From: a virus | Taxonomy: Duplodnaviria; Heunggongvirae; Uroviricota; Caudoviricetes | Length of the DNA stretch: 64,000 nucleotides | Reading direction: 5' to 3' (one strand) | IMG/VR virus record: IMGVR_UViG_2721755711_000002 | Shown here: piece by piece, positions 1 to 64,000 of the stretch | Layout: each line of letters starts with the position of its first letter | Position numbering within the stretch: position 1 is the first letter of the stretch | Notes under the pieces: model-generated | What the model was told of the DNA's origin: nothing | Database searches by the model: none | Seen by the model: only the letters and a program-made list of their open reading frames with translations | Made by a program: the position numbers and the translations under genes

Positions 1-307
1 TCAGGACGTTGCGTGATGCCAGCAGAATATTAAAATCATCCGGCGTCATGTTGTCGTGTAACAGCTCCGCCGTCAGTTCTTCCTGCGGAATATCCCCCAG
101 ACGGACCAGCGTTGCCGCCATCACCGCACAGCGGTAGTAATAATCCGCCGCGAAGCCATCCACCGTCTGAAAGCGTTCTTCAGTTTCTTCCAGTGCCTGC
201 CCGTTATCACGCATGACCGGCAGACGCAGCTCAAAGTTTTTATGAACGGTGCCGTTAAACACCACGCCATCAGACAGCTCGCCGGTCTGTGTATTAATCA
301 AAGTCAT
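1..307 (-). CDS. phage tail assembly protein-like, partial (continues beyond window start)
   Basis: Minus-strand reading frame opens at ATG 307..305, overlapping the tube gene stop (ATGA coupling), with no stop before position 1; sits after sheath and tube as in Mu-like tail clusters. Confidence 0.4.
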   Translation of the reverse strand, partial: MTLINTQTGELSDGVVFNGTVHKNFELRLPVMRDNGQALEETEERFQTVDGFAADYYYRCAVMAATLVRLGDIPQEELTAELLHDNMTPDDFNILLASRNVL

Positions 308-678
308 CCTGTCACCTTCCTGAGTGCAGCCATTTTGATATCAATTTTCGCTTCATTATCGACGGTGTATTTCTCACCCACTTCGGTTGTGAAGCAGTCC
401 AGATAGGAGGTGCGCTTGCCGCTGTTGCTGAGCGGATAAATTGAGATTTTCACACCTTCCAGATTTTCCCAGTCCGGCTCGTTGGTATCAGGGATAACCG
501 CCGAAACTGAAATATCGTAGGTGGCAATGCCACGGGCAAAGCCTTTGGCCCTGCCGGTTTTGTTCATGGTCTTGACCAGCTTTCGTCCGGTGTTGATCTG
601 AACATCAAAGTCGGTGATCTCGATTTCCTGGCTGTCCACCTCCAGCACAATCGAGCCGACATATTCTTTAATGGACAT
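304..678 (-). CDS. phage tail tube protein (Mu gpM-like)
   Basis: 124 aa ORF immediately downstream of the sheath gene; size and position typical of a myovirus tail tube. Confidence 0.65.
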   Translation of the reverse strand: MSIKEYVGSIVLEVDSQEIEITDFDVQINTGRKLVKTMNKTGRAKGFARGIATYDISVSAVIPDTNEPDWENLEGVKISIYPLSNSGKRTSYLDCFTTEVGEKYTVDNEAKIDIKMAALRKVTG

Positions 679-690
679 TTACCGCGCTCC

Positions 691-2112
691 TTACAAAATC
701 ATGTCGATGCGACCGGCAAACACATGCAGGCCGTTAACCACATCCGCCGGAACCACGCAGTCGAGACGGTTTGCATCTTTCCCGTTTCGCTGAACGCGCA
801 GCTTTGCCTTGTTCGCTTCCACGTTCTCCAGAATTTCCGCTTCCTCCAGCTTGATCAGCACGTCATACAGTTCGCTTTCCACTTTTGCGATAGTGCGGGT
901 GCTGAGTTTTTCGCGCGGGAAGCGAAGGCTGATGCGTTCGCGGCACGCCTTGCGGGTGTAATCCAGCGTTCTGATGGACGTGATATCCAGTAACGAGACG
1001 TCAGTCACGCCCTGTGCGTTAACCGTGTACGTACTGACCGCACGCACAATCTGCACCGTGTTACCCGGGCCAACCTCAACCGGCGTCAGGCCGTTATGCA
1101 GGGCGTTTTCCTGCTCGTTACGGCTTTCACGCTGTGACATTGCGACCACATCCAGCCCGGACAGCGCCAGCGAGTTCAGCGGACGCGCCGGGTCTTCCTC
1201 GCCCGCCATCACAGCGCCGTAGATGGCAGCCAGCACCGCTGGCAGCTTCACGGAGCCGCGATACCAGGGGACAGACACGCGCCCACTGTTCACACCGGCG
1301 GCCAGGGTGATCCCGTTTCCGAGACTGCCCGTCCAGCCTGCACAGCCAATCGCGCCGCGCTGTTCCATCGCGTTCCCGGTTTTCTCCAGATGCTGCTTCA
1401 GGGCGGCAAGGGCTGGCGTGGTACTGAACGGACAAATCAGAATGTTGTGACCGGCGGCAAAGACCGCATCCAGTGCGGGCTGAATATCCGGGTCCATTTC
1501 GCCGTTCGCCATCGGCGTGGCGCTCACGGTCAGACCGCCTGCCGTGGTGGATGCTGACAGGGTGATATCATTCCCCCAGGCACCTTTGGTCCGGGTGGTG
1601 ACCGTCAGCTGAGAGGTTTCTGATTTGTATTCCCCCGTCACCAGAAGCGAGGGCGTCTGCGTCATTGCTTCCACCAGTGCCGGAATGATTTTCGACGGTC
1701 CATCACCGGTTTCCACATCCACCGAAACCTGCTCACCGGCAACCCATACCGACAGTGTGCCGCTGCTGATTGCCGTACCGCTGACAGTAACCGCACCGGT
1801 TGCTGCCTTTCCTGCGCCACTGTCTGCAATACCGATAACATCCAGTTGCAGATAGCTGTTGGCATTAATGGCCGCGCGCGCCATTGCAGCGGCCAGCGAA
1901 CCGGCCCCGAAATACAAATCCGCTTCGTCTTCGGAATACACAGAAACGGCATTCAGGGGCCTGGCGGTGCCGCCTGACAGCATCGGGCCAATCACCAGAA
2001 CACGCTGTTCGTTACCCGGCAGCGTGTTAACGGCGAGCCGGGTATTGAACTCAAAATGCACACCGGGCTTACGGATGCCGCCCGAAATGGTGTCAAACTG
2101 AATTTCACTCAT
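691..2112 (-). CDS. phage tail sheath protein (Mu gpL-like)
   Basis: 473 aa ORF followed by a tube-sized gene; position after gp36/gp37-like genes as in Mu. Confidence 0.75.
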   Translation of the reverse strand: MSEIQFDTISGGIRKPGVHFEFNTRLAVNTLPGNEQRVLVIGPMLSGGTARPLNAVSVYSEDEADLYFGAGSLAAAMARAAINANSYLQLDVIGIADSGAGKAATGAVTVSGTAISSGTLSVWVAGEQVSVDVETGDGPSKIIPALVEAMTQTPSLLVTGEYKSETSQLTVTTRTKGAWGNDITLSASTTAGGLTVSATPMANGEMDPDIQPALDAVFAAGHNILICPFSTTPALAALKQHLEKTGNAMEQRGAIGCAGWTGSLGNGITLAAGVNSGRVSVPWYRGSVKLPAVLAAIYGAVMAGEEDPARPLNSLALSGLDVVAMSQRESRNEQENALHNGLTPVEVGPGNTVQIVRAVSTYTVNAQGVTDVSLLDITSIRTLDYTRKACRERISLRFPREKLSTRTIAKVESELYDVLIKLEEAEILENVEANKAKLRVQRNGKDANRLDCVVPADVVNGLHVFAGRIDMIL

Positions 2113-2347
2113 CGGAATCCACCTGTTTCTCTCTCTTCGCCTTCGCTTTTACCTGCACGGCGTCCTGTTCAGCCGTCACGATAGTTTCAGGCTCATCCTT
2201 CACCAGAATCAGGTCACCGTCCTGAACGGCTCGCCGGTAATAAACGGTGTTCTCAACGGTCACAACTTCCGTGGTGATGTATTTCCGGGCGTTATCCTCC
2301 ATCGGGAACTTCATCCCGGGAGCCGCCTTAACCTTCATTTTGTTCAT
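2105..2347 (-). CDS. small phage protein (DUF2635-like) upstream of sheath
   Basis: 80 aa ORF overlapping the sheath start; conserved position in Mu-like late operons. Confidence 0.45.
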   Translation of the reverse strand: MNKMKVKAAPGMKFPMEDNARKYITTEVVTVENTVYYRRAVQDGDLILVKDEPETIVTAEQDAVQVKAKAKREKQVDSDE

Positions 2348-2924
2348 GCTGTTGCTCTCTTAATTCAGTCAGCCCTGATATTTCAGCGTCGCTGTCCTGC
2401 ATCTGGTACCGGATGCCAAGGTTCAGCAGCTCCGGGTCAAGGTCTGACAGCCTGCCGTGGTAGCGGTTGAAGAGGCGGTCCGCTTCTGCGCCACGCTCCG
2501 GCCATTTGCCGTTCTCCAGCGCGTGCTCCACCCAGCGGGTATCGAACTCACAGGCAAACACGGACATTGCCCGCTCTGCCACGCCGGTGTTAAACAGCGT
2601 CCTGACCCGCCCGGGTTCGAAATAATCAATCTCCAGCCCCAAATCCTGACCGGTCAGCAGGCGACGGACGGATTCAACCAGCTGGTTTGTCCCGACCTCA
2701 TCCCGGACGGTGCCTCCCTGTCTGGCGCTCTGTTCGCTGCGGGTGTTGTAATCACCCACCACAACCACAAAGCGTCCGGTGGCAATGTATTTCCGGCGTG
2801 ACGTGGAATAGCGTTCGGTTTTCACGATGCCGCCGAACGTCACCCAGGCTGCCGGAAGGCTGCGAACAATCCGGCCCGGATCTTCATCCAGTTCACCGGC
2901 ATAGGTGCGGACATCCTGCACCAT
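2328..2924 (-). CDS. Mu gp37-like virion protein (DUF1834-like); start uncertain
   Basis: Six-frame ORF 2328..3065 extends into the IS element. Upstream of the insertion point the native frame hits a stop with no canonical start codon, so the first native ATG (2924) is proposed as start. Confidence 0.45.
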   Translation of the reverse strand: MVQDVRTYAGELDEDPGRIVRSLPAAWVTFGGIVKTERYSTSRRKYIATGRFVVVVGDYNTRSEQSARQGGTVRDEVGTNQLVESVRRLLTGQDLGLEIDYFEPGRVRTLFNTGVAERAMSVFACEFDTRWVEHALENGKWPERGAEADRLFNRYHGRLSDLDPELLNLGIRYQMQDSDAEISGLTELREQQHEQNEG

Positions 2925-3030
2925 ATGCCCCAGACCACAGCGCAGACGCTCAACCAGCGCCCGTTCAATTTCAGTAATCAGAATGCACTGAACCGCCCCG
3001 GGTTTCCTGGAGAGTGTTTTATCTGTGAAC

Positions 3031-3922
3031 TCAGGCTGCCAGATCATCGTTTCCGATGGAAGCATAATAAGCTTTTTCTGCTTCTGCCGGTGGGATATGG
3101 CCCAGCCTTTCCAGCAATCGTCGATTGTTATACCAGTCCACCCACGTGAGTGTGGACAGCTCCACTTCTGTCCGGTTTTTCCAGCGCTTACGGTGTATTA
3201 CCTCCGCTTTGTAAAGGCCATTGATGCTTCTCCGCCATCGCGTTGTCATACGAGTCACCAGTACTCCCTGTTGATGCCAGTAAGCCGGCTTCCTTAAGCC
3301 GCTGCGTGTAGGCCAGCGATACATACTGAGAACCTTTATCACTGTGGTGGATTGTGCCGGACGGCCGACGGGCCCACAACGCCTGCTCCAGTGCATCCAG
3401 CACGAATGCCGTTTCCATGGATGATGAGACCCGCCATCCCACGATGTATCCGGCGAACACATCAATGATGAACGCCACATAAACGAAGCCCTGCCATGTG
3501 TTTACCCAGGTAAAATCAGCCACCCACAACTGGTCAGGACGTTCTGCCACGAACTGACGGTTTACGCGGTCGCATGCGGCAACGGCTTTCCGGCTGACGG
3601 TAGTGCGGACCTTTTTACCCCGGAGAACACCGGCAAGTCCCATAACCGCCATGAGACGTGCCACAGTGCATCTGGCCACTCTGATACCTTCCCGTAACAA
3701 CTGACGCCAGACTTTACGCACACCGTATACCTGGTGATTTTCATCGTATACGCGCTGTATCTCTTTCTTCAGCCAGTCATCGCGCTGCGCACGGGCACTG
3801 CGTTTATCAGGATGATGTCGCTGTTGCTGACAGTGGTAATACGTTGACGGGGCAATATGCAGTTCGCTGCATACCGGTCCGACCCCGTACTGCTCACGCA
3901 GCTTATCCAGCAGTGGCATCAT
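3031..3922 (-). pseudogene. IS3-family transposase OrfB (DDE catalytic subunit), disrupted by frameshift
   Basis: OrfB homology is split across two frames (3188..3922 and 3031..3480). The break is near 3228 where the sequence reads gag aag cat, versus gag agc atc expected for ...AMAESINGLYK..., consistent with a 1 bp insertion. Confidence 0.7.
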
Positions 3923-4245
3923 TTTTTCCAGAGGCGGTCGAACTCCGCCTTCGCAAAATAAGCGGAAGCCTGGCGAAGGATATCGTTACTGCGGCGCAGT
4001 TCACGATTTTCACGTTCCAGCTCTTTCAGACGCTGACGTTCAGCGGTGGTGAGCCCACCATCACCGCCCCCGGTATCCCGCTCATGCTGGCGAACCCAGA
4101 CACGCAGAGTCTCCGGCGTACAGCCAATTTTTGGGGCAATGGAACAAATTGCCGCCCACTGTGAATCATACTCATCCTGACTTTCCAGAACCATACGAAT
4201 CGCTCGCTGACGGACTTCGGGGGAAAAACGAGTATTTTTAGTCAT
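3919..4245 (-). CDS. IS3-family transposase OrfA (HTH DNA-binding subunit)
   Basis: 108 aa protein [22 protein letters not shown]... matches remembered IS629/IS1203 OrfA; SD GAGAAAGAGG upstream. Confidence 0.85.
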
Positions 4246-4270
4246 CCTGTTTACCTCTTTCTCAGGGAGT

Positions 4271-4723
4271 TTAGTCTCCAGGATTCCCGGGACGGTTCAC
4301 ACCTCCCCGCGTGGACTCACGCCCGAACTGACGGGAGCCGGAGCGGATACGCACCTGTGACGATGACTGGATCACACTGCCGGACGTATCCCGCCCGAGG
4401 TTGATTTGTCCTGCCGCGACTTTCTCCAGAAAGCGGATGGCGTCCCGGTAGCGCATCTGAATTTCTTCTGAGCAGATACGGTAATCGGTCGCCAGGTGAT
4501 AACGGGCGATATCGCAGCAGTAACCCACCAGAATCCCCGGGCTGTCAGGCCACGGGGTCCGGTAACGCCCCACCAGATAGCCATCAATCTGGGCACTGGC
4601 GCGTGCAAGCGCGGAGGCCAGCTTTTCTTCGTCGATGAATCCCGTCATGTCTTCATCCGTCAGTGTGCGTGCCTCGCGTTCACTGAACGCCCTGATGAAC
4701 TGTTCCGGTGTGGCGTAAGACAT
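4271..4723 (-). CDS. Mu gp36-like virion protein (DUF1320-like), C-terminus altered by IS insertion
   Basis: 150 aa ORF; its last 9 codons are encoded by the duplicated target and IS terminal sequence. Reconstructing the uninterrupted sequence gives a native ...STRGGAF stop ending. Confidence 0.5.
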
Positions 4724-4726
4724 GGG

Positions 4727-5056
4727 TTACTTCTCCTTTTTGTCCGCTTTTTTTGTTTTCTGTGCGGCGGTCAGTTCACTGACTTTCTGGCGTTCTTCTT
4801 CCAGTTGCGCCGTCAGTTCGCTGACTTTCTGACGCTCGGCATCCAGCTGTGCGGCCAGCTCATCACCCCGGGCCGCGTCGTTCTGGCCGGACGCTTTATC
4901 GCGCTCCACCACAATCAGCATGGGGTCAGCCTTCAGCACCGCCAGCTGTTCCGGGGTGAACGCATCCGCAGGCCATTCCTTCGTGGTTGCGCTGTGTGCC
5001 ACACCGCAGCGGCGAAAACCCTCACGGCGGGCGGTAATTTCAATCACCTTTTCCAT
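4727..5056 (-). CDS. small phage head-region protein (Mu gp35-like)
   Basis: 109 aa ORF between major head and gp36-like genes; coiled-coil repeat (QKVSELTAQLEEERQKVSELTA). Confidence 0.4.
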   Translation of the reverse strand: MEKVIEITARREGFRRCGVAHSATTKEWPADAFTPEQLAVLKADPMLIVVERDKASGQNDAARGDELAAQLDAERQKVSELTAQLEEERQKVSELTAAQKTKKADKKEK

Positions 5057-5059
5057 GCA

Positions 5060-6010
5060 TTACTCCGTCGTACCATCAGAACCAAATGCCATCTGCCAGA
5101 AGCCGTAACCGCCGTTACAGCGCGCTTCGGCACCAAACAGGAACTTCTTACGCTTGAACACGTTGTCGCTGTTGTAGTCCGTCTGCTCCACAAAAACAGG
5201 CTTTTTACGCAGCTGATAAATCAGCGGTTTCACCGGTTTGGTGGTGTCAAACAGGAACCACGCAGAATCCGACGCCAGCTCCGGCATCACCAGCACTTCG
5301 GCGGTATTGCGGTACGGGTTCGGCGTGCCGTCCGGGAACTTCTCGGCGGTCATCAGGTAGTTCGCGTCATCCTCCAGCGCCGGTGGCACAACCAGCAGAT
5401 TCGGGCGAATTTTGAGGGATGCGCCTTCGTCATCTTTCAGACTACGCATGGCCGTACGGGCGGCACCGTAGGAGGCTTTCGCCTCGGCAAGCGAGCCAAC
5501 TTTGAGTTTTTTGGTGCCTTTGTTGGACACCGATTTACCGGCGACCAGGTGGTCGGTATCAAAGAACATCTGACCGTCGTAACATGGATTGGTAAAACCG
5601 TTACTGATAAGGGACGCCACAATATCTGCCGGTAGCTCTGCTGCCGACTGTCCGGCTCCTTTCGCCTGAAGGGCATAGCCCATAATCTGGTCGTCCTCGA
5701 TGTCGTTACGATCGACTTCAACCGTGGCTTCCCAGTCCTTGTTACGGATGGTGTAGTTAAATGCCGCCAGTGATTTGACGACCTTGTCACCAATCCACTC
5801 GCGCATTTTCGGGAAACGACTTAACCAGCTGTAGTCGTTCTCCTTGCCGTTTGATGGCACTTCCATTGCCACCTTCTGCCAGTCAGTTGGTGACTGGTCG
5901 AAGGCTTTCTGGAAGGTGGCCTTCAGATTGATAAAAATCTGTTTGACGTTTTTAACGTTGACTAACACGTTTTGCTCCTTAACTGAAATGAACCCAGACG
6001 CCATCGTCAC
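5060..6010 (-). CDS. major head subunit (Mu gpT-like)
   Basis: 316 aa ORF in the position of Mu T, downstream of protease/scaffold and DUF2190-like genes. Confidence 0.7.
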   Translation of the reverse strand: MTMASGFISVKEQNVLVNVKNVKQIFINLKATFQKAFDQSPTDWQKVAMEVPSNGKENDYSWLSRFPKMREWIGDKVVKSLAAFNYTIRNKDWEATVEVDRNDIEDDQIMGYALQAKGAGQSAAELPADIVASLISNGFTNPCYDGQMFFDTDHLVAGKSVSNKGTKKLKVGSLAEAKASYGAARTAMRSLKDDEGASLKIRPNLLVVPPALEDDANYLMTAEKFPDGTPNPYRNTAEVLVMPELASDSAWFLFDTTKPVKPLIYQLRKKPVFVEQTDYNSDNVFKRKKFLFGAEARCNGGYGFWQMAFGSDGTTE

Positions 6011-6374
6011 CGATGCCGATCACTTTCCCGGCGACAGGGCGGGCGCTGCTGTTGTCGGTTTTCGCCACGGTCACGCTGTCTTCCACGTAGCATTCTTTAC
6101 CAACCTGCGATTGCGTGACCGGGTCTGAGGTGCTGTTCGCCATCAGAAAGGCTTTGCCGCAACGCACCAGAACGGTGGCGTCGCCATCGCTGCCCTTGCT
6201 GTTATCCACCCAGCCATCAGACACGCCCAGCGTAATCTGTGAGGCCGTGGCACTGGCCGGAACGGCATAACCGGATGCGTTAACGGCCACCATATGGCCG
6301 CCAAAAATTTCGGTCGCAGCGGCAACCGGCACCGGGTTCAGCTCGCCGTCACGGTAGGGGGTATTGCGATCCAT
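5979..6374 (-). CDS. phage head protein (DUF2190-like)
   Basis: 131 aa Gly/Ser/Val-rich ORF between protease/scaffold and major head genes, as in Mu-like phages. Confidence 0.45.
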   Translation of the reverse strand: MDRNTPYRDGELNPVPVAAATEIFGGHMVAVNASGYAVPASATASQITLGVSDGWVDNSKGSDGDATVLVRCGKAFLMANSTSDPVTQSQVGKECYVEDSVTVAKTDNSSARPVAGKVIGIGDDGVWVHFS

Positions 6375-7544
6375 TTACTCATCTCCTGCGTAACGGGCGA
6401 CATCCTCTGGATCAACGCCCATCATGGAACAAATGGCGATATCGACATCGACGTCATCGCCGGTTTTAATCTGCGCCGGGGCAGGCGACGGCGTTTTGGG
6501 TGGCTTGCCGCCGGTCTGGGTCTGACTGAGCGCAACAAGTTTCGGCGCGTTCTCCAGCCAGGACTTAAAGCCGTTGATATCGCGGCTGGCGTAATCTTTC
6601 GCCCAGTCTTCCTGCGCCGGAAGCAGTCGCCCGTCAGACAGCGCCGCCTGAATCAGTGCCCCGGCTTCGGCCTCACCGGACTGTTGCGCCAGTGCGGCAT
6701 AACGTCCCTGAAGTTCTTCATATGCCGTCAGAGGGATATGCTTCGTCGGGTCATAGGCACTGGCTGACAGGCTGGCGATTTGCTCGTCTTTCTGATTCAG
6801 CAGGGTCAGCAGGCTGACGGATGCCGCCGCCGTTCCCTGACCGTTCGAAATCATGTCAACGACCTTTTGCAGCTCGTTTTTGATATCTTCCGCCGTTGAG
6901 GTAACCGGGAGGTTAAGCATCCAGCGCAGGCTGGACAGCAAATCGTTTAACAGTTCTTCATCCACTGTTGTGGTCTCCGTTTCAGTTGACAGACTCGCCA
7001 GACGGCTGGCCGCAGCCAGCATGACTGCATCCATACCGTCCAGCGCCGGGGTATTGGTCAGCGCAGCGTGTAACAGCTCCAGCACTTCGCCGCGCTTGTT
7101 GTAGGCAAAAACAGGGGAAATAAACTTGTACTCACCGGCGGCAATCATGGCCGCCGCGTTATCCGTCCACTCCACACCGGTGGCATACAGGCCCGCACCT
7201 TCTCGCCATTCCACCTGGCTGAACCAGCCCGCCGCCGGGGCGGGCTTGCCGTTGTTTACGGCGCGCAGCGTCTGATGTTCGTAATCAATGACAAAAGGCG
7301 TGGTACGGGCGGCCACCTGCGCGACAAGCTGCGCGGCCAGTTCAGCGGTCAGCACCCATTTACCGCTTTCGACTTCATCGGTATGTGGGCGACCATCCAC
7401 CGCGCTGAACTCGCCCGCCGGAAACAGCTGGATTTCGCTGTGGGTTGCTTTAGTAATTTCGAGGCTTAATGCCGCAATGTTCAGTTTCATACGCGGCATG
7501 ATGACGGAAGGGGAACACGGGGTACTGTGGAGGGTGTTCAGCAC
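6375..7544 (-). CDS. prohead protease / scaffold protein (Mu gpI-like); start uncertain
   Basis: 389 aa ORF between virion morphogenesis G-like and head genes; acidic C-terminus. Confidence 0.6.
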   Translation of the reverse strand: MLNTLHSTPCSPSVIMPRMKLNIAALSLEITKATHSEIQLFPAGEFSAVDGRPHTDEVESGKWVLTAELAAQLVAQVAARTTPFVIDYEHQTLRAVNNGKPAPAAGWFSQVEWREGAGLYATGVEWTDNAAAMIAAGEYKFISPVFAYNKRGEVLELLHAALTNTPALDGMDAVMLAAASRLASLSTETETTTVDEELLNDLLSSLRWMLNLPVTSTAEDIKNELQKVVDMISNGQGTAAASVSLLTLLNQKDEQIASLSASAYDPTKHIPLTAYEELQGRYAALAQQSGEAEAGALIQAALSDGRLLPAQEDWAKDYASRDINGFKSWLENAPKLVALSQTQTGGKPPKTPSPAPAQIKTGDDVDVDIAICSMMGVDPEDVARYAGDE

Positions 7545-7699
7545 CCTGCCATAACGGGAAAAGATAAAAGAGGAAATAAAACCGTTTTTAAAACCCTTTT
7601 AAAAACGATTCTGACAGCATTTACGGGGTGCAGTGCTGTAATGACTCATCCGTGAGGCGTTTATGTTGTCACAGGCGATTACAGCGCGTTTGTGGCCAT

Positions 7700-8251
7700 T
7701 CAGTCAATCACACGCGCAAAATAGCGGTTTGCGGTGTTCTCCAGCTCGTCGATGTCGTCCTGCACAAGCTGAAGGAAGGGACGCGCGGGCATGTTGACCG
7801 TATACGCTCCGACCGTTGCGCTCTGCACAAAATTACTGTTGCGCTTTTTCACAAAGCGGGTACTGACGCTGCCGTTTTTGTACTGTTTAAAATACAGGTT
7901 CTGCGTCCGTGCCTGATGGCGGATTTCGCCGCCTTCGTTGTGGATACGGGCATAACGAACGTTTGTCCCGACCGTGGCCTCGTTATTGTTAACCGCAGAG
8001 CGGATACTGGCAGCCAGTCGCCCTGACTTCTGAAGGATTTGCCCGGGACCGCGTCGCTTCGCATAAGCCGGACTCCAGCCCATCCATTTCGGGCGACCCT
8101 GTTGTTCAAAGTTAGTCTCAACCGCATCCAGCATGGAACCCGCAAGTGCCGCCATCAGGTCGCGCCGGTCCTTCACGGAACGAATCAGTTTCCCCAGCGT
8201 GGTGTTATACGCGCTTAAATCAATCTTAATATCCAGTTTACCGTCGCTCAT
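7700..8251 (-). CDS. virion morphogenesis protein (Mu gpG-like)
   Basis: 183 aa ORF immediately downstream of the F-like head morphogenesis gene. Confidence 0.6.
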   Translation of the reverse strand: MSDGKLDIKIDLSAYNTTLGKLIRSVKDRRDLMAALAGSMLDAVETNFEQQGRPKWMGWSPAYAKRRGPGQILQKSGRLAASIRSAVNNNEATVGTNVRYARIHNEGGEIRHQARTQNLYFKQYKNGSVSTRFVKKRNSNFVQSATVGAYTVNMPARPFLQLVQDDIDELENTANRYFARVID

Positions 8252-9414
8252 GATGCCTCCGGGGTGTCCTGCATAACCCAGCCTGTCAGCACGTCATCCT
8301 CAACCGTCGCCACTGACCAGCGGTCGCCCGACTGTAACGCATACCGCCACGCGTTGCCGTCCTGCGTGACATGCTCCGCCCGTTCGATGGTCTGCTGCAT
8401 CAGCACATAGTCGGCGGCGGTCGGGGGCGTGTCTGTTGCACTGAGGCGCTTCATGACGTCAGCCGTAAGGTTTACCGTCTGCCGTGCAGCGCCCGTGGCG
8501 GCGACCTGTTCCGGTGAACGGATGGCCAGCGGATATCGCTGGCGCGCATCCAGTTCGCTGACGTTCGCCAGTCCCCGGGCAAAATCCGGCCCGGTCAGGG
8601 TGCCGGTGACATACTGGCGGGCGCTGCGGTAATCATATTTTTCCAGTTCCGGCTGCCATGCCACCCGACCGGGATTAAATCCGAAGCCCGGGTCGGCGGT
8701 ATACACGGAGCCGTCCGGCATCTTCAGCCCCATTGTTCTGATGGTCTGGCCCGGCTGGCCATATTCCTGCTCAACCTCAACCAGTCGCCCCTCGCTGCTC
8801 TGCACCGTCAGGCCGTATTTCTCCACATCAGACGCCGAACGCGCCCGGATACGGCAGCGGCAGTGATAACCGTCCGGGGTGTATAAAAACTCCCAGACCG
8901 GGTCATCCGCCCGGGCGGTAAAACCGTTCAGGGCGGCGTGTTTCGGACGGGTGTGAAGGTCCATCACTGCCACGCGTTCAAAATAAGGCCGATCAGCCAC
9001 GTTCGCCATCTGTTGTTGATAACGCCCGGCGTTATATGACGACTGAATGTTGGTATCAAATATCGTGCGTAACCGGCGCGGCGTCAGTTGTCTGCCATGC
9101 AGTTCGCCGGTGTCCTCGTCCACAATCAGTTTTTTACCCAGCCAGCCTTTTGATTCCAGCAGTGGTTCCAGTTGTGCAGCAAACTCCCGGAACGTCCCGC
9201 CGTCAGCCAGTGCCGCCGTCAGGCCATCACGGACATCCTTCAGAACATCCAGTTTCAGCACACCCGCCACCGTGAACGCCCGGGCGTTGGCGATGTCCTT
9301 CACATCGTGCCAGCGGAAGCCGATAACGTACCCCTTGCTTTCGAAATACTTGATCGCTTCTTCCGGTTTCAGGGTGTACGCATAACCCAGGTCAACATCG
9401 TCAGCTGTCGGCAT
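8248..9414 (-). CDS. head morphogenesis protein (Mu gpF / gp30-like)
   Basis: 388 aa ORF overlapping the portal gene end; conserved portal-then-F order. Confidence 0.7.
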   Translation of the reverse strand: MPTADDVDLGYAYTLKPEEAIKYFESKGYVIGFRWHDVKDIANARAFTVAGVLKLDVLKDVRDGLTAALADGGTFREFAAQLEPLLESKGWLGKKLIVDEDTGELHGRQLTPRRLRTIFDTNIQSSYNAGRYQQQMANVADRPYFERVAVMDLHTRPKHAALNGFTARADDPVWEFLYTPDGYHCRCRIRARSASDVEKYGLTVQSSEGRLVEVEQEYGQPGQTIRTMGLKMPDGSVYTADPGFGFNPGRVAWQPELEKYDYRSARQYVTGTLTGPDFARGLANVSELDARQRYPLAIRSPEQVAATGAARQTVNLTADVMKRLSATDTPPTAADYVLMQQTIERAEHVTQDGNAWRYALQSGDRWSVATVEDDVLTGWVMQDTPEAS

Positions 9415-10996
9415 TCAGTCGCCCCCAGATATCCGCCACAAAGAATGCCTGCGTCAGCAACTGCCGCAGCGTGTCATCCGGCAGCTCCGGCCATGCTTCC
9501 GCCAGTACGTTCATGGCCTCGTCTGCATCCCGGCCTTCCTGTATGGCCTGCACCAGTGGGGCCACCAGTTCGTTCATCCCCTGCGCGATGGCCTCTGCCG
9601 GAAGCTCTGCCCGGTCGATGGTGCACTGTGCCGGGTCGTCCTCCCCGTTGTCCTGCTGACTGAGTACAGCAACATTCAGCCGCTCCCTGTGCTGGCTGAG
9701 GCCCGCCTGCGCAGGGAGACGCTGTGCCACTGGTACCAGTACCTCTTCGCCGTCTTTCGGGGTGGGGATACCGGTTTTTTTACGTACCCACGACACCGGG
9801 ATATCCTTCATCCCCACGTTATTGACCAGTATGCTGATGGCTTCCGCCACGCCCTTAATATCAGACTCCTGCTGTACATCGAATACCAGACGTGGCAGAC
9901 GACGAACCGGGATATCCTTCCAGCCATTCAGGCTGGCCATCATCTGGATCAGACTGCTGAACATGCCGGACAACTGGCGGGCATCGGCGGCCAGAATATC
10001 GTGACGGACCTCGTTGTGGATCACACCCAGCGCATTGGTGGAGGTTTTACCGTCTGCCTGTGTGGTTAACGTGCTGCCAAGAATGGCTTTTGAGGTGGTC
10101 CGCTCTGCCCAGTCCACCATCGCCATAAAGGCCTCCGGTCCGCCTGATGCGGCCTCCTTGAATTCAATCTCGTTACCCTGCGGCAGGGCTGCCACCGCTT
10201 CATGGCCCAGATTGACCAGGGCTTCGAGAATGTTGTCCCGGTCTTCGTCACTGGTGCCCTGTGCATAGTACGCAATACGCGCCGGAAGGCCGTAAATCTC
10301 CAGGAATTCCGCCATATCACGCAGCGCAAAGTTTTTGAACAGATACGGCCAGACCAGTACGCGGAACAGGCCGGATGAACCCAGGAGCCCCGACCGGGCG
10401 TTGTAACGGTGAACCAGCCAGCCGAACGGCCACAGTGCGGAACCGTCCTTACCATCTTCCCCGCGACCGCCGTCATCCAGCCGGAGTTCGTCATTGTGTT
10501 CCGGCAGGGTTATGAACCAGTTATGCGGGCGCAGCGTCACCGCATCCGGTAACCACGTTTTATCCACGAACGCCCAGCTGATTTCCTGACAGCTGAAGCC
10601 GTAACCGACACTGCTCATCCCGTTGAGGATGATGTCCTCCATGTCCGGGATACCGTGCAGCCATTCATCCACGGCGGCGGCCAGCTCCTTTTCTGCCTTC
10701 GAGGCATTGCGGGGCGGCTCCACCGACCAGTCCAGCGTCAGCAACGCTTTTTTGCGCTTTTCCATCTCGGCGAACAGATGGCCATCACGTTCTTCCATAT
10801 CCGCAAACAGCATCGCCTGCGCCGGAAGATAACCGCGTTCGGCAGCTTCCAGAATGCGCGGTAGTTTTCTGATGTTCAGACCACGCGACGGGTGGTCGGG
10901 ATAAATGCGCAGCCGTTCTGCCACTCTGACCGACTGCGTGGTTTTGAGTGCCTCACGTTTCAGCGGGCGTCCGTAAATATCAACAAGCTGTGCCAT
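9401..10996 (-). CDS. portal protein (Mu gpH / DUF935-like)
   Basis: 531 aa ORF directly downstream of the terminase large subunit. Confidence 0.75.
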   Translation of the reverse strand: MAQLVDIYGRPLKREALKTTQSVRVAERLRIYPDHPSRGLNIRKLPRILEAAERGYLPAQAMLFADMEERDGHLFAEMEKRKKALLTLDWSVEPPRNASKAEKELAAAVDEWLHGIPDMEDIILNGMSSVGYGFSCQEISWAFVDKTWLPDAVTLRPHNWFITLPEHNDELRLDDGGRGEDGKDGSALWPFGWLVHRYNARSGLLGSSGLFRVLVWPYLFKNFALRDMAEFLEIYGLPARIAYYAQGTSDEDRDNILEALVNLGHEAVAALPQGNEIEFKEAASGGPEAFMAMVDWAERTTSKAILGSTLTTQADGKTSTNALGVIHNEVRHDILAADARQLSGMFSSLIQMMASLNGWKDIPVRRLPRLVFDVQQESDIKGVAEAISILVNNVGMKDIPVSWVRKKTGIPTPKDGEEVLVPVAQRLPAQAGLSQHRERLNVAVLSQQDNGEDDPAQCTIDRAELPAEAIAQGMNELVAPLVQAIQEGRDADEAMNVLAEAWPELPDDTLRQLLTQAFFVADIWGRLNADS

Positions 10997-10999
10997 TAA

Positions 11000-12703
11000 T
11001 TACCATCCTCCTGAACCAAAACGCCCGCCACGGTCACGCCCGCTGCTGCGTGGGGTGTGTATCTGAAATTTTGCGCTACGCGAAACCGCCAGCGTCCACA
11101 GCATGTGCAGACAGTCCGGGCCATCATCGTGGTCAGCTTTGGGGTAGTGGCGCAGCTGGTCAATCAGCGTCTGATGTGTGTGGCTGATACGAATCAGGCC
11201 GTTGGCCATATGCGGCTGAAGGGATTCGATACGCAGTGCCTTATCCTCCAGCGGGATGACCGGCAGCGCCGGAACCGGTACGCCCAGCGCCGCCGAACGC
11301 TCAACCAGCACGGTACGCAGAAACTCCTGAAACTGAACGGACTCAAACGACCAGCACAGACAGTGGTATTCCCGCTGATACTTGATCACGTCTTCGATAA
11401 TTTTATTCGGCAGACGTCGGCGGATATCGGCTTCAACCACATCCAGAATGCCGGTAAAGCGGTTAAAGCCCCCCACGAGAATGGCTGACGGGTCGCGGTT
11501 TTTATTCTTCTTCCCGAGACTGGGGTCAGCAGCACCATAAAACACCCATTCATCAAGACGGTTAACCCAGAACTTAATGCAGCCCGCAAACAGCGCGTCT
11601 TCACCGCTGACCGGGTCGTTCTGGTATTCAGAATCAAAGGTGTCGTGACCGTCACGGACACGAATTTTCATCAGTGCCAGCAGTGGACGCGCCGCCCATG
11701 ACACCACCGACCCGGCGAGCATGTCGGCTTCGTTCTGCTGATAAAGCGCCTCCGCCGCTTCCGGCTGTTTGTTGCGGATGAGTTCTTCCCACTCGTCCCA
11801 CAGCTTCATGTTGGCAGGCCACTGAATGACGGCCTTAAAACGGGCCGTTTTCCACATCGGGTTATTGAGTGTGCGCGACAGTACGGAGTCGTAATGCAGG
11901 ATGGTCCCGATATAAATAATATCGGTTTTACCGCCAGCCTCGCCCAGCGGCATCACGGTTTTGGTAAGCCAGTTATGCAGCTTGTCGCGCTGCTCCGGGT
12001 TACGCACCATCTCGTCGTTCTCGATGTCGTCGAGGATGACCAGGTCAGGACGGTACGGACCGTGGCGCAGACCACGCAGTTTTTTACCACTACCGGCAAC
12101 GGTCACCTTGATATTGTTGGCTGTGACGATGGTCCCCATACGCCAGACGCGACCCTGCCCACACACCTCCGGGAAATCGTTTTTTAAACGGGGGTTAAAT
12201 TCCAGTTCAGCCTTGATGGCTTCCAGCATCGGATAAGCCTGGTCGATACTGTCCATAATGATGACCGGATAATGCTTAATACCCCGGATAATGGTCCACA
12301 GGGTAAACAGCTGAGTCACCAGCGTGGATTTTGCTTCACCACGGGGCGCGGCGATGGCGTCGTTCTCCGGGTCCGGGCTTGCCACAACCTGTGGCAGACG
12401 GGTGAACAGGTATTTATGCAGCTCACTTTTTGCCGGGTTGCGGACGTAGTGCGGGAAATAGTTTTCGACAAAATAATCGTAGCCCGTCACCGGGTCGCAG
12501 ACTGCCGCCCGGCGGGCCTGTGTGGCCTGCGGGTTAACATCGAACCCCAGACATTCAGCCTCAATGGTCTGGCGGAGGTTGGCGATGTACTCCTGCAGGC
12601 TTCTCTGAAACTCTTTAATGGAAAGTTTACGTTTACGTTTTGCCACGTCACACCTGCGCTGTTTCTGCCTGCGCTTTTTCGATACGTGCGCAGGCGATAT
12701 CAA
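11000..12703 (-). CDS. terminase large subunit (Mu gp28-like)
   Basis: 567 aa ORF preceding portal; N-terminal basic segment; start may be internal because the ORF overlaps the methyltransferase gene end. Confidence 0.75.
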   Translation of the reverse strand: MISPAHVSKKRRQKQRRCDVAKRKRKLSIKEFQRSLQEYIANLRQTIEAECLGFDVNPQATQARRAAVCDPVTGYDYFVENYFPHYVRNPAKSELHKYLFTRLPQVVASPDPENDAIAAPRGEAKSTLVTQLFTLWTIIRGIKHYPVIIMDSIDQAYPMLEAIKAELEFNPRLKNDFPEVCGQGRVWRMGTIVTANNIKVTVAGSGKKLRGLRHGPYRPDLVILDDIENDEMVRNPEQRDKLHNWLTKTVMPLGEAGGKTDIIYIGTILHYDSVLSRTLNNPMWKTARFKAVIQWPANMKLWDEWEELIRNKQPEAAEALYQQNEADMLAGSVVSWAARPLLALMKIRVRDGHDTFDSEYQNDPVSGEDALFAGCIKFWVNRLDEWVFYGAADPSLGKKNKNRDPSAILVGGFNRFTGILDVVEADIRRRLPNKIIEDVIKYQREYHCLCWSFESVQFQEFLRTVLVERSAALGVPVPALPVIPLEDKALRIESLQPHMANGLIRISHTHQTLIDQLRHYPKADHDDGPDCLHMLWTLAVSRSAKFQIHTPRSSGRDRGGRFGSGGW

Positions 12704-13388
12704 AATACTGGTTAGTCATTTCAATGCCGGTAAACCGTCCGCCACGGGCAAGTACAGGGATGGCGGTGGTGCCGCTTCCCATAAACGGATCGAGAACGTG
12801 CGCATCCGGTGCCAGCGGTTTAACCAGCTCGGCCATCAGCTGAACCGGCTTTGCGGTCATGTGCAGTTTTTCGGACGGGACAACACGCTGCGTAATCACA
12901 CCCGGGAACGGGCCACCGTGCGGGCATTTGTCGAGTTTTCCGTTGCTGCCCCAGACCACATACTCGGCCTGATGCCGGAAATAGCCGGTGTGTGGCGCAC
13001 GGGAAGCCTGCGTTTTATCCCAGACAACCAGACCGCGCCACAGCACACCACCGGCCTGAAATGCATCGGTAAGCGCCGGTAGTTGTCGCCAGTCACTGAA
13101 CACCATGAAATAACCGCCGGGATTCAGCCTGTGCAATGCATGAGATATCCACATGGAACACCAGAACGCCCAGCTGCGCTGGTCGCGGTTATCGCCGGTG
13201 AACTCGGCATACTGGGTGTGACCGACATACTTGTCCGAAGGGGCCATGCTGCGGTCTGATTTGTGTGTGCCACCACTGCTGTAAGGCGGGTCGGTAATGA
13301 CGGCATCAAAACGTTCAGATAACGCTGGCAGCACATCAAGAACATCACCGCAATACAACGTTGCGTTACCAATAATCTGTTTTTGCAT
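12648..13388 (-). CDS. DNA methyltransferase (N6-adenine or N4-cytosine type)
   Basis: 246 aa protein with DPPY catalytic motif (AVITDPPYSSGG) early and an FMGSGTT S-adenosylmethionine-binding motif near the C-terminus. Confidence 0.8.
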   Translation of the reverse strand: MQKQIIGNATLYCGDVLDVLPALSERFDAVITDPPYSSGGTHKSDRSMAPSDKYVGHTQYAEFTGDNRDQRSWAFWCSMWISHALHRLNPGGYFMVFSDWRQLPALTDAFQAGGVLWRGLVVWDKTQASRAPHTGYFRHQAEYVVWGSNGKLDKCPHGGPFPGVITQRVVPSEKLHMTAKPVQLMAELVKPLAPDAHVLDPFMGSGTTAIPVLARGGRFTGIEMTNQYFDIACARIEKAQAETAQV

Positions 13389-13434
13389 TACAAATCCCGA
13401 ATATCAGACGGCCCGGAAAACCGGGCCGCTGTGG

Positions 13435-13935
13435 TTAACTGAAATTATCCTCAAGCTCTTTAGCGAAGCCTTCGAGCACCTCAAGAAACGGGGCATACTG
13501 TGCCGGGTGACGCTCCTTGATGAACGCGCCGAGCCGCTGCACCACTTCCAGTGCCGTGGCGAGCCGGTCGGTTTCCGGCAGGATTTTTTTGCTGCTGGCC
13601 ACCGCCTTACTGAGACTGTCGGACAGACTCGCCAGCAGTTCGACGGACTCCTGCGGCGGGATGTCCGGGTTCTGGTTCAGCCGTTCAAGCGTCGTCTGAC
13701 ACTTCACCACCAGACTGATAAGCACGGTGCGGGCGACACTTTCCAGCCCGTCACCGGCGAGCGCGTGCGCGGCCCGCAGCTTGTCCCAGTCGTCGCCGTT
13801 CTTCATCGCCTGCGTTTTCCAGCGCCGCGCGGTGTCGTGCGGCACGGCGTACTTCATGGCGACGATATCCAGCGGAAGCTGGTCAAAGATGTACCCGTTA
13901 CGGACTTTGTCCCTGATATCCTGTGACCACGCCAT
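13435..13935 (-). CDS. Mu gp27-like DNA-binding protein (putative terminase small subunit)
   Basis: 166 aa ORF upstream of the terminase large subunit region. Confidence 0.5.
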   Translation of the reverse strand: MAWSQDIRDKVRNGYIFDQLPLDIVAMKYAVPHDTARRWKTQAMKNGDDWDKLRAAHALAGDGLESVARTVLISLVVKCQTTLERLNQNPDIPPQESVELLASLSDSLSKAVASSKKILPETDRLATALEVVQRLGAFIKERHPAQYAPFLEVLEGFAKELEDNFS

Positions 13936-14141
13936 TAAGTGACCTTCTGAGCCTGTTCAATCAGGCATTTAACTTCGTCGGGATTTTCAAGAACATACAC
14001 GTTTTTCCCGGTATCCAGCTCAATGATCGTGCCACCATATGCACCACACTGACGGTAAAAATGGGTGATGCGTTCAGCGACTACCATGACAGCGCTGGTG
14101 CTCCCTGAGCCTGCGCATTCTGTAAATCTGATAATGCTCAC
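13935..14141 (-). CDS. hypothetical small phage protein
   Basis: 68 aa ORF between lysis genes and gp27-like gene. Confidence 0.35.
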   Translation of the reverse strand: MSIIRFTECAGSGSTSAVMVVAERITHFYRQCGAYGGTIIELDTGKNVYVLENPDEVKCLIEQAQKVT

Positions 14142-14161
14142 TGTGTCAGACCTTCAAAAAA

Positions 14162-14344
14162 TCAGTTCTGCGAACACTGCCGGATGCCGTCAATAATCCG
14201 GCAGACCTTTGCCGCCGCGTCAAACAGCTGGCCCGCTCTGTTAATGTCTGTGCATCCCACCGGAAGCAACATCACCAGAAACAGGGCCAGAACACAGCGC
14301 GCGGCTTTACGTGGCGTTCTGTGGGTCCAGTGCTGACGCGTCAT
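14162..14344 (-). CDS. small lipoprotein (lysis-associated; possible outer-membrane spanin-like)
   Basis: 60 aa protein with signal peptide and lipobox (LLPVGC), three Cys in the roughly 30 aa mature part; start overlaps endolysin stop. Paralog at 27166..27348. Confidence 0.5.
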   Translation of the reverse strand: MTRQHWTHRTPRKAARCVLALFLVMLLPVGCTDINRAGQLFDAAAKVCRIIDGIRQCSQN

Positions 14345-14886
14345 ACCGCTACGCGCTCCTTCAGCCAGCCATAAACAAACGATTCGTTAGCCTCGCGTTT
14401 CTCTGCCAGTTCCAGATAGCGGTCACCCTGCGTGCAGTTCAGGGCTGTCAGCATCACCCGTTCGCCGTCCTGACCGCGATTATTCAGGAAGGCGCGCAAT
14501 GCGCTGATGGTACGAGGTCCGATGCGTCCGTCTGCGTCCATATCCGGGTACAGCCTGCCGCGCAGGTTGAAAACGTTCAGCCAGCGTTGGAGCATTTTTG
14601 ACGCCACGGATGGCCCCATATTCACACCGGTATCACACAGCTCTGCGGCAATATCAGGGGATAATGCCGCAACCTGATCAAATCGCGGGCCATACCAGTA
14701 ATCGGCTTCAAGGATGTCCAGCGCCTGTTCGCGGGTTAACTCACGCATATCGCCACGGTATCCGTGGGCACGGGCGACTTTTTCCGTAATGCCCCATTTG
14801 GTCGGGCCGCCCTTATCATCCGGGTGATTGACGTAACCGCCTTCTTTGCCCAGGACTTCATCAAAAATTTCATCTTTTGATTTCAT
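14341..14886 (-). CDS. endolysin, glycoside hydrolase family 108-like with peptidoglycan-binding domain
   Basis: 181 aa protein; N-terminal ...EGGYVNHPDDKGGPTKWGIT... is the hallmark of GH108 phage muramidases. Confidence 0.8.
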   Translation of the reverse strand: MKSKDEIFDEVLGKEGGYVNHPDDKGGPTKWGITEKVARAHGYRGDMRELTREQALDILEADYWYGPRFDQVAALSPDIAAELCDTGVNMGPSVASKMLQRWLNVFNLRGRLYPDMDADGRIGPRTISALRAFLNNRGQDGERVMLTALNCTQGDRYLELAEKREANESFVYGWLKERVAV

Positions 14887-15172
14887 GTGGATGCCTCAGT
14901 AACGAAAGGATTTTTGACAAATTCCCGTGCGCCCACACGATAAGCGCACAGAAAACCAGATTCAGCGCCACAACCAGCCAGCTGGAGTGCGTGTATGTAC
15001 CGGACAGCCAGCGGAACGGGATGATGATGTAGCCGAGCATCAGCCAGTACGCCAGCCAGGTAATCATCGGTTTATGCGCCGCACCGTGGCGGCGATACAC
15101 AAACAACCCCAGCACAATGGCGAGGCACAGCCAGACGTTCACGATACCGGCAAGGCTACTTTCCATTTCCAC
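14870..15172 (-). CDS. membrane protein (holin-like)
   Basis: 100 aa protein with multiple hydrophobic helices directly upstream of the endolysin. Confidence 0.45.
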   Translation of the reverse strand: MEMESSLAGIVNVWLCLAIVLGLFVYRRHGAAHKPMITWLAYWLMLGYIIIPFRWLSGTYTHSSWLVVALNLVFCALIVWAHGNLSKILSLLRHPHEIKR

Positions 15173-15548
15173 CCCCTCCGCCGCGCAGTCTGGAAAACAG
15201 GCCGAACAGCGATGAAATTTCCTGTTGATAAAGAAAAGTCAGTATCTTGATGGATAAAGCAGAGACACCGACCGCACACAATGCATCGAGCGGTTTGTCG
15301 TTATAGTGGGTCAGCCACTGCATCAGTGACGCAGCCACGCCAGCCCCCAGAACGCCAACCACAAACGCGACGAGCAGGTGAATAGCCATTCGCCATACCG
15401 GGATTTCTTTCTGCTGAGTGACAACAAAAAGCGCCCCGGCAAACGCGCCCACCACGACCCCGAAATCGGTATTGGTGAGAAGGCCAAACACACTGGCACC
15501 ACCGATGGTGACTGCCACAGCTCCGCCGCCTGATAAGGGTTCAGACAT
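15156..15548 (-). CDS. membrane protein (holin/antiholin-like)
   Basis: About 130 aa from ATG 15548 (SD AGGAGAAA); Gly/Ala-rich transmembrane segments. Confidence 0.45.
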   Translation of the reverse strand: MSEPLSGGGAVAVTIGGASVFGLLTNTDFGVVVGAFAGALFVVTQQKEIPVWRMAIHLLVAFVVGVLGAGVAASLMQWLTHYNDKPLDALCAVGVSALSIKILTFLYQQEISSLFGLFSRLRGGGGGNGK

Positions 15549-15730
15549 GAGTTTCTCCTGTAAATCTGAGCCACTGACGGCCCGTAAATAACACCCTGTC
15601 AAAGGCACAAAAGCCTTTTGCAGGGCGCTATCCCTTAAGGTGCCTTGTGGTCTGAGTGGACAGGGTAAACGGTCTGGTGTGGTGGGTACTGCTGGGGGAG
15701 TTCAGCACCCCGCGGCGGCGGGGTGATAAA

Positions 15731-16036
15731 TCAGAAGCGGGAAAGAGAATCCGGCGTAATAAGAGGTTTATTACAAAGCGGAGCAGAGGCGTTCGCCTTT
15801 TCCATCGCTGCGCGCATCTCGTTTTCGCTGGCGATGATGTCAGCAATGGCACACTGCAACGCTTCTTCCTGAACAACCATATCCGGTTGTTCGGCCATTC
15901 GGTTTAACTGACTGGCCAAATTTTTCATATAAGCAAAGCGACGTCCGGCAGCATCCCGGGCCTGCTCTGAGTAGGCCGTATACTCGCCAAGTGCCATATA
16001 GTTGGTCATAAGTGTCTCCTTTTTTCTGAGGCCCAT
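15731..16036 (-). CDS. hypothetical phage protein
   Basis: 101 aa ORF between Mor/C-like gene and membrane protein genes. Confidence 0.3.
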   Translation of the reverse strand: MGLRKKETLMTNYMALGEYTAYSEQARDAAGRRFAYMKNLASQLNRMAEQPDMVVQEEALQCAIADIIASENEMRAAMEKANASAPLCNKPLITPDSLSRF

Positions 16037-16503
16037 TAATCAAAAAGCCCCACCTGAGTGGGGCTTTTCAGCGAAGTCTGTTTTTGTCGTCGGTGTATCA
16101 GCTGCCATGCGTACCGGTCTGAAATGCCGTAACGGGGACAGAGCAGTGCCAGCGCCTGCCGGTGTGAGCATCCGTCTTTTACATGCTGCTGTAAATCAGC
16201 CATAAAACGGGTGTTACGCAGGGCACGTAATGCATGATCGCAACGGGGAATGTAAAACGGAGCACCGCCAAGAAAGCGGATCAGTTTGTTGATTTCGTCT
16301 TCGGTCAGCACATCATGTAACAGGGCATGGACACCGCCGGTTCGTTCGGCGTGTGCGCCGGTTTTACCGCTTAACGTCACGCCACCAAAAGAACGGATTA
16401 ACCGGGTCAGGGCGGGGAAGCCAATCACGCTAATCAGTTGCTGCACGGAATCAGGCAACAGTGCCTGCGCATCGCGAAGATCTGTTTCACTGAAGGTCTG
16501 CAT
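16036..16503 (-). CDS. Mor/C-family transcriptional activator of phage middle/late genes
   Basis: 155 aa; C-terminal ...FYIPR... RYGISDRYAWQLI... resembles the Mor/C helix-turn-helix region; located before the lysis cassette as in Mu. Confidence 0.7.
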   Translation of the reverse strand: MQTFSETDLRDAQALLPDSVQQLISVIGFPALTRLIRSFGGVTLSGKTGAHAERTGGVHALLHDVLTEDEINKLIRFLGGAPFYIPRCDHALRALRNTRFMADLQQHVKDGCSHRQALALLCPRYGISDRYAWQLIHRRQKQTSLKSPTQVGLFD

Positions 16504-16598
16504 GATGGCGTCTCCGGTAGTAACTTACTGTTATTATAGCCATACATGATCGCCTGTACAGACCACAAAAAAGCCCCTGCAAGGCAGAGGCTGATTCT

Positions 16599-17012
16599 TT
16601 ATTGTTTACGTGCTGCTCTGGCTCGTTTTCTGGCGTCTTTTGTCAGCGCCACCATCACCCCGAACAGTTGATCATCTGTCAGCCATTCGATCACATGTTG
16701 CTTATACATGTGAGATGCCAGTCCTTCCGCATACGCCCAGGAACGACCGGCATCAGCCAGCAACGCTTCAATTTTGGATAATACTGATTTTCTGCTCATT
16801 GCAACACGGGGGCGGCGACCTTTACCGGCGGGTGCCTTGCGCGGAAATCCCTGTTCGTGCATGTATTCCCGGATGATGCGCAGTTCATCAAGATTGCAAC
16901 GTGTGGTGCTGGTTTTACCTGTCAGGCGGGCCAGTGTCTGGCGATAAAGGGCATCATCCCACCCCAGATACGCCTGACCGGCTTTAATGGCCCCGATCAT
17001 CTTTTTCAGCAT
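16599..17012 (-). CDS. GemA-like protein (Mu gp16-like)
   Basis: ORF with start proposed at MLKKMIGAIKAGQ; located just upstream of Mor/C-like gene as gemA is in Mu. Confidence 0.5.
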   Translation of the reverse strand: MLKKMIGAIKAGQAYLGWDDALYRQTLARLTGKTSTTRCNLDELRIIREYMHEQGFPRKAPAGKGRRPRVAMSRKSVLSKIEALLADAGRSWAYAEGLASHMYKQHVIEWLTDDQLFGVMVALTKDARKRARAARKQ

Positions 17013-17262
17013 GTTTGTTATCCTCAAAACGCACGGTAAAACGTGAAACGCCAATCCCCGACAGGAACGCGGCGGCACGGTCAAGAGACAGCCACGTCTT
17101 GTAATCGCCACGGCGTTCCTGTAGAAAATAGGACACCCCGGCGCGGCGATTCACAGCGAAGAGGTGATACACACCACCGAACCGCTGCACGACGAACTCA
17201 TCCACGCCACCGCTTTCAGCCTGTTGCCTGAAAGCTGCCATTCCGATTTGTTCAATCTTCAT
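16984..17262 (-). CDS. hypothetical Mu-like early protein
   Basis: ORF starting at MKIEQIGMAAF, overlapping the gemA-like start. Confidence 0.3.
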   Translation of the reverse strand: MKIEQIGMAAFRQQAESGGVDEFVVQRFGGVYHLFAVNRRAGVSYFLQERRGDYKTWLSLDRAAAFLSGIGVSRFTVRFEDNKHAEKDDRGH

Positions 17263-17284
17263 AATGACCAAAACATCACTTTTG

Positions 17285-17312
17285 GCAGACCAAAACATAT
17301 GTTTTGGTCTGC
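17285..17312. promoter_or_regulatory. 28 bp perfect palindrome (candidate operator or bidirectional terminator)
   Basis: GCAGACCAAAACATATGTTTTGGTCTGC is perfectly self-complementary; the half-site GACCAAAACAT recurs directly at 17267..17278. Confidence 0.35.
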
Positions 17313-17516
17313 TGTTGGTTATTATTTAATTACTTTGCGTTAGTGTGATTCTTCCAGCGATTTTGGGCTGCGCTGGGCTTGTTAAGGGAACACATCACAA
17401 TATCAGCTGTGTTTGTGAACAAACCCATTCTGCGGTTACTGAGTTTTAGCCATTGCTGGACGCCGCGAGCGTTTCTACAGGTCAAAAGAATTTTTGCTTT
17501 ACGGTTTTTCATCTGA

Positions 17517-17825
17517 TTATTCTCCTGAAATCAGTCCTGAACGGATTACTGTTTTTGCAATATGCGCCCGTAATTGCTGCGTTCCGTGGTATTTGATTGC
17601 CACATCGCGTAATTTATTAACCAGCTCCCTGAGCTGATGCTCTTTTGCTCCCGGTGTCACCGGAATGATTCCTGCTCTCCGGTATTCCTGAAGCTCCAGC
17701 AGGGACTGCCGTAAGAGCGTCCACCACTCTCTGTCTACAATCGGCCCGCGCATATCAAGCATTTTGTCAGCATCGGCAATCAGTCTGGTCAGGCCCTTAT
17801 CGCTTATTCTGGTTTGCTGGTTCAC
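17517..17825 (-). CDS. hypothetical Mu-like early protein
   Basis: 102 aa ORF in a tight overlapping array of small genes. Confidence 0.3.
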   Translation of the reverse strand: MNQQTRISDKGLTRLIADADKMLDMRGPIVDREWWTLLRQSLLELQEYRRAGIIPVTPGAKEHQLRELVNKLRDVAIKYHGTQQLRAHIAKTVIRSGLISGE

Positions 17826-18112
17826 TGCGCCGCCTCCTGTTCATTTTTTTCACTCCGGTATACCAAAATCACGACATCACCTACGGGGATAACGCGGGTT
17901 GGTTCTCCCGGCTCTATGCTGTCGATATCGAAGGCCTCAAAGAACTCATTCATCGCCTTCTGCTGCTGCGTCTGTTTACGGTGCTTATTCCATGTTTTCA
18001 GGAATACAAGGGACAGCCACATCCCGGCGCGGAGCATGATGTAACACCAACCGAGAAGAGCGATGCCTGCATTCATGGCTACATCTATCGTTATCGTTTT
18101 ATCAATGACCAT
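17822..18112 (-). CDS. hypothetical small membrane protein
   Basis: 96 aa ORF with one long hydrophobic segment; start overlaps the neighbouring gene. Confidence 0.3.
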   Translation of the reverse strand: MVIDKTITIDVAMNAGIALLGWCYIMLRAGMWLSLVFLKTWNKHRKQTQQQKAMNEFFEAFDIDSIEPGEPTRVIPVGDVVILVYRSEKNEQEAAQ

Positions 18113-18332
18113 TGCCAGCCTCCTGTTTTGCCACTTTAAACGCCCGTAACATCGGAACCGTTTTACCGGTGATGACGGTTTTCATTAAAAGGCCACCGCC
18201 ACTCTGATGGCGCACTTCAGGTGCCACAAACAACGCCGCATCCACAACCCGGTTATAGCGGCGAAACTCCCAGAGCCAGCAGGTAACAATGATTTTTGCT
18301 TTAGTCCCATAGTTATAAAATTCAATATTCAT
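18102..18332 (-). CDS. hypothetical small protein
   Basis: 76 aa ORF in the overlapping array. Confidence 0.3.
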   Translation of the reverse strand: MNIEFYNYGTKAKIIVTCWLWEFRRYNRVVDAALFVAPEVRHQSGGGLLMKTVITGKTVPMLRAFKVAKQEAGNGH

Positions 18333-18556
18333 TTGCAGTTAAACCTTCTTTTGTGACGTTCTACAGCGGCTTTCATGGCGTTGTGCACGGTTCTTTTAAT
18401 AATCCGGCGTCCCGCACTGTCATAGAACCGCCACCGGGAAGCCCCCGGATATCCGGGGAACTCAACCACCGCGCTACCGTCATTCATCCTGTATTCGTGG
18501 CGTTCTCCGGGCGGCTGGTATATTGCTTCGGTAACACTGAGAAGTTTAAAAGCCAT
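18329..18556 (-). CDS. hypothetical small protein
   Basis: 75 aa ORF in the overlapping array. Confidence 0.3.
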   Translation of the reverse strand: MAFKLLSVTEAIYQPPGERHEYRMNDGSAVVEFPGYPGASRWRFYDSAGRRIIKRTVHNAMKAAVERHKRRFNCK

Positions 18557-18558
18557 CG

Positions 18559-19269
18559 TTACACCCTCCCCAGTGCCAGCGGTCTGTTGCTCTGACCATT
18601 AACCCCCTGATGCAGTCTGGCGTTTTTCCCGGCGATAAAACCGGCTGTAGCGGCAAACTCTGCACCCCGGCACGCTTTAGCTGTGCGCATATCCCCGTTG
18701 CGCAGCCCCTTAGTGCTGTGCAGGTTCTTTCTGTAAAGCTCAAGGCGGCTTTTTTCTTCCGGGGAGACGTCATACACCGCAATGACATCACGGGCACCAA
18801 AGACCCAGCCTTCGCAGAACTGGTCGCCACGGGCTACCCGCGTGGACGGACCACAACGTTTGCAGTGTTTATCCTGATATTTTTTACGTTCAGCCATCAT
18901 CTGACGGGAAAGCACATCAAACGCGTATGCCGCAATTTCCGGGCGGCTGTCAGGACCATAAAAACGAACGTAACGTTTGAGTGAACCAGAAGCCCGGTAT
19001 TCGCCGGATATGTAACACTCGACACCGAAGGCTTTACAGACCAGGTCACACAGGATGTGCATATAACGCGGCGGTGTACTGGCATCACTCGGCGCACCCG
19101 CGCTGGCAGCTTCCTGAATGTCGAACAATTCCGCGTCGTTTTCGCTGATGCCATGCTGGCGCATATAAGCCTGGGCTTTTGCAATAGCGTTAGCGGCTTC
19201 TTCCGGGCTTGATGTTCCTCTGGCAAGGCGTAACAGTTTTTTGATTTTGGCAATGTATTTATCTTTCAT
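18559..19269 (-). CDS. Mu-like early protein (DUF2786-like)
   Basis: 236 aa; N-terminal KIKKLLRLARGTSSPEEAANAIAKAQAYMRQHGI motif. Confidence 0.45.
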   Translation of the reverse strand: MKDKYIAKIKKLLRLARGTSSPEEAANAIAKAQAYMRQHGISENDAELFDIQEAASAGAPSDASTPPRYMHILCDLVCKAFGVECYISGEYRASGSLKRYVRFYGPDSRPEIAAYAFDVLSRQMMAERKKYQDKHCKRCGPSTRVARGDQFCEGWVFGARDVIAVYDVSPEEKSRLELYRKNLHSTKGLRNGDMRTAKACRGAEFAATAGFIAGKNARLHQGVNGQSNRPLALGRV

Positions 19270-19480
19270 GGTCGTCTGAACCTCAGCATCCTGAATTCTG
19301 AATTACGCAACTTCCGGCACGGCCTTCAGGAACGTGGGGAGTTCGTTCTGGCTGCGGTACTGAATGAACATCTGCTGTCGATTGAGAACTGGTCGCAAGA
19401 CGATTAAAACAAACGATTGTCAGATTAATTTCGCGGGCGAACTTTTTTTGCTTAGCGATATTCATAAATAAACTCTCTCT

Positions 19481-19516
19481 GATTCAGGCGTAAGCCAGCC
19501 CCGGCGGGTTTACGCC
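19481..19516 (-). repeat. conserved hairpin motif, copy 1 (hairpin then CGCCTGAAT then SD then start codon on minus strand)
   Basis: GATTCAGGCGTAAGCCAGCCCCGGCGGGTTTACGCC; near-identical to copy 3 and related to copy 2; about 20 nt upstream of the start of ORF 19283..19465. Confidence 0.6.
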
Positions 19517-19545
19517 ATATACAAATAAAATTAAAAACAGACTTA

Positions 19546-20091
19546 TTAACTACGACGTTCAGTTTTCCGGTAATGGCGGTCAACAGATTTAACGAACGCC
19601 TTCACATCACGGGAAATCGAATCCAGCGGATAATATTTATCCAGCAGTTCCATTCCGCTGAATCGAATCTGAAAAAAATCAGGCTTATCTTTATATGACT
19701 CCATCAGGTCAATAAACCGCAGCTGACGCGGGAGGGATTCCTGCACGCCTGAAATAGTGAGCAAATCATCTTCAAGGATATATGCGAGGTCTTCCATATC
19801 CTTACAGTCAGACATCATGGATATTCTTGTCAGTATGTTCCGTGTGGCGATATACAGCGCGGCTGTGTCATTCGCCATCATGGCGAACAAATCCCCCTGA
19901 ATATAAGCCCCCTTACTGGCCATAGCATTCCCGGCAATCTGCGCATCAAGTACCACATACATAAAATCGCCAGGTGCACCCAGATGGCCCAGCAATGATG
20001 ACGCCCATAACGTTACATTGGTTAACTTCCCAGATGAACGGACAGCAAAACCTTCAGGAGTAACAATAAATTCCCAGACTTTATCTTTCAT
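19546..20091 (-). CDS. hypothetical accessory protein
   Basis: 181 aa from ATG 20091 (SD AAGGGGA); preceded by hairpin motif copy 2; no recognisable catalytic motif. Confidence 0.45.
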   Translation of the reverse strand: MKDKVWEFIVTPEGFAVRSSGKLTNVTLWASSLLGHLGAPGDFMYVVLDAQIAGNAMASKGAYIQGDLFAMMANDTAALYIATRNILTRISMMSDCKDMEDLAYILEDDLLTISGVQESLPRQLRFIDLMESYKDKPDFFQIRFSGMELLDKYYPLDSISRDVKAFVKSVDRHYRKTERRS

Positions 20092-20105
20092 ATACAAATC
20101 CCCTT

Positions 20106-20135
20106 AATTCAGGCGCAGACCTGTTTACCTGCGCC
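20106..20135 (-). repeat. conserved hairpin motif, copy 2
   Basis: AATTCAGGCGCAGACCTGTTTACCTGCGCC; 7 bp stem GGCGCAG/CTGCGCC, followed on the minus strand by TGAAT, SD and ATG of gene 19546..20091. Confidence 0.55.
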
Positions 20136-20155
20136 ATAAAAAAACGAAGTCAGAG

Positions 20156-20548
20156 TTAAAAATCGAAGACGTCAGTTAATTCCCGCTTCAGTGAAACGCA
20201 CTCAGAATAAAAGCCCTCGCTCTCACCGCACCATCTGACGACTACACAGCCTTTTGATGTGCCGAACTTAAAGAAACTCCATGTCTGATGACCTTCCCCA
20301 ACATCACATTCTTCGGTAACCACTTCAGCCTCTGTCAGCGGTTCATCTTTCAGGTCGTCAAGGTCTCCGACGATGTCCTCAATCCAGACTTTTTCGCAGC
20401 CTTCCTGAAAGTGGAAAAATGTAAACACGGTTCCCCATACTCCCCGGGAATAATCACCACGAAAAACAAGTTCATCGTTTTCATTCTTAACTACTTCTTT
20501 AAATGTACGCCCGAGCATTTCATTGATAACGGTAACACTCATTTTCAT
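20156..20548 (-). CDS. hypothetical Cys-rich accessory protein
   Basis: 130 aa; preceded by hairpin motif copy 3 and GGAG SD. Confidence 0.45.
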   Translation of the reverse strand: MKMSVTVINEMLGRTFKEVVKNENDELVFRGDYSRGVWGTVFTFFHFQEGCEKVWIEDIVGDLDDLKDEPLTEAEVVTEECDVGEGHQTWSFFKFGTSKGCVVVRWCGESEGFYSECVSLKRELTDVFDF

Positions 20549-20555
20549 TTCTCCA

Positions 20556-20593
20556 GATTCAGGCGTAAGTCAGCCCCGGCTGGTTTACGCCTG
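20556..20593 (-). repeat. conserved hairpin motif, copy 3
   Basis: GATTCAGGCGTAAGTCAGCCCCGGCTGGTTTACGCCTG; 9 bp outer stem with inner GC-rich stem; followed on the plus strand by a T-run. Confidence 0.6.
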
Positions 20594-20622
20594 TTTTAAA
20601 TAACAATTAAAAACAAATTAAA

Positions 20623-20814
20623 TTAATGCGGTGCTTTCAGTGTTTCGACTTTTACGAAATAAGGCTCGACATTAATTTCAACCACACAACCACATTTAAA
20701 ATCTCTGGCAGGTGAAACGGTTTTCACCACACGACCACCACGCAACGCCGGATGTGCAGTGTGCATGAAGCGAGTCCCTACCGGATACTGCTTATTAAAG
20801 TTCTTCGCATTCAT
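20623..20814 (-). CDS. hypothetical small protein
   Basis: 63 aa ORF followed on the minus strand by hairpin motif copy 3. Confidence 0.3.
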   Translation of the reverse strand: MNAKNFNKQYPVGTRFMHTAHPALRGGRVVKTVSPARDFKCGCVVEINVEPYFVKVETLKAPH

Positions 20815-21028
20815 GGCGTGGCCTCCAGCCCTTCAGGTGAGCGTTAGCGCAGAACTCCGCACGATGTTCAGCCCAGATGCGGCGCAGGGTGCTACACGGG
20901 CTTTGTGCTGCCTTACGCCACAGCTTTTCAGCCTCGGCATAATCACCGCGCTGTTCAGCTCTTGACGCTCCCAGTGAATACGCCGCGCAACGGTTCCCGG
21001 CTCTGTACTCTTTGATATCCTGATGCAT
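20795..21028 (-). CDS. hypothetical small protein
   Basis: About 77 aa from ATG 21028, 1 nt after the stop of the upstream gene. Confidence 0.3.
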   Translation of the reverse strand: MHQDIKEYRAGNRCAAYSLGASRAEQRGDYAEAEKLWRKAAQSPCSTLRRIWAEHRAEFCANAHLKGWRPRHECEEL

Positions 21029-21029
21029 G

Positions 21030-21674
21030 TTAAACCCCTGCAATATCAAGCGGGATTGCGCGATATTCGTCAGAATCGCCGACGCGCTCATACACACGAA
21101 TATAGCTCTTGCTGCCAATCACCTGGACGGCTTCACCAATCAGCGTCATTGCGTTATTCCAGCGTTCGTCCTCAATTTCAAGGCGACGCAAGGCCAGAAC
21201 GCGCCCGGTGTTAATGTTGCCTTCCTTGTCCGTGCTGAATGCCTCGCTGATGATGGCTTTGATTTCAGGGCGTGCACCTTCCGTCCAGTCAGCCAGGCAA
21301 TCATCAATCAGCGACTTCGCGGTCTGAATGCGTTCATCAAACGCGATACGGTCCTGCATGGCGCGCTGAATCTTGTAACGCCCGTCAAAGCTGTAAAGCG
21401 TGATATTGCCTTTTTTGCCACCTTTCACTGCGCCGTATTTCTCCGCCGACAGGTCAATAAACGCCTGAATATCACCAAAGGCACGTAGTTTCAGTTCACG
21501 CAGTGAGGCGGAGGCAGCAATCACCAGTTCCACAATCTCACCGACCAGCTGCTCGCGGTCGCGGTCAATATCTTTGATAAGGCTTTCAGGTGTCATTACG
21601 CCACGGGCATCCACCCAGTAACCTTCAGGCGCTTGAGTTTTCGTGTATTGCTTAACTTTATTTTCAGTCGTCAT
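21030..21674 (-). CDS. Mu-like early protein (DUF3164-like)
   Basis: 214 aa ORF in the semi-essential early region downstream of B. Confidence 0.5.
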   Translation of the reverse strand: MTTENKVKQYTKTQAPEGYWVDARGVMTPESLIKDIDRDREQLVGEIVELVIAASASLRELKLRAFGDIQAFIDLSAEKYGAVKGGKKGNITLYSFDGRYKIQRAMQDRIAFDERIQTAKSLIDDCLADWTEGARPEIKAIISEAFSTDKEGNINTGRVLALRRLEIEDERWNNAMTLIGEAVQVIGSKSYIRVYERVGDSDEYRAIPLDIAGV

Positions 21675-21703
21675 AATTAAATTACCTCAGTGATATTTAC
21701 AGA

Positions 21704-21919
21704 TTAATTTGTGTTATGTGCGCGAGGCGCAACGTTTTCAGAAAAAATATTCACGCCGTTGTAGTCATTTCTCAGTGCTTCCTTGATAACATCATGTAAT
21801 CCTGTTGCCACCTGAAGCTCCCTTTTGGAAGCGCCATCCTTCGAATAACTCCCTGTAATCCGGGTAAAAGTCGCGCCTTTTTCATTGGTATAGATAATTA
21901 CTTCTAATTTAACCGCCAT
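21704..21919 (-). CDS. hypothetical small early protein
   Basis: 71 aa ORF with plausible spacing to neighbours. Confidence 0.3.
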   Translation of the reverse strand: MAVKLEVIIYTNEKGATFTRITGSYSKDGASKRELQVATGLHDVIKEALRNDYNGVNIFSENVAPRAHNTN

Positions 21920-21931
21920 TCTGATTTCCTC

Positions 21932-22171
21932 TCATTGCCATACGACGGTGCAGCCGTCGATACAGGATGTTTTCACCACGCGGCGCAGGCCGCTGAATGT
22001 CTGGATGATTTCCGTTACCGGCCATACAGGACCACCCACAGGCGGGCAGGCATAAACCACAGGTAAACGGTGATGTTGCCCCGTTACACGACCGCCGGTG
22101 GTGTGGATGGCCACACGGGCACGGGAACGGACGGCATTAATGGTCTGCTTTTCCATCATTTTGTTCTCCAT
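21932..22171 (-). CDS. hypothetical small early protein (Kil-position)
   Basis: 79 aa ORF immediately downstream of the B-like gene, where Mu carries kil. Confidence 0.3.
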   Translation of the reverse strand: MENKMMEKQTINAVRSRARVAIHTTGGRVTGQHHRLPVVYACPPVGGPVWPVTEIIQTFSGLRRVVKTSCIDGCTVVWQ

Positions 22172-23064
22172 CAGTGAATTAACATTTCTGAATATTTATC
22201 AATGGCCTGCACACTGACCGGTGCATCGCTGATATCACAAATCCGGTACACACCACGCGCCAGCTTGAACAGACGACGGGCATTACCCAGCGAACGTGTG
22301 TAAAGTGCCTCACCAATTTCCGGGTCCGCCGCTTCCGGCATCATGTCTGTGGCAATCTTGTTAAAATCTTCCTGCGTCAGCGTATCGCCCAGGTTAAGCG
22401 CCAGCGCCACGCGGCTGTATAATTGAGCGAACTCACCACAACGGCCCTTAAGGTTAATCAGAAGGTGAGGCATACCCGCCAGGACAATCCCGATACCCGC
22501 TTTGTCATGCAGACGGCGCAATACCTCCAGTGCACGATAGGGGAGCAGTTCAGCCTCATCCACCATCAGCAGACGACCTGACCCACGCAGTTCACGCACA
22601 CAGGCATCAATCTTCTCGCGAATATCGCCGTGAACCTTTATGCCCAACTGGCGGCACAGTTCATCGAGTAACTTTCTGGCCGTATAGCCAATATCGGCTT
22701 CAATGAGCACTACATCCCGGTTTCTGGCGGCATATTCACTCAGAATCATGCTTTTACCCAGGCCCGCCGCGCCATACAGAACGCAAATATCACACTCCAG
22801 ATGGGCGTAGGTCAGTACTTCCAGCCCTTTGGCAGCCATGCCGGTGGTGACAAATCGCACTTTAATACGGCGGTTGTTTTCCTTTTCCCATTCACGGGTC
22901 ACAAAGGCAGAAATGCGTTCTTCAATATCAGCCATATCGCCCTGATATTTGCCCTGCAAATACTGGTTGATAACAGCGCTGCTACGACCAATAGCACGGG
23001 CAACGTGGGTCTGCGTAAAGCCGCGACGGGCCATTACGTCATTTAATTGCGTAATTAAACTCAT
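22171..23064 (-). CDS. Mu B-like transposition target-capture ATPase (AAA+)
   Basis: 297 aa; N-terminal HTH-like segment followed by Walker A LYGAAGLGKS; directly downstream of the MuA-like gene. Confidence 0.8.
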   Translation of the reverse strand: MSLITQLNDVMARRGFTQTHVARAIGRSSAVINQYLQGKYQGDMADIEERISAFVTREWEKENNRRIKVRFVTTGMAAKGLEVLTYAHLECDICVLYGAAGLGKSMILSEYAARNRDVVLIEADIGYTARKLLDELCRQLGIKVHGDIREKIDACVRELRGSGRLLMVDEAELLPYRALEVLRRLHDKAGIGIVLAGMPHLLINLKGRCGEFAQLYSRVALALNLGDTLTQEDFNKIATDMMPEAADPEIGEALYTRSLGNARRLFKLARGVYRICDISDAPVSVQAIDKYSEMLIH

Positions 23065-23082
23065 AATTAAATACCTTTTAAA

Positions 23083-25125
23083 TTAACGATTATTTGTGCC
23101 GTTTTTCTTTAAATTGCGCTCACGGTCAGACACGAATAAATAAAGTTCTTCTTTTTCCTTTTTCTCCTGGCGTTCCAGTCCATATCCCAGATTAAACTCA
23201 GGTTTCTGCGTAATAGCCGGGGTAAGTTCGCGTTTAGCCTCTTCGATTTTCTGCGTGGCCCGTGCAATGCGGCCTCGGGCGCGTTTCTCCTGCTGCTGTT
23301 CGATAACGGCTTTCGGGAACGCATCGACCTTGTTACCGTTCCAGATGGCATCGCAGATATAAGAACCGTCCATTCGCCTGACAATCACGCTGTTTGCGTC
23401 GTGAATGTCGTAACAAACCCTGACTTCATTTCCGTGCTCTGCTGCCAGTTCTGTGGAGAAATAGATGTTTCTGAATAACACCACTTCACCGCGTCGCACC
23501 GTGCAGATGCTTTCCGGTCGGAACATTTCATGCAGTTCTTCCGGCGACAGCATGTCGATTTCAGCCTTTTGCTCTTTTATCAGTTTCCGGCGATACGCTG
23601 CCGGGCTGTAATGTTCGCCATCCTCTTTGCGGGGAAGGCTGCTGTGTGGTCGGTTGTTATACCGTTTCACCTCCAGCTCTATTGCGGCCAGCAGTTGCTC
23701 AAAGGTGGGGACTTCTCCCATCGCTTTAACCTGCCGTTTTGTCAGCTCTTTCCCTTTGTGGGTGGCCTTAATGGCTGACTGTGTGATGCGTTGCTGCATC
23801 ATCACCGTTTCCTTGTCTGCATTTTTTGAGCAGTACGTCTGGAAACTCAGGGCCACATCTTTGGGTATTCCTTTGTTTGCCCGTTCTATTACCCCGCGCC
23901 CCTGCGGGTTACCAGGTATCCCCGTGTGATGCTCCACACCCAGTCGGGGCAGAATCCCGGTAATATCGGCATCAAGCACCCGGTTTTTTTCACCGCCCCC
24001 GTTATCGGAGTAATAAATCAGCGGTATTCCGTGTTGTGACATGCCATGACGCAATGCATCAGCAACGGCTATCACGTTCTCCGACAGGGACAGCGACCAG
24101 CCCACAATAAAGCGTTGCCCCGCATCCATAACCAGCGTCACTTCTGGCCGGAATGTATTCCCGGTGGCGGGGCTGAATGCCATCAGTTTCATACAGTGAC
24201 CATCCCCGACCCATACCGCATTAACCGGTAATGTGCTCCAGTCGCGCCGCACAAAGGGATTGAGCGAACGCCAGGCTGAACCGGTGGAGCGGAAACGCTC
24301 CTTCACAATCACCGGGACGTTGCTTAACACCCGTCTTACTGCGTGAACTGAAGGCAGTGCTGCCAGCATTCCTGCGTCATTCGCGTGCTTTTCATGCCAC
24401 CAGGCTGAAAACTCGCGATACGCATATTCAACGGTCGGGCGCTTCCATGAGCGATAGAACATAAAGAAATCGCTCAACCACCAGACCTGCTCCCACGGTG
24501 TTCCCTTATGATGACCGGGAGCCAGTAACGCCAGTAACTGATTGGCATCACCGCGCGCCATCAACCAGGCGGAATACCATTCCTGCAAACTTCCCCAACT
24601 GACGCCAGTTCGCTTACCCTGTCTGGCGTTTGCAGTGCCTGCGGCCTCAATAATGCGGTCAGGTAACGCCCCCATGCGCACACCATCAATGATGTGTTTT
24701 ACTGCTGCCGTCCTGGACATTCCTGCGTATTCACGCAGTTTATGCACTTCGGTAGCCAGCAATATCCGCGCATCAGCGATGGCCTTTTGCTTGTCGGTCA
24801 GTGCCTGAACTTCGCGTAATGCCAGTTCCGGGCATTTGACCATCACTTCCAGTTCATCGCGAACGGTGACGTTTTTAACTGCCTTCTGCTCAACCACGGC
24901 GGGCAGTTGCGCATCTTCCAGAACCTGATGAGTCAGGCGCTTACGTAAAACTTTCTGCGCTTCAGTGGGCAGGCAGTCGATGTGATACTCGAATGCTTTG
25001 GTGCCTTCACGCTTGCGCTTCCATTCCGGGTGCGTCTCTGTGATCCGATTGAGCGTCCAGCGCACCCCCTGAACTGTACCGGGCAAACCAGGAAGACCGG
25101 CCAGCTCATTGGCTGAATAAAACAT
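23083..25125 (-). CDS. Mu-type DDE transposase (MuA-like)
   Basis: 680 aa ORF between ner-like and B-like genes; size and organisation as Mu A. Confidence 0.8.
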   Translation of the reverse strand: MFYSANELAGLPGLPGTVQGVRWTLNRITETHPEWKRKREGTKAFEYHIDCLPTEAQKVLRKRLTHQVLEDAQLPAVVEQKAVKNVTVRDELEVMVKCPELALREVQALTDKQKAIADARILLATEVHKLREYAGMSRTAAVKHIIDGVRMGALPDRIIEAAGTANARQGKRTGVSWGSLQEWYSAWLMARGDANQLLALLAPGHHKGTPWEQVWWLSDFFMFYRSWKRPTVEYAYREFSAWWHEKHANDAGMLAALPSVHAVRRVLSNVPVIVKERFRSTGSAWRSLNPFVRRDWSTLPVNAVWVGDGHCMKLMAFSPATGNTFRPEVTLVMDAGQRFIVGWSLSLSENVIAVADALRHGMSQHGIPLIYYSDNGGGEKNRVLDADITGILPRLGVEHHTGIPGNPQGRGVIERANKGIPKDVALSFQTYCSKNADKETVMMQQRITQSAIKATHKGKELTKRQVKAMGEVPTFEQLLAAIELEVKRYNNRPHSSLPRKEDGEHYSPAAYRRKLIKEQKAEIDMLSPEELHEMFRPESICTVRRGEVVLFRNIYFSTELAAEHGNEVRVCYDIHDANSVIVRRMDGSYICDAIWNGNKVDAFPKAVIEQQQEKRARGRIARATQKIEEAKRELTPAITQKPEFNLGYGLERQEKKEKEELYLFVSDRERNLKKNGTNNR

Positions 25126-25361
25126 TACGCCGCCTTACTGGCATACCGGCTTGGCCAGATCTCCGCAGGTTCCACACCAATAGCATCGGCTATGATGCGT
25201 TCATATTTAGGGCATGAGCGATACAGTGCATTTTTTAAAGAGTCTTTTTTTAGACCAGCGCGTTCAGAAAGTTCACGCAATGTAAAACCTTTGGTGTGCA
25301 CAGCGGCAACGATGTACTCGCGGTGCCAGTCTTTGTTCATTACTTCATTTCTAACCATCAT
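25125..25361 (-). CDS. ner: Ner-like DNA-binding regulator
   Basis: About 78 aa from internal ATG; C-terminal ...IADAIGVEPAEIWPSRY... closely resembles remembered Mu Ner (...ANALETKPEVIWPSRY...). Confidence 0.7.
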   Translation of the reverse strand: MMVRNEVMNKDWHREYIVAAVHTKGFTLRELSERAGLKKDSLKNALYRSCPKYERIIADAIGVEPAEIWPSRYASKAA

Positions 25362-25543
25362 TAGGTTACCCTTAAAAGTTATCCGTGCGGATAACACCGC
25401 CGTGTTATCCCTTCGGATATAAGTATTGATCCATATGTAACCCATGTAAAGCAAAAATAGCCTTTTCTTTGTATTTTCTTTTTGCTTTTGGTCTTTATAT
25501 GGTTTTGTGATTGAAAATCAATTGGTTAAATAGGAAAGGAAAA
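25362..25543. promoter_or_regulatory. divergent early/repressor promoter-operator region
   Basis: AT-rich intergenic region between divergently transcribed ner-like and repressor genes, analogous to the Mu Pe/Pc operator region; no motif-level assignment made. Confidence 0.4.
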
Positions 25544-26191
25544 ATGACAAAAAATGATGACGCTTTTTCTTTAGTTGACCGAGGAAAAGAAAGTTTTAGA
25601 GAGCGTTTAGTAAAACTAATAGGTGGGCGCAGTGTCAGAACTGCCGCGAGCGACTGGGGTATCCCTCCTTCAACCTTAAACAACTACATCCATAAAGGAA
25701 CAGAACCCTCTTTTAAAATAGCCTGCCTTATCTCAGATAAAGAGCGGGTGAGTTTAAATTGGCTCGCTTATGGTGAGGAACTCACCGCCACAGCAAACTC
25801 TTTATCAAACCAAACAGCGCAGCCTTCTCCCGATATTACAAACGAGCTAGCTAACGAGTTATTGAAAAGAGCGTCCACAGAAGATAAAGAACTATTGATA
25901 AATGCAATATGTGATATGGGTATCAAAGGAATCCTAAAACGTCTGCAACAACCCACTAGGCAAGCGAAACAAGCCGCTAACACGCTGGAGGAGCAAGAGA
26001 ATGCTATCCAAAGTCTGAATATCAGGAAATCACTTAAGGATGCAATCCGAGTAGCATTACATGGAAACGAAGATACTGACAGAGAGATTTTGCGAATTGT
26101 TGAATCTCATATACGACCACAATCGCCGGGTGATCAGACCGATGTCACACCGGAGCAAGAAACAAAATCTGTAAGTAAAAAATCAGCATGA
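25544..26191 (+). CDS. prophage repressor (HTH, XRE/CI-like)
   Basis: 215 aa from ATG 25544 (SD AGGAAAGGAAAA); N-terminal HTH-like segment (...RTAASDWGIPPSTLNNYIHKG...VSLNWLAYGE); divergent from ner-like gene. Confidence 0.55.
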   Translation: MTKNDDAFSLVDRGKESFRERLVKLIGGRSVRTAASDWGIPPSTLNNYIHKGTEPSFKIACLISDKERVSLNWLAYGEELTATANSLSNQTAQPSPDITNELANELLKRASTEDKELLINAICDMGIKGILKRLQQPTRQAKQAANTLEEQENAIQSLNIRKSLKDAIRVALHGNEDTDREILRIVESHIRPQSPGDQTDVTPEQETKSVSKKSA

Positions 26192-26479
26192 ACGCCTCGT
26201 TTTGGCGGGGCGCATGCTGCTAACTAATCAGCAACAACCACATCAAAACAAAACCAAACAGGAAAAATAAGGAAACGGGTACAGATAAAGCCCGTTTTAA
26301 AAGCATTTAAAACACGATCAATTATCTGCCATTAATGATTAAAACAGTCCAGATTTGAGCGCAAAAAAATGTACTTTTGATCATTTTCTTCAAAACGATC
26401 CAGAATCGGTAAAATCTCTCACATCCTGCGCCACTCAAGGCTTATAGGCTCGTCCAGGCTGTTCTCACTCAGTCCAGAA

Positions 26480-26755
26480 TTGATCACTACCCCACAGGTA
26501 ACAGAAGACGGTCGTCATGTTGAGGAAGTGCATGTCCTGGGGGATATGTACCGCCTGGAGTTCTATCCGCGTAACACTCATCTTGCAGCGAAGATTGAGT
26601 ATTGCCGGGACGGGAATATTCCGTGCATTCCTGTAGAAAAAGAGGATGAAGCCTACATCATCACACTGAACGGTGACACGGCGCGTTGTATCTGTCGTGG
26701 CGACAGTGAAGCCCGGAATGAAATAGCAAGATGTCGCGCCCATACAGATAAATAA
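26480..26755 (+). CDS. hypothetical ORF, possibly a 3' gene fragment truncated by the Mu-like insertion
   Basis: ORF begins only with a TTG call immediately outside the Mu-like end, without a convincing SD; followed by a strong terminator. Confidence 0.25.
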   Translation: MITTPQVTEDGRHVEEVHVLGDMYRLEFYPRNTHLAAKIEYCRDGNIPCIPVEKEDEAYIITLNGDTARCICRGDSEARNEIARCRAHTDK

Positions 26756-26764
26756 AAAGCAAAA

Positions 26765-26795
26765 ACCCCGGCTGCGGGAACAGTTCGGGGTTTTC
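26765..26795 (+). terminator. rho-independent terminator
   Basis: CCCCGGCTGCGGGAACAGTTCGGGG stem-loop followed by TTTT. Confidence 0.5.
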
Positions 26796-26826
26796 TGTTT
26801 CTGACCTTGAGTAAGCAAGGGAGAAC

Positions 26827-27009
26827 ATGGAGAAGTATAAACGAATTCTGTTTAGGTTGACTATGAAAAACGGCCTTGAATTGAAAGCGCCTGTAACTGA
26901 TGACATCAGCAGAGCGGTGGCTTTTGCCATTAAGTGGGTGGCTGTCGGTATCGCTGTGTCTCCGATTCTGTATGGGATGGCAAAATTGATCATTGCTGTG
27001 AAATCGTAA
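26827..27009 (+). CDS. small C-terminally membrane-anchored protein
   Basis: 60 aa; strong SD AAGGGAGA; C-terminal hydrophobic helix. Confidence 0.4.
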   Translation: MEKYKRILFRLTMKNGLELKAPVTDDISRAVAFAIKWVAVGIAVSPILYGMAKLIIAVKS

Positions 27010-27027
27010 GTGGGGCAGGGGTAAATA

Positions 27028-27161
27028 TGTCAGATAGCATTATAAAACTGGCGCGAATTCTCTGTGTGGTTGTTGGCCTTTCATTTTCAGCAATGTTGGT
27101 TGCCATTTTCATTTCCACCGCCTGGCGAGTATTGAGCTTATCCGGATTGATTGGTGGATAG
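27028..27161 (+). CDS. small hydrophobic membrane peptide
   Basis: 44 aa, almost entirely one transmembrane helix; SD-like GGGG upstream. Confidence 0.3.
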
Positions 27162-27165
27162 TGAG

Positions 27166-27348
27166 ATGAAGCGAAAACACTGGACACACAGAATGCCGCG
27201 AACGGCGGCGAAATGGGTACTGGTAGCGATACTGGTGCCTTTTTTCCTGGTGGGATGCGTCAGCCTGGATAAGGCGCGCCAGCTTTTCGATACGGCTTCT
27301 CAGGTCTGCGAAATTGTCGACGGTGTTCGACAGTGTCTGCAGAGCTGA
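27166..27348 (+). CDS. small lipoprotein, paralog of 14162..14344
   Basis: 60 aa; HWTHR motif, lipobox LVGC, conserved QLFD...VC.I.DG.RQC core shared with the Mu-like copy. Confidence 0.5.
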   Translation: MKRKHWTHRMPRTAAKWVLVAILVPFFLVGCVSLDKARQLFDTASQVCEIVDGVRQCLQS

Positions 27349-27510
27349 TCGCCCGTAAGAGCAGAATATTTTGCTGAAAAATGAAGGATGTGTCAGCGTC
27401 CGGAAAGCATGAAATTCTGCTGCGTGTACCAATTTTATCTTATTCATTCTAAATCTTGCCGAATCAAGCAACTGCCCGGGCGGCAAGGGGTATTTTTATC
27501 CGGAGGGGAT

Positions 27511-27735
27511 ATGAAGAGATTACTGGTAACCGTAAAGCCCTTTAACGGAACGATTCCATTCAGGGTTTTGCAGCGTGGACGTGTTCTGGTTAAGGATATC
27601 TTCAGTGGTAAATGCACGGAATGTTATTCCCGGACATATGAAGTGGATGCCACGGATGAAGAAATTTCTGTTGAATGTGATCTGAACGCGAATATGGCGG
27701 GGATTGTAACAGCCACGTTGTTGCCGGTTTCATGA
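27511..27735 (+). CDS. hypothetical small protein
   Basis: 74 aa from ATG 27511 with SD GGAGGGG. Confidence 0.35.
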   Translation: MKRLLVTVKPFNGTIPFRVLQRGRVLVKDIFSGKCTECYSRTYEVDATDEEISVECDLNANMAGIVTATLLPVS

Positions 27736-27777
27736 ATGACATAGAATGTCTCCGGGTACCCAAAAGGAGAACACTAT

Positions 27778-27991
27778 GTTTGTAGAAAATAACCTGAAGG
27801 CTGATCCTGATAATCAGGGATGGGTTCTGGGTTGGGCTGTAGTACGTGACAAACCGTGGCATCTGGTCGGTATTTATGCGACGGAGGATGGCGCAAAGTC
27901 TAAACGCTCTGAATTGAATGGGGAGTATGAAGTTCGTTATGGTTCCCATCGTTTAGGTAGTGATGATTTTATGTCTGTCGGACTTAGCTAA
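27778..27991 (+). CDS. hypothetical small protein
   Basis: 71 aa from ATG 27778 with SD AAGGAGA. Confidence 0.35.
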
Positions 27992-28052
27992 CTGGCTGTG
28001 ATGCCTGTTTGTAGCCCCGCAAATGCGGGGCTTTTTATATTTGGAGACGATA

Positions 28053-28445
28053 ATGAAAAAAACAGAAAATAAACCGGTTGCAATTGGTGCCGCTGTTGTT
28101 CCGTTTAAGTTTGAGTTGTCTCAACTGGTGGAGATGCGCATCAGTGATGAATGGGGTGAGGTTAAAGCCCGCGCGCAGTATGCGGATGGCGAAAACCAGT
28201 ACTTGATCCACTACAAGGCTGCTGATGGTCGCGCCACAACGGCGTGGTTTGGTGAGTCAATGCTGGAAGCAACAGAAGATGATCGCCATCCGGGCTGTCC
28301 GGTATTTGCCGGTATGAAATTACCGGAAGGCGCAGTTGAACTGCAGCCGGGTGAGGTGTTCGTAATGTCAGAAGTCATTGATGGCAAACCGCAGTATTCA
28401 CGTATTGAAACTAACGGCAAGGACGTTTGTCTGGTTCGCAAGTAA
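28053..28445 (+). CDS. hypothetical protein
   Basis: 130 aa from ATG 28053 with SD GGAGA; followed by a hairpin. Confidence 0.4.
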   Translation: MKKTENKPVAIGAAVVPFKFELSQLVEMRISDEWGEVKARAQYADGENQYLIHYKAADGRATTAWFGESMLEATEDDRHPGCPVFAGMKLPEGAVELQPGEVFVMSEVIDGKPQYSRIETNGKDVCLVRK

Positions 28446-28456
28446 CTTGCATTACA

Positions 28457-28479
28457 GCAGCCCTTCAGTGAAGGGCTGC
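28457..28479 (+). terminator. stem-loop without U-tract (weak terminator or RNA stability element)
   Basis: GCAGCCCTT CAGTG AAGGGCTGC, 9 bp stem. Confidence 0.3.
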
Positions 28480-28841
28480 GATAATGTGAGAAATAAAAAA
28501 CCGGTCACAGGGAGCAGCTACACAGAACCGGCCGGCGAAGACCGCCAATACCACCCATGCTTCAGTAAAACATGCATATGACATTAGCTGGTATTGATGT
28601 AAATGCAATGTTACGCATCGACAAAAATAAAAAACCGGCAGGGGAAATCCATGGAAGATTTGCCGGTGGCAAAAGTTGCCAATGCTTTTATAACCGTAGT
28701 CGCAGAGTTGCGGAGTGCAACTACGAATGCTGCAGGTATATGGCTGAATGGCGTTTCAATGATGTACGTCATCTTATCTGTAAATGTTAATGATAAACGC
28801 TCCCATTTGTGCGGGTCCTTTCCGGGAGTTGAAACACCGGG

Positions 28842-28882
28842 GGTCATGGGACGCGCAAAAACGCGCTATTTATGAAAATTTT
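28842..28882 (+). other. cos site (cosN-like cohesive-end region) of the lambda-like packaging module
   Basis: CTATTTATGAAAATTTT (28866..28882) is identical to the segment immediately right of cosN at the phage lambda left end as I recall it; lies about 185 bp upstream of the Nu1-like start as in lambda. Nick positions not determined. Confidence 0.5.
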
Positions 28883-29027
28883 TCGAGTTCCACTTCCGGT
28901 TTTTTAATTATCTAACCAATTGATTAGATTGTTTTTAGTTATCAAGAAAACCGGAAGTCCGACCAGTTTGTGGGAAAATAGCGGCAAAAACGGAGTTGAG
29001 TGTAAAGTGAACAGCTAAAGAGGGTGT

Positions 29028-29537
29028 ATGGCAACGCAGGCGGAGGTAGCCGAGCATCTTGGTATAACTGAACGCTGGTTGCGGGATCTTCAGAAGCACC
29101 CGGGAGCGCCAAAAAATCGAAAGCGTGGTGAATACGATATTGATGCCTGGCGATATTTTTATATTTCATACCTTAAACGCAAAGGAAGAAGCGATACTGA
29201 TGACGATGGAAATAGCGATTACGAAGAAAAATTACTTATCGCCAGATGGAAATTGACTGAAGAACAGGCAATAGCACAGCAATTAAAAAATCAGGTAACC
29301 GAAGGCAAGCTCATTGATTCTGGGTTCTGCGTTTTCGCTCTCAGCAAACTGGCGATGGCATTGTCCAGTACGCTTGATTCCATTCCTTTATCCATGCAGC
29401 GACAGTTCCCGGATTTAACCCCGCGTCATATCGATTATCTGAAAACCCTTATCGCAAAAGGCGCGAATCAGTGTGCGCGGACAGGGGATAAATTGCCGGA
29501 GTTACTCGATGAATATATCCGAACTACAGCTGAATAA
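29028..29537 (+). CDS. nu1: terminase small subunit (lambda Nu1-like)
   Basis: 169 aa; ...FCVFALSKLAMALSSTLDSIPLSMQRQFPDLTPRHIDYLK... parallels remembered lambda Nu1 (...FCTFVLSRIAGEIASILDGLPLSVQRRFPELENRHVDFLK...). Confidence 0.8.
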   Translation: MATQAEVAEHLGITERWLRDLQKHPGAPKNRKRGEYDIDAWRYFYISYLKRKGRSDTDDDGNSDYEEKLLIARWKLTEEQAIAQQLKNQVTEGKLIDSGFCVFALSKLAMALSSTLDSIPLSMQRQFPDLTPRHIDYLKTLIAKGANQCARTGDKLPELLDEYIRTTAE

Positions 29538-31425
29538 TATGATGGCTGCTGTTTCAGTTGCGCTGCAGCCTCTGGTCAGGGTTGTACCGATGACGGCAGT
29601 TGAATGGGCTGATCAAAATTATTATCTGCCTAAAGAATCGTCATACGGTGATGGGGAATGGAAAACACTGCCGTTCCAGGTCGCCATTATGAACAGCATG
29701 GGGCACGACAGGATCCGCACTGTTAATCTGATTAAATCGGCGCGTGTGGGTTACACCAAAATGCTGCTGGGCGTGGTCGGGTATTTTATTGAGCATAAAT
29801 CCCGTAACAGCCTGCTCTTCCAGCCGACAGATTCCGCAGCTGAAGATTTTATGAAAGCGCATGTGGAAGCAACGCTCCGGGATGTCCCCAGCCTTAAAGC
29901 GTTATCGCCATGGCTGGGCAGAAAACATCGTGACAACACACTCACTCTGAAGCGTTTTTCCTCCGGCGTGGGGTTCTGGTGCCTGGGGGGTGCCGCTGCT
30001 AAAAACTACCGTGAAAAATCAGTGGATGTGGTCTGCTATGACGAACTCTCCTCGTTTGAACCGGATGTGGAAAAGGAAGGCTCGCCAACGCTGCTTGGCG
30101 ATAAACGTATCGAAGGTTCGGTATGGCCTAAATCCATACGCGGCTCAACGCCAAAAATTAAAGGTTCCTGTCAGATTGAAAAAGCCGCGAACGAATCTGC
30201 ACATTTTATGCGGTTTTATGTGCCATGCCCTCATTGTGGTGAAGCCCAGTATCTTAAGTTTGGCGATGATGCGACAACCTTTGGCCTGAAATGGGAGAAG
30301 GGTAAACCGGAAACGGTGTATTACCTGTGTGAACATAATGGCTGTGTGATCCGGCAGTCGGAGCTTGACCAGACCGACGGGCGCTGGATTTGTGACAATA
30401 CCGGGATGTGGACGCGTGACGGCCTGGCATTTTACAGCGCCGGTGATGAGGAGATGCCGCCACCGCGCTCAATCACGTACCACGTGTGGACAGCGTACAG
30501 TCCGTTCACCACCTGGGTACAGATTGTTTATGACTGGCTGGATGCGCTGAAGGATCCGAACGGTGTCAAGACGTTTATTAACACCACGCTCGGGGAGCCC
30601 TATGAAGAGGCCGTGGCAGAAAAACTGAGCTTTGAGTTGTTGCTGGAAAAAGTCTGCCACTATGATGCGCAGGTTCCCCTGCGGGTGGTTTACCTGACTG
30701 CCGGGATCGACTCCCAGAAAGATCGCTATGAAATTTATGTCTGGGGCTGGGCTCCCGGCGAAGAAGCCTTTCTGATTGACAAGCAAATTATCATGGGGCG
30801 ACCGGAGGACGAGGACACCCTTAAACGTGTTGATGCGGTGATCCGGAAAAAATACCGCCATGCTGACGGTACTGAAATTTCCATTTCCCGCGTCTGCTGG
30901 GATACCGGTGGTATCGACCAGGACATTGTGTATCAGCGTTCCAGGAAACACGGCACTTTTTTTGTGCTTCCCATAAAAGGGGCATCGGTGTATGGCAAGC
31001 CGGTGATCACCATGCCCAAAAAGCGCAACCAGCGTGGTGTGTTTTTGTGTGAGGTGGGCTCCGATACCGTCAAGGAAATGCTGTACGCCCGTTTTGCCCT
31101 GCCGGTGGTTTCTGCCAGTGAAGCAGCCCCGTATACCTTCCGTTTTCCGGATAACCCGGACATTTTTTCGGAAGAAGAGGCGCGTCAAATCGTAGCGGAA
31201 GAACTGGTGGAAAAGGTGGTTAACGGCAGGGTGAAACTGCTGTGGGATAAAAAAGGGCGACGCAACGAAGCCCTCGACTGCCTGGTATATGCTTATGCCG
31301 CCCTGCGCGTTTCGGTACAGCGGTGGCAACTGGACCTTGAAGCGCTGGCGAGGGCACGAAGAGATGAGCAGGATGAGGATGATATGAGCATGGAAGAGAT
31401 CGCGGCTGCACTGAGTGGAGGATAA
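29509..31425 (+). CDS. A: terminase large subunit (lambda gpA-like)
   Basis: Start MNISELQL...; ...TAVEWADQNYYLPKES..., ...WPKSIRGSTPKIKGSCQIEKAA..., ...CPHCGEAQYLKFGD... track remembered lambda gpA; overlaps Nu1 end as in lambda. Confidence 0.85.
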   Translation: MNISELQLNNMMAAVSVALQPLVRVVPMTAVEWADQNYYLPKESSYGDGEWKTLPFQVAIMNSMGHDRIRTVNLIKSARVGYTKMLLGVVGYFIEHKSRNSLLFQPTDSAAEDFMKAHVEATLRDVPSLKALSPWLGRKHRDNTLTLKRFSSGVGFWCLGGAAAKNYREKSVDVVCYDELSSFEPDVEKEGSPTLLGDKRIEGSVWPKSIRGSTPKIKGSCQIEKAANESAHFMRFYVPCPHCGEAQYLKFGDDATTFGLKWEKGKPETVYYLCEHNGCVIRQSELDQTDGRWICDNTGMWTRDGLAFYSAGDEEMPPPRSITYHVWTAYSPFTTWVQIVYDWLDALKDPNGVKTFINTTLGEPYEEAVAEKLSFELLLEKVCHYDAQVPLRVVYLTAGIDSQKDRYEIYVWGWAPGEEAFLIDKQIIMGRPEDEDTLKRVDAVIRKKYRHADGTEISISRVCWDTGGIDQDIVYQRSRKHGTFFVLPIKGASVYGKPVITMPKKRNQRGVFLCEVGSDTVKEMLYARFALPVVSASEAAPYTFRFPDNPDIFSEEEARQIVAEELVEKVVNGRVKLLWDKKGRRNEALDCLVYAYAALRVSVQRWQLDLEALARARRDEQDEDDMSMEEIAAALSGG

Positions 31426-31428
31426 AGG

Positions 31429-31638
31429 ATGGTTTATACGCATGAAATGCTTTGCGAGGCGCGTCGGGCATTACATGAACTGATGATCGGGCGTGCTGTG
31501 GTTTCTGTCGGCAGGAACGGACGGCAGGTTCAGTATTCGCGTGCGACGATTGGTGAACTGCGGCAATACATTGAAGAGCTGGAGAGTGCGCTGGGCGTGT
31601 CCGGACGGCGTCGCGGTCCGGTGGGAGTGAGACTGTGA
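31429..31638 (+). CDS. W: head-tail joining protein (lambda gpW-like)
   Basis: 69 aa; ...ARRALHELMIGRAVVSV...RRRGP... resembles lambda gpW. Confidence 0.7.
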   Translation: MVYTHEMLCEARRALHELMIGRAVVSVGRNGRQVQYSRATIGELRQYIEELESALGVSGRRRGPVGVRL

Positions 31639-33206
31639 ATGTGGAGTTGATAGATGTTCACGGACAGCCCCTGCGACAGAGTATGGGATATTCCGGTGGC
31701 GGCTCCGGATTTGGTGGGCAGCTTGCGGAATGGTTACCTGCACCAGAAAGTGCCGACGTGGCGCTCTTACCTTCCATTCATCTGGGTAACGCCCGCGCGG
31801 ATGATCTGGTCCGTAATAATGGCATTGCCGCGAATGCTGTGGAAATTCATAAAGACCATATCGTCGGGCATATGTTTCGTCTGAGTTATCGCCCCAACTG
31901 GCGCTGGCTGGGGATGTCGGAAGCAGATTCACATGCTTTTATTGAAGATGTTGAGGCGGCGTGGATGGAATACTGCGATCCGGTGTTTGGTACGATGGAT
32001 GTGGAAGGGCGTCGTTCGTTTACCGAATTCATTCGTGAAGGGGTGGGTGTCCATACTTTTAATGGAGAAATTTTTGTCCAGCCTGTATGGGATGCGGAAT
32101 CCACGTCATTATTCCGGACGAAATTCAAAACCATCAGCCCGAAGCGTGTCAGTACACCCGGTTATGGTACCGGCGATCGTTTTATGCGTGCCGGGGTGGA
32201 AATAAACCGACACGGAAAAGCGCTGGCCTACCATGTTCAGGATGATGACTGGCCCGGCTACGGTGTCAGTAAATGGACACGAATTACGGCAACACTGCCT
32301 TCCGGACGACCGGGAATGATCCATGTGTTTCAGCCACAGGAAGACGGGCAGACCCGCGGGGCCAACCAGTTTTATTCTGTAATGGAGCGTCTCAAGATGC
32401 TCGACACACTGCAGGCCACGCAACTGCAGTCGGCGGTGGTTCGCGCCATGTATGCCGCCACGATTGAATCCACACTGGATTCGGAAAAAGCGTTTGAATA
32501 TATCGCCGGGGTGGGAGATGGAGGTAAAAATCCCCTGAACACCATCATGAAAGGCTACGCGCGTTATTACGCCACCAATACGGTAAAACTGGGCGGGGTC
32601 CGTATTCCGCATCTTTACCCGGGAGATTCACTGAATCTGCAGACAGCCCAGAATGCGGATAATGGTTTTTCTGAACTGGAAAAGGCGCTGTTACGTTACA
32701 TTGCTGCCGGACTGGGTGTGTCGTATGAGCAGCTTTCCCGGGATTATTCACAGGTCAGTTATTCCAGTGCCAGGGCATCCGCCAATGAGTCGTGGCGGTA
32801 TTTTATGGGAAAACGAAAATTTGTGGCCAGTCGCCTGGCGTCACAGATGTTTGCCTGCTGGCTGGAGGAAGCCCTTATTCGTGGTGTGATCCGTCCGCCG
32901 AAATCCCGTTTCTCATTCTGGGAGGCTCGTTCCGGGTGGTGCCGTGCCGAGTGGATTGGTGCCGGTCGTATGGCGATTGATGGCCTTAAGGAAGTGCAGG
33001 AAGCGGTGATGCGCATTGAAGGCGGCCTGAGTACATACGAGAAAGAGCTGGCCCTGATGGGGGATGACTATCAGGAGATTTTCCGCCAGCAGCTACGGGA
33101 AACTCAGGAGCGACAGGCTGCCGGTCTTCCGCGTCCGGTCTGGATAAAGGACGCGTTTCAACAGCAGATCCGACAGACAACGGGAGAAAAAGGCGATGCG
33201 CTGTAA
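31635..33206 (+). CDS. B: portal protein (lambda gpB-like)
   Basis: 523 aa ORF following W-like gene, overlapping start/stop; lambda head gene order. Confidence 0.8.
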   Translation: MNVELIDVHGQPLRQSMGYSGGGSGFGGQLAEWLPAPESADVALLPSIHLGNARADDLVRNNGIAANAVEIHKDHIVGHMFRLSYRPNWRWLGMSEADSHAFIEDVEAAWMEYCDPVFGTMDVEGRRSFTEFIREGVGVHTFNGEIFVQPVWDAESTSLFRTKFKTISPKRVSTPGYGTGDRFMRAGVEINRHGKALAYHVQDDDWPGYGVSKWTRITATLPSGRPGMIHVFQPQEDGQTRGANQFYSVMERLKMLDTLQATQLQSAVVRAMYAATIESTLDSEKAFEYIAGVGDGGKNPLNTIMKGYARYYATNTVKLGGVRIPHLYPGDSLNLQTAQNADNGFSELEKALLRYIAAGLGVSYEQLSRDYSQVSYSSARASANESWRYFMGKRKFVASRLASQMFACWLEEALIRGVIRPPKSRFSFWEARSGWCRAEWIGAGRMAIDGLKEVQEAVMRIEGGLSTYEKELALMGDDYQEIFRQQLRETQERQAAGLPRPVWIKDAFQQQIRQTTGEKGDAL

Positions 33207-34812
33207 TTTATCACATATTGCCGCGATGGCATTTAATGAGCCGCTTTTACTGGAACCCGCCTATGCGCGGGTTTTCTTTTGCGCACTGGGTAAGGAAATT
33301 GGGGCGGGCAGCCTTGCCGTTCCGCAGCAGGCCGTTCAGCTTGATGCCGATGGTATGCAGCTGGCGGTTACCGATTATATGACTGGTGGTCCGCGTCCGG
33401 TAAAGAGTTACCAGGTGAAAAATGGTATTGCCATTCTGCCGGTGAGCGGCACGCTGGTACATAAAATGGGCACCCTGCGGCCATATTCCGGTATGACCGG
33501 TTATGACGGTCTGACTGCCCGTCTTAAGTCAGCGGTGAACGACCCGGATGTACGCGGCATTTTACTGGATATCGACAGTCCGGGCGGTCAGGCTGCCGGG
33601 GCGTTTGACTGTGCTGACATGATTTACCGTCTGCGGGAACAGAAGCCCGTGTGGGCGCTGTGTAATGACATGGCCTGTTCAGCCGCCATGTTGCTGGCGG
33701 CGGCCTGTACGCGTCGGCTGGTCACGCAGACGGCAAAAATTGGTTCGATTGGTGTGATGATGGCGCACACCAGTTACGAGAAACAACTGGCACAGGAAGG
33801 CGTGGATATCACGCTGATTTACTCCGGGCAGCACAAGGTTGACGGCAACAGTATTCAGGCGTTGCCGACAGGTGTGCGTGCGGATTTTCAGCGCCGTATT
33901 GATGAGGCCCGCCGGATGTTTGTCGACAAGGTGGCACTTTATACGGGGCTGAGTTCAGCGGTGGTGATGAATACCGAGGCTGCCGTTTATGACGGTCAGG
34001 CAGGCATTGATACAGGCCTGGCTGATCAACTGATTAATGCTGCAGATGCCGTTGATGTAATGGTTTCTGCTCTGAACGACTCTGTTACACAGGAGAATAC
34101 GATGACAACAAAAAATCTCACCGTTGCTGAAGCGGTGTCCCAGGAAAATCAGCGCGTGATGGGGATCCTGAATTGTCAGGAGGCGAAAGGACGCGAAAAA
34201 CTGGCGCAGATGCTGGCAGGTCAGCAGGGAATGTCAGTTGAGCAGGCAAAAACATTACTGGCGGCAGCACCGGTTGCCGGTACTGACAGCACAGGCGATC
34301 AGATTGTGGCACTTCCGGAAGCAAAAGGACGTGAACAACTGGCACGGACGCTGGCTGAACAGCCGGGAATGACGGTGGAGCAGGCGAAAACGTTACTGGC
34401 AGCGGCACCGATTGCCGGTGCGGCAAGTACCGGCGAGCAGATTATGGCACTTCCGGAAGCAAAAGGGCGTGAACAACTCGCACAGGCGCTGGCTGAACAG
34501 CCGGGAATGACTGTGGAACAGGCGAAAATGCTACTGGCAGCGGCACCGGCAACCGGTACGGCAAGTACCGGCGATCAAATTATTGCGTTGCCGGAAGCAA
34601 AAGGACGCGAAAAACTGGCACAGGCGCTGGCCGAACAGCCGGGAATGACAGTGGAGCAGGCGAAAACACTGCTGGCAGCTGCGCCATCAGTATCGCAACC
34701 GTCACAGGTAACACTTTTTGAGCGCTTCATGGCACAGCATGCCGCCAGTGCCGTTTCCGGTGGCGGAACTGCCGGGAACGGGGAAGAAGAACTGCTGATG
34801 AGTATGCCGTAA
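33196..34812 (+). CDS. C: prohead protease / scaffold (lambda gpC/Nu3-like, S49 family) with expanded C-terminal repeats
   Basis: 538 aa; N-terminal half in the ClpP/S49 position; C-terminal half has four tandem 46 aa repeats. Confidence 0.75.
   Translation: MRCNLSHIAAMAFNEPLLLEPAYARVFFCALGKEIGAGSLAVPQQAVQLDADGMQLAVTDYMTGGPRPVKSYQVKNGIAILPVSGTLVHKMGTLRPYSGMTGYDGLTARLKSAVNDPDVRGILLDIDSPGGQAAGAFDCADMIYRLREQKPVWALCNDMACSAAMLLAAACTRRLVTQTAKIGSIGVMMAHTSYEKQLAQEGVDITLIYSGQHKVDGNSIQALPTGVRADFQRRIDEARRMFVDKVALYTGLSSAVVMNTEAAVYDGQAGIDTGLADQLINAADAVDVMVSALNDSVTQENTMTTKNLTVAEAVSQENQRVMGILNCQEAKGREKLAQMLAGQQGMSVEQAKTLLAAAPVAGTDSTGDQIVALPEAKGREQLARTLAEQPGMTVEQAKTLLAAAPIAGAASTGEQIMALPEAKGREQLAQALAEQPGMTVEQAKMLLAAAPATGTASTGDQIIALPEAKGREKLAQALAEQPGMTVEQAKTLLAAAPSVSQPSQVTLFERFMAQHAASAVSGGGTAGNGEEELLMSMP
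34176..34727 (+). repeat. four tandem in-frame 138 bp repeats inside the protease/scaffold gene
   Basis: Repeat unit EAKGRE.LA..LA.Q.GM.VEQAK.LLAAAP.AG..STG.QI.ALP; anchors at about 34183, 34320, 34458, 34596. Confidence 0.75.
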
Positions 34813-34852
34813 GCGGGGATCCGTGATTCAGATAAATCAGGAGACTGAGAAA

Positions 34853-35188
34853 ATGATTAAAACCACCACAGAAAAGCGCGCGGACGGGCGCATTTTTGCC
34901 GGAAGCGATCCGGTGTATACCGCAACAGGTACCAGTGGTATCAGTGTTGCCACGCCTTCACTGACGCCACTGATGCTGGATGACGCCAGCGGAAAACTGG
35001 TGGCATGGGATGGTCAGAAAGCCGGAACGGCTGTGGGGGTGCTGGCACTGGCGCTGGCCGGGACCGAGCCCGTACTGACGTACTACAAAAGCGGTACGTT
35101 TGCCACCGAATCGCTGGTCTGGCCGGATTCGGTGGATGCGGTGAAAAAAGCCAACGCGTTTGTGGGAAGTGCCATCAGCCACGCCTGA
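34853..35188 (+). CDS. D: head decoration protein (lambda gpD-like)
   Basis: ...TPLMLDDASGKLVAWDG...YYKSGTFATESLVWPD...FVGSAIS resembles lambda gpD; SD AGGAGA. Confidence 0.75.
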   Translation: MIKTTTEKRADGRIFAGSDPVYTATGTSGISVATPSLTPLMLDDASGKLVAWDGQKAGTAVGVLALALAGTEPVLTYYKSGTFATESLVWPDSVDAVKKANAFVGSAISHA

Positions 35189-35258
35189 TGGTGAAGTGAT
35201 TAACTGAAAAAAACGGGTCGTGATGCGGCCCGTTTGTGTTTTTAAAGGAAAGTCAATT

Positions 35259-36287
35259 ATGGGGTTATTTACCACGCGTCAGTTGCTCGGCTACACCGAG
35301 CAGAAAGTGAAATTCCGTGCGCTGTTTCTGGAGCTGTTTTTTCGTCGTACGGTCACTTTCCATACTCAGGAAGTGATGCTGGATAAAATCACCGGAAAAA
35401 CACCGGTTGCGGCATATGTGTCTCCGGTTGTGTCAGGTAAGGTACTGCGCAGTCGTGGTGGTGAAACCCGCGTGTTACGCCCCGGCTATGTTAAACCAAA
35501 ACACCGGCTGGATTATCAGCAGGCGGTGGAGCGTCTTCCGGGGGAAGATCCGGCCCGTCTTAATGACCCGGCCTACCGTCGCCTGCGTATTCTGACTGAC
35601 AACCTGAAACAGGAAGAGCAGGCGATTGTGCAGGTGGAAGAAATGCAGGCGGTCAGCGCTGTTCTGCAGGGTAAGTACACCATGAGCGGTGAACAGTTTG
35701 AGACGGTGGAAGTGGATTTTGGACGTTCTGCCGCCAATAACATTACGCAGGCAGGGGGACGCGAATGGTCAAAACAGAATGCTGACACCTTTGATCCGAC
35801 GCATGATCTGGATGCGTACTGCGATTTTGCTTCCGGTACCATCAATATTGCGATTATGGACGGTACTGTCTGGCGTATGCTGAACGGTTTTAAGCTGTTT
35901 CGTGAAAAACTGGATACCCGCCGTGGCTCAAAATCTGAACTGGAAACCGCGCTGAAAGATCTGGGTTCCGTGGTTTCTTTTAAAGGTTATTACGGTGATC
36001 TGGCCATCATGGTGGCGAAAACAACGTATGTTGATGAAAACGGGGATGAGCAGCGTTATCTGCCGGAAGGCACACTGATTCTTGGAAACACTCAGGTGGA
36101 GGGTGTCCGTTGTTATGGCGCAATCCAGGATAACCAGGCGCTGAGTGAAGGGATCACCTCTGCAATTCGTTATCCGAAACACTGGTTAGAGGTGGGGGAC
36201 CCGGGGTGCGAATATACCATGACGCAGTCTGCGCCGTTGATGGTGTTGCCGGATCCGGACGCGTTTGTGGTGGTTCAGGTGAAATAA
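35259..36287 (+). CDS. E: major capsid protein (lambda gpE-like)
   Basis: Start MGLFTTRQLL; ...YVSPVVSGKVLRSRGG...PGYVKPKH..., ...VEEMQAVSAVLQGKYTMSGEQF..., ...TQSAPLMVLPDPDAFVVVQV match lambda gpE closely. Confidence 0.85.
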   Translation: MGLFTTRQLLGYTEQKVKFRALFLELFFRRTVTFHTQEVMLDKITGKTPVAAYVSPVVSGKVLRSRGGETRVLRPGYVKPKHRLDYQQAVERLPGEDPARLNDPAYRRLRILTDNLKQEEQAIVQVEEMQAVSAVLQGKYTMSGEQFETVEVDFGRSAANNITQAGGREWSKQNADTFDPTHDLDAYCDFASGTINIAIMDGTVWRMLNGFKLFREKLDTRRGSKSELETALKDLGSVVSFKGYYGDLAIMVAKTTYVDENGDEQRYLPEGTLILGNTQVEGVRCYGAIQDNQALSEGITSAIRYPKHWLEVGDPGCEYTMTQSAPLMVLPDPDAFVVVQVK

Positions 36288-36291
36288 GGTC

Positions 36292-36318
36292 AGGCGGGAT
36301 ATTCCCGCCTTTTTCTTT
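36292..36318 (+). terminator. rho-independent terminator-like hairpin after capsid gene
   Basis: AGGCGGGATATTCCCGCCT followed by TTTTCTTT. Confidence 0.5.
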
Positions 36319-36337
36319 ATCGCACAGGAGAGATGTG

Positions 36338-45179: not shown

Positions 45180-46815
45180 CCTGAAAGCGAATATCAGGAT
45201 CGGCGGCACGATAGATCCGTCGTGGAAAAAATCGGTTGATGGACTGAAGCACGGATTATCAGGGGCAACGCAGGAAGTGGCTCGCCTGACTCGCCAGCAG
45301 GATGTACTGAAACGAAAAATTCAGGCTGGCGTACTGGCAGGGCAGGATATTACTGAACTGCGAAAGCAGTATGAAAAGCTGGGCAAAAAAATTCATGATG
45401 CCACCGGAGAGCAGGATAAATTTAACCGTAAGCTGGCACGTGCGGAACGTCTGGAACGCTGGAAAGGGCGTGGAAAGACCGCTCTGAAAGCGGGGTTAGG
45501 GCTTTCGGTCGGGGCAGGACTGACACTGGCAGGCGCTGCCGGTGCAGCACTTAGCCGGAACAGTGAAACTGCAGAGCGGGCAGGGATAGCCCGGAGTTAC
45601 GGTGTGGATTATGAGACGTATGCAGCGTGGGATTCGCTGGGTAAGCAGATGGGGCTGAACGGGGAAAACTTCGGGGATCTGTTTGAGGAGTACCGTAACA
45701 AGGTTTTTGATGATGATAATGGCGCATCGGATAAAGGTGCCATACAGCAGGTCTTCGGGGCGCTGGGGCTGAAAACCGGGGTGATGGCGGGAAAAAACAA
45801 CCAGGAGCAGGTTGAATTTCTTTTTGACCGATTGCTGCAGGTGAAGGATGAACAAAAGGCTGCCGGGATGGCGGATGCATTGTTTGGTGGTGAGGGTAAT
45901 AAGATCCTGACCTGGATACGTCTGTCAGGAAAAACTTACCGGGAGCTTATTGAGGAGCAGAAGCGCTATAACCTGGTGACCAGGGAAGGGGCGGATGGTG
46001 CCGTCCGGGGACATATCGCCGTCTCAAACCTCACCGGTGTTCTGGGTTCGTCCATTGATGAAATCTGTGGACAGCTGGGGAAAGAGCTGGCACCGAATAT
46101 TCAGCAGGTCACGGACGACCTGGCGGACTGGTTTAAAAACGGCGGGCTGGAAAAAATCAATACATTTATCAGAGAGGGCGCGCTGCCGATGTTGATCAAG
46201 GTGACGGCCTGGGCGTGGAATTTTGGAAAAGTCATTGCCGGGCTCACTGAAAAGGCCATCGAGTGGGGGCTGGCTGAAGATCCACGGAGTGACCGGCGTG
46301 AGGTGCTGGAATATCTGGCAAAAACAGGCTCACCAGAGCTGGCAAGGGCAGTGGCGAAGAGGAACGGGCAGGATAAATGGTTTGATGATCAGCTTAAAAA
46401 AAATCCCGATCTGACGAAGCAGGTTGTGAAGGCGTATACAGACACACGCGGTTTCCTGAGTGATGACGATAAAAAATTTGAGGCGTCCCTCGAGCCTTTT
46501 CTGGGGCCAGAAGACGATCCGGACTTTGACGGATGGGAAAAGAAAGCGCTTGATGTCCTCGCGAAGTATGACACCCCACCCGCTACAAAACAGGGGCAGG
46601 AAAAAACGGATCCTCTTTCTGCGCTTCACTACGTTCCGGGCAGTATCAGCCAGGTGGAAGTAAAACCCACGTATCAGATACGGGCTGAATTTAACCTCAC
46701 CCAGAAGCCCGGCGAGGATGCCGGACAGCTGGCAGACAGGGTGACGAAAAATCTGGGTGATATTGATTTTGGCCAGCGGGCCAGCATGACCGACAGTTAT
46801 GCATTCTGGGGGTGA
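45160..46815 (+). CDS. T: tail tape measure protein (P2 gpT-like)
   Basis: 551 aa after E/E'; coiled-coil N-terminus and Gly-rich hydrophobic segment. Confidence 0.7.
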   Translation: MATVGDNLKANIRIGGTIDPSWKKSVDGLKHGLSGATQEVARLTRQQDVLKRKIQAGVLAGQDITELRKQYEKLGKKIHDATGEQDKFNRKLARAERLERWKGRGKTALKAGLGLSVGAGLTLAGAAGAALSRNSETAERAGIARSYGVDYETYAAWDSLGKQMGLNGENFGDLFEEYRNKVFDDDNGASDKGAIQQVFGALGLKTGVMAGKNNQEQVEFLFDRLLQVKDEQKAAGMADALFGGEGNKILTWIRLSGKTYRELIEEQKRYNLVTREGADGAVRGHIAVSNLTGVLGSSIDEICGQLGKELAPNIQQVTDDLADWFKNGGLEKINTFIREGALPMLIKVTAWAWNFGKVIAGLTEKAIEWGLAEDPRSDRREVLEYLAKTGSPELARAVAKRNGQDKWFDDQLKKNPDLTKQVVKAYTDTRGFLSDDDKKFEASLEPFLGPEDDPDFDGWEKKALDVLAKYDTPPATKQGQEKTDPLSALHYVPGSISQVEVKPTYQIRAEFNLTQKPGEDAGQLADRVTKNLGDIDFGQRASMTDSYAFWG

Positions 46816-47306
46816 TGATGGTGGATTTTGTTGGCTTTGGCGCAAACATGATTGAGCGCAAGGCATGGGACAGGATTGGTTCATTAACCGATGTGGCCTC
46901 GCGGGTCATGCTGTCGTTTGGTGAGTTTGAGTTCAGTATTGATTCAGCGGCGTATAACGCCATGAAGCGCACCATGGAATGGCGATGGGATGAGCAGCAG
47001 TTAATCGGAAAAAAGGATCTGCTGCAGTATACCGGTAAGGGGGCCAGAACGATAAGCCTTGAAGGGATGGTTCATGCGGGATTTCGTGACGGTGTGGGGA
47101 TGGATGCCCTTGATACGCTGGTTCAGATGGTGGATAAAAATCCTGCGCCGCATCTGCTGGTTTCCGGGACGGGGGATGTGATGGGGTATTTTGTTGTAAC
47201 CGCCTATTCAGATAACACCACGTCCTTTCTTCCCGGCGGTGCGCCGAAAAACAAAACGTTCACACTGGAGCTGAAATACTATGGCGAAAAACTGGCGGAC
47301 CACTGA
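46815..47306 (+). CDS. U: tail protein (P2 gpU-like)
   Basis: ORF after tape measure with overlapping stop/start (TGATG). Confidence 0.65.
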   Translation: MMVDFVGFGANMIERKAWDRIGSLTDVASRVMLSFGEFEFSIDSAAYNAMKRTMEWRWDEQQLIGKKDLLQYTGKGARTISLEGMVHAGFRDGVGMDALDTLVQMVDKNPAPHLLVSGTGDVMGYFVVTAYSDNTTSFLPGGAPKNKTFTLELKYYGEKLADH

Positions 47307-47499
47307 CGGCGATATGCTGGATGATATCTGTCAGAGACACTACGGCAGCGCCGGACTCAACCAGTCACTGGCGGCGGTACTGGAGGCTAATCCCGGGCTG
47401 GCTGATCTTGGTCCGGTGTATCCGTCCGGGGTGGAAATCGTGTTACCGGACTGGACATATGAGCCGGAAGAGAAGGAGACGTTTCAGTTATGGGACTGA
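47281..47499 (+). CDS. X: tail protein X (P2 gpX-like)
   Basis: 72 aa ORF between U-like and D-like genes, overlapping both. Confidence 0.6.
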   Translation: MAKNWRTTDGDMLDDICQRHYGSAGLNQSLAAVLEANPGLADLGPVYPSGVEIVLPDWTYEPEEKETFQLWD

Positions 47500-48566
47500 A
47501 TGAATATCAGCCGGATTTCAGTCTGACGGTGGAAGGCGAGGATATCACGAAAGCAATAAAACGCGGACTGGCTGAACTGCGTTATACCGATAATGGTGCT
47601 GCCACAAAGCGGGCTGATGAGTTAATGATAACGCTGTTCAGTGAAACGCTGGCATTGCCACCGAAAGGCGCAGTATTAACGCTGGGGCTGGGGTTTAACG
47701 GACGTCTGGTGAATAAGGGTAGCTTTACTGTCTGTCAGGTGGCAAGCGGTGGCCCTCCCCGCCGGATCACCATTTATGCCACAGCAGCCCCCATGAATGC
47801 GTCCAGGCATGGTGCAGATGTGACTGCACTGAAAACCCGCGCCTTCAGCGATGTCACGCTGGGTGACCTGGTAAAAACGATCGCCACTGAAAATAATCTG
47901 GTGGCGCGGGTATCTCCGGCACTGGAGAAAATTCGTATTCCGTGGGTGATGCAGTCATCTGAGTCGGATGCGTCCCTGCTTTCCCGGCTTGCAGGGATGT
48001 ACGGTGCCACCAGTAAACCGATGAACGGTTACTGGTTATTTCTGGAGTATGGTGCGTCGCAGAGTACCGGAGGCAGGGATGCCCCTGTGATGACCATCAC
48101 ACCGGATATGGTGTCAGACTGGGATTACCGGGAGGGCGATCGGCAGGGGGCATCCGGAGGCGGAAAAGGGGGAAAGGTTGGTGTCAGGTACTTTACTCCG
48201 TCTGATGGTCGCACGCGTGAACTTAAAGTGGATGTGGAGTCCACAGACAAGCGGCATCCCTTCACCCAGCCAGACCAGAGCACGGCAGAACATTGTGCAC
48301 AGTCGAAGGTAAAGCGGGTGCAGAAAGCGGGGCGTCAGATGACGATAACGCTGCCCTGCCGACCGGTATTGCTGAAAGCGGGGGCGGAAGTGCGCTTTAT
48401 CACACGGGGCTTCGGGGTACGGGAGGACCATAACTGGCAGGCAGAGTCAGTGGAATTTTCGTTGTCACCGGTGCAGGGATTTTCGCTGAATCTGTCGCTG
48501 GCCACGGATATTTCTGCAAAGGGGAAAGCCAGTGGCAAGAAAAAAGGCGTCAATTATTTTGGTTAA
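47490..48566 (+). CDS. D: late control / tail protein (P2 gpD-like)
   Basis: 358 aa ORF closing the P2-like tail cluster. Confidence 0.7.
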   Translation: MGLNEYQPDFSLTVEGEDITKAIKRGLAELRYTDNGAATKRADELMITLFSETLALPPKGAVLTLGLGFNGRLVNKGSFTVCQVASGGPPRRITIYATAAPMNASRHGADVTALKTRAFSDVTLGDLVKTIATENNLVARVSPALEKIRIPWVMQSSESDASLLSRLAGMYGATSKPMNGYWLFLEYGASQSTGGRDAPVMTITPDMVSDWDYREGDRQGASGGGKGGKVGVRYFTPSDGRTRELKVDVESTDKRHPFTQPDQSTAEHCAQSKVKRVQKAGRQMTITLPCRPVLLKAGAEVRFITRGFGVREDHNWQAESVEFSLSPVQGFSLNLSLATDISAKGKASGKKKGVNYFG

Positions 48567-48590
48567 TGTTTTCTGAATCAGGAAATAAAA

Positions 48591-49226
48591 ATGTCTGTAT
48601 TAATTTCGGGTGTGCTGACGGATGGCGCGGGACTCCCCATGTCCGGATACCATATTATTCTGAAAGCCAGACAGAATACATCCGCAGTGGTCATGAGAAC
48701 GGTGGCTACAGTGATGACAGGTCCGGCAGGAGAATATGCTTTTGAAGCTCAGACCGGAAAATATGACGTTTATCTTCGGTCGTGTATTGAAAGGGAATAC
48801 TGTGTCGGTGATATTTCGGTTTACGACGACTCAAAGCCCGGCACGCTGAACGACTTTTTGACCGCTCTCGACGAAGGCGACCTCAAACCCGACGTGGTGA
48901 AACGCTTTGAGGAAATGGTGGCGCAGGCGCAGCAGGGTGCCGAAACTGCAACAGAAAGCGAACGACAGGCAGGGCAACATGCAGACGCTGCCGCCCGGGC
49001 AAAAGAAGATGTAAAAAAACTGGTGGAAGGTGTTCAGCAGAACGCCGACGCGGTTGCGGAGGGTAAACAACAGGCCGAAACTCTGGTCTCACAGGTTGAG
49101 GATACCGCCGCAGAGGTCAGGCAGGATGCTGAAGCCGCGAAAAAGGCCGCATCTGATGCAGAGCATGTCAGGGAGGATATTGACACTGCGTTATCTGCGA
49201 CACTGAAAACGGCGAATCGCCTGTAA
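48591..49226 (+). CDS. side tail fibre N-terminal domain protein (Stf N-terminal fragment)
   Basis: 211 aa; ...ISGVLTDGAGLPMSGYHIILKAR...GKYDVYL...VYDDSKPGTLNDFLTA...PDVVKRFEEMV... parallels remembered lambda Stf N-terminus; stop codon lies in the junction core. Confidence 0.6.
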   Translation: MSVLISGVLTDGAGLPMSGYHIILKARQNTSAVVMRTVATVMTGPAGEYAFEAQTGKYDVYLRSCIEREYCVGDISVYDDSKPGTLNDFLTALDEGDLKPDVVKRFEEMVAQAQQGAETATESERQAGQHADAAARAKEDVKKLVEGVQQNADAVAEGKQQAETLVSQVEDTAAEVRQDAEAAKKAASDAEHVREDIDTALSATLKTANRL

Positions 49227-49271
49227 ACGATTCGCCGTTTTCAGTGTCGCAGATAACGCAGTATCAATATC
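49176..49271. repeat. near-palindromic junction: 44 bp inverted arms (35 bp perfect, then one mismatch) around an asymmetric 8 bp core CCTGTAAA
   Basis: 49188..49219 is the exact reverse complement of 49228..49259; arms continue as roughly 630 bp diverged inverted homologs (the two Stf N-terminal genes). Confidence 0.9.
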
Positions 49272-49856
49272 TGCTCTGGCCTGCTCTGCACCGGATGCGG
49301 CCTTTTTCGCGGCTTCAGCATCCTGCCTGACCTCCGCGGCGGTATCCTCAACCCGTGAGGCCAGATTTTCGGCCTGTTGTTTACCCTCCGCAACCGCGTC
49401 GGCGTTCTGCTGAACACCTTCCGCCAGTTTTTTTACCTCTTCTTTTGCCCGGGCGGCAGCGTCTGCATGTTGCCCTGCCTGTCGTTCACTTTCTGTTGCA
49501 GTTTCCGCGCTCTGCTGCGCCTGCGCCACCATTTCCTCAAAACGTTTCACCACGTCGGGCTTGAGGTCGCCTTCATCGGGGGCGGTCAGAAAATCATTCA
49601 GTGTGCCGGGCTTTGAGTCGTCGTATACAGCAATATCTCCAACACAGTACTCGTCGCGCCAGCCCTGCTTCAGATATACGCAGTATTTTCCGGTCTGCGC
49701 CTCAAAACAGTACTCGCCACAGTTTCCTGTCACCACGTCGGCAACTGTGCGCATCACCACCTCTGAGGTGTTTACCCGGGATTTCAGAATTATGTGGCAT
49801 CCGGACATGGGGATGCCTGCGCCATCAATCAGCGCACCTGATATCACTACAGACAT
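49191..49856 (-). CDS. side tail fibre N-terminal domain protein (second, diverged Stf N-terminal fragment)
   Basis: 221 aa, similar along its whole length to 48591..49226 (roughly 85 to 90 percent by eye); reads through the junction core and ends 10 codons into the opposite arm. Confidence 0.6.
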   Translation of the reverse strand: MSVVISGALIDGAGIPMSGCHIILKSRVNTSEVVMRTVADVVTGNCGEYCFEAQTGKYCVYLKQGWRDEYCVGDIAVYDDSKPGTLNDFLTAPDEGDLKPDVVKRFEEMVAQAQQSAETATESERQAGQHADAAARAKEEVKKLAEGVQQNADAVAEGKQQAENLASRVEDTAAEVRQDAEAAKKAASGAEQARADIDTALSATLKTANRLQAIRRFQCRR

Positions 49857-49879
49857 AGTTTTTCTCGCGATAAATTAAA

Positions 49880-50428
49880 TCAGGAAGAGGCTTCCGGAGA
49901 GACGGGCCATTCAATGGCGTTATATGAGGCTTTATCAGTGATGGTGCTGAAATCCATCGCCTGCAGCGATTTCGCGTAAATGCGGTACGCTTTCAGCTTT
50001 TCCCTGTCTTCGTCGCTGATTAATCCCAGCAGCAGGTCTTTTTCCCATTCGCTGGTCATGATACTGACCTGTTTTAACAGGGCATCACGCTCGTCTTCCG
50101 CTTTAAGTTTGTAGTCGAAAACAAATTCATCATTGCGGTAAAACCAGTAGCCTGATGCTTCAATGCGACGATTAGCGGTAATATCCGGCAACTCAATCAC
50201 GCTTTTATTTTCCGGGCAGATTGAGGTGATGTCTTTTCCGACCCAGACCACTTCGCCAGTTTTAACATAAATAACTTTCAGGGTGTCTGGTAGAAATTTT
50301 TCCTGGGCTTCGTGCCATTCCTGTCCATCATCTGAGAACAGCCACAATAAAAATTTATGCTGTCGCGCCAGCTGGTATTGCTCAATTGTTTTAGGGTTTT
50401 GTACCGTAATATTTTTTAAGTGCATCAT
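49880..50428 (-). CDS. tail fibre assembly chaperone (Tfa-like)
   Basis: 182 aa; C-terminus ...SYNAIEWPVSP; directly downstream of fibre gene. Confidence 0.8.
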   Translation of the reverse strand: MMHLKNITVQNPKTIEQYQLARQHKFLLWLFSDDGQEWHEAQEKFLPDTLKVIYVKTGEVVWVGKDITSICPENKSVIELPDITANRRIEASGYWFYRNDEFVFDYKLKAEDERDALLKQVSIMTSEWEKDLLLGLISDEDREKLKAYRIYAKSLQAMDFSTITDKASYNAIEWPVSPEASS

Positions 50429-50430
50429 GA

Positions 50431-51924
50431 TTACAAACTCGCTACATTTCTCCAGACGCCATTAATCAGAACCTGCACCGGGCGTGCATTGGCCCAGTTC
50501 ACACTTTCACCGCCATCAACACCACTCAGTAAATGACCTGATGGCGCATTTCCCCCGCGTCCAATACCAATGGCGCTTCCCAGACGTACATCCTGCACGC
50601 CGCCTGTTTTGGTCTGATAGCGGGCATCAAAGTTTCCGTAGTTTGATGGAGTTATCTGCCCATTTACAGCGAATGTGACGCTATCGTCTGTATTTCTCTG
50701 ACTGTAGAAATGCCAGCCGGAATCATCACCAAGTTCTGCAACTACAGGTCTGGATGGATTACCCCATAAATTAAACCCTACGTTCTTCGTGGAGCTGTTG
50801 GAGCTGGATAGCGTGAATTTTTTACTATCCCCGGCCTGAACGTTTTTAAAAGCAATAGCAACTCCATTCTGAAAGCGAAATACGCGCTGATTATTAGCAT
50901 AAACATCCAGAATGCCATCGCCGTTTTGTTTTATACCGGTGTCGTTATCTCCGAGAGTAATGGAATTACCGCCCAGTGCGTTATCCGTACCAAGCGCCAG
51001 CCCACCATCAATTTTGGCCCCGTGGCTGACAGATATAGCACCTGTTCTCAGATTTATAGCAAATGGCCTTAATGGGCCAATATCGCCATTCTCGCCCTGA
51101 CCTTCACTGGTAGGGATAAGGTGCAGGCACTCTTCCGAACGACGAAAAATCAGGCCAAAAGCGTCGTTGAAAATCCTCAGCGCATTAACACCACGGATTT
51201 TCAGCTCCCCGGTCATCAAATCACCAGATTTTTTTACATATCGCAGATCAAAATCTGAATAGATATTGCCGGGGTTTATCACGCTGAAATAGCTTTTCTC
51301 GTTATCAAGAAGGCAAATCAAAGGAATACCTTTAATGATATCATTCGCTACCAGCTCGGACTTGTTCCCCTTATAAAGTGGGAACGTACCAAGAACCTTT
51401 CCGCCTAGTGTTAGTTGAAGTGTCGCCGCGTTGGTATTGTTCTGAACGGGGAAAACGATAATCGGGGTTCGTAGTGTCCAATCTGTACCTTCATTAACAA
51501 AAAACGTCGAGGGAAGCTCCAGCGTCAGTGTGTTTGCAGTGCCACCAGCAACACCCGCAATATAATGACCGCTCTGAAGCTGCGCTATCTGTACGAAATA
51601 GTTTTCCGAACCACGCGTGGCAAAGTTAGCCACAACGTCATTAAGGGACCAACCTTTCGCGGTTGTTCCTTCCTGCCCACGAATGACTTTCAGCACATCG
51701 CCGCTTACTGATACCAGGTGACAAATCTCAAATGCAGACTCTTTATTATCGGTAAGCGTAATTTTTGCATAGACGCGTTGCCCGTTCGATTTATTTTCAA
51801 AATCGGCAGAAAGCAATTTTGCAAATTTAGCTCCCGTGCCCGGCATCACCGGAATATCAGTCTGAATCGTCGTGATATCGCCAGCCAGTGCTGAAACAAC
51901 GTTATTGCCAAATCCAAGAATCAT
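50431..51924 (-). CDS. tail fibre protein
   Basis: 497 aa; C-terminal roughly 200 aa nearly identical to the H-like fibre at 40865..42091; start overlaps upstream stop (ATGA). Confidence 0.8.
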   Translation of the reverse strand: MILGFGNNVVSALAGDITTIQTDIPVMPGTGAKFAKLLSADFENKSNGQRVYAKITLTDNKESAFEICHLVSVSGDVLKVIRGQEGTTAKGWSLNDVVANFATRGSENYFVQIAQLQSGHYIAGVAGGTANTLTLELPSTFFVNEGTDWTLRTPIIVFPVQNNTNAATLQLTLGGKVLGTFPLYKGNKSELVANDIIKGIPLICLLDNEKSYFSVINPGNIYSDFDLRYVKKSGDLMTGELKIRGVNALRIFNDAFGLIFRRSEECLHLIPTSEGQGENGDIGPLRPFAINLRTGAISVSHGAKIDGGLALGTDNALGGNSITLGDNDTGIKQNGDGILDVYANNQRVFRFQNGVAIAFKNVQAGDSKKFTLSSSNSSTKNVGFNLWGNPSRPVVAELGDDSGWHFYSQRNTDDSVTFAVNGQITPSNYGNFDARYQTKTGGVQDVRLGSAIGIGRGGNAPSGHLLSGVDGGESVNWANARPVQVLINGVWRNVASL

Positions 51925-52547
51925 TTTTGAATCACCGTTGTTGCATAGGAATAAATAAAAGGGAGTTTTACATATTTCTGGTCAATGGCATCTTTCAGAA
52001 AATAGCCTATACCATCACCATATTCTGGTATCTGAATAGAAAAAACACTGTCCGATACAGTCACACTCACATCAAAAGTGTGCTGCAACGGCGGGTCTAT
52101 CCCGTTTTTTCCGTGAATGAACCGCGCCACACGTCGCTTTAACCAGTCAATGCAGAAGTGCGAGCCGTCAGCCTTATAAAAATTCCACGTCAATATTCGC
52201 TTGAAATAATCATCAGGAACATACGATGCCTGCCCCGGAACGTAATTCCGCATTGCCGCATACGGGATCGTATTGTATTCAATGGTATCGTATGCACCGC
52301 GTGCAATAGCCTCCTCGGAAACCTGTAGTAAAGGCCTTTCAACGCCATAAATCCCGAGTGCAATCCAGTCCAGCAATTGCCCGGTTATTGATTCTGATGT
52401 CCAGCATGGCAATGCCAGATTGTTGAGTGAATCGAGGTATTCCTGAGCAATTTCATTGTATGCATCAAAGAACGCAACAACATTCGGATCATCTCTGTAC
52501 TGCACAAATGGATAAGCAGGGAGAATTTTCTCAGTCAGATATTGCAT
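51921..52547 (-). CDS. tail protein (DUF2313 / Mu gp48 / P2 gpI-like)
   Basis: About 208 aa from MQYLTEK; between baseplate J-like and fibre genes. Confidence 0.5.
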   Translation of the reverse strand: MQYLTEKILPAYPFVQYRDDPNVVAFFDAYNEIAQEYLDSLNNLALPCWTSESITGQLLDWIALGIYGVERPLLQVSEEAIARGAYDTIEYNTIPYAAMRNYVPGQASYVPDDYFKRILTWNFYKADGSHFCIDWLKRRVARFIHGKNGIDPPLQHTFDVSVTVSDSVFSIQIPEYGDGIGYFLKDAIDQKYVKLPFIYSYATTVIQK

Positions 52548-53757
52548 ACTTGTTGACCTGAACCTGTGATGCCACCGTTGAAAAATAGGAATAGGTATCG
52601 CCATAAACCAGGCTTGTGTCTTTCGCCGGAAGAACAATATGGCCGTTAATACCAATGCTCACACTGATTGTTGAGATCAACGTCGCATCAACCAGCAACC
52701 TGACGGAACTGGTAAAAATATCCTGGATACGCAGAAGATTTATCGGGTGTCCGACTTCAATTGAATTGATGTAATCAGCAACGTTTTGCTGCACAGCCAT
52801 AGCAATACCCGCCGGATCAACATAATCATCAGACACCGTGTTCCAGGTGATTAGCACCATGACGTTTTGTGATGACGGGATAACGAACGGTACCTGATAA
52901 ACGTCCGGCGAAACGGTTATTGAAACCGTGCGTTTTTCCACTGCCGCACCGGATGGATTGCTAACATCGTTGGTCAGTTTCGAAATGTCCGGTACAGATT
53001 TGTAAATCGCATAAGCCACATCATACGGATCACCGCCACCAACAACCGCAACCCATTTCCCCAGCGACGACTGCCGGAAAGAAATCAGGTTTTCGCGCAC
53101 ACCGCTTACTGATTTGAGCATCGCTTTAAAGCAATCCGGTGTTCCCTGCACACCAAACATGCCAGACTCCATGACTTCGGCGCGGTAAGATGCCCACGTC
53201 TGCTCCTCCTGACCTGGCATCCCTGCGGTAAGGTTCGTGCATTTTACAGGCTGGTCTTTGGGTACTGATGTAATAACCTGCGTCACGGTCCCTTCCGGTA
53301 CAGCCCATGAGCCTGACGTTGTGGCCACACAGTAAACTGGCTCAGTCTGCCCGCTTTCCGGTACCACAGTATCGCGGGAAACCGCATACTGGTAGTTACC
53401 GTCTCCAACCACAAATCCTTTAGGGATACCAAACCCCGGCAACGCTTCAAACACCACGTATACCGCCGTATTTGTACTTAATCCCTTCTGTGCTCCATAT
53501 ATGTTTCCGAGTTGCATCAGTAACGGAATATTCGCGCCGTATGGGCTTACGGAGTTAATAAGATCAACCCGCGCCTGGTCTATTAATGCCAGCGCCCCTA
53601 CTGCCGTGCTGGCAAGGTCTGTAATAAGTCCTGCCGGAAGGTTGGCTGTATATCCAGGTACTTTTTCAGCAACTCTGGTGATAAGATTTGCGAGCAAATC
53701 ATTGGGTGGCGTAGGCTGCGCACCCGCACTGGTCATAGTAATTGGTATTTCAGACAT
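52531..53757 (-). CDS. baseplate J-like protein (Mu gp47-like)
   Basis: 408 aa ORF in the expected position before the DUF2313-like and fibre genes. Confidence 0.55.
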   Translation of the reverse strand: MSEIPITMTSAGAQPTPPNDLLANLITRVAEKVPGYTANLPAGLITDLASTAVGALALIDQARVDLINSVSPYGANIPLLMQLGNIYGAQKGLSTNTAVYVVFEALPGFGIPKGFVVGDGNYQYAVSRDTVVPESGQTEPVYCVATTSGSWAVPEGTVTQVITSVPKDQPVKCTNLTAGMPGQEEQTWASYRAEVMESGMFGVQGTPDCFKAMLKSVSGVRENLISFRQSSLGKWVAVVGGGDPYDVAYAIYKSVPDISKLTNDVSNPSGAAVEKRTVSITVSPDVYQVPFVIPSSQNVMVLITWNTVSDDYVDPAGIAMAVQQNVADYINSIEVGHPINLLRIQDIFTSSVRLLVDATLISTISVSIGINGHIVLPAKDTSLVYGDTYSYFSTVASQVQVNKYAISD

Positions 53758-53767
53758 ATCTACCCCA

Positions 53768-53792
53768 TAAAAAAACCGCCGAAGCGGTTTTA
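53768..53792 (-). terminator. bidirectional rho-independent terminator after cargo gene
   Basis: ACCGCC GAAG CGGT hairpin flanked by A-run and T-run. Confidence 0.55.
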
Positions 53793-53799
53793 AGTTAAC

Positions 53800-54546
53800 T
53801 TATTTTGCCTGTTTCATTTTTTCCACCCTCTCAAGCATTCTTTTTACATTTGATGGAGGATAGTTAAATTCATCGCCGTCTCCAAAAGAAATTTTTATAG
53901 GCTTCATTTTCATAACCAATTCTTTCAGAACCGCTTTACCAATTTCAGTTTTTGGTACTATAAAACCATTTCCATACAAGCATGATTTATAAGTTTTATA
54001 ATATTCACCATTAATCAAAATTGGTGGATACTCTAATGGCCCATCAATTTGCACTGAATTATCGCAAAATCCATTGCCTTTAGATTTTGAAGCAATAAAA
54101 ATAGCTATTGTCCCATCATCGCCATACATCAGGAATCTATTTTTACTAACACCTTCCAGTGGAGGTAATATTATCAGTGCACCATCAATATACCATTCAG
54201 CGTAATTCTTTGATTCATTGATTATGTTCTCATTAATTTCATTTAAAGATGAATATTCCCTGAATGCATTAGAATACCATTGTCGAACACATGATTCTGT
54301 TTTGCACTTCTCTCTTTCATTCCACAAGTCTGAAACAATTTTTCTAAAAGCTTTCTTATCAGCGCTCTCTAACTTTACTTTTTGATATAAAGAATTTAAT
54401 TTATCATCAAGTTCAGATAATTCACTGTTGCTGCAAATTAACTTTTCAGAATATGATTTAGCTTTCGAGCAATCAAAAGATACCGCATTCGCAGTTCCGA
54501 TTTGTAATAAAAAAGCAAACACTACAAATAATTTAAACTTAATCAT
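53800..54546 (-). CDS. secreted protein with LprI/DUF1311-like N-terminal domain (cargo gene)
   Basis: 248 aa; signal peptide MIKFKLFVVFAFLLQIGTANA; FDCSKA...EKLICSN..L..LD..LN..Y motif typical of DUF1311; gene is conspicuously AT-rich relative to flanking tail genes. Confidence 0.5.
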   Translation of the reverse strand: MIKFKLFVVFAFLLQIGTANAVSFDCSKAKSYSEKLICSNSELSELDDKLNSLYQKVKLESADKKAFRKIVSDLWNEREKCKTESCVRQWYSNAFREYSSLNEINENIINESKNYAEWYIDGALIILPPLEGVSKNRFLMYGDDGTIAIFIASKSKGNGFCDNSVQIDGPLEYPPILINGEYYKTYKSCLYGNGFIVPKTEIGKAVLKELVMKMKPIKISFGDGDEFNYPPSNVKRMLERVEKMKQAK

Positions 54547-63117: not shown

Positions 63118-64000
63118 TATTTAACCTCATATTTACAAATAACTTTTTCAATCAACTGCCGGGATATTTCCCGGGCGGTGCTCTGGTAGTAATTCACGTC
63201 AAAATCGACAATCTTTTTCTTCGCCAGAGCGTTGATTTCAACCTGTCCCGACTTTGCGTCCTGAACCACCGGAATATTGGTTACACCAAACTTTTCCTCC
63301 TCCAGCGCCCTGTTCACCACCGAGTCGACAAGATCCAGCGCCATTTTGTTGCTGAATCCGTAAAGCGTCAGGCGAACCGAATCCTGGACTAGCTGGAACC
63401 GCTCACCTCCGAAAACAACGGGAGCCACCTGCAACGGAATACTGTTGCGAACATCCACCGCGATATACGGAGGGCGAAGGTTCTGCGGTACCAGGTAAGA
63501 CGGATACACGGTCGCGGCATCTTTCATTTGCAGCCAGATCGGGATGCTGTTGGAGATGATCTGCTCGTCGCTGATATCCTCCTCGCAGTCGATAATCTGG
63601 GAACGCATGGTTGGTAAAATCGCCATGCCGCGATAATGAAAAATACCCGACTGCTGATAACGGCTCTCCATTCGTGAAAAAGCGAACTGGACGCCTCCGT
63701 ACTCACCGAGATAGATCGCATCGGGATTTTCCACATTAAAATCATCAACCTGCTGAACAGGCGTGAAAATAATGTTGTTCACATCCTTCGAGACAGACTC
63801 GTCCTGAATCGCAATAACCTGACGATGCAGGCTGCCTTTGATTTTCAGACGAGTTGGTGACTCAATATTCAGGCGACACAGTTCATCGCAACTGATGATT
63901 TCCGCATTAACCCAATAGACAAAGCCATCCAGCGGCAGAACCTGCCGGACATAGAGCCTGAACGTGATTTCCTGGTCTGACGAGATGGTTTCAACTGCGG
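63117..64000 (-). CDS. hypothetical phage structural protein, partial (5' end beyond window)
   Basis: The frame of track ORF 63117..63782 stays open upstream to the window end, so the gene is longer than the 221 aa listed. Confidence 0.4.
   Translation of the reverse strand, partial: AVETISSDQEITFRLYVRQVLPLDGFVYWVNAEIISCDELCRLNIESPTRLKIKGSLHRQVIAIQDESVSKDVNNIIFTPVQQVDDFNVENPDAIYLGEYGGVQFAFSRMESRYQQSGIFHYRGMAILPTMRSQIIDCEEDISDEQIISNSIPIWLQMKDAATVYPSYLVPQNLRPPYIAVDVRNSIPLQVAPVVFGGERFQLVQDSVRLTLYGFSNKMALDLVDSVVNRALEEEKFGVTNIPVVQDAKSGQVEINALAKKKIVDFDVNYYQSTAREISRQLIEKVICKYEVK

Follow-up and report, generated by a model that had tools for sequence, protein, structure and literature searches.

An IS629-group insertion with a frameshifted transposase gene at the gp36/gp37 junction of a Mu-like prophage

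Results

The element and its family

The stretch of DNA analysed here (64 kb; hereafter, the window) begins within a Mu-like prophage. Its late operon is read on the minus strand and is interrupted, between the genes for a gp36-like head-tail adaptor and a gp37-like tail terminator, by an insertion sequence (IS) lying in the same orientation as the operon. The features of the locus are collected in Table 1.

Table 1. Features at and around the insertion, with window coordinates
Feature	Position	Strand	Remarks
Tail tube-like gene	304-678	-	operon genes downstream of the IS span 304-2347
Tail sheath gene	691-2112	-	
DUF2635/gp38-like gene	2105-2347	-	
gp37-like tail-terminator gene	2328-2981	-	intact, 217 aa from CTG start; Phage_Mu_Gp37, E 2e-48
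Mechanical ORF running in frame from the IS into gp37	2328-3065	-	ATG in IS right end; 28 extra N-terminal residues; weak ribosome-binding site, -1.9 kcal/mol
Target-site duplication, copy 1	2986-2988	.	CAC on +, GTG on coding strand
IS3-family, IS629-type insertion sequence	2989-4299	-	1311 bp = 1310 bp + 1 inserted base
Right inverted repeat (IRR), orfB-distal end	2989-3013	+	TGAACCGCCCCGGGTTTCCTGGAGA; TG...CA termini
Stranded C-terminal 65 codons of orfB, original frame	3031-3227	-	SINGLYKAEV...GNDDLAA*; includes conserved K at E+7
orfB, current reading	3188-3922	-	244 aa: 231 native residues (D136, D195, E231), then 13 out-of-frame (KHQWPLQSGGNTP)
1-bp insertion site	3228-3229	.	TT on + where intact copies have T; IS strand GAGAAGC vs GAGAGC
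ALIL pseudoknot (Rfam RF01497), stimulator of programmed -1 frameshifting	3848-3964	-	full-length match, 121.5 bits (gathering score 50)
orfA	3919-4245	-	108 aa, intact; HTH_Tnp_1 (PF01527); ORF listing, Pfam
gp36-like head-tail adaptor gene, chimeric	4271-4723	-	Phage_Mu_Gp36, E 5e-33
Left inverted repeat (IRL), orfA-proximal end	4275-4299	-	TGAACCGTCCCGGGAATCCTGGAGA
Target-site duplication, copy 2	4300-4302	.	CAC

The two inverted repeats agree at 22 of 25 positions and give the element its ends, TGAACCG... and ...CGGTTCA. A search of the window with the terminal motif TGAACCG[C/T]CCCGGG[TT/AA]TCCTGGAGA returned exactly these two sites, where shuffled sequences lead one to expect none; by this search the window holds a single copy of an IS629-type element. 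The same two ends bound independent copies of the IS that have unrelated flanks. The length of 1311 bp, the imperfect terminal repeats with TG...CA ends and a 3-bp duplication of the target (CAC) all fall within what characterizes the IS3 family, that is, a size of ~ 1.2 to 1.55 kb and short target duplications of 3 to 4 bp.

Using megablast, we found the element in 4,258 of 5,426 complete Escherichia coli genomes, at a median of 4 places per genome. The closest intact copy (99.6% identity) is carried by plasmid pIncFIB of strain PapRG-04-4 and the next closest is 98.9% identical; both measure 1310 bp. Each of the best 25 full-length matches is likewise 1310 bp in its record and is annotated as an IS3 family transposase with a programmed frameshift and an 'AL1L pseudoknot'. 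More distant, but with more informative labels, are the pO157 copy of O157:H7 (94.9% identity), annotated 'IS3-like element IS1203 family', and a partial copy annotated 'IS629 family' (96.6% over 790 bp). By the ISfinder convention, isoforms share roughly at least 95% DNA identity. The sub-types of IS629 differ from each other by 4 to 5%, and IS1203 and IS3411 are treated as its isoforms (PMC3271280). Since an identity of 94.9% fits this spread, the name 'IS629-like' is correct. Judged by its sequence, the element belongs to the IS629/IS1203/IS3411 group of the IS3 family, and 'IS629-like', rather than a finer isoform name, is the right level of naming.

The uninterrupted site

Aligned without the IS, the flanks (window positions 2300-5000) match one genome, that of E. 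coli OkiPb01701, in two pieces that skip the element (97.8% identity). The uninterrupted site of OkiPb01701 reads ...AATCAGAATG-CAC-CTCCCCGCG... or, given with a different extent of context, ...CAGTAATCAGAATG CAC CTCCCCGCGTGG..., with only one CAC. Because the empty site has a single CAC, the two copies that flank the IS represent a genuine duplication of the target and are not coincidental; IS629 is known to generate duplications of 3 to 4 bp (PMC3271280). The IS together with its flanks had no match at a coverage of at least 80% among the 5,426 complete E. coli genomes, and the 29-mer that spans the left junction was missing from the GTDB species representatives.

The earlier note on this DNA had placed a 1311-bp IS629-like element of the IS3 family here, with a 3-bp CAC target duplication, and had described it as separating a gp36-like from a gp37-like gene in a Mu-like late operon. 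The ends and the homology confirm the element, the empty site of OkiPb01701 confirms the duplication, and Pfam matches and gene order agree with the identity of the two genes.

State of the Mu-like prophage

The prophage occupies positions 1-26496 and is cut by the start of the window, so that 26.5 kb are visible and the genes beyond the tube gene lie outside, as do the right end of the prophage and the 5-bp duplication in the host. Its end at 26496, ...CCCCACA, is common to the Mu-like prophage of strain E2348/69. A repressor, Ner, MuA and MuB, the regulator Mor, head and contractile-tail genes in the order known from Mu, and an end of the TG...CA type identify it as a Mu-like transposable prophage. 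The order of major head, gp35-like, gp36, gp37, gp38-like, sheath and tube genes matches that of the annotated prophages of OkiPb01701 and E2348/69, and Pfam identifies tail sheath domains downstream of the gp37-like gene. When the prophage was compared by megablast with the phage collection, no match to any isolated phage was obtained. The elements at this locus are nested in textbook fashion: the IS is inside the Mu-like prophage, which is itself inside another prophage.

Each Mu-like coding sequence of E2348/69 that has a counterpart in the window aligned with it as one full-length HSP. This holds for the repressor, the Ner-like protein, the Mu transposase, the MuB-like AAA ATPase, Mor, the holins and the endolysin as well as for the terminase, portal, head morphogenesis protein, protease and major head protein. 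Full-length matches to E2348/69 were likewise obtained for gpT, Gp36, Gp37 and the sheath. Apart from the IS, no lesion was seen in the visible 26.5 kb. General decay was rejected as an explanation, since all matched genes are full length; the 'decaying prophage' of the earlier note is thus an overstatement, and 'hit once' is the better description of the prophage as far as it is visible.

Consequences for gp36 and gp37

At the native junction, the adaptor gene ends GGA GGT GCA TTC TGA (...GGAF*), and it is within this GCA codon, between G and CA, that the IS entered. The gp36-like stop codon lies 5 nt downstream of the insertion point, and the CTG start codon of the gp37-like gene lies 4 nt downstream of it (7 nt with the IS in place). 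As a result, the last two native codons of the adaptor (AF) are replaced by nine codons encoded by the IS, with a stop 27 nt inside IRL. The annotated OkiPb01701 protein ends ...RGGAF*, as expected from the native ...GGAF ending that had been reconstructed earlier together with the loss of the last two codons. In Mu, the dodecameric head-tail adaptor is gp36, with a C-arm that reaches into the portal clip; the tail terminator, a hexamer, is gp37 (PMC11915804).

The gp37-like reading frame itself is undamaged, and positions 2-148 of the Phage_Mu_Gp37 profile align to residues 2-150. In both relatives, OkiPb01701 and E2348/69, PGAP places the gp37 start at a non-canonical CTG that overlaps the gp36 stop (CTGA). 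No in-frame ATG, GTG or TTG is present between the upstream stop and this CTG. With the IS in between, 1.3 kb now separate the CTG from both the native GGAGG ribosome-binding site and the coupled gp36 stop. The native pairing with the anti-Shine-Dalgarno sequence within 22 nt of the start is predicted at -12.3 kcal/mol, the strongest among the 11 starts examined; after the insertion the value is -7.2 kcal/mol, and a GGGGCGG remains upstream of the CTG. Translation of gp37 would probably fall sharply. The ATG at 3065, from which the mechanical ORF of Table 1 enters gp37, is probably not used.

The downstream tail genes and polarity

The gp37, gp38-like, sheath and tube genes are closely packed, the first two pairs overlapping, and the genes downstream of gp37 carry moderate ribosome-binding sites of their own. 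Simple scans of positions 2000-5200 revealed no intrinsic-terminator-like site on the minus strand and, on either strand, no promoter of the sigma-70-like type, which is the type that the scan covers, as distinct from Mu-type C-dependent late promoters. The scans lend no support to a promoter reading outward from the IS or to intrinsic termination. Because the operon strand has no terminator-like hairpin, any polarity would be Rho-dependent. On general grounds, the long and mostly untranslated stretch of orfB plus gp37 would probably lower transcription of the gp38-like, sheath and tube genes by Rho-dependent polarity, and the tight packing of these genes with gp37 would worsen the termination. 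Genes I through N of Mu form one late transcription unit with a promoter upstream of I. If the late unit is the same here, the sheath and tube genes would be without a promoter of their own. Polarity of the IS on these two genes is plausible. Better supported is the local damage, namely an adaptor with an altered C-terminus and a gp37 deprived of its ribosome-binding site and of its stop/start coupling.

It could be argued that the insertion is close to neutral for the phage. Transcripts would then read through the element, synthesis of gp37 would begin at the CTG or at an ATG within the element (3065 or 3047), the longer adaptor would work, and the prophage would be inducible and infectious. 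The shared orientation of IS and operon is in line with this, as are the lack of a terminator-like hairpin on the minus strand inside the element, the ORF that continues in frame from the IS into gp37, the downstream ribosome-binding sites and the intact remainder of the visible prophage; moreover, the residual GGGGCGG or the ATG at 3065 might permit some synthesis of gp37. However, the native CTG relies on an unusually strong ribosome-binding site and on the CTGA overlap, both of which are lost, and the ATG at 3065 is almost devoid of a ribosome-binding site. In addition, ~ 1.5 kb of poorly translated RNA would, from general knowledge, be a typical substrate of Rho, and the C-arm of the Mu adaptor makes structural contact with the portal (PMC11915804). 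Finally, an IS at the gp36/gp37 junction occurs in 0 of 5,426 complete E. coli genomes and thus shows no sign of having been tolerated and spread. We regard near-neutrality as unlikely and favor impaired gp37 translation and tail expression. In that case infectious virions would be unlikely to form; the genes for the repressor, Ner, MuA, MuB and Mor and those for lysis and the head are intact.

The transposase genes and the extra base in orfB

OrfA has the same sequence as in the two closest intact copies. The orfB frame starts at 3922 in the -1 phase relative to orfA and overlaps the orfA stop at GGAAAAAATGATG; the ALIL pseudoknot, which is likewise annotated in intact copies, covers both the A6 run and this overlap of the orfA stop with the orfB ATG. 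The layout of the two frames, with an A-rich slippery run followed by a downstream structure, is the one found in the IS3 family, and programmed frameshifting is predicted.

The orfB gene no longer reads through. In alignments to the two closest intact relatives we counted 4 and 13 substitutions and a single indel: at 3228/3229 the IS strand carries an additional A, seen as T on the plus strand. The extra base follows directly 3' of the codon for the catalytic glutamate E231 and changes the reading on the IS strand from GCG GAG AGC ATC to GCG GAG AAG CAT C, so that OrfB now stops at 3188. Thus OrfB is 244 aa long and has lost 65 native residues; the uninterrupted orfAB of an autonomous copy is lacking, and from the coordinates the OrfAB fusion would comprise about 352 aa, down from about 404 aa. 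A protein repaired in silico has D136, D195, E231 and K238, with 58 and 35 residues between the three acidic residues and the lysine seven positions after E231. From the motif spacing and the Pfam domains, we take this to be the DD(35)E-K signature of the IS3 family and of retroviral integrases. The helix-turn-helix (HTH) domain of OrfA together with the DD(35)E motif and the K at E+7 of repaired OrfB are those of an IS3-family transposase; the actual sequence is out-of-frame after E231. In Pfam searches, OrfB as it stands retains HTH_21 (PF13276) and rve (PF00665), whereas rve_3 and rve_2 match the repaired protein only. Compared by sequence with the PDB, OrfB had no match at an E-value of 0.01 or better.

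This frameshift is private to the present copy. A 61-mer with the extra base had no exact match in 11,921 places of 5,039 E. coli records, and a 34-mer carrying it had none in the GTDB species representatives or the JGI metagenomes. Neither the chimeric gp36 nor the truncated OrfB nor the IS-gp37 fusion protein is on record. The allele rests on one assembly, and no second assembly of the locus was found in the collections searched. A sequencing or assembly error at 3228/3229 would make the IS an intact, active copy of 1310 bp, and both the privacy of the allele and the single assembly are compatible with such an error, the more so as a singleton indel inside a multicopy repeat sits in a classic spot for polishing errors. 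Against this, the context GAG-A-AGC amounts to the doubling of one A outside any long homopolymer, and a copy that had decayed recently would likewise carry a private mutation. A general indel error in the assembly is argued against by the absence of indels other than multiples of three in the 6.7 kb around the IS, relative to the 97 to 98% identical prophage of OkiPb01701, and by the full length of every matched Mu-like gene; relative to the 96 to 98% identical prophage of PapRG-04-4, isolated indels of 1 to 2 bp occur between annotated genes only. An erroneous base is in our judgment improbable, and we take the frameshift to be probably genuine.

That the whole IS might be a repeat misplaced into the prophage by the assembler, with no real insertion behind it, deserves little more than mention: IS629-type elements are multicopy and often break or mis-join short-read assemblies, but both junctions are base-precise at known IS termini, and the 3 bp that occur once in the empty site are perfectly duplicated here, which a mis-join would not bring about. 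For practical purposes a chimera is ruled out.

Mobility of the element

IS3-family elements move by copy-out-paste-in. We propose that the present element gained its extra A after, or during, insertion, and that the shortened OrfAB would lack the remainder of the catalytic core, including the K at E+7. As far as can be told from the sequence, this copy is very probably unable to transpose unless an intact sibling supplies OrfAB in trans. The ends, orfA and the frameshift pseudoknot are intact, and because of this the copy remains a substrate for complementation in trans.

Excision assisted by IEE and dependent on the transposase is very probably blocked in the same way when OrfAB is not provided in trans. 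According to a review summarising Kusumoto 2011, transposase-less IS1203v/IS629 cassettes flanked by the inverted repeats were excised when a second plasmid supplied OrfAB, and DDE mutants were inactive, IEE-enhanced excision needing a catalytically active DDE transposase (bioRxiv 10.1101/2023.06.07.543989). As excision requires the active enzyme, the insertion would be irreversible by the IEE route when no helper copy is present.

The earlier note had called the element likely immobile unless complemented in trans, on account of a 1-bp insertion near 3228 that frameshifts orfB, and had proposed alignment to reference IS629/IS1203 as a check. The insertion is indeed the sole indel relative to the 99.6% and 98.9% identical intact copies. 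Aligned with an O157 IS1203/IS629 copy, the element is 94.9% identical, and the view of mobility agrees with the IS1203v/IS629 experiments as described in that review (bioRxiv 10.1101/2023.06.07.543989).

At about 352 aa, the truncated OrfAB retains its HTH and multimerisation region as well as both aspartates, but not the C-terminal third of the catalytic core. One could imagine that it inhibits, in a trans-dominant manner, intact IS629-type copies of the same cell, with the locked insertion making the Mu-like prophage transposition-competent, tail-defective and kept by the host for immunity; we think this very improbable.

Discussion

With considerable confidence, we read the locus as follows: an element of the IS629 group entered a Mu-like prophage where gp36 and gp37 meet, duplicating CAC; its transposase gene is frameshifted, and gp37 translation and tail expression are probably impaired. 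The Mu-like prophage is predicted to yield no infectious particles, even though the genes for lysogeny, transposition, lysis and the head appear intact. An annotation of this DNA should show an IS3-family (IS629-type) element whose transposase is pseudogenised, an adaptor with an altered C-terminus, and a tail terminator that is intact but translationally orphaned.

The event is an ordinary one for E. coli genomes. IS629-group copies in prophage genes are commonplace, and pseudogenised IS copies are routine. That no other genome searched has an IS at this site, and that the allele is unique, characterizes this one event without making the element one of a new type. The importance of the finding is local, and it raises no new question on IS or phage biology.

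The element resembles IS629, IS1203 and IS3411 of E. coli and Shigella in most respects. It shares with them a length of 1310 bp (plus one here), the TGAACCG...CGGTTCA ends, the A6 run with the ALIL pseudoknot, an OrfA of 108 aa, identical or with one residue changed, and a 296-aa OrfB with DD(35)E (repaired here). The 3-bp target duplication and the preference for prophage DNA are also theirs (PMC3271280). It differs from the IS629/IS1203 copies in belonging to a sub-lineage of 98.9 to 99.6% identity that RefSeq labels only 'IS3 family transposase', and the frameshift after E231 is unique to the present copy among these relatives.

The insertion of an IS of this group within prophage DNA is reminiscent of O157:H7, where 62% of the IS629 copies in four O157 genomes sit in prophages or prophage-like elements (PMC3271280). 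The host here, however, is a Mu-like transposable prophage related to that of the EPEC strain E2348/69 (93% identity) and not a lambdoid phage of the Stx type. The two genes at the junction correspond, by Pfam matches and gene order, to the connector genes J (gp36, the adaptor) and K (gp37, the tail terminator) of phage Mu, the roles being those seen by cryo-EM of Mu (PMC11915804). In contrast to Mu itself, this Mu-like relative has a gp36 with a foreign nine-residue tail and a gp37 detached from its translation signals.

Three nested mobile elements

The Mu-like prophage ends at window position 26496, reading ...ACTACCCCACA, which is identical to the end of the related Mu-like prophage in E. 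coli E2348/69. At this position it directly adjoins a second prophage, in which it interrupts a small hypothetical gene directly past the GH108 endolysin gene. Since the Mu-like element thus lies within a gene of the second prophage, there are three nested mobile elements: the IS629-type element sits in the Mu-like prophage, which in turn sits in another prophage. Only one Mu-like end is visible; the other end and the 5-bp duplication fall outside the window.

Coordinates of the features discussed
Feature	Window	Related records
gp37-like CTG start context	2979-2985	L001 (E. coli OkiPb01701), 3679-3685; L004 (E2348/69), 7993-7999
Mu-like prophage end/second prophage junction	26490-26500	L007 (E. 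coli PapRG-04-4), 7978-8259
11.1-kb insert	38225-38236 (matching joint)	L007, 18644-29784
Inverted segments matching second-prophage tail-fibre region; third tail/baseplate region	49224-51216; 50000-64000	

Features of the Mu-like prophage

The gp37-like tail-terminator gene of this prophage family seems to use a non-canonical CTG as its start codon. This codon overlaps the gp36 stop as CTGA and is preceded by a very strong GGAGG, and no alternative ATG, GTG or TTG is present in frame. The start context points to a conserved dependence on translational coupling.

Approximately 1 kb of the semi-essential early region (window 19540-20554) is absent from the E2348/69 relative. The early genes beside it, at 58-88% identity, diverge far more than the late genes do, as is usual in mosaic genomes. 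The head-gene region (window 4300-12000) gave zero megablast matches among 50,697 deposited phage genomes; prophages related to the Mu-like prophage were found in ≈ 980 complete E. coli genomes.

The second prophage and the right part of the window

Stretches that match the second prophage's tail-fibre region recur in opposite orientation, and near 49.2 kb the DNA is either inverted or joins two prophages head to head. From ≈ 50 kb onward a further phage-like tail/baseplate region follows, the third in the window; it shares 94-98% identity with prophages of other E. coli, so that all 64 kb of the window is prophage DNA.

The second prophage combines a lambda-like head with a P2-like tail and is 97% identical to a prophage at the ompW-trp locus of PapRG-04-4. 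The latter carries an 11.1-kb insert with annotated genes for an integrase, an Icd-like protein, RepA helicase, SSB, major capsid protein, head decoration protein and small terminase; by gene content it resembles a capsid-forming phage satellite. The window copy lacks this insert, and at its joint the sequences that flank the insert overlap by 12 bp, possibly representing the attachment site.

Follow-up and report, generated by a model that had tools for sequence, protein, structure and literature searches.

What does a solitary DNA methyltransferase do when its gene lies between the genes for a candidate small terminase subunit and the large terminase subunit of a Mu-like prophage? Few accessory genes of temperate phages are as common as those for orphan methyltransferases, and one occupies such a position at the locus analyzed here, within a stretch of 64,000 nucleotides (IMG/VR record IMGVR_UViG_2721755711_000002; the window).

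The methyltransferase gene, its neighbors, and its product

The gene (positions 12648 to 13388, minus strand) is an unbroken ATG-to-TGA open reading frame of 246 amino acids. Its designation in the initial annotation as a DPPY-motif methyltransferase was in agreement with the profile searches, namely Pfam N6_N4_Mtase (PF01555; 1.8e-24, 87.3 bits for a cutoff of 26.7), the PHROG 67 "DNA methyltransferase" profile (1e-54), PADLOC MTase_II (1e-64), and NCBIfam, whose matches all fell far below cutoff. The DPPY of motif IV occupies residues 33 to 36 and the AdoMet-binding motif I, FMGSG, residues 202 to 206 (FMGSGTT, 202 to 208). This order, with motif IV N-terminal and motif I (FxGxG) C-terminal, is that of the beta class, in which motif IV follows the pattern D/S-P-P-Y/F. 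T-DPPY-S was invariant in both homologue alignments and, across 54 homologues ranging from Enterobacterales to Burkholderiales, D200, F202, G204, and S205 were invariant and the central block WRQLP...WRG...W-x-K...YFRHQ.EY..WG was conserved. Alignments covered 96 to 100% of the protein with most homologues among the matches listed, and the dN/dS values against relatives (0.08 to 0.28) point to a functional gene under purifying selection. An identical protein is annotated as "DNA methyltransferase" in RefSeq (WP_073521075.1). As a protein it thus offers nothing new, its gene being an ordinary phage gene that databases already annotate, and as one of a common kind it is of small discovery value in itself.

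Upstream, beyond a spacer of 46 nt, lies a DUF1804 (Mu gp27-like) gene for a candidate small terminase subunit (13435 to 13935, minus strand; Pfam DUF1804, 2.8e-52; phrog_756, 1.8e-67). Downstream, after a single nucleotide, comes terL, encoding a Mu-type terminase large subunit (11000 to 12646, minus strand; phrog_38, 5.3e-144; TIGR01630) and annotated as such in relatives, followed by Portal_Mu and then Mu F. These profile matches confirm the location between the gp27-like and large terminase genes that had been proposed. The overlap with the terL start that had also been described arises only with the longest reading frame, which opens at a TTG at 12703, and was not upheld. Judged from alignments and gene calls, the true start is the GTG at 12646, in the arrangement TGA-C-GTG, since the PHROG terminase profile alignment begins at residue 20 of the TTG-started frame, PGAP places terL of a sister prophage one base past the methyltransferase stop, gene calls in Serratia agree, and a Salmonella homologue has an ATG at the equivalent position (MAKKF... 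versus VAKRK...). The junction, as read from sequence and alignment, is CAGGTGTGACGTG (12644 to 12656, minus strand), comprising the last two methyltransferase codons with the TGA, one spacer base, and the terL GTG; the identical 10 nt CAGGTGTGAC precede terL in alleles without the methyltransferase.

An AF2 model of the protein (pLDDT, 85.4; pTM, 0.84) has beta-class enzymes as its best matches. Foldseek retrieved CcrM, M1.HpyAVI, and M.BceJIV at E values of 5e-16 to 5e-15, with N4CMT, TTHA0409, M.PvuII, M.MboIIA, and M.RsrI as further top matches. The DPPY form of motif IV is typical of adenine enzymes, N4-cytosine enzymes of the beta class usually having SPP[YF], and the chemistry is most probably N6-adenine methylation. 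An N4-cytosine enzyme, which would leave the biology otherwise the same, appears improbable: PF01555 takes in both chemistries, Foldseek matches include 8s9m (E value, 7.5e-15) and M.PvuII (1boo; 9e-12), and the authors of the Burkholderia phage KS5 study kept both options for their homologue (PMC3091744), but motif IV is invariantly DPPY, and the best sequence and fold matches, M1.HpyAVI, CcrM, and M.BceJIV, are adenine enzymes.

An optional cassette, probably of the late operon

DNA nearly identical to this element was found only in prophages of Escherichia coli genomes, and none was found among sequenced phages. Alignment of the junctions with those of E. coli F163 delimited 743 nt of cassette-specific DNA (12657 to 13399, minus strand), in place of which methyltransferase-less sisters have the 7 nt TGTATAC. 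Of 54 E. coli genomes, 20 had that empty junction whole and 34 had it split; the cassette was accordingly scored as present in 34 and absent from 20, with flanks about 95 to 99% identical. E. coli E2348/69 carries it, as does the source strain of APJ78122.1, and strain STEC316 harbors both alleles. The methyltransferase gene is thus an optional one-gene cassette in the DUF1804-terL slot of a Mu-like E. coli prophage, and the near-identical prophages with and without it constitute a natural experiment on any anti-restriction benefit that the enzyme confers.

A crude consensus scan of the minus strand from 15431 to 11000, blind to Mor/C-dependent late promoters of the Mu type, detected no sigma-70-like promoter or terminator-like site; a private promoter that needs such an activator might nevertheless exist. 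The GC content of the gene (0.54 to 0.60) was similar to that of its flanks (0.54 to 0.62). Within the 46-nt spacer, a GC-rich RNA hairpin, CGGCCCGG-UUUU-CCGGGCCG (13405 to 13431, minus strand), is predicted to fold with -26.9 kcal/mol (z = -3.3); it is followed by no U-run and was not called a terminator, and it is also kept in methyltransferase-less alleles such as that of E. coli F163. Judged by its sequence context, the methyltransferase gene is best read as one cistron in the late lysis-packaging operon. Because neither a private promoter or terminator nor a shift in GC content was found, and because it is translationally juxtaposed to terL, it should be switched on together with the late genes and stay silent in a lysogen. 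Silence of prophage methyltransferases in lysogens has been described (PMC5778455).

Relatives and probable function

Relatives sharing at least 50% identity occupy other accessory slots of temperate phages. In Salmonella Mu-like prophages the family is found between the holin and lysozyme genes, and relatives at 63 to 66% identity follow a Gin-like invertase gene, which is the mom position. Further slots lie after Mu portal, tail-fiber assembly, or Ogr genes and at the ends of P2 genomes. The order DUF1804-methyltransferase-terL recurred in Serratia, as well as in several Mu-like contigs from metagenomes (67 to 77% identity). A gene for a Com-like zinc ribbon lies directly ahead of the family member in about 29 of the 80 viral contigs, a placement seen in P2-like phages, and also in phage Chuche, a Delftia prophage, and Smp131 (where the reading frame is annotated "translational regulator"); the zinc-ribbon match among such pairs was to PF10122 (1.1e-11). 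Likewise, gp21 (Com) of Burkholderia phage KS5 adjoins the methylase gp20 (PMC3091744). No such gene stands immediately upstream in the prophage of the window, where the 46-nt spacer encodes nothing and the small upstream reading frames have no Zn_ribbon_Com match, nor was a Com gene found elsewhere in the window; this copy is not a Com-controlled cassette. The occurrence of relatives in the mom position and behind Com-like genes supports a Mom-like, late-expressed anti-restriction role. Moreover, this recurrent link suggests that expression of the family is deliberately gated, as is that of Mom, and such gating would fit a broad, possibly toxic specificity.

The best explanation, to which we give a probability of about 70%, is that the locus encodes a solitary beta-class, most probably N6-adenine, methyltransferase, carried as an optional late-operon cassette, by which phage DNA is marked against restriction. 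The anti-restriction role had been put forward in the initial annotation, and it is the best-supported reading in view of the contexts of the relatives and the precedents in Mu-like phages. As no dedicated signals were detected, transcription of the gene would take place within the late lysis-head operon (holins, endolysin, DUF1804, methyltransferase, terL, portal), so that a lysogen would not express it. Its translation would occur immediately ahead of terL, with the final methyltransferase codons as the putative terL ribosome-binding region. Late in infection, before headful packaging, the enzyme would then methylate the phage DNA that has been replicated and, incidentally, that of the host, and the premodified progeny genomes would resist restriction in the next cell. 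The job would be that of Mom in Mu and of Hia5 and Hin1523 in other Mu-like prophages.

A direct part in packaging, or in late gene expression, has to be weighed against this, as adenine methylation of pac in P1 is needed for terminase cleavage and phage Dam homologues have packaging roles (PMC5005818). In its favor are the location of the gene between DUF1804 and terL, flush with the terL start, and the retention of this arrangement in the Serratia and metagenomic relatives mentioned above. An enzyme integral to packaging, however, does not fit the 20 E. coli prophages that have 96 to 97% identical DUF1804 and terL and lack the methyltransferase entirely, nor the close family members in lysis cassettes, in the mom position, and at P2 ends, far from any terminase. 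We therefore consider such a role quite unlikely. The proposal in the initial annotation that DNA is modified during packaging was drawn from position only, and prophages without the methyltransferase keep the same terminase genes; nothing found ties the enzyme mechanistically to terminase.

Slightly less probable still is the view that the prophage expresses the gene as a true moron, or for lysogenic conversion, and that the enzyme methylates the host chromosome so as to alter host gene expression or protect the lysogen. Its presence or absence between conserved genes would suit such a gene, and there is precedent for prophage methyltransferases that alter host expression (PMC12435837). Against it stand the lack of any promoter- or terminator-like site of its own, the composition shared with the flanks, the location inside a late operon with 1 nt to terL, and the relatives placed behind Com-type translational regulators, which point to tightly restricted late expression; on balance it is very unlikely. 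The term "moron" used in the initial annotation, taken in the sense of Juhala and Hendrix, can thus be retained in part: the gene is extra between otherwise adjacent genes (a 743-nt versus 7-nt indel; 34 prophages with it and 20 without), but neither a promoter and terminator of its own (by simple consensus search) nor a divergent base composition was found. A further reading is a decaying, inactive remnant, or one half of a restriction-modification system with its endonuclease elsewhere, which the initial annotation had named as the findings that would overturn its reading and for which we found no specific support. The intact motifs, full length, alignment coverage, and dN/dS values given above speak against a remnant. 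As had been noted, no restriction endonuclease is adjacent, the neighbors being DUF1804 and terL. A Pfam scan of the sizeable reading frames from 8.2 to 26.2 kb, the right end of the prophage lying beyond the window, revealed no nuclease, each frame matching a Mu-like phage gene, a domain of unknown function, or nothing. No endonuclease was found in a fully annotated sister prophage, and the DUF1804-terL slot of relatives contained only small reading frames (50 to about 200 amino acids). Either form of this explanation is accordingly highly improbable.

Within the anti-restriction reading, a more far-reaching idea can be entertained, although we regard it as doubtful: the family might be a third independent lineage of adenine methyltransferases with relaxed or nearly sequence-independent specificity, a Mom equivalent beside Hia5 and M.EcoGII. 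It is suggested by the short gap of about 27 residues between the EYVVWGS motif and motif X, by a central region almost invariant across E. coli, Delftia, and Stenotrophomonas hosts, and by the Com-type gates and the mom position of relatives. If it were true, the copy between the terS and terL genes would hypermethylate phage DNA just ahead of packaging, and a new m6A enzyme of relaxed specificity would have value as a tool, like M.EcoGII in chromatin methyltransferase footprinting.

Comparison with known systems

Among solved structures, the closest aligned over its full length is M1.HpyAVI (PDB 5HFJ; phmmer, 1e-14; Foldseek, 2e-15), which is similarly small and in which, likewise, only a very short recognition region separates the catalytic half from the AdoMet-binding half. 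Its short target recognition domain is disordered, and its specificity is relaxed (GAGG/GGAG/GAAG) (PMC5173035). It differs from the phage enzyme in sharing only about 23% identity with it and in coming from a Helicobacter pylori cellular restriction-modification system, and its specificity is not transferable. No characterized close homologue for target prediction was found in the PDB (best identity, 23%), in NCBIfam, or in the literature searched. The methyltransferases of Shewanella and Mannheimia Mu-like phages were set aside as guides to the target, being unrelated Dam-type or other enzymes, and a Chania methylome paper yielded nothing transferable.

The nearest group consists of the PHROG 67 phage orphans (Bpm of BPP-1, Chuche, KS5 gp20, and Smp131 gp04), which belong to the same family and are solitary proteins of about 235 to 265 amino acids, likewise borne by temperate phages and presumed to act against restriction. 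By tblastn, identity was 52 to 54% to Chuche and Bordetella phage BPP-1 Bpm and 45% to Smp131, over 94 to 96% of the query. For its part, KS5 gp20 (249 amino acids, pfam01555) is linked to the group through the literature and not by alignment (PMC3091744). Whereas these orphans reside at P2-type genome ends or in other slots, the window gene sits in the DUF1804-terL slot, and it lacks the Com-like regulator found just upstream in at least Chuche, Smp131, and KS5.

M.EcoGII and the methylases of conjugative enterobacterial plasmids resemble the window enzyme in being solitary, beta-class, and borne by mobile elements. M.EcoGII is a lambdoid-borne protein of 349 amino acids, silent in the lysogen (PMC5778455), and M.EcoGIX and its homologues map to the part of conjugative plasmids that is transferred early and are silent except during the plasmid-entry phase (PMC7736820). 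Using as a proxy the M.EcoGII-like protein of phage 1720a-02 (352 amino acids), chosen on the basis of PMC5778455, we found only about 30% identity over 63 and 51 residues near motifs X/I and IV, and identity with M.EcoGII was rejected. The plasmid methylases compared showed 27 to 29% identity; we take these to be of the M.EcoGIX family. By these sequence comparisons, the phage enzyme is outside the M.EcoGII/plasmid methylase subfamily.

Hia5, Hin1523, and Nma1821 are, like the predicted enzyme, adenine methyltransferases of Mu-like prophages and presumed substitutes for Mom, and relatives of the window enzyme, following a Gin-like invertase, share the mom position with Hia5 and Hin1523. In Mu-like prophages without mom, such adenine methyltransferases guard the DNA against many restriction enzymes (PMC3299994). 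The Hia5 family is Dam-related and nonspecific, its DPPY lying near residue 194 (Drozdz et al. 2012, PMC3299994). Membership in it was rejected, as the window enzyme has DPPY at residue 33 and the beta-class motif order, which set it apart from the description of Hia5 in PMC3299994; moreover, its gene lies between DUF1804 and terL and not in the mom position at the prophage's right end. With Mom and Com of Mu itself, the window gene would share the role of a late accessory DNA modification by which a transposable phage is protected from restriction. The protein and the chemistry are unrelated: the product of Mom is given as acetamido-adenine in PMC3299994, whereas the enzyme described here is predicted to methylate.

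The methyltransferase gene and its surroundings

The methyltransferase is encoded on the minus strand by an unbroken ORF (12648..13388) that runs for 246 codons from an ATG to a TGA. Catalytic motif IV (residues 32-40, TDPPYSSGG) lies on the N-terminal side and AdoMet motif I (residues 200-208, DPFMGSGTT) on the C-terminal side, which is the order of beta-class amino-methyltransferases. The protein scored 87.3 bits with Pfam N6_N4_Mtase (cutoff, 26.7), matched PHROG 67 ('DNA methyltransferase') at 1e-54 and the PADLOC Type II methyltransferase model at 1e-64, and fell far under the cutoffs of the NCBIfam equivalogs for CcrM and the PRK11524 adenine-specific methyltransferase. The top PDB matches of an AlphaFold2 model built with 54 homologues as input (mean pLDDT, 85.4; pTM, 0.84) were all beta-class enzymes, namely, CcrM, M1.HpyAVI, M.BceJIV, rotifer N4CMT, TTHA0409, M.PvuII, M.MboIIA, and M.RsrI. 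The DPPY motif and the nearest structures point to N6-adenine chemistry; N4-cytosine methylation is conceivable instead.

An identical protein was already public (WP_073521075.1/APJ78122.1, 'DNA methyltransferase [Escherichia coli]'), and a protein search returned more than 7,000 relatives at E ≤ 1e-10, with 696 sequenced phage records encoding one. The gene is real, intact, already annotated, and a member of a very common class; the initial annotation, which described an orphan methyltransferase with a DPPY motif among the packaging genes of a Mu-like phage, was borne out by the ORF, the motifs, the profile matches, and the neighbors. All methyltransferase alleles examined were full length, and dN/dS ranged from 0.08 to 0.28 in comparisons with relatives from E. 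coli, metagenomes, and Serratia. The 54 homologues share 54 to 81% identity with the window protein; in them, both the catalytic and AdoMet motifs and a long central block, FxDWRQLP..TD..Q.GG..WRG...WDKT..SRAPHTGYFRHQ.EY..WGS, were invariant or almost so. Judged by these alleles, ratios, and motifs, the gene appears to be functional.

On the minus strand, two holins and a GH108 endolysin (14341..15608) are followed by small ORFs, the DUF1804 gene (13435..13935; family of Mu gp27; Pfam, 2.8e-52), the methyltransferase, the Mu-type large terminase gene terL (start, 12646; phrog_38, 5e-144), and then Portal_Mu and Mu F, recognized by Pfam/PHROG matches. Further along are genes for a Mor-family activator, GemA, DUF3164, a MuB-like AAA+ protein, a Mu-type transposase, and a repressor, so that, from its holin-to-repressor content, the window holds the left two-thirds of a Mu-like prophage. 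The Mor/C-family activator gene (minus strand, 16036-16503) is present in a single copy in the part of the prophage inside the window, with a promoter-like site (16560..16533) and a terminator-like hairpin (16592..16572) just upstream; in Mu, Mor and C are separate activators. The left end, minus-strand 5'-TGTGGGG... (TGTGGGGTAGTGATCAATTC), lies at ∼26496, next to another myovirus-type prophage. This unrelated neighbor (26500-49000, plus strand) carries terminase, portal, S49 peptidase, and tail sheath genes, and the abutting ends at ∼26490-26500 suggest that the Mu-like element transposed into or beside it.

An overlap of terL with the methyltransferase had been claimed at the outset; it would span 56 nt if terL were taken as its longest ORF, starting at TTG 12703. 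This overlap proved to be an artifact. The terminase PHROG alignment to that ORF begins only at residue 20, the start lies 1 base past the methyltransferase stop according to both PGAP in E. coli and the gene calls in Serratia, a Salmonella homologue has an ATG at the equivalent residue, and terL of prophages without the methyltransferase has the same GTG start. The junction therefore reads ...CAG GTG TGA C GTG..., with terL starting at 12646. Within TerL's basic N-terminal tail (minus strand, 12623-12640), an in-frame 6-nt AAACGT repeat difference adds Lys-Arg with respect to the prophage of E. coli strain F163, the methyltransferase-less alignment reference; TerL has 548 amino acids here and 546 in relatives.

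An optional cassette between the DUF1804 gene and terL

Positions 11000 to 14200 are 95 to 99% identical to prophages in 54 of 5,426 complete E. coli genomes. The methyltransferase is absent from 20 of these 54, where the DUF1804 gene and terL are still 96 to 97% identical to the window. When the 54 genomes were searched with a 141-nt probe spanning the methyltransferase-less junction, it was unbroken in exactly those 20 and split in the remaining 34, E2348/69 among them. Strain STEC316 (NZ_CP041431.1) carries two prophage copies of this type, one with and one without the methyltransferase cassette (matches H6 and H144). In the junction alignment, 743 nt of the window (12657..13399) face 7 nt (TGTATAC) in the methyltransferase-less allele. 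The left boundary falls just after a conserved hairpin and the right one just before the 10-mer CAGGTGTGAC, which precedes terL in both alleles and in the cassette allele also forms the last two codons and stop of the methyltransferase. With these boundaries, the indel comprises little more than the ORF.

The gene had been labeled a moron. It is indeed optional, but no promoter-like or terminator-like site was found flanking it on its own strand, and its GC content equals that of its flanks; since own transcription signals and foreign composition are two defining features of a moron, the label does not hold. The methyltransferase looks like a further cistron within the late operon.

The hairpin (minus strand, 13405-13431) directly follows the DUF1804 stop and is GC-rich, with an 8-bp stem (CGGCCCGG/CCGGGCCG) and a UUUU loop. 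For the 76 nt that include it, the folding energy was -26.9 kcal/mol (z = -3.3). The hairpin is kept in prophages with and without the methyltransferase, with no U-run behind it, and may be an mRNA-stabilizing or attenuating element between the DUF1804 gene, a candidate small terminase gene, and terL.

Across this phage lineage the slot generally varies in content and is a hotspot for accessory genes: whether or not they have the methyltransferase, relatives hold other small ORFs in it, and an endonuclease-sized gene was never seen there. The ORFs differ among relatives (L002, 7543-8758; L020, 3505-4000; L043, 4742-5228; L046, 2427-4000), and the Salmonella slot contains a reverse-strand ORF of ∼160 amino acids. 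No endonuclease gene appears in the full annotation of the sister prophage of strain GPEC349-628, and its right end has no gene annotated as mom or com.

Contexts of the family and the link with Com

The Serratia arrangement is identical to that of the window. A copy with 61% identity lies between holin and lysozyme in Mu-like prophages of Salmonella, and in a Delftia P2-like prophage the gene is at the element end, past the portal gene. Among the best 80 IMG/VR loci, ∼11 showed the DUF1804-methyltransferase-terL order and ∼29 a Com-like zinc-ribbon ORF directly upstream of the methyltransferase. Copies with 63 to 66% identity directly follow a Gin-like serine invertase (Resolvase, 5e-51; two loci sampled, L024 3349-3924 and L028 3322-3939), which is the mom position in Mu. 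Other copies lie behind a tail-fiber assembly gene, an Ogr/Delta gene, lysozyme, or Mu portal.

Com was a direct Pfam match in phage Chuche (PF10122, 1.1e-11), and the equivalent ORF of Smp131 is annotated 'translational regulator'. The Delftia locus (L005, 4802-5098, plus strand) contains an uncalled Com-like zinc-ribbon ORF (IRCGQCGRKLA...IKCPRCGTMN, CxxC...CxxC pattern) running into the start of the methyltransferase gene; judging from this one locus, gene callers may have overlooked such Com genes elsewhere too. The aspects inviting follow-up are only this link with Com and the mom position and the natural prophage pairs with and without the cassette.

Specificity and proposed role

No characterized close relative was found. 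Conjugative-plasmid methylases are only 27 to 29% identical to the window protein, and identity with M.EcoGII was rejected, only motifs being common to both. In the nearest solved full-length relative, M1.HpyAVI (∼23% identity), the recognition region is disordered and unusually short, and the specificity is relaxed (GAGG/GGAG/GAAG; PMC5173035). The window protein is also short there (∼27 residues from the EYVVWGS motif to motif X), and the loops modeled with low confidence (residues 39-70 and 131-140) are the counterparts of those described as contacting DNA in M1.HpyAVI (PMC5173035). A short or degenerate, or even nearly nonspecific, target seems rather unlikely, with some room left for it by three features: the recognition region is small, the family is associated with Com and the mom position, and its central region is strongly conserved across distant hosts.

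The initial annotation placed DNA modification during packaging. Proximity to terL does not imply such a role, because 20 sister prophages that lack the methyltransferase package with these same terminase genes. The most economical reading, and a reasonable one, is that of a solitary adenine methyltransferase which would be expressed late and would premodify progeny phage DNA against restriction. The operon context would make expression late and silent in the lysogen, in agreement with the silence reported for M.EcoGII in the lysogen (PMC5778455). In Burkholderia phage KS5, gp21 (Com) is adjacent to gp20 (methylase), which its authors proposed to shield phage DNA from restriction (PMC3091744). 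The proposed role is that of Mom of Mu, and the Dam-like Hia5/Hin1523/Nma1821 enzymes have the same one in Haemophilus and Neisseria Mu-like prophages without mom (PMC3299994). Hia5/Hin1523 parallel the L024/L028 group in their mom position, but these Dam-like enzymes, Nma1821 included, belong to a class unrelated to the window methyltransferase.

Follow-up and report, generated by a model that had tools for sequence, protein, structure and literature searches.

The window, i.e., the whole 64,000-nt stretch of E. coli DNA that was analyzed, carries two small prolipoprotein genes, one in each of two prophages. Both had been noticed in a preliminary description of the sequence, and both are present:

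14162..14344, minus strand: copy A (type A) prolipoprotein gene, 60 aa (ORF and PHROG 7528)
14297-14344: copy A N-region, codons 1-16
14255-14296: copy A hydrophobic core, codons 17-30
14252-14254: copy A lipobox Cys31
14165-14254: copy A mature part, 30 residues
27166..27348, plus strand: copy B (type B) prolipoprotein gene, 60 aa (ORF and PHROG 7528)
27166-27213: copy B N-region
27214-27255: copy B hydrophobic core
27256-27258: copy B lipobox Cys31
27256-27345: copy B mature part, 30 residues

Copy A reads MTRQHWTHRTPRKAARCVLALFLVMLLPVGC followed by TDINRAGQLFDAAAKVCRIIDGIRQCSQN, and copy B MKRKHWTHRMPRTAAKWVLVAILVPFFLVGC followed by VSLDKARQLFDTASQVCEIVDGVRQCLQS. The two products had been taken for similar small lipoproteins, and this held: they are identical at 33 of 60 positions (55%) in a gapless alignment (BLASTP, E = 5e-26), a similarity that, on this alignment, is far above chance, and both match end to end PHROG 7528 (E 7e-43 for copy A and 6e-37 for copy B), a group that carries no functional annotation. 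No family was found at E <= 1 when Pfam was searched with the lipoprotein, and PADLOC and NCBIfam gave no match. The motifs listed in the preliminary description were also correct, namely HWTHR, which lies in a long basic N-region (R-x-H-W-T-H-R-x-P-R), the G-C lipobox and the common C-terminal motif QLFD..VC.I.DG.RQC, to which copy A adds a fourth Cys (C17) within the signal peptide. Gly-1, Cys+1 and both mature Cys were invariant in a 12-sequence family alignment, and residue +2 was T, V, S, A or G across the family, never Asp. In copy A (LPVGC) the lipobox departs from the norm by a Pro at -3 and fails the classical lipobox pattern; that of copy B (LVGC) is like the LLVGC of the T4-type PseT.2 o-spanin of phage AR1. 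A TM scan detected in copy A one hydrophobic segment only (residues 14-32), and the hydrophobic core has just ~15 residues, so that a signal peptide is likelier than a membrane anchor. The mature part of ~30 residues is predicted to be helical with a heptad-like hydrophobic pattern, has a net charge of -4 to +3 and contains no proline, and hence is not Pro-rich like Rz1, as had been remarked. The AlphaFold2 model, a single low-confidence helix (pLDDT 65), was uninformative.

The same ATG was used as the start in all 90 genes collected. When type A and type B were compared, the N-region (dN/dS 0.14) and the mature part (0.17) proved constrained, against a value of ~1 for the hydrophobic core; the lipoprotein gene is a real gene under purifying selection. 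The strong constraint on the N-region was surprising for a disposable, cleaved signal peptide.

On the Mu-like side, copy A is the neighbour of an endolysin gene and two holin-family genes:

14341..14886, minus strand: endolysin, Glyco_hydro_108 and PG_binding_3 (Pfam PF05838, PF09374; phrog_315 endolysin)
14870..15172, minus strand: holin-family gene, Phage_holin_3_7, three TMDs (Pfam PF05449; phrog_217 holin)
15156..15608, minus strand: holin-family gene, Phage_holin_8 (Pfam PF16931; phrog_198 holin)
13935..14141, minus strand: small soluble ORF 3′ of copy A (phrog_7691, without functional annotation)

The endolysin gene lies directly upstream, and its TGA overlaps the ATG of copy A (ATGA), with an AAGGAG Shine-Dalgarno sequence 11 nt upstream of that ATG. 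The likely start of the Phage_holin_8 gene is the ATG at 15548, and its RefSeq homolog is annotated with 130 aa. Among the related loci the phrog_7691 ORF was restricted to Mu-like contexts; as an i-spanin it was ruled out, because it has no TMD.

On the other side, copy B belongs to a lambdoid late region that begins where the Mu-like prophage ends:

26470..26496, no strand assigned: left end of the Mu-like prophage, on the c-repressor side (aligned with the terminus of the Mu-like prophage of E2348/69)
26497..26755, plus strand: 5′-truncated lambdoid ORF (phrog_33497)
26827..27009, plus strand: small membrane-protein ORF, 60 aa, C-terminal hydrophobic segment (phrog_1115)
27027..27161, plus strand: small membrane-protein ORF, 44 aa (phrog_4906)
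27511..27735, plus strand: conserved 74-aa late gene (homolog at 4663-4887 of the related locus L129)

The final base of the Mu-like prophage is 26496 (...CCCCACA/GGTAA), which corresponds to the reverse complement of TGTGGGGTAGTGATCAATTCTGG; the reference E2348/69 prophage sits in eutC. Directly past 26496, the sequence becomes homologous to the intact lambdoid prophage of RM11911. Judging from these alignments, the Mu-like prophage is inserted at 26496/26497 and splits the lambdoid late region from its holin and endolysin genes, which, like the first ~8 codons of the phrog_33497 ORF, lie beyond the Mu-like prophage and outside the window. The region had been called a lambdoid remnant; it is not a deletion remnant, but a late region split by this insertion. 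In some lambdoids the phrog_1115 ORF is inserted as an accessory gene between the endolysin and lipoprotein genes, and in PhiR12-type phages it is found ahead of Rz. The phrog_4906 ORF ends 4 nt ahead of the copy B start.

The link to lysis genes that had been proposed from the window was borne out among relatives. The lipoprotein gene comes after an endolysin gene of the GH108 or M15 type in ~160 related loci. In a sample of 80 IMG/VR loci anchored on the lipoprotein, the endolysin was upstream in 77, and the other three contigs had <710 nt of upstream sequence; the gap between both genes, on the same strand, was -4 to +14 nt in 51 of these 77 loci. Type A was found with GH108 in 9 loci and with M15 in 8, and type B with M15 in 44 and with GH108 in 16, i.e., the association is independent of endolysin type. 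Even in the most divergent members (40-62% identity), of which P0016 clusters with Enterobacter spp. proteins and P0030 stems from assemblies of metagenomes and sequencing runs, the gene order was unchanged, and among them there is a minimal cassette of Phage_holin_3_1, M15 and lipoprotein behind Q. Nearly all E. coli-type loci have the Phage_holin_8 plus Phage_holin_3_7 pair. The lysis cassette with the lipoprotein occurs in Mu-like myoviruses as well as in several lambdoid backbones; the tails of these backbones differ. The two different prophage modules of the preliminary description are indeed two phage backbones, but they are better described as carriers of one mobile lysis cassette (Phage_holin_8, Phage_holin_3_7, endolysin, lipoprotein). 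Of 5,426 complete E. coli genomes, 356 had the gene, with up to 8 copies per genome. It is mainly prophage-borne and was found in only five isolated-phage records, which represent four distinct phages. Stx and LT-II-like toxin genes were observed among the cargo in or beside the cassette.

The site occupied by the lipoprotein gene can also hold Rz/Rz1, a proven two-gene spanin. The window and phage PhiR12_3 are homologous through the 44-aa ORF as far as the ATG, past which PhiR12_3 has Rz with an embedded Rz1 and the window has the lipoprotein. In a second sample of 80 loci, anchored on the holin rather than on the lipoprotein, the lipoprotein was found in 68, Rz/Rz1 in four and both in none, and no locus among the ~160 related ones carried the two together. 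When L129 (Rz/Rz1) was compared with L085, the left flank was 87.6% identical as far as nt 9 of the gene and the right flank, in which the 74-aa late gene borders the swapped segment, was 78% identical, so that the swap is confined to the segment between the flanks. Neither occurs in some relatives whose holin and endolysin genes are the same: L111-L113 carry enterotoxin-like cargo, L124 has a deletion and L134 an apparent IS21-like transposase pair. The lipoprotein gene may therefore be dispensable. Spanins are dispensable in low-divalent-cation media.

The position after the endolysin and the alternation with Rz/Rz1, with no locus having both, suggest that the lipoprotein is an outer-membrane component, and we consider it somewhat probable that both genes encode the last element, directed to the outer membrane, of a mobile lysis cassette made up of holin(s), endolysin and lipoprotein. 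The spanin-like outer-membrane role that had been suggested for them is thus the best reading, as far as it can be drawn from the homology of the copies, purifying selection, the signal and lipobox features, the cassette position, the Rz/Rz1 alternation between the same flanks and the lack of a conserved partner. We infer the lipidation, outer-membrane localisation, disulfide state and lytic activity of the lipoprotein as follows. The gene would be transcribed late with the holin and endolysin genes, and the 60-aa precursor would be exported, lipidated at Cys31 and freed of its signal peptide by the Lgt/LspA/Lnt pathway. As residue +2 is never Asp, Lol would then sort the mature peptide of ~30 residues, presumably an amphipathic proline-free helix, to the inner leaflet of the outer membrane, and the two invariant C-terminal Cys, probably oxidised by Dsb, would form a loop or homodimers. 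Once the holin has fired and the endolysin has removed the murein, the lipopeptide would destabilise the outer membrane and complete lysis, the job that Rz/Rz1 does in sister phages. A 30-residue helix is ~45 Å long and unable to bridge the periplasm, and hence the canonical spanin mechanism cannot apply as such.

It is conceivable, albeit unlikely, that the lipoprotein is instead a conventional o-spanin subunit with an unrecognised inner-membrane partner, which could be a holin-family protein, a host protein, the i-spanin of another prophage, or the unprocessed precursor serving as the inner-membrane-anchored half. The lipobox, the two C-terminal Cys and the cassette position are all o-spanin-like, the conserved cytoplasmic N-region fits such a role of the precursor, and the heptad-like pattern of the mature helix, the near-constant holin pair and the multiple gene copies in E. 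coli genomes are consistent with it. However, the holin pair also accompanies Rz/Rz1 (L129-L132) and therefore shows no specialisation for the lipoprotein, the most divergent member lies behind a different, single holin (Phage_holin_3_1), and 30 residues, even doubled, fall far below the ~200 Å of the periplasm. Furthermore, the earlier remark that no inner-membrane partner gene is obvious was borne out by a systematic search: the phage parts of the window had neither a second ORF with a lipobox nor any with a type-II TMD, 87 loci (-3 to +2.5 kb) had no recurrent type-II TMD candidate, and the whole phiP27 genome had no type-II membrane partner. On the favoured reading, this family most likely needs no dedicated phage-encoded i-spanin, and since no partner gene was found the lipoprotein may open the outer membrane in an undescribed way.

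As to whether the family is already a known spanin, copy B is 93% identical to a phiP27 ORF that stands catalogued as the separated o-spanin of a two-component spanin, although by bioinformatics only (20706..20861 of NC_003356; 30-residue mature domain, 83% helical; Kongari et al. 2018, PMC6139136). This entry has an internal start and 51 aa, whereas all 90 homologs begin 9-11 codons upstream, HWTHR included. The i-spanin with which the census pairs it (20348..20542; PMC6139136) has a TTG start and 64 aa, occurs only in phiP27, matches no PHROG or Pfam family and is antisense to a 90-aa ORF matching phrog_36812 (E 5e-20). It looks spurious, and the entry hence belongs in the census class "lipoprotein without linked i-spanin", which comprises 31 genomes (PMC6139136).

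That the product acts at the inner membrane, as a lysis regulator or accessory factor using its basic cytoplasmic N-region together with its membrane segment, either prior to cleavage or with no cleavage at all, we hold to be quite improbable. The conserved N-region, constrained like the mature part, hints at an inner-membrane or pre-cleavage role, the type A lipobox is poor, and small single-TMD proteins essential for lysis at the holin/endolysin-release step exist, such as the Mu gp25 "releasin" (PMC9239132) and the 65-aa Lcc6 of LambdaSo (bioRxiv 10.1101/2024.01.23.576932). Against this, all members have the G-C lipobox without exception, the hydrophobic stretch is short, the lipoprotein is indifferent to endolysin type, and the alternation is with Rz/Rz1, not with holin-level factors. 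TM scans matched no hydrophobic N-terminal segment in the GH108 or M15 endolysins, which are therefore unlikely to be SAR endolysins that depend on a releasin.

Small prophage lipoproteins with moron-type roles exist (Cor, T5 Llp, Bor), λ bor adjoins Rz/Rz1, and our gene is mostly found in prophages and close to other cargo, but a surface lipoprotein for superinfection exclusion, receptor masking or host fitness, merely parked beside lysis genes, is hardly probable, and the exclusion role once proposed is disfavoured, because the gene is translationally coupled to the endolysin gene or at most 14 nt from it in 51 of 77 loci, has no sigma-70-like promoter on the coding strand upstream of either window copy, excludes Rz/Rz1, has no match in the defence and domain collections searched, and moves with the lysis cassette, not with tail or receptor genes, across backbones whose different tails speak against a link to receptor specificity.

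The favoured outer-membrane lysis component can be compared with known lysis proteins. It shares with λ Rz/Rz1 the cassette-final position, a predicted outer-membrane lipoprotein with periplasmic Cys, and an identical slot between identical flanks, but it is a single 183-nt gene with no embedded pair and no i-spanin; Rz1 is Pro-rich (10 Pro) and unstructured, and there is no sequence similarity to it. T4 PseT.2 resembles it in the lipobox (LLVGC type), in a helical C-terminal part and in a pair of conserved Cys that are separated by 9-11 residues at the very C-terminus. Two C-terminal Cys are the commonest o-spanin pattern, and both are essential in PseT.2 (PMC6139136). However, mature PseT.2 has 83 aa and its partner is the i-spanin PseT.3, and the similarity detected by hhalign was confined to the signal peptide (probability 35%). 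The unimolecular spanin gp11 of T1 is likewise encoded by one gene, carries a lipoprotein signal at its N-terminus and can replace Rz/Rz1, but it is anchored in the inner membrane by a C-terminal TMD, whereas the C-terminus of our lipoprotein is polar. The phiKT gp28 "disruptin" is also a small single-gene candidate with an amphipathic helix for spanin-independent outer-membrane disruption, but it is cationic, antimicrobial-peptide-like and no lipoprotein (bioRxiv 10.1101/515445). The mature lipopeptide differs from gp28 in being near-neutral rather than cationic, lipid-anchored (as predicted) and equipped with two conserved Cys. Finally, the colicin lysis or bacteriocin release proteins (Pfam Lysis_col) differ in mature sequence from the lipoprotein, which has two Cys and a helix and no Pfam match; they are prolipoproteins of ~45-50 aa with mature lipopeptides of ~28-35 residues, encoded by the final gene of an inducible operon, which permeabilise the envelope, and for one of them a functional signal peptide has been reported.

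Both 60-residue open reading frames (ORFs) reported in the preliminary description were found where it had placed them, the type A gene (copy A; 14162..14344, minus strand) in a Mu-like prophage and the type B gene (copy B; 27166..27348, plus strand) in lambdoid DNA, and their proteins proved to be homologous, with 55% identity in a gapless alignment (E 5e-26). Both matched the HMM of PHROG 7528, a family of unknown function, at full length (copy A residues 1-60 on profile positions 1-60, E 7e-43; copy B, E 6e-37). No Pfam family was matched by either copy at E ≤ 1, including Lysis_col, entericidin, Rz1, Bor and Cor, and no NCBIfam model came near its cut-off. Public records give the proteins of this family the name 'hypothetical protein' or, by automatic annotation, 'Lipoprotein'. 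When 1.84 billion representative proteins were searched exhaustively by HMM, only 20 matched, hence the family is narrow (Enterobacteriaceae); a word-indexed protein search yielded close relatives only, and the named members come from Escherichia coli, Salmonella, Enterobacter, Cronobacter and Mangrovibacter. The gene was present in 356 of 5,426 complete E. coli genomes, at up to 8 copies per genome, and one 5.33-Mb E. coli contig holds the exact sequences of copies A and B together. Only five isolated-phage records carry it, corresponding to four distinct phages (phiP27, phiSTEC1575-Stx2k, GER2 and vB_Apl-pPE4). The record of the last one (L089; PP818812, 'Actinobacillus phage vB_Apl-pPE4') gives Actinobacillus pleuropneumoniae as the host, and its cassette is of the E. 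coli type at 92-93% identity, with an unannotated lipoprotein gene at 20079-20258; the Actinobacillus assignment looks doubtful.

The precursor is composed of a 16-residue N-region with 5-6 positive charges, a hydrophobic core of ~15 residues, a lipobox, and a mature peptide of ~30 residues. In an alignment of 12 diverse sequences (32-92% identity) four positions were invariant, namely Gly-1, the lipobox Cys+1 and two Cys of the mature part (precursor positions 48 and 57); as in o-spanins, these two periplasmic Cys would in principle be available for homotypic disulfides. The same ATG and the motif M-x-R-x-H-W-T-H-R-x-P-R were present in all 90 collected genes, so that the published 51-residue version of the phiP27 protein is too short; a dual-start motif was ruled out, since Met10 of type B is not conserved. 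As judged by pattern, the lipobox of type B is the canonical LVGC, as in a T4-type PseT.2, and that of type A is PVGC, which is atypical at -3 and fails the classical pattern. This Pro was found in all type-A members (window 14255-14263, minus strand), in the form LLPVGC or, in two of them, LPLGC, and the efficiency of processing may differ between the two types. At position +2 every member has T, V, S, A or G and none has Asp, which is what is expected of a lipoprotein sorted to the outer membrane (OM). The mature peptide is free of Pro, its residues 7-24 are moderately amphipathic (hydrophobic moment, μH, 0.49-0.63), and its net charge varies from -4 to +3. A single hydrophobic segment covers residues 14-32, and the C-terminus is polar (…RQCSQN or …RQCLQS). 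When types A and B were compared, dN/dS was 0.14 in the N-region (a value computed with saturated dS), ~1.0 in the hydrophobic core and 0.17 in the mature part, a pattern that marks a real protein-coding gene. The N-region (14297-14344, minus strand, and 27166-27213, plus strand), with its charge of +5 to +6, is as constrained as the mature peptide, which is unusual for a part expected to be cleaved off and degraded. AlphaFold2 (6-sequence alignment) predicted one long helix with low confidence (pLDDT 65), a profile search of PDB sequences gave helical-bias noise only, and hhalign against the T4-type PseT.2 matched the signal peptide only.

Nucleotides 1-26496 of the window are part of the Mu-like prophage, on the minus strand, with genes for a sheath, Mu gp36- and gp37-like proteins, a DUF935 portal, TerL, DUF1804, Mor, transposases A and B, and a CI-type repressor. 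This prophage is close kin of the one inserted in eutC of E2348/69. Its lysis cassette, in which the start of copy A overlaps the endolysin stop via ATGA, contains the following genes:

15156..15608, minus strand, Phage_holin_8 gene
14870..15172, minus strand, Phage_holin_3_7 gene
14341..14886, minus strand, GH108 endolysin gene, followed by copy A

A tblastn search of the phage collection with the Phage_holin_8 protein (window 15156-15548) returned no match, though L28 of phiP27 is ~60% identical; this membrane protein is rich in Gly and Ala and was probably masked by the low-complexity filter. The same prophage also carries an insertion element:

4271-4723, Mu gp36-like gene
3188-4245, minus strand, IS3-family element, with orfA (HTH_Tnp_1) at 3919-4245 and orfB (HTH_21 and rve) at 3188-3922
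2328-3065, Mu gp37-like gene

As the element lies between the gp36-like and gp37-like genes, the Mu-like prophage may be defective in morphogenesis.

Copy B sits in a lambdoid late region, which in an intact relative, E. coli RM11911, reads Q, holin, holin, GH108 endolysin, 93-residue ORF, 60-residue and 44-residue membrane ORFs, lipoprotein and terminase. Homology of the window to RM11911 starts only at ~26497, and to the left of this point lies the Mu-like left end, TGTGGGGTAGTGATCAATTCTGG; codon ~8 of the 93-residue ORF was therefore the target of transposition by the Mu-like phage, and this event has parted copy B from the holins and endolysin of its own cassette; these must be located outside the window, past its left edge. 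The comparison with RM11911 thus corrects the preliminary description, in which a split lambdoid late region had been misread as a lambdoid remnant. At the junction 26496/26497 (26470-26501), in the phrog_33497 ORF of the lambdoid lysis region, the incoming prophage brings the same kind of lysis cassette as that of the phage it interrupts, and the insertion severs the lambdoid late genes, from the terminase onward, from Q, the holins and the endolysin. A 5-bp target duplication, GGTAA, is expected at the other Mu end, outside the window. Just after the truncated 93-residue ORF, a hairpin with a T-run (AAAACCCCGGCTGCGGGAACAGTTCGGGGTTTTCTGTTT) is located at 26757-26800 on the plus strand (the scan had reported only its minus-strand version); by its sequence it looks like an intrinsic terminator within the late operon. 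Two small membrane ORFs lie between the endolysin and the OM component:

26827-27009, plus strand, phrog_1115, 60-residue membrane ORF
27027-27161, plus strand, phrog_4906, 44-residue membrane ORF

Both recur in lambdoid phages with the lipoprotein or, as in PhiR12_3, with Rz/Rz1, the λ two-component spanin, and may be further, unrecognised lysis accessory genes.

The location of both copies in or next to lysis cassettes, where o-spanins (the outer-membrane subunits) are placed, is general in the family. When IMG/VR was scanned with the family alignment, 80 loci were obtained; an endolysin gene lay upstream in 77 of them, and the other three contigs were too short to tell. The gap between endolysin and lipoprotein genes was -4 to +14 nt in 51 of the 77 loci, and 1-3 small ORFs were inserted in the rest. 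The same position was kept by the most divergent members (40-62% identity), one of which has a minimal cassette, Q … Phage_holin_3_1, M15, lipoprotein. Type A was found with GH108 in 9 loci and with M15 in 8, and type B with M15 in 44 and with GH108 in 16, which indicates that the lipoprotein is not bound to one enzyme.

In order to avoid circularity, 80 further loci of IMG/VR were sampled via the Phage_holin_3_7 protein. The endolysin was followed by the lipoprotein in 68 of these, by Rz/Rz1 in 4 (L129-L132), and by both in none; the others were contig ends, a deletion in L124 that spared the initial codons of the lipoprotein gene, what looks like an IS21-like transposase pair in the slot of L134, and the lambdoid loci L111-L113. 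Likewise, no λ-type Rz or Rz1 was detected within ±4 kb in any of 88 lipoprotein loci. The exchange could be followed at nucleotide level: the window and phage PhiR12_3 stay homologous across both small membrane ORFs as far as the start codon, beyond which the sequence encodes Rz with embedded Rz1 in PhiR12_3 and the lipoprotein in the window. L129, an Rz/Rz1 locus, and the related locus L085 are 87.6% identical up to the ninth base of the gene and 78% identical from the downstream 74-residue gene on, the exchange being confined to the segment between these flanks. Such alternation is the pattern expected of functionally equivalent modules in mosaic phage genomes, and it provides a natural swap experiment, lipoprotein versus Rz/Rz1 between identical flanks.

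Scans of the phage-derived portions of the window yielded neither a further lipobox ORF nor a type-II ORF with an N-terminal transmembrane domain (TMD), in agreement with the earlier remark that there was no obvious inner-membrane partner gene; no candidate for a cognate i-spanin (the inner-membrane subunit) that embeds, overlaps or adjoins the lipoprotein gene was found. Among 87 loci, the region from -3 to +2.5 kb had no recurrent type-II candidate, and the scan gave toxin signal peptides, cargo genes and out-of-frame ORFs. The whole phiP27 genome had no type-II partner either; its only matches were L22, a cargo protein with a TMD and GIY-YIG, and L05, an inner-membrane SPFH-like lipoprotein, and both were rejected as i-spanins, being neither conserved with the lipoprotein family nor present in the Mu-like phage. 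Also rejected were the 68-residue ORF downstream of copy A (without a TMD and found in Mu-like contexts only), the 60- and 44-residue ORFs upstream of copy B (missing in most loci, and also preceding Rz in PhiR12_3-type phages), the DUF4752 protein (17822..18112; early-region location), and out-of-frame ORFs within the holin genes, which look like non-coding frames. The N-tail of the 60-residue ORF carries 6 positive charges and should thus face the cytoplasm.

A partner has been published for phiP27, which Kongari et al. 2018 (PMC6139136) list as a 'separated' two-component spanin, with the i-spanin at 20348..20542 and the o-spanin at 20706..20861; its combined periplasmic length, 62 residues, is the shortest in their census (PMC6139136). 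The listed o-spanin is the ortholog of copy B. The listed i-spanin is a 64-residue ORF with a TTG start, antisense to a 90-residue ORF that matches phrog_36812 (E 5e-20); it was present in no other locus compared and had no PHROG or Pfam match. Restricted to phiP27, without a family and antisense to a PHROG-matching gene, this i-spanin was rejected as a false call. In the phiP27 locus (L001, NC_003356, 3654-4183), GenBank L32 (20630..20785) corresponds to the 5' half of the lipoprotein gene read out of frame, and the true ORF (20673/20679..20861) is not annotated. Both the i-spanin entry and the start codon of the phiP27 o-spanin therefore call for database correction.

The homology, the selection, the signal features, the position, the alternation with Rz/Rz1 and the absence of a partner gene are direct observations, and the reading that we favor is that the lipoprotein is probably the functional equivalent of Rz/Rz1 in the OM step of lysis, most likely one without a dedicated i-spanin. 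The late-expressed prolipoprotein would be lipidated at Cys31 and sorted to the OM, the mature peptide would be oxidised at its two Cys, and once the murein has been degraded the lipoprotein would carry out the OM step. The spanin-like role proposed in the preliminary description is thus supported by the signal, the Cys, the place in the cassette and the exchange with Rz/Rz1, but not as regards a cognate i-spanin. A 30-residue helix measures ~45 Å, too short to cross the periplasm, and the canonical bridging model is therefore untenable. We suggest, tentatively, that a lipid-anchored, disulfide-stapled amphipathic helix of ~30 residues could be sufficient on its own for the OM step of lysis and represent a further class of OM disruptor, in addition to two-component spanins, unimolecular spanins and disruptin; its N-region would have a function of its own. 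Its action would follow the removal of the murein and involve no bridging of the periplasm; the helix might locally perturb the inner leaflet, activate a phospholipase in the manner of colicin lysis proteins, or bring about short-range fusion of its processed form in the OM with the unprocessed form in the inner membrane. The alternative of an o-spanin whose inner-membrane partner, which could be its own unprocessed precursor, has escaped recognition seems unlikely; the family would act like a two-component o-spanin and has been catalogued as one, but no cognate i-spanin was found for it. It is still harder to credit an inner-membrane regulator that works via the N-region, like Mu gp25 or LambdaSo Lcc6; the constraint on this region, equal to that on the mature peptide, fits such a role. 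A moron or exclusion lipoprotein, the latter raised in the preliminary description, is similarly improbable, the coding strand of copies A and B having no promoter-like sites and the defence and exclusion HMMs of PADLOC-DB giving no match at E ≤ 1 with either copy or with the divergent members P0016 and P0030.

Compared with known systems, the family lacks the C-terminal TMD of unimolecular spanins (T1 gp11 type), and it differs from the disruptin phiKT gp28, which is cationic and without a lipoprotein signal, whereas the family is near neutral, only moderately amphipathic, and has a lipobox. By sequence the family is unrelated to Rz1, PseT.2 and colicin lysis proteins. An LLVGC lipobox and a two-Cys C-terminal helix are shared with T4 PseT.2. 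The gene family and its tentative o-spanin label are already known; the solo status, the true start, the conserved N-region and the in situ exchange with Rz/Rz1 appear to be undescribed in the literature searched. About 13% of the phages surveyed are without a recognisable spanin, and 31 genomes have a lone lipoprotein (PMC6139136). How spanin-less phages breach the OM is an acknowledged gap, which this family is well suited to address, with an E. coli host, a common gene and inducible phages, among them the Stx2e phage phiP27 and an Stx2k phage. If it works alone, the lipoprotein would be the smallest OM lysis effector known and would offer a compact part with which to engineer lysis or protein release, and it would be relevant to Shiga-toxin release from phiP27-type phages.

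In the three lambdoid loci L111-L113, the slot contains neither the lipoprotein nor Rz/Rz1, and a pair of enterotoxin-like A and B subunit genes lies directly after the GH108 endolysin gene (~4400-5670). The products are secreted proteins of ~260 and ~125 residues, and the N-terminus of the larger one is, we presume, similar to that of the heat-labile enterotoxin A subunit.

Follow-up and report, generated by a model that had tools for sequence, protein, structure and literature searches.

Intercistronic hairpins that process or stabilize messages include the RNase III sites in the early mRNA of phage T7 and the REP stabilizers in E. coli operons. In prophages, hammerhead ribozymes flank single variable genes, and it was inferred that they cut long phage transcripts into gene-length mRNAs (Perreault et al. 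2011, PMC3088659). In T4-type phages, the PeSLs contain both a strong sigma-70 early promoter and a terminator (Arbiol et al. 2010, PMC2839356; Comeau et al. 2014, PMC4122927). The role of bacterial and prophage hammerheads has been unclear since their discovery in 2011. At the locus described here, the same junction, ahead of the same genes, is occupied by such a ribozyme in some Mu-like phages and by a 30-nt hairpin in others, the model phage Mu being among those with the hairpin.

The window, by which we mean the whole 64-kb stretch of DNA that was analyzed, was 100% identical to the chromosome of E. coli strain C5 (NZ_CP010122.1) and is a Mu-like prophage of that strain. The hairpin region lies inside the early operon of the prophage, which is transcribed from the minus strand. 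The gene order is a repressor (plus strand), a ner-like gene, MuA, MuB, two small genes, DUF3164, an ANR-family gene, and a 63-aa gene, followed by the three hairpins with their intervening genes, DUF2786, several small genes, and GemA; a terminator, a Pm-like promoter, and Mor come next. The features of the hairpin region are as follows.

20623..20814, minus strand: 63-aa gene (phrog_5591), the end of the conserved block MuB...DUF3164-ANR-63aa
20592..20622, minus strand: AT-rich tail, from the stop codon of the 63-aa gene to HP3
20562-20591, minus strand: hairpin HP3, type A, 30 nt, GGCGTAAACCAGCCGGGGCTGACTTACGCC, extendable by two pairs to 20560-20593
20156..20548, minus strand: DUF7448 gene, 130 aa (Pfam PF24240, E 2e-15); cassette 1, with its own leader, tail, and HP2
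20136-20155, minus strand: equivalent AT-rich tail before HP2
20112-20135, minus strand: hairpin HP2, type B, 24 nt, GGCGCAGGTAAACAGGTCTGCGCC, stem GGCGCAG/CTGCGCC
19546..20091, minus strand: 181-aa gene (phrog_7741, a family of unassigned function); cassette 2, with its own leader, tail, and HP1
19517-19545, minus strand: equivalent AT-rich tail before HP1
19487-19516, minus strand: hairpin HP1, type A, 30 nt, GGCGTAAACCCGCCGGGGCTGGCTTACGCC, equal to the family consensus
20557-20565, 20107-20115, and 19482-19490, minus strand: exact matches of the joint CGCCTGAAT, i.e., the last four stem bases plus TGAAT
19283..19465, minus strand: 60-aa ORF after HP1, an alternative right-hand partner of the joint
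18559..19269, minus strand: DUF2786/DUF7168 gene (Pfam)

The 60-aa ORF is annotated in strain M8 and unannotated in strain C5. Searches of Pfam and PHROGs returned only DUFs for the neighboring and cassette genes, a PDB sequence search gave no matches, and the literature on DUF2786 and DUF3164 held no functional information. By tblastn, the 181-aa gene had no phage match, and the phage homologues of DUF7448 were only distant ones (<50% identity) in unrelated phages.

An earlier note on this DNA had described three hairpins, each followed by CGCCTGAAT, an SD sequence, and the start codon of the next minus-strand gene, and we found this description and the positions given for it to be correct: TGAAT lies immediately 3' of all three hairpins, and a purine-rich SD sequence and ATG follow. 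The upstream location also stood, although the distance to the start codon, given in that note as 15-25 nt, measured 13 nt for HP3, 20 nt for HP2, and 21 nt for HP1. Copies 1 and 3 were nearly identical, as had been noted, with differences between HP1 and HP3 at 2 of 30 positions; their likeness covers 57 nt at 82%, taking in the AT-rich tail as far as the upstream stop codon, and the 181-aa gene's tail has the appearance of a diverged copy of that of the 63-aa gene. In the stem of HP2, GCAG/CTGC takes the place of GTAA/TTAC, which amounts to three compensated pairs. The 9-mer CGCCTGAAT is not rare, with eight exact copies in the window, mostly intragenic; since it is common there, the specific feature is the combination of hairpin and 9-mer.

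The calculation of RNA fold energy proposed in the earlier note gave stable sense-strand hairpins of -15.1 kcal/mol (z -1.3) for HP1, -14.4 kcal/mol (z -3.0) for HP2, and -20.1 kcal/mol (z -4.1) for HP3. A covariance model trained on other copies had exactly three matches in the 64-kb window, namely, HP3 (20548-20603, 69.4 bits), HP1 (19473-19528, 66.7 bits), and HP2 (20098-20147, 25.9 bits, E 9e-4), the last of which was absent from the training set. An Rfam search of window region 15000-27000 at E <= 1 returned no relevant match and no ribozyme.

A cassette boundary was among the meanings that the earlier note had considered, and comparison within the E. coli lineage bore it out: relatives differ in which of the genes between the hairpins they carry, and the joints fall exactly at the hairpin/CGCCTGAAT. 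The 1.6-kb region was matched in 58 of 5426 complete E. coli genomes, with coverage in steps of 100, 73, 59, 51, 37, and 18%. Joints were read in 14 chromosomal loci of this lineage and in 17 of its IMG/VR contigs; throughout them, a gene always comes with its own leader in front and its own tail and hairpin behind, next to changing partners. The tail of the 63-aa gene with its type A hairpin is followed by DUF7448, the 181-aa gene, the 60-aa ORF, or a DUF2786 variant; the DUF7448 tail with its type B hairpin by the 181-aa gene or a DUF2786 variant; and the 181-aa tail with its type A hairpin by the 60-aa ORF, a DUF2786 variant, or a second 181-aa-like gene. HP3 occupies the ancestral position, directly past the final gene of the conserved early block; HP2 is always linked to the DUF7448 gene tail in the relatives, and HP1 moves together with the 181-aa gene tail.

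Clean joints mark the absence of either cassette: that of DUF7448 is missing in L002, L004, L087, and other loci, and that of the 181-aa gene in L003, L004, L091, and L103, while strain JNE21-009 has one hairpin where the window has three. Seven of the eight combinations of DUF7448 (present or absent), the 181-aa gene (present or absent), and two right-hand types were seen. The homology between relatives changes over within the last stem bases plus TGAAT, i.e., at the hairpin/CGCCTGAAT, which is the sole stretch common to type A and type B copies. These results show that in the E. coli lineage the hairpin is the joint for cassette gain, loss, and exchange and that the module has been duplicated along with accessory genes, a cassette consisting of leader, gene, tail, and hairpin. 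Even if the hairpin had no special recombination activity, however, mosaic borders would be expected where a conserved block ends. Hairpin arrays occurred only in the E. coli lineage, and other genera had one copy per locus.

Relatives beyond E. coli were collected with the DUF3164 protein as an anchor, which gave 80 loci from species-representative genomes and 80 viral contigs. The 1.6-kb region itself had no match by blastn in the phage collection, and relatives were found only with the short consensus element. The 30-mer, with zero to few changes, occupied the corresponding position in Mu-like prophages of at least 12 enterobacterial genera (Photorhabdus, Xenorhabdus, Yersinia, Pantoea, Mixta, Kosakonia, Serratia, Providencia, Morganella, Trabulsiella, Buttiauxella, Erwinia, and Lonsdalea), and prophages of Providencia, Buttiauxella, and Xenorhabdus carry the 30-mer of HP1 unchanged. 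The DUF3164 proteins of those prophages are 61-78% identical to that of the window and the DUF2786 proteins 40-50%. The hairpin forms a peak of conservation, its mean pairwise identity being 0.93 versus 0.55-0.8 for the flanking genes (1.1-kb alignment, 14 loci).

The covariance-model search in other Mu-like prophages that had been proposed recovered the motif across enterobacterial genera and in Mu. The copy in phage Mu, ttttaattatGGCGCGATACGTCAGGAGATTGCTCGCGCCtgaaac, lies between gam and gp11 (36.4 bits, E 1e-7), and its stem changes are compensatory; the SfMu copy has CGCCTGAAT. Between Mu/D108 and SfMu/Yersinia Mu-like phages, homology ends approximately 8 nt past the hairpin. The Mu hairpin is unannotated in GenBank AF083977 and M64097, the family is not in Rfam, and we found no description of a Mu early-region hairpin in the literature. 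The idea of a local triplet with a CGCCTGAAT core had to be given up, since the hairpin is the conserved part and is widespread in Mu-like phages, whereas TGAAT after the stem is limited to E. coli/Shigella-type copies; the other genera have AAAAT, AAATT, TAAAT, or TGAAA.

The hairpin regularly begins about 31 nt past a stop codon; among 108 unique instances, this distance was 29-36 nt in more than 90%, and the start codon lay 12-25 nt 3' of the hairpin. In every enterobacterial relative, the hairpin comes after the block MuB...DUF3164-ANR-63aa. At least 17 unrelated families supply the first gene downstream, and the leaders differ completely from one downstream gene to another. These data show that the module is a conserved structured intercistronic element, shared by the early operons of phage Mu and the DUF3164-type Mu-like prophages of Enterobacterales, and that the conserved transposition/early block gives way there to a hypervariable slot for accessory genes. 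The hairpin is a landmark for this slot, whose families, all of unassigned function, are candidates for host-takeover or anti-defence genes.

Covariation was in agreement with a base-paired structure. In 33 distinct variants, 84% of the cells were paired versus 17-41% when the partner column was slid, and four pairs had compensatory changes (UA/CG, AU/GC, CG/GC/AU, and GC/UA). Double-change cells numbered 25 versus 10.8 +/- 2.5 after shuffling, and none of 500 shuffles reached the observed value. The stem consists of 13 interrupted pairs, and the single-stranded flanks are A/U-rich. The hairpin is retained in phage Mu, SfMu, and the type B copies with different stems, and the interior is not conserved among type A, type B, and Mu copies. 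The loop NGGG is almost invariant and asymmetric; because of this asymmetry, a single-strand function is favored over a symmetric double-stranded DNA site. RNAalifold predicted the hairpin alone, with no conserved pairing with the SD region or the flanks. Single sequences can be folded with SD sequestration or extended pairing of the flanks.

Relatives outside Enterobacterales (Pseudomonas, Stutzerimonas, Aquitalea, Chromobacterium, Bordetella, Acinetobacter, a Desulfovibrionaceae MAG, and others) have no hairpin, and the gaps of the same operon contain GCGAAAC...GUC...CUGAUGAG. The Rfam model Hammerhead_II (RF02276) gave 26 matches in 20 of the 20 hairpin-less loci tested, all on the sense strand and with scores of 56-83 bits versus a gathering score of 37; six of the 20 loci have two hammerheads per operon, sometimes flanking genes. 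In none of the 12 hairpin loci tested, Mu and SfMu included, did Rfam detect a hammerhead. The 5' end of the ribozyme was within 3 nt of the upstream stop codon in 24 of 26 cases (the other two at +4 and +9) and the start codon 0-21 nt past its 3' end, so that the ribozyme fills the stop-to-SD gap exactly. Homologous genes stand behind the ribozyme in one lineage and behind the hairpin in the other, namely, DUF2786, a 133-142 aa family (E 1e-8), and an 81-85 aa family (E 3e-19); the hairpin is located 28-31 nt ahead of the DUF2786 gene in many genera, where the non-enterobacterial relatives have a hammerhead. The hairpin also occurs in a context of the hammerhead type, filling an intercistronic gap of a prophage operon and flanking variable genes. 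These comparisons show the hairpin to be the positional counterpart of the self-cleaving type II hammerhead. The hairpin is not itself a type II hammerhead, as the CUGANGA ... GAAA core is missing and Rfam gave no match, and the stretch GCG(U)AAAC(C)CGCC that both contain gave no significant sign of homology (local score 15.7 versus 13.1 +/- 2.4).

We consider it fairly likely that the module is a sense-strand intercistronic RNA boundary element, for processing or insulation, that is also the joint for cassette shuffling. The module, laid out as AT-rich tail, GC-clamped hairpin, A/U-rich linker, and SD sequence, would work on the sense strand, marking the limit between segments of the polycistronic early mRNA. 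A host RNase would probably cut in the A/U-rich flank or linker adjoining the stem; after the cut, the upstream segment would keep a protective 3' hairpin, and the leader of the downstream gene would be uncoupled. The hairpin may thereby perform the same task as the self-cleaving type II hammerhead at this junction in the non-enterobacterial relatives. The module, being conserved while its neighbors diverge, would supply short homology for module exchange. Cleavage or stabilization at the hairpin is something we infer only from position and analogy; RNA processing, one of the roles envisaged in the earlier note, gains indirect support from the hammerheads at the same junction.

Several points speak against the boundary reading. 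Sequence conservation is far above what a plain decay barrier needs; RNase E is also present in Pseudomonas, yet a ribozyme is found there and a hairpin in the enterics; and an interrupted hairpin of 13 pairs is short for a typical RNase III site. The G-U versus A-C counts, 13 sense-only versus 29 antisense-only with 21 of the 29 from one conserved A.C, give no strand assignment. The equivalence of ribozyme and hairpin suggests that both groups of phages need the early polycistronic mRNA to be broken or insulated here, and the hairpin system in E. coli is tractable for testing this idea.

Among the alternatives to a boundary element, an attenuator or terminator on the sense strand, like tR1 of coliphage 186, is unlikely but survives best; early transcription would be partly stopped or paused before the accessory region and read through (anti-terminated) in lytic growth. 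The consensus element matches 96 phage records, mostly P2/186-like, in which the corresponding 5' half and flanks (AATGGCGTAAACCCGCCGGG ... AAATTCAGGAG) lie in a gap of the early lytic operon before the SD sequence; a stretch of the GGCGTAAACCCGCCGGG type was matched by blastn at 82-85% over 44 nt in 62 records, also in an early-operon gap before the SD sequence. In 186, PsP3, and Fels-2, TGGCGTAAACCCGCCGGG ... AAATTCAGGAG is located between fil/dhr (or other variable genes) and orf79, with covariance-model scores of 24.7-27.7 bits, and in NC_001317 the shared stretch is the annotated terminator tR1 (feature 24384-24412). The 186 version folds into a 7-bp stem with the loop UAAACC, followed by CAUUCUUUU. 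Our search of the literature found no description of 186 tR1.

The likeness to tR1 extends to an intergenic gap of the early lytic operon, a position beside a variable gene slot, and a place right before the SD sequence; the 3' halves, however, differ. The 186 element is a true intrinsic terminator with a U-tract, whereas in the Mu-type copies the shared bases form the 5' arm of a longer hairpin whose 3' half is GCTGGCTTACGCC in place of the 186 sequence, and UGAAU, AAAUU, or UGAAAC follows rather than a U-tract. The window hairpins are GC-rich, with stems of 7-13 pairs and energies of -14 to -20 kcal/mol, as in terminator hairpins, but UGAAUC or UGAAUU comes after all three, and a minus-strand terminator scan was negative for each of them. 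The hammerheads at the same junction cut RNA and do not terminate transcription, and no gene is common to the Mu-like slot and the tR1 neighborhood of 186, PsP3, and Fels-2.

Somewhat more doubtful is a bolder version of the processing idea, according to which transposable phages of enterobacteria, Mu among them, would have exchanged the hammerhead for an unrecognized signal for sequence-specific RNA processing, or even for a minimal motif that cleaves itself; the hairpin would in addition be dedicated to cassette exchange, so that RNA boundary elements would underlie an integron-like array in the early accessory region of Mu.

Terminators on the plus strand, shielding the early operon or insulating morons, are improbable. 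The earlier note had raised antisense terminators of this kind and had described two copies as terminator-like on the opposite strand; only HP3 passed the plus-strand scan, and a T-run on that strand is missing from HP1, HP2, and the copy in phage Mu. Folding of the antisense strand gave slightly greater stability than that of the sense strand, and the consensus 5' flank TTTAAAAAT reads as AUUUUUAAA past the stem on the opposite strand in many genera; however, no plus-strand promoter was detected in 16000-26200, and the equivalent ribozymes are all on the sense strand.

A palindrome in double-stranded DNA, bound by a dimeric phage regulator and possibly the operator of an internal accessory-gene promoter, is very improbable. 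The very high sequence conservation, the good inverted repeat formed by the two halves, and the AT-rich, -10-like TAAAAT and AATTAT that adjoin the stem in many genera would suit such a site, but the loop, although conserved, lacks symmetry, the copies of type B and of Mu differ in length and are unrelated in their interiors, the ancestral E. coli copy has ACA instead of AT before the stem, and relatives have ribozymes in place of the hairpin. A sigma-70 promoter in the AT-rich tail was rejected, as the best match, 8/12, was no better than in shuffled flanks and the tool scan found none.

Just as improbable is a role in translation of the next gene, whose RBS the hairpin would mask or expose, or for which it would bind a regulator. 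The distance to the SD sequence and ATG is constant, and many copies have an ATG or TTG start codon at the base of the stem; the leaders of the downstream genes, however, differ completely, and SD sequestration was rejected because RNAalifold showed no conserved pairing of the hairpin with the SD region or of the flanks. The translational control mentioned in the earlier note is, in this form, unsupported.

Least probable is a dedicated DNA recombination site of the integron attC type in a cassette-capture system, or a new small self-cleaving RNA: the integron-like array of gene plus imperfect palindrome with crossover at a short conserved core on its 3' edge, a conservation stronger than a plain hairpin requires, and the ribozymes at the same position elsewhere argue for it, but no integrase or site-specific recombinase is annotated among the 29 genes of the early region and its flanks, the attC core GTTRRRY is missing, the arrays are restricted to the E. 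coli lineage, a junction or pseudoknot of the kind required by known self-cleaving RNAs is absent from this single interrupted hairpin, and neither a conserved interior across types nor an Rfam ribozyme match was found. A host REP/BIME or MITE was rejected, as the 77-nt element is confined to the 58 of 5426 E. coli genomes with this prophage, in one to four places each, and is not dispersed in the host.

Compared with known systems, the boundary element proposed here resembles the T7 and REP hairpins in being a stable intercistronic stem-loop in a long phage early mRNA with A/U-rich single-stranded flanks. It is much shorter than the RNase III sites of T7, with cleavage being proposed by analogy, and unlike REP elements it is not scattered through the host genome. 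It shares with integron attC sites an imperfect palindrome at the 3' end of each cassette and joints in a short core at the palindrome edge; however, there is no IntI integrase, attI, or RYYYAAC/GTTRRRY core, and the genes have their own SD sequences in a phage operon. With the T4 PeSLs it has in common short repeated stem-loops between non-essential genes in a plastic region, where insertions, deletions, and replacements end at the repeats, but here a promoter is unsupported and the hairpin is no sense-strand terminator. With the prophage hammerheads it shares the operon, the strand, the stop-to-SD gap, the homologous downstream genes, and one to three copies flanking single variable genes; it differs in being a plain hairpin of 24-30 nt without the CUGAUGA/GAAA core, and any cleavage would, unlike that of a hammerhead, need a host RNase. 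Although it has neither the catalytic core nor the promoter that define these two systems, the element behaves like the prophage hammerheads and the T4 PeSLs.

Most variants of the conserved hairpin of enterobacterial Mu-like early operons have a start codon where the stem begins to pair, at its foot; the frame reads ATG GCG TAA. This start codon is TTG in some variants, and the frame ends in TGA in the Pantoea variant; the ancestral E. coli copy, of the type of HP3 (one of the three intercistronic hairpins of the window), has none. The stem-foot start codons mapped were as follows:

19514-19522, minus strand: mini-frame at HP1 (ATG 19522-19520, GCG 19519-17, TAA 19516-14)
20138 downward: start codon at HP2
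2867 of Mu (L179) and about 1887 of phage 186 (L178): corresponding start codons

In Mu and at HP2, the frame crosses the entire hairpin in 15-18 codons and ends at the start region of the next gene. The stem-foot start codon may be due to chance or may act as a coupling device.

In DUF3164-type Mu-like prophages whose hosts are not enterobacterial, the early operon was found to carry type II hammerhead ribozymes (RF02276; loci L038, L042, L046, L057, L067, L082 and 14 more). There are often two per operon, on either side of DUF2786 or other genes. Examples from L042 are:

8568-8634 and 9723-9796 of L042: type II hammerheads (RF02276)

An enterobacterial-type hairpin is present in phage VW-6B (MF975721), whose host on record is Pseudomonas fluorescens:

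3998-4053 of the VW-6B locus (L176): hairpin, 73 bits

Since its 30-nt core is identical to the commonest Yersinia-type core, yet other Pseudomonas relatives have hammerheads instead, recent transfer or a mislabelled host is suggested.

The interval following HP1 contains a 60-aa ORF that is unannotated in C5 and annotated in strain M8 (WP_140431899.1):

19283-19465, minus strand: 60-aa ORF

In E2348/69 and STEC316, an ORF is annotated on the opposite strand of the corresponding interval (WP_000564495.1); these are two competing putative ORFs, and one or the other would be real. The prophage of the relative E. coli RM9088 (L086) is probably dead, with two IS1A copies in its early region, one of them inside the transposase gene:

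6306-7003 and 9079-9776 of L086: IS1A copies

A second conserved intergenic structure was placed in the gap 17299-17516, ahead of the gene preceding gemA:

17266-17314, minus strand: GCAGACCAAAACATATGTTTTGGTCTGC then CAAAAGTGATGTTTTGGTC, ATG directly after

It consists of two neighbouring inverted repeats (CCAAAAC/GTTTTGG), and every E. coli-lineage locus that was read has it. In appearance it resembles a tandem operator or an RNA switch; our terminator scan also called it as a plus-strand terminator.

Two intrinsic terminators were also mapped:

44675-44703, plus strand: ordinary terminator before a plus-strand gene, GGCGGTTCAGGCCGCC then TTTTCTTTTT
16533-16592, minus strand: terminator directly after gemA, AGCCTCTGCCTTGCAGGGGCT followed by TTTTTTG

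The complement of the former contains CGCCTGAAT by coincidence; we rejected it as a member of the hairpin family because the covariance model gave no match there, and it is thus unrelated. The latter is followed, before mor, by TGTACA-16-TATAAT. As in Mu, the early transcript is expected to end at the gemA terminator, with TGTACA-16-TATAAT as the expected middle promoter.

Follow-up and report, generated by a model that had tools for sequence, protein, structure and literature searches.

Morons, as described in lambdoid phages by Hendrix and colleagues, have their own promoter and terminator and are typically expressed from the prophage. The attC sites of integron cassettes are recognised by the core consensus RYYYAAC ... 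GTTRRRY, and the REP and BIME extragenic palindromes, which stabilise the upstream mRNA, are present in hundreds of dispersed copies per enterobacterial chromosome. In T4-type phages, the hyperplastic regions contain cassettes associated with a promoter-early stem-loop, or PeSL (Arbiol et al. 2010, PMC2839356; Comeau et al. 2014, PMC4122927). For phage Mu, the semi-essential early region continues to be described as largely uncharacterised (PMC3820752).

The locus considered here is a cluster of small genes in a 64,000-nt stretch of viral DNA (Caudoviricetes, IMG/VR record IMGVR_UViG_2721755711_000002; hereafter the window), and is probably a variable cassette slot within the long early operon of a Mu-like prophage. 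It shares with the PeSL regions the succession of a stop codon in an AT-rich stretch, a stem-loop, a Shine-Dalgarno site and a start codon, the position of this motif ahead of small orphan genes where the genome varies most, and the location of indel or replacement junctions within the motif (seen here as a hybrid junction in locus L002 and a combinatorial gene content). However, the PeSL motif contains a sigma-70 consensus early promoter (PMC2839356), which is absent from the Mu-like slot, and the stem-loop of the slot carries no terminator U-tract. About 50 PeSL copies are scattered genome-wide as compared with one to three copies in one slot, the slot belongs to a temperate, transposable phage whose early genes form one long operon, and not to a T4-type phage, and its founding copy keeps both sequence and structure from genus to genus and in Mu itself. 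As for lambdoid morons, extra genes are found between backbone genes with variable presence among relatives, but the cassettes have no detected promoter or terminator and are embedded in a repressed early operon. The likeness to integron cassettes lies in promoterless ORFs with an imperfect palindrome behind each, stacked in a single orientation downstream of a shared promoter and in variable combinations, whereas the slot has neither IntI nor attI and some of its insertions come without a second hairpin. No recombinase other than MuA/MuB was found among the ORFs from 13 to 26.5 kb or in the RefSeq annotation of L001, and an integron array was rejected given the lack of an integrase and palindrome ends (GGCG...CGCC) which are not attC core sites. 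Finally, REP and BIME elements are also stable GC-rich intergenic stem-loops without a U-tract inside operons, with a mode of action like the one proposed here, but their sequence is unrelated and the Mu-like hairpin is not dispersed: the 63-nt hairpin unit occurs in 58 of 5,426 E. coli genomes, at one to four places each and always within this prophage family, which led to the rejection of a dispersed REP-like repeat.

Gene content and genomic context

The three ORFs of the original prediction are present, on the minus strand (19546–20091, 20156–20548 and 20623–20814 in the ORF listing), and the ORF listing, Pfam and PHROGs agree with its placement of the cluster in a Mu-like early semi-essential region; the cluster lies between MuA/MuB/kil/DUF3164 and GemA/Mor. 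The backbone order is MuA-MuB-kil-...-DUF3164 (or Gam)-ANR-o63-[hairpin]-...-DUF2786-...-GemA-Mor, with GemA (16599–17009) and Mor (16036–16503) downstream of the cluster in the operon. The downstream border of the slot is a backbone gene coding for a DUF2786/DUF7168 protein (18559–19269, minus strand; Pfam PF23771 and PF10979), which comes directly after the hairpin in the "empty" loci L008, L010, L014 and L017. On the upstream side, the gene for an ANR-family (AraC negative regulator) small protein of 77 aa (20795–21028, minus strand; NCBIfam NF033650 ANR_neg_reg, 56.9 bits against a cutoff of 32; RefSeq label "ANR family transcriptional regulator") also belongs to the backbone, being found in all related loci examined. 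Its 3' end shares 20 nt with the 5' end of the gene for o63, a basic protein of 63 aa (20623–20814, minus strand; pI 9.8; phrog_5591, E 3.5e-40), the ATG of which is preceded by GGAGG at 7 nt. Homologues of o63 are present in E. coli, Citrobacter, Salmonella, Yersinia, Serratia and Edwardsiella, as well as in two Klebsiella phages and in phage VW-6B; ST405-OXA48phi1.1 is among the phages that carry it. The gene is kept across the Mu-like prophages of Enterobacterales and was never missing from the related loci examined; it belongs to the fixed backbone of this Mu-like lineage and is not a cassette. The accessory status proposed for the whole cluster holds for the DUF7448 gene (the 130-aa ORF) and the 181-aa gene, which are present or absent among close relatives, but not for the 63-aa gene. 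The same division applies to the claim that each gene is bounded by the hairpin, as the 63-aa gene has one on its 3' side only and overlaps the ANR-family gene at its 5' end. The initial observation is in this way confirmed in part, with the ORFs and the hairpin borne out and the bounding true of two genes.

The genes for o181, DUF7448 and o63 look like real coding genes, since substitutions are concentrated at third codon positions and the dN/dS values are below 1 (0.33, 0.18 and 0.14, respectively). A 60-aa ORF (o60, 19283–19465, minus strand), absent from the earlier listing, is probably a fourth small gene and the third optional cassette: it is preceded by a hairpin, with a Shine-Dalgarno site 7–9 nt upstream, its frame is open and its length constant in 10 distinct sequences, and it is annotated as a hypothetical protein in many genomes, although the evidence for coding is weak (dN/dS 0.42; 5/5/8 variable sites at the three codon positions). 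It is missing from L003, L010, L012 and L013. None of the ORFs resembles the Mu semi-essential proteins with which a relationship had to be considered, the best E-values being 0.07 or worse in BLASTP comparisons of o63, DUF7448, o181 and o60 with gp5–gp14, GemA and Mor of Mu. The PADLOC-DB models (E up to 1) contained no family for the three ORFs, the ANR-family protein or the 60-aa ORF, NCBIfam and PDB sequence searches with the three ORFs gave no match, and the whole cluster had no nucleotide match in the phage collection. Going by their position, the cluster genes may serve in anti-defence or host takeover.

A conserved hairpin in Mu-type early operons

The repeated hairpin noticed in the original prediction is real and far beyond chance, with 0 chance matches in 100 shuffles. 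Hairpin unit 1 (20557–20622, minus strand), located after the o63 stop codon and before the Shine-Dalgarno site of the DUF7448 gene, consists of an AT-rich stretch (20592–20622), a 30-nt stem-loop (20562–20591) and the motif TGAAT (20557–20561). Its folding energy is −22.7 kcal/mol with flanks (z −3.65) and −14.8 kcal/mol alone, and it scores 45.2 bits (E 1e-8) with the covariance model. Hairpin unit 3 (19482–19545, minus strand), located after the o181 stop codon and before the o60 Shine-Dalgarno site, likewise has an AT-rich stretch, a canonical 30-nt stem-loop (19487–19516) and TGAAT, with a score of 47.5 bits (E 3e-9). In most related loci the canonical hairpin behind o63 is identical to the stem-loop of unit 3, from which that of unit 1 hardly differs. 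Hairpin unit 2 (hp2, 20107–20135, minus strand) is a shorter variant, in which a 24-nt stem-loop (20112–20135, GGCGCAGG-UAAACAGG-UCUGCGCC) is followed by TGAAT. It shares the GGCG...CGCC-TGAAT ends, has a folding energy of −12.8 kcal/mol and is scored marginally by the covariance model, which detected no other significant copy in the 64-kb window. This variant is always found 3' of close DUF7448 cassettes (at least 73% identical; L001, L003, L004, L013 and L015, with a compensated, longer stem in L013), while DUF7448 variants which are 58–66% identical (L011, L019 and L040) have a different hairpin or none behind them.

Behind o63, the element is present in each of the 31 related loci with this gene. 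It is present 30–45 nt after o63 in each of the seven loci found via the o63 protein alone (from Kluyvera, Buttiauxella, Trabulsiella, Intestinirhabdus, Edwardsiella and two Pantoea), and in three of these 30 nt are identical even though o63 is there only 62–75% identical. Phages VW-6B and ST405-OXA48phi1.1 and a Klebsiella prophage have it as well. In phage Mu its place is between gam and gp11, and changes in the stem are compensated there. Exact matches to the hairpin unit in viral contigs are all in Mu-like early regions. The hairpin (GGCG...CGCC, about −14 kcal/mol) has 12 base pairs with 90.7% of cells paired, and its variants have free energies of −12 to −21 kcal/mol. Five pairs change on both sides, and the covariation score of 0.289 compares with 0.128 in shuffles (reached by 0 of 500) and with at most 0.065 in slid-register controls. 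Selection acts on the structure of the hairpin, which is an ancient landmark in the early operons of Mu-type phages. Sense and antisense folding energies favour neither strand (8 of 16 variants each way), and a role at the DNA level or in antisense therefore has to be considered. Additional pairing of a lower stem, between the AT-rich leader and the Shine-Dalgarno region, was seen in single-sequence folds, but was rejected as it is not significant in two of the three copies (z −1.9 and −0.9). CsrA-type sites have GGA in a hairpin loop; such a site was rejected here, as GGA is in the loop of Mu only and the others have GGG. An Rfam scan of the hairpin (E up to 1) returned no relevant family, and a literature search on hairpins of the Mu early region found nothing relevant.

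Cassette combinations in related loci

The slot was found in many states among 24 related loci: empty, with o60 only, with o181 and o60, with DUF7448, o181 and o60, with DUF7448 and o181, with DUF7448 only, with DUF7448 and another Cys-containing gene, and with o181 and another gene. Each cassette has the layout Shine-Dalgarno site, ORF, AT-rich tail, stem-loop and TGAAT, and comes directly after the preceding hairpin. Since nearly every combination of DUF7448, o181 and o60 is seen, these are independent units, and they are gained and lost singly among relatives as promoterless cassettes. The suggestion that the cluster could house a small system is not upheld, given this independent occurrence. 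Deletion junctions are located inside the hairpin/TGAAT; in L002, which has no DUF7448, there is a single hybrid junction, with the flank upstream of hairpin 1 fused to the leader downstream of hairpin 2. In SfMu and the Yersinia phage vB_YpM_3, an extra gene of about 184 aa is present directly behind the hairpin, the site between gam and gp11 being variable among the relatives of Mu. In these two and in several other genera, the inserted gene has no second hairpin behind it, and hairpin duplication is therefore no general feature of insertion at this site.

The DUF7448 and o181 proteins

Translation of the 130-aa ORF most likely begins at codon three, at position 20542, which gives a protein of 128 aa (20156–20542, minus strand; 130 aa if the start is at 20548). 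The later start is preferred because a GGAG is located 2 nt from the first ATG and 8 nt from the second, and because homologues and the RefSeq annotation start at MSVTV. This protein had been thought to carry no recognisable motif, which is incorrect: residues 10–119 match Pfam DUF7448 (PF24240) above the gathering threshold, with 57.4 bits against a cutoff of 27. Its description as Cys-rich is hardly warranted either, with five cysteines in 130 aa of which only one is invariant across homologues. The protein is beta-rich and acidic (charge −14 and pI 4.4 for the 130-aa form), and its invariant polar residues are H46, C51, E52, E57, D65, K94, R105, E109, S110, Y114, S115 and E116. The family is spread over unrelated phages and giant viruses of eukaryotes. 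The structure model is confident, and a fold search of BFVD had DUF7448 proteins as top matches. A Foldseek search of the model against the PDB gave nothing significant, the DUF7448 profile had no match among PDB sequences, no known enzyme fold was matched in the fold searches, and a literature search on DUF7448 found no papers. The predicted fold may resemble that of PIM7, the immunity protein of the LXG DNase toxin PT7 (PDB 8owu_E; bioRxiv 10.1101/2021.10.19.465003), but the two have 13% sequence identity, with no profile-level link and no significant Foldseek PDB match. DUF7448 is moreover a virus-wide family, and there is no adjacent toxin gene here: no toxin domain was detected beside it, its neighbours being o63 and o181 and, in other loci, DUF2786. 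The most plausible reading of DUF7448 is that of a small acidic binding or inhibitor protein, which could be a nuclease inhibitor.

The orphan o181 (19546–20091, minus strand; 181 aa from the ATG) is an optional cassette known only as phrog_7741. A word-indexed search gave 21 clusters of relatives, all from E. coli, with full-length members at least 83% identical, while an exhaustive HMMER scan of 1.84 billion representatives gave two real matches, the protein itself and a fragment. Two weak multi-stretch matches, P0023 and P0024, were also returned. With its additional presence in E. albertii, the range of o181 is that of Escherichia Mu-like prophages only. There was no match in Pfam, NCBIfam, PADLOC or PDB sequences, nor in a translated search of the phage collection, and the SfMu slot protein is unrelated according to profile comparison. 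The AlphaFold2 model, built from a shallow alignment (at least 83% identity), is unreliable with a pLDDT of 50, because of which o181 was left out of the fold search.

Expression of the cassettes and function of the hairpin

The original prediction considered the cluster genes as candidate morons. In the strict sense they are not, as no sigma-70-like promoter is found at any hairpin and no sense-strand U-tract is present, although DUF7448, o181 and o60 (and not the 63-aa gene) do vary in presence among relatives. No sigma-70-like site was found at 19466–19545, 20092–20155 or 20549–20622 by a consensus scan, the reach of which does not extend to weak or non-sigma-70 promoters; it gave one site in 4.5 kb as compared with 5.3 in shuffles. 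Behind the stems, no copy has a sense-strand U-tract, and TGAAT and a Shine-Dalgarno site are found there instead. To judge from the sequence, the cluster genes look like promoterless cistrons of the early operon, and their transcription would start at the early promoter Pe and require induction or infection. If this is so, any role of the cassettes would be in the lytic phase and not in lysogenic conversion, and could be host takeover, anti-defence or replication support. In the early mRNA, the hairpin may act as a processing element or as a barrier to 3' exonucleases. It would separate the conserved left part of the operon from the variable part, and each cassette would thereby have its own stable end. 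Because it is repeated, it may also supply the short homology for insertion and excision of cassettes, by analogy with the PeSL stem-loops of T4-type phages.

Alternative explanations

The hairpins could instead be transcription stops, acting as antisense terminators or sense attenuators, with the cassettes as insulated, moron-like units. On the plus (antisense) strand, hairpin 1 leads into TGTTTTAAAT and ranks first among the terminator-like sites of the scan; with TGTTTT behind it, it scores as a terminator of the antisense strand, the copy at 20560–20593 being the only one to qualify. The reverse-oriented gp15 of phage Mu, located downstream, could yield an antisense RNA, and the PeSL stem-loops of T4-type phages are terminators or attenuators (PMC2839356). 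We nevertheless regard such stops as improbable, considering that the sense strand has no U-tract at any hairpin, that four Ts are present on the antisense strand only at the post-o63 copy of the E. coli group (the others having ATATAC, ATATTT or ATAATT), that a promoter-like motif is absent from all copies, and that the same transcript must reach the essential downstream early genes GemA and Mor. Equally improbable in our estimation is that the hairpins are recombination sites at the DNA level, where a folded single strand would be recognised and cassettes inserted right after CGCC-TGAAT, much as at the attC sites of integrons or the hairpins of IS200/IS605 and REP/RAYT. This would agree with co-oriented, promoterless cassettes which each end in an imperfect palindrome, with a structure which is better kept than the sequence (hp2 as compared with the canonical hairpin), with folding energies that show no strand preference, with insertions that start exactly behind the 9-nt CGCCTGAAT and end with the same 9 nt, and with the use of the same insertion site in distant lineages, Mu-type phages included. 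However, the early region contains no tyrosine or HUH recombinase, the DDE transposase MuA being the only recombinase found there, and direct reading of the hairpin ends shows them to be unlike the attC core sites. Outside the E. coli group TGAAT is not kept (AAATTT, AAAATC or CAAAAT is found behind the stem), several insertions have no second hairpin, and ordinary homologous exchange via the flanking backbone genes would account for most of the combinations. There is a slim chance that the stem-loop behind gam or o63 anchors a hitherto unrecognised structure-directed cassette-capture site of Mu-type transposable phages, in which promoterless ORF-plus-hairpin modules would enter and leave at the hairpin as small circles, in the manner of integron cassettes or of the mini-circles formed by PeSL recombination but without a dedicated integrase, and DUF7448 would be a widely travelling module that blocks a host nuclease.

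Regarding the proteins themselves, DUF7448 and the 181-aa protein could be thought to form a functional pair (immunity and effector, toxin-antitoxin or defence module), as their genes lie side by side in the same orientation in the window and in L001, L003, L004 and L015, and the predicted fold of DUF7448 may resemble that of a toxin immunity protein. This is very improbable: o181 occurs without DUF7448 in L002, L009, L016, L020 and L023, DUF7448 occurs without o181 in L011, L013, L019 and L040, the former is restricted to Escherichia whereas the latter is also in unrelated phages and giant viruses, and neither matches any PADLOC model. A toxin-antitoxin or other two-gene system is largely refuted by this independent occurrence. 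It is unlikely, too, that DUF7448 assists nucleotide or DNA metabolism as an accessory factor and does not inhibit a host protein. Its gene is located between those for the alpha and beta subunits of ribonucleotide reductase in Bacillus Herelleviridae, about 2.5 kb from a ribonucleotide reductase subunit gene in T5-like phages, and next to dUTPase, ThyX and DNA methylase genes in a metagenomic phage. Such neighbours in lytic phages, together with the occurrence in giant viruses and the many invariant polar residues, are more readily explained by a conserved biochemical role than by an inhibitor that evolves fast. Against this, no known enzyme fold is matched, the neighbourhoods in question also collect small early genes, which makes proximity weak evidence, and there are no nucleotide-metabolism genes close to DUF7448 in Mu-like prophages. 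A small acidic binding or inhibitor protein would remain our preferred reading of DUF7448, and an element of the early mRNA that of the hairpin.

Implications

One conserved structured hairpin marks the point at which small early genes are swapped in Mu-type phages, from Escherichia to Pantoea. If the hairpin is a mere signal for mRNA stability and the cassettes are ordinary accessory genes, the finding adds only modestly to comparative genomics. In phage Mu, the copy between gam and gp11 can be mutated directly, making it a testable element in a tractable model. Gene shuffling linked to stem-loops has been described for lytic T4-type phages, and the pattern reported here suggests that it operates in transposable temperate phages too. 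The hairpin locus is in addition a precise place in which to mine for host-takeover or anti-defence genes.

Genomic setting and coding evidence

Matches to Pfam, PHROGs and NCBIfam families, together with the ORF listing, reveal a Mu-like prophage within the window, with its genes on the minus strand. A plus-strand repressor (25511-26191) precedes a minus-strand series comprising a ner-like gene (25125-25454), MuA (23083-25125), MuB (22171-23064), a kil-like gene (21932-22171), a 71-aa gene (21704-21919), DUF3164 (21030-21674), an ANR-family small regulator (20795-21028), the three ORFs under study (19546-20814), DUF2786/DUF7168 (18559-19269), DUF4752 (17822-18112), GemA (16599-17009) and Mor (16036-16503). 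This gene order places the cluster in the early semi-essential region, which in Mu lies within the single long Pe transcript and is mostly uncharacterised (PMC3820752). The cluster DNA was found at 90-97% identity in 57 of 5,426 complete E. coli genomes, where everything is annotated as hypothetical except for a "DUF7448 domain-containing protein".

The ORF listing returned the three ORFs of the original prediction with identical boundaries: a 181-aa gene (o181, 19546-20091), a 130-aa DUF7448 gene (20156-20548) and a 63-aa gene (o63, 20623-20814), all on the minus strand. The repeated hairpin that had been said to bound each of them is also present, except that o63, which overlaps the ANR gene on its other side, has it downstream only. 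Third-position bias and dN/dS values of 0.33 (o181), 0.18 (DUF7448) and 0.14 (o63), compared to 0.07-0.09 for the backbone genes, show that all three are under purifying selection. For the 130-aa ORF, the third codon is the probable start, which shortens the product to 128 aa. After the hairpin at 19487-19516 there is a fourth ORF (o60, 19283-19465), 60 aa long and preceded by a Shine-Dalgarno site; it is uninterrupted in ten distinct sequences but shows a weak coding signal.

The ANR gene belongs to the early operon. Members of the ANR (AraC negative regulator) family act against H-NS and against virulence regulators of the AraC type, and one carried by a phage could affect host regulation in Shiga-toxin-producing and other E. 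coli. In Mu and in two related loci (L005, 4382-4912; L033, 3261-3785), a Gam-family protein (PF07352) is found where the window has DUF3164, and this shared position suggests that either early protein may be able to substitute functionally for the other. In the window, the GC skew flips abruptly near 26-27 kb and once more near 49 kb (~27000-49000 (+) compared with 1-26000 (-)), and GC content falls to 0.38-0.47 in the 50-55 kb interval. Besides the Mu-like prophage, there are thus further blocks of distinct composition.

Contents of the slot across related loci

The window proteins were mapped onto three E. coli loci and onto 20 loci from viral contigs; these 20, each a Mu-like early region, had been retrieved by an exact-pattern scan. 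The backbone DUF3164-ANR-o63-[hairpin]...DUF2786 is constant, while the slot within it varies in content. It is empty in L008, L010, L014 and L017 (in L012, a DUF2786-type gene begins after the hairpin, where the contig ends). It holds o60 only in L006, L007, L018, L021 and L022, o181 and o60 in L002, L009, L016 and L023, and DUF7448, o181 and o60 in the window, L001, L004 and L015. DUF7448 is accompanied by o181 in L003, stands alone in L013 and L019, and is joined in L011 by a 125-aa Cys-containing gene, which occupies the slot of L005 by itself. In L020, o181 is found with a different, 121-aa gene. Every cassette comes with a separate leader and Shine-Dalgarno site and has a hairpin of its own after it. 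L002, which lacks DUF7448, has one hybrid junction, and the breakpoint therefore lies inside the hairpin/TGAAT.

The description of the cluster as accessory genes thus applies to DUF7448 and o181, which vary by locus. The 63-aa gene is a member of the backbone, since no locus compared lacks it, it overlaps ANR, and its only hairpin lies downstream. The suggestion of a small system does not survive the many separate combinations in which DUF7448, o181 and o60 occur, and that of morons fails because the consensus scan found no promoter-like site and no U-tract follows the hairpin on the sense strand.

The 121-aa gene of L020 (3392-3757, oriented coordinates) follows the second hairpin and shares the leader and first six codons (MKDKVW) of o181, past which the two diverge completely. 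Recombination thus seems to have joined some sequences just inside the start of the coding region; the DUF2786 protein of the window likewise begins MKDK. About 180 bp separate o60 from DUF2786 in L007 (~1914-2094, oriented coordinates), and contain a small ORF (MIDDEIAAAITANKAAW...) in reverse orientation that has a Shine-Dalgarno site of its own and may be a genuine insert with independent transcription. Prophages of Buttiauxella, Trabulsiella and Intestinirhabdus (L028, 4273-4452; L029, 4264-4443; L030, 4275-4454) encode in the slot a 59-aa four-Cys zinc-ribbon protein. This protein matches the Lar family of restriction alleviation (PF14354) below threshold, at 20.5 bits for a cutoff of 28.6, which hints weakly that anti-restriction genes may be hosted in the slot.

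Proteins encoded in the cluster

None of the cluster proteins matched PADLOC defence models or Mu early proteins. DUF7448 is a virus-wide family: a translated search gave 158 phage records, in Bacillus Herelleviridae and in T5-like, Pseudomonas, Acinetobacter and Ralstonia jumbo phages, and the fold search added giant viruses. The protein is strongly acidic, with many invariant polar residues, and its predicted structure is confident (pLDDT 84, pTM 0.81) and beta-rich. In lytic phages, its gene adjoins those for ribonucleotide reductase, dUTPase and ThyX. In Bacillus Herelleviridae, for example phage BigBertha (L026, 2465-2992), it is flanked by the ribonucleotide reductase alpha gene on one side and the beta gene on the other, and in a metagenomic phage (L041, 3001-3369) it adjoins dUTPase, ThyX and DNA methylase genes. 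DUF7448 is thus recurrently linked with nucleotide-metabolism neighbourhoods, and it could have a role in nucleotide metabolism or be a nuclease inhibitor; a fold link to the toxin immunity protein PIM7 (8owu_E) found no support from Foldseek or sequence profiles.

The o181 protein is an orphan. A word-indexed search returned 21 clusters, all from E. coli and with at least 83% identity where full length, and a cluster look-up also listed E. albertii. An exhaustive HMMER scan yielded nothing more than one fragment and two weak multi-stretch matches, and structure prediction gave no usable model. The o63 protein is basic and conserved, and no function could be assigned to it from searches.

Form and conservation of the hairpin

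On the sense strand, the unit runs from a stop codon through an AT-rich stretch, the stem-loop, TGAAT and a Shine-Dalgarno site to ATG. The copies at 19487-19516 and 20562-20591 are almost identical 30-mers. The remaining copy (20112-20135), of 24 nt, shares their GGCG/CGCC base and TGAAT tail but differs in its interior. A covariance model found no further significant copies in the 64 kb, and an Rfam search gave no match. A short, unrelated GC hairpin (GGCGGCCTGAACCGCC; 44695-44715, minus strand), located after an A-rich stretch and followed by TGAAT, fits the loose text pattern and fails the covariance model. A dispersed REP-type repeat was ruled out, since the 63-nt unit is confined to the 58 E. 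coli genomes bearing this prophage family, with 1-4 copies each.

Loci retrieved by the o63 protein alone, and hence unbiased as to the hairpin, came from Kluyvera, Buttiauxella, Trabulsiella, Intestinirhabdus, Edwardsiella and two Pantoea strains, and all have the hairpin 30-45 nt past o63. In three of them, all 30 nt are identical although o63 has only 62-75% identity; the gene that comes next varies among these loci. The hairpin is also found in two phages, VW-6B and ST405-OXA48phi1.1, and in a Klebsiella prophage in which DUF7448 (58% identity) fills the slot again. Phage Mu (L034, NC_000929) carries a homologous stem-loop, GGCGCGATACGTCAGGAGATTGCTCGCGCC-TGAAAC, at 6368-6397 between gam and gp11; compared with the form in the E. 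coli prophage, it shows compensatory changes in two stem pairs. Where Gam stands in for DUF3164, the layout is Gam-ANR-o63-hairpin, and the gam-gp11 position in Mu therefore corresponds to that of the prophage hairpin. No account of this Mu-type stem-loop turned up in the literature searches. Among nine distinct 30-mers, 90.7% of cells are paired and 5 of 12 pairs have changes in both partners. Covariation scores 0.289; shuffles give 0.128 (0/500 reach the observed score), and slid-register controls do not exceed 0.065. The hairpin is thus old and structurally selected.

Role of the hairpin and of the slot

A sense-strand intrinsic terminator was rejected, as no U-tract follows the stem; GemA and Mor lie downstream of the hairpins and must be reached by transcription. 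The promoter scan found no promoter-like site at the hairpin. We infer the molecular role of the hairpin, as well as the functions of the cassettes: most likely, the hairpin would act as RNA within the early transcript, either blocking 3'-exonucleases or marking an AU-rich site for processing. It is also possible that it acts at the DNA level or as an antisense terminator, given that folding energies are without strand bias and that one copy scores as an antisense terminator in the scan. Besides the preferred role in RNA, the hairpin, being repeated, could provide short homology for the gain and loss of cassettes. Such gain and loss has been shown experimentally for the promoter-early stem-loop (PeSL) motifs of T4-type phages (PMC2839356), and the hairpin-marked slot would be a variant of this stem-loop-linked shuffling.

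SfMu (L037) and Yersinia phage vB_YpM_3 (L038) have the hairpin at 868-897, and in these Mu-type phages an additional gene of ~184 aa (DUF5420 in the SfMu record) directly follows it, without a second hairpin. The site is therefore a hotspot in the true Mu lineage too. What emerges from these comparisons is a hairpin-marked cassette slot conserved from this prophage to Mu itself.

Follow-up and report, generated by a model that had tools for sequence, protein, structure and literature searches.

A Mu-like prophage terminus within the late region of a phiP27-like prophage: probable nesting by transposition

In the stretch of viral DNA studied here (64,000 nucleotides of the record IMGVR_UViG_2721755711_000002, Caudoviricetes; hereafter the window), a Mu-like prophage gives way to genes of the kind found in the right arm of a cos-type lambdoid prophage, which raises two questions, namely at which base the one element ends and by what process the two came to be joined. 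We addressed these by comparing both sides of the joint with related prophages, with intact versions of the interrupted region and with insertions of the same family elsewhere.

The Mu-like part of the window runs from the repressor-side terminus through the tail sheath and the next gene, and its principal features are the following.

1-26496, minus strand: Mu-like transposable prophage, partial (colinearity with relatives and Pfam families)
691-2112: tail sheath of the Mu-like prophage (ORF listing and look-ups)
22171-23064, minus strand: MuB-like AAA+ ATPase, 297 aa (69.9 bits to PF13401 AAA_22, 26.7 bits to TniB; located as in relatives)
23083-25125, minus strand: DDE transposase, 680 aa (PF02316 HTH_Tnp_Mu_1 and PF09299 Mu-transpos_C)
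25125-25361, minus strand: Ner-like small HTH protein, 78 aa (in L009-L017 the gene in this place matches PF13693 HTH_35)
25544-26191, plus strand: repressor, 215 aa, pointing away from ner-A-B and towards the terminus
26192-26496, minus strand: repressor-side (attL-like) terminal region, reading inward 5'-TGTGGGGTAGTGATCAATTCTGGAC

The A and B genes are both full length. The two transposase families scored well above threshold (41.8 bits against a cutoff of 23.3 for PF02316 and 57.7 bits against 21.7 for PF09299), with the rve core at 23.3 bits, under its cutoff of 32.6. This whole part is colinear at 90-97% with two complete Mu-like prophages (L007 and L008), and two further loci, L003 and L004, which were taken from the sheath gene with 10-kb flanks and stop about 1 kb before the far terminus (the one to the left of the window), are 99.6-99.8% identical to it. 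Precomputed Pfam hits on L003 and L004 comprise Portal_Mu, Phage_Mu_F, Mu-like_gpT, Gp36, Gp37 and the sheath, so that the Mu-type late genes (portal, gpF, protease, gpT capsid, gp36/37, sheath and the gp45-48 baseplate genes) are present in these loci. The tape measure, baseplate and fibre genes and the other terminus are estimated to lie to the left of the window, in some 10-11 kb. Because relatives are 35.2-35.7 kb long and the window carries extra sequence, we put the complete element at about 37 kb, a 1.3-kb insertion sequence (IS) included.

That IS is a 1311-bp IS3-family element of the IS629/IS1203-like type (2989-4299, minus strand; NCBIfam transpos_IS3 at 249 bits), which sits at the gp36/gp37 boundary, has inverted ends (TGAACCGCCCCGGG and CCCGGGACGGTTCA) and is flanked by a 3-bp duplication, CAC. 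Its orfB is split by a frameshift. The IS is absent at gp36/gp37 from all relatives examined (L003, L004, L007 and L008), no record was found for the chimeric IS/Mu-like ORFs at 2328-3065 and 4271-4723, and the insertion probably impairs expression of the Mu-like tail genes, a likely polar effect. Counting the IS, three levels of nesting are seen at this locus, an IS within a Mu-like prophage within a lambdoid prophage.

The sequence-only reading had let the repressor gene end at 26191, as it does, and had the Mu-like sequence stop near 26402 or 26423. The second of these placements proved wrong. Using a query that starts at window position 23000, we found that relatives in complete Escherichia coli genomes align as far as query positions 3496-3501, equivalent to 26495-26500 of the window. 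In nine insertions with an identical repressor 304-305 of the final 305 nucleotides agree with the window, and all nine diverge right after CCCCACA, and six further, more distant insertions break at the base equivalent to 26496. The element thus ends at 26496 with ...GATCACTACCCCACA, its terminal CA occupying 26495-26496, and each of the 15 other insertions, lying in a different E. coli context, diverges straight after that CA. The insertion sites are unrelated (16 contexts when the window is included), and the coincidence of 15 independent contexts breaking at one base goes far beyond chance. The homology limits and the 15 divergence points together set the boundary at 26496/26497, which is 73-94 bp to the right of the two earlier positions and just beyond the span flagged at that time (to 26480). 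The earlier ends were misplaced because they fall at and just past the second copy of a repeat, aaTTCTGGAc, of which the terminal region holds three copies.

26472-26479: first copy, 18 nt inside the terminus
26398-26405: second copy, reading aTTCTGGAt, 92 nt inside the terminus
26347-26354: third copy, 143 nt inside the terminus

These copies are putative transposase sites. The termini have the form 5'-TG...CA-3', with TGTGGGG... at the repressor end when read inward and TGTAAC... at the other end, as known from relatives.

In the assembly collection 173 blocks encode exactly this repressor, and the nine listed represent nine different E. coli chromosomal sites. Together with the fused proteins described below, these sites show what appears to be an actively and near-randomly transposing family. 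Matches in 58 complete E. coli genomes place members of the family in up to two places per genome.

On the other side of the joint, homology to intact lambdoid prophages begins at 26497. From this base the window is colinear with three uninterrupted relatives, namely prophages of E. coli R1 (L001, 94.7%), PSS-15 (L002, 97.4%) and GCA_002971095.1 (L030, about 98%), so that the alignment of the sequence beyond the terminus to lambdoid prophages, which had been proposed as a check, came out in favour of a lambdoid right arm. In all three the empty site reads straight through as ATGTACGCACTCAAGAAAATCAC followed by GGTAACAG (also quoted as ...AAAATCAC followed by GGTAACAG), or by codon ATG TAC GCA CTC AAG AAA ATC AC/G GTA ACA GAA, where the stroke marks the insertion point. 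The following features lie between the joint and the terminase genes.

26497-26755, plus strand: insertion target, the 3' remnant of a 93-aa gene (aligned to L001 5981-6262 and L030 7977-8258)
26827-27009, plus strand: small protein of 60 aa with a hydrophobic C-terminus (translation)
27027-27161, plus strand: small membrane protein of 44 aa (translation)
27166-27348, plus strand: lipobox protein of 60 aa, ..FFLVGC.. (LVGC; translation)
27511-27735, 27776-27991 and 28053-28445, plus strand: three hypothetical phage genes (annotated in L001 and L002)
about 28778-28940, plus strand: lambda-like cos segment (aligned locally with lambda NC_001416, its two ends joined)
29028-29537, plus strand: Nu1-type small terminase (PF07471 at 72 bits, cutoff 30; phrog_57 and phrog_1790)

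The remnant keeps the last base of codon 8 and codons 9-93 and has neither a start codon nor a ribosome-binding site. The intact gene is phrog_33497 (function unknown), has no Pfam family and, in uninterrupted relatives, starts 375 bp downstream of the stop codon of the endolysin gene, the endolysin being of the GH108 type in L001, L002 and L030 and of the M15 type in some others. The three small genes at 26827-27348 match PHROGs of unknown function and are found as the same genes in intact relatives. The order first described from the sequence, in which a start-less ORF, small membrane and lipoprotein genes, a cos site and Nu1 follow the Mu-like end, is therefore upheld by the translations, the cos alignment and the PF07471 match. 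The proposed insertion into the lysis/right-arm region holds as far as the late region is concerned and fails for the lysis genes themselves, the target being the 93-aa gene.

The cos segment has CGGGTCCTTTCCGG and CGCTATTTATGAAAATTTT in common with lambda, and the putative cosN core (28830-28860) reads GGGACGCGCAAA as against GGGCGGCGACCT in lambda, so the cohesive-end sequence is probably different from that of lambda. Beyond Nu1 the head module (gpW, portal B, protease C, gpD-like, gpE-like and FI) is present, its identification resting on Pfam families in L028-L037, which are 97-98% identical and colinear.

29509-31425, plus strand: gpA large terminase (PF05876/PF20454)
31429-31638, plus strand: gpW (Pfam on L028-L037)
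to 33206, plus strand: portal (Pfam on L028-L037)
33196-34812, plus strand: S49 protease (Pfam on L028-L037)

A reading of the tail genes in the window gave no lambda-type non-contractile tail; the tail of the resident prophage is contractile, with a sheath (42605-44164), a GPD-like protein and a P2 GpU. Only the packaging and head genes of the prophage are thus lambdoid, as in phiP27-like phages, whose layout it shares: holins, endolysin, small genes, cos, Nu1/A, a lambda-type head and a contractile tail. In uninterrupted relatives the Q antiterminator and the lysis cassette lie upstream of cos in one late operon. Segments of the post-lysis region are 94% identical to the Stx2e phage phiP27 (NC_003356.1), which itself shares only 18% of a 3.1-kb query, and the closest uninterrupted relative is not phiP27 but the prophage in GCA_002971095.1, at 98%. 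One draft E. coli genome, GCA_029407585.1, contains both a Mu-like prophage with the identical repressor (L010) and an uninterrupted prophage with the identical Nu1 (L028), and both partners of the nest therefore co-occur un-nested in nature.

Towards the right end of the window a further joint is seen. An inverted repeat of about 640 nt at 48584-49863, whose inner 425 nt are 92% complementary around an 8-nt spacer, consists of two 'prophage tail fibre N-terminal' fragments placed head-on (48591-49226 on the plus strand and 49191-49856 on the minus strand), both lacking the C-terminal parts found in full-length relatives. The match to another prophage's tail module begins exactly at 49221, and from there to 64000 the minus strand carries tail and baseplate genes of yet another myovirus-type prophage, a third one distinct from the others; this module includes baseplate J, an LprI-family protein and an antirepressor and is 98% identical to E. 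coli F2_407_2_2. The joint at 49.2 kb has the look of a place where two convergent prophages were brought together by rearrangement or deletion.

Returning to the joint at 26496/26497, we consider it very probable that DDE transposition carried a transposable Mu-like prophage into a phiP27-like prophage already resident, because a transposon end, exact to the base, meets the inside of a late gene without homology at the joint. The earlier proposal that the Mu-like phage transposed into a pre-existing lambdoid prophage is thus well supported, by one exact junction at which a TG...CA-type end is set against internal lambdoid sequence. Integration of the lambdoid phage as the origin of the junction was rejected on the same evidence. 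The boundary might in principle be a joint of two phage genomes made by mosaic recombination and not a transposition end, as lambdoid phages are highly mosaic and module boundaries lie nearby (at about 27419-28037 and at 28826); this we regard as the least probable account of all, and effectively refuted by the 15 insertions in unrelated host genes that break at the same base. The terminus moreover carries the putative transposase-site repeats, and alignment to the intact genes shows the lambdoid gene to be cut in the middle of a codon, with no homology at the joint.

An assembly artefact, in which a repeated Mu-like prophage led to a wrong join in the contig and the Mu-like body comes from a copy elsewhere, is also very improbable. 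It is true that the family is repetitive and mobile and that draft assemblies often break at or near this locus. A mis-join would however still need a genuine Mu-like end against 26497, so the nested insertion would be real in any case, and the Mu-like part holds unique markers, the IS at 2989-4299 and the particular repressor allele, within continuous sequence.

In insertion by transposition the same short target sequence is expected at the other end of the element, and we looked at the length of this duplication in related insertions. Six complete insertions in complete genomes could be read at both ends, and in 6/6 the element, TGTAACTTCGCG...CACTACCCCACA, is flanked by a direct repeat of 4 bp.

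L005: in scpC, duplication GATA
L006: in eutC, duplication AGTG
L007: in a myovirus prophage, duplication TTCG
L008: in a DLP12-like lambdoid prophage, duplication CGTA
L040/L041: melR-melA intergenic, duplication TCTC
L042/L043: trg-ydcA intergenic, duplication CAAA

In all six pairs the fifth base mismatches whichever way the boundary is shifted, and a 5-bp duplication with shifted element boundaries is ruled out as no shift reconciles all six. The flanks of the insertion in E. coli E2348/69, mapped on an intact eutC (L011), cover 16928-17227 and 17224-17523 and so overlap by 4 bp (17224-17227). The sequence-only reading had assumed a duplication of 5 bp, which the six insertions and the mapping on an empty site show to be mistaken for this family; anyone looking for 5-bp repeats would discard even a simple insertion in error, because the family duplicates 4 bp. 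Target duplications of 5 bp for Mu and of 6 bp for B3 are on record (PMC8705779), and a paper on C. rodentium mentions only direct repeats of 3-7 bp. In the literature searched we found no report of a 4-bp duplication by a Mu-like phage. The group may therefore use a transposase with a 4-bp target stagger, perhaps one not previously described, although we put this forward as a tentative suggestion and think it somewhat less probable than its opposite.

By the 4-bp rule the bases GGTA at 26497-26500 (plus strand) are a predicted copy of the target duplication. Since the family makes a 4-bp duplication, GGTA is expected on both sides, and the partner junction should read ...AATCACGGTA followed by TGTAACTTCGCG (also written ...AAAATCACGGTA followed by TGTAACTTCGCG). 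A simple insertion further predicts the holins and the endolysin gene, about 375 bp beyond it, then ...CTCAAGAAAATCACGGTA (in longer form ...ATGTACGCACTCAAGAAAATCACGGTA) directly before TGTAACTTCGCGTTTTTTTCTGG. The partner junction, sought as AAAATCACGGTA and TGTAACTTCGCG with none or one nucleotide between them, had no match in viral, genome and metagenome collections. This null result is uninformative because the known junction of the window, GATCACTACCCCACAGGTAACAGAAGACGG, is absent from the same collections. For the junction ORF (possible starts TTG 26480, GTG 26528 and ATG 26546) the only matches were to the 93-aa gene, either intact or at the edge of a contig.

We also ran a profile search of a protein collection with the fusion ORF predicted over the other junction (MYALKKITV joined to CNFAFFSG...). 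It gave 84 hits, and the ten that were read, none of them starting MYALKKITV, all proved to be fusions in which another host gene runs into the right end of the Mu-like element. These hits read ...CNFAFFSGLI[DG]AQFW... and come from sources including E. coli, Salmonella enterica and Escherichia sp. Such fused proteins are annotation artefacts, yet they are also a ready-made census of independent insertion sites and a sign of how prolific the family is. The Mu-like lineage is widespread in E. coli and appears to occur in Salmonella as well.

With the other end outside the window, the structure may be less simple than one insertion, in that the junction at 26496/26497 is real and was followed by an adjacent deletion or inversion, through replicative transposition or recombination between Mu-like copies, so that the other Mu-like end borders on unrelated DNA, and the lysis and early regions of the lambdoid prophage are lost or moved. 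We hold this to be unlikely, if less so than a mis-assembly. Adjacent deletions and inversions are known from the biology of transposable phages such as Mu, a genome may hold more than one copy of the family (up to two places), and the window has a second prophage rearrangement in the head-on tail-fibre junction at 49.2 kb. On the other hand, all six of the related insertions checked at both ends are simple, with a 4-bp duplication, and no sign of rearrangement was seen at 26496/26497 within the window.

The Mu-like element shares with Mu a repressor that points away from ner-A-B, followed in order by Mor, lysis genes, the Mu-type portal, gpF, gpT, sheath and baseplate genes, and likewise TG...CA ends, a repressor end with three repeated sites and a near-random choice of insertion site. 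It differs from Mu in the target duplication of its family, 4 bp as against 5 bp. No DNA similarity to Mu was found, and the transposase shows no more than marginal similarity to MuA (E=3e-4 to structure 4FCY). Its identity is 50% to the transposase of Pseudomonas phage VW-6B, about 31% to those of D3112/JBD-type phages and 32% to that of RcapMu, and by these sequence comparisons it is closer to all of these than to MuA.

The closest named relative, at 88% identity, is the Mu-like prophage of EPEC E2348/69 (NC_011601.1, about 2,715,935-2,751,670, in eutC). The elements of E2348/69, TUM1881, JNE21-009 and Z1324SEC0014 are 88-91% identical to the window from the transposase to the terminus and agree with it in termini (TGTAACTTCGCG...CACTACCCCACA) and in gene order. 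They differ in having another repressor/end allele (170-209 of the last 305 nt identical) and other insertion sites, and lack the IS at the gp36/gp37 boundary. Those of Z1324SEC0014 and JNE21-009 are likewise nested in prophages. One nested copy (L008, NZ_CM135183.1 2833182-2868849, duplication CGTA) lies within a DLP12-like lambdoid prophage, with ninE and ybcO on its two sides and an IS903B next to it; another (L007, NZ_AP041814.1 1143534-1178770, duplication TTCG) is set in a myovirus prophage, where it separates DNA-circularisation from baseplate genes.

Mu-like phages have also been described in Stx phages and other mobile elements of CC119 STEC, where 6/10 were located in mobile elements (Nakamura et al. 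2023, PMC10132054). As here, these are transposable Mu-like prophages nested within an E. coli lambdoid prophage, and they differ in being Sp18-like and in the host prophage and insertion site. The Stx1a phage LC727895.1 in GenBank is annotated with a 'region of the inserted Bacteriophage Mu-like phage' and matches the transposase region of the window at 66% over 370 nt only.

For an insertion of the Mu-like prophage by transposition, the steps would be as follows. Transposase bound at the repeated aaTTCTGGAc sites would join the two 3'-CA ends to target phosphates, which in this family would be staggered by 4 bp and not by the 5 of Mu, and repair of the gaps would then duplicate GGTA. The lambdoid late operon would thereby be split, with Q, the holins and the endolysin beyond the Mu-like DNA and with cos, terminase, head and tail on this side, and some 37 kb of Mu-like DNA in the opposite orientation would lie between the two halves. 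The cos-to-cos length would be about doubled in comparison with a genome of the size of phiP27 (42.6 kb). Packaging by lambda-type terminases is limited to about 75-105% of unit length. Because of the doubled cos-to-cos length, the lambdoid phage would be stranded, its complete genome no longer being packageable if the packaging rules of lambda apply.

Nesting of this kind is in itself ordinary and already documented in STEC, and the present case is useful mainly as annotation. Only the consistent 4-bp duplication may be new and, if unreported, it could be of interest to transposition specialists; if the 4-bp stagger is true, the group offers a naturally occurring variant in which to study how stagger length is fixed in Mu-type transpososomes. 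For prophage annotation nested elements matter since automated tools merge or mis-bound them. Insertion between the lysis genes and cos should fix the remaining lambdoid genes in the chromosome, and if the stranding holds, the nest is a clear, base-resolved case of one prophage inactivating another. Such events also bear on the question why many E. coli prophages are defective.
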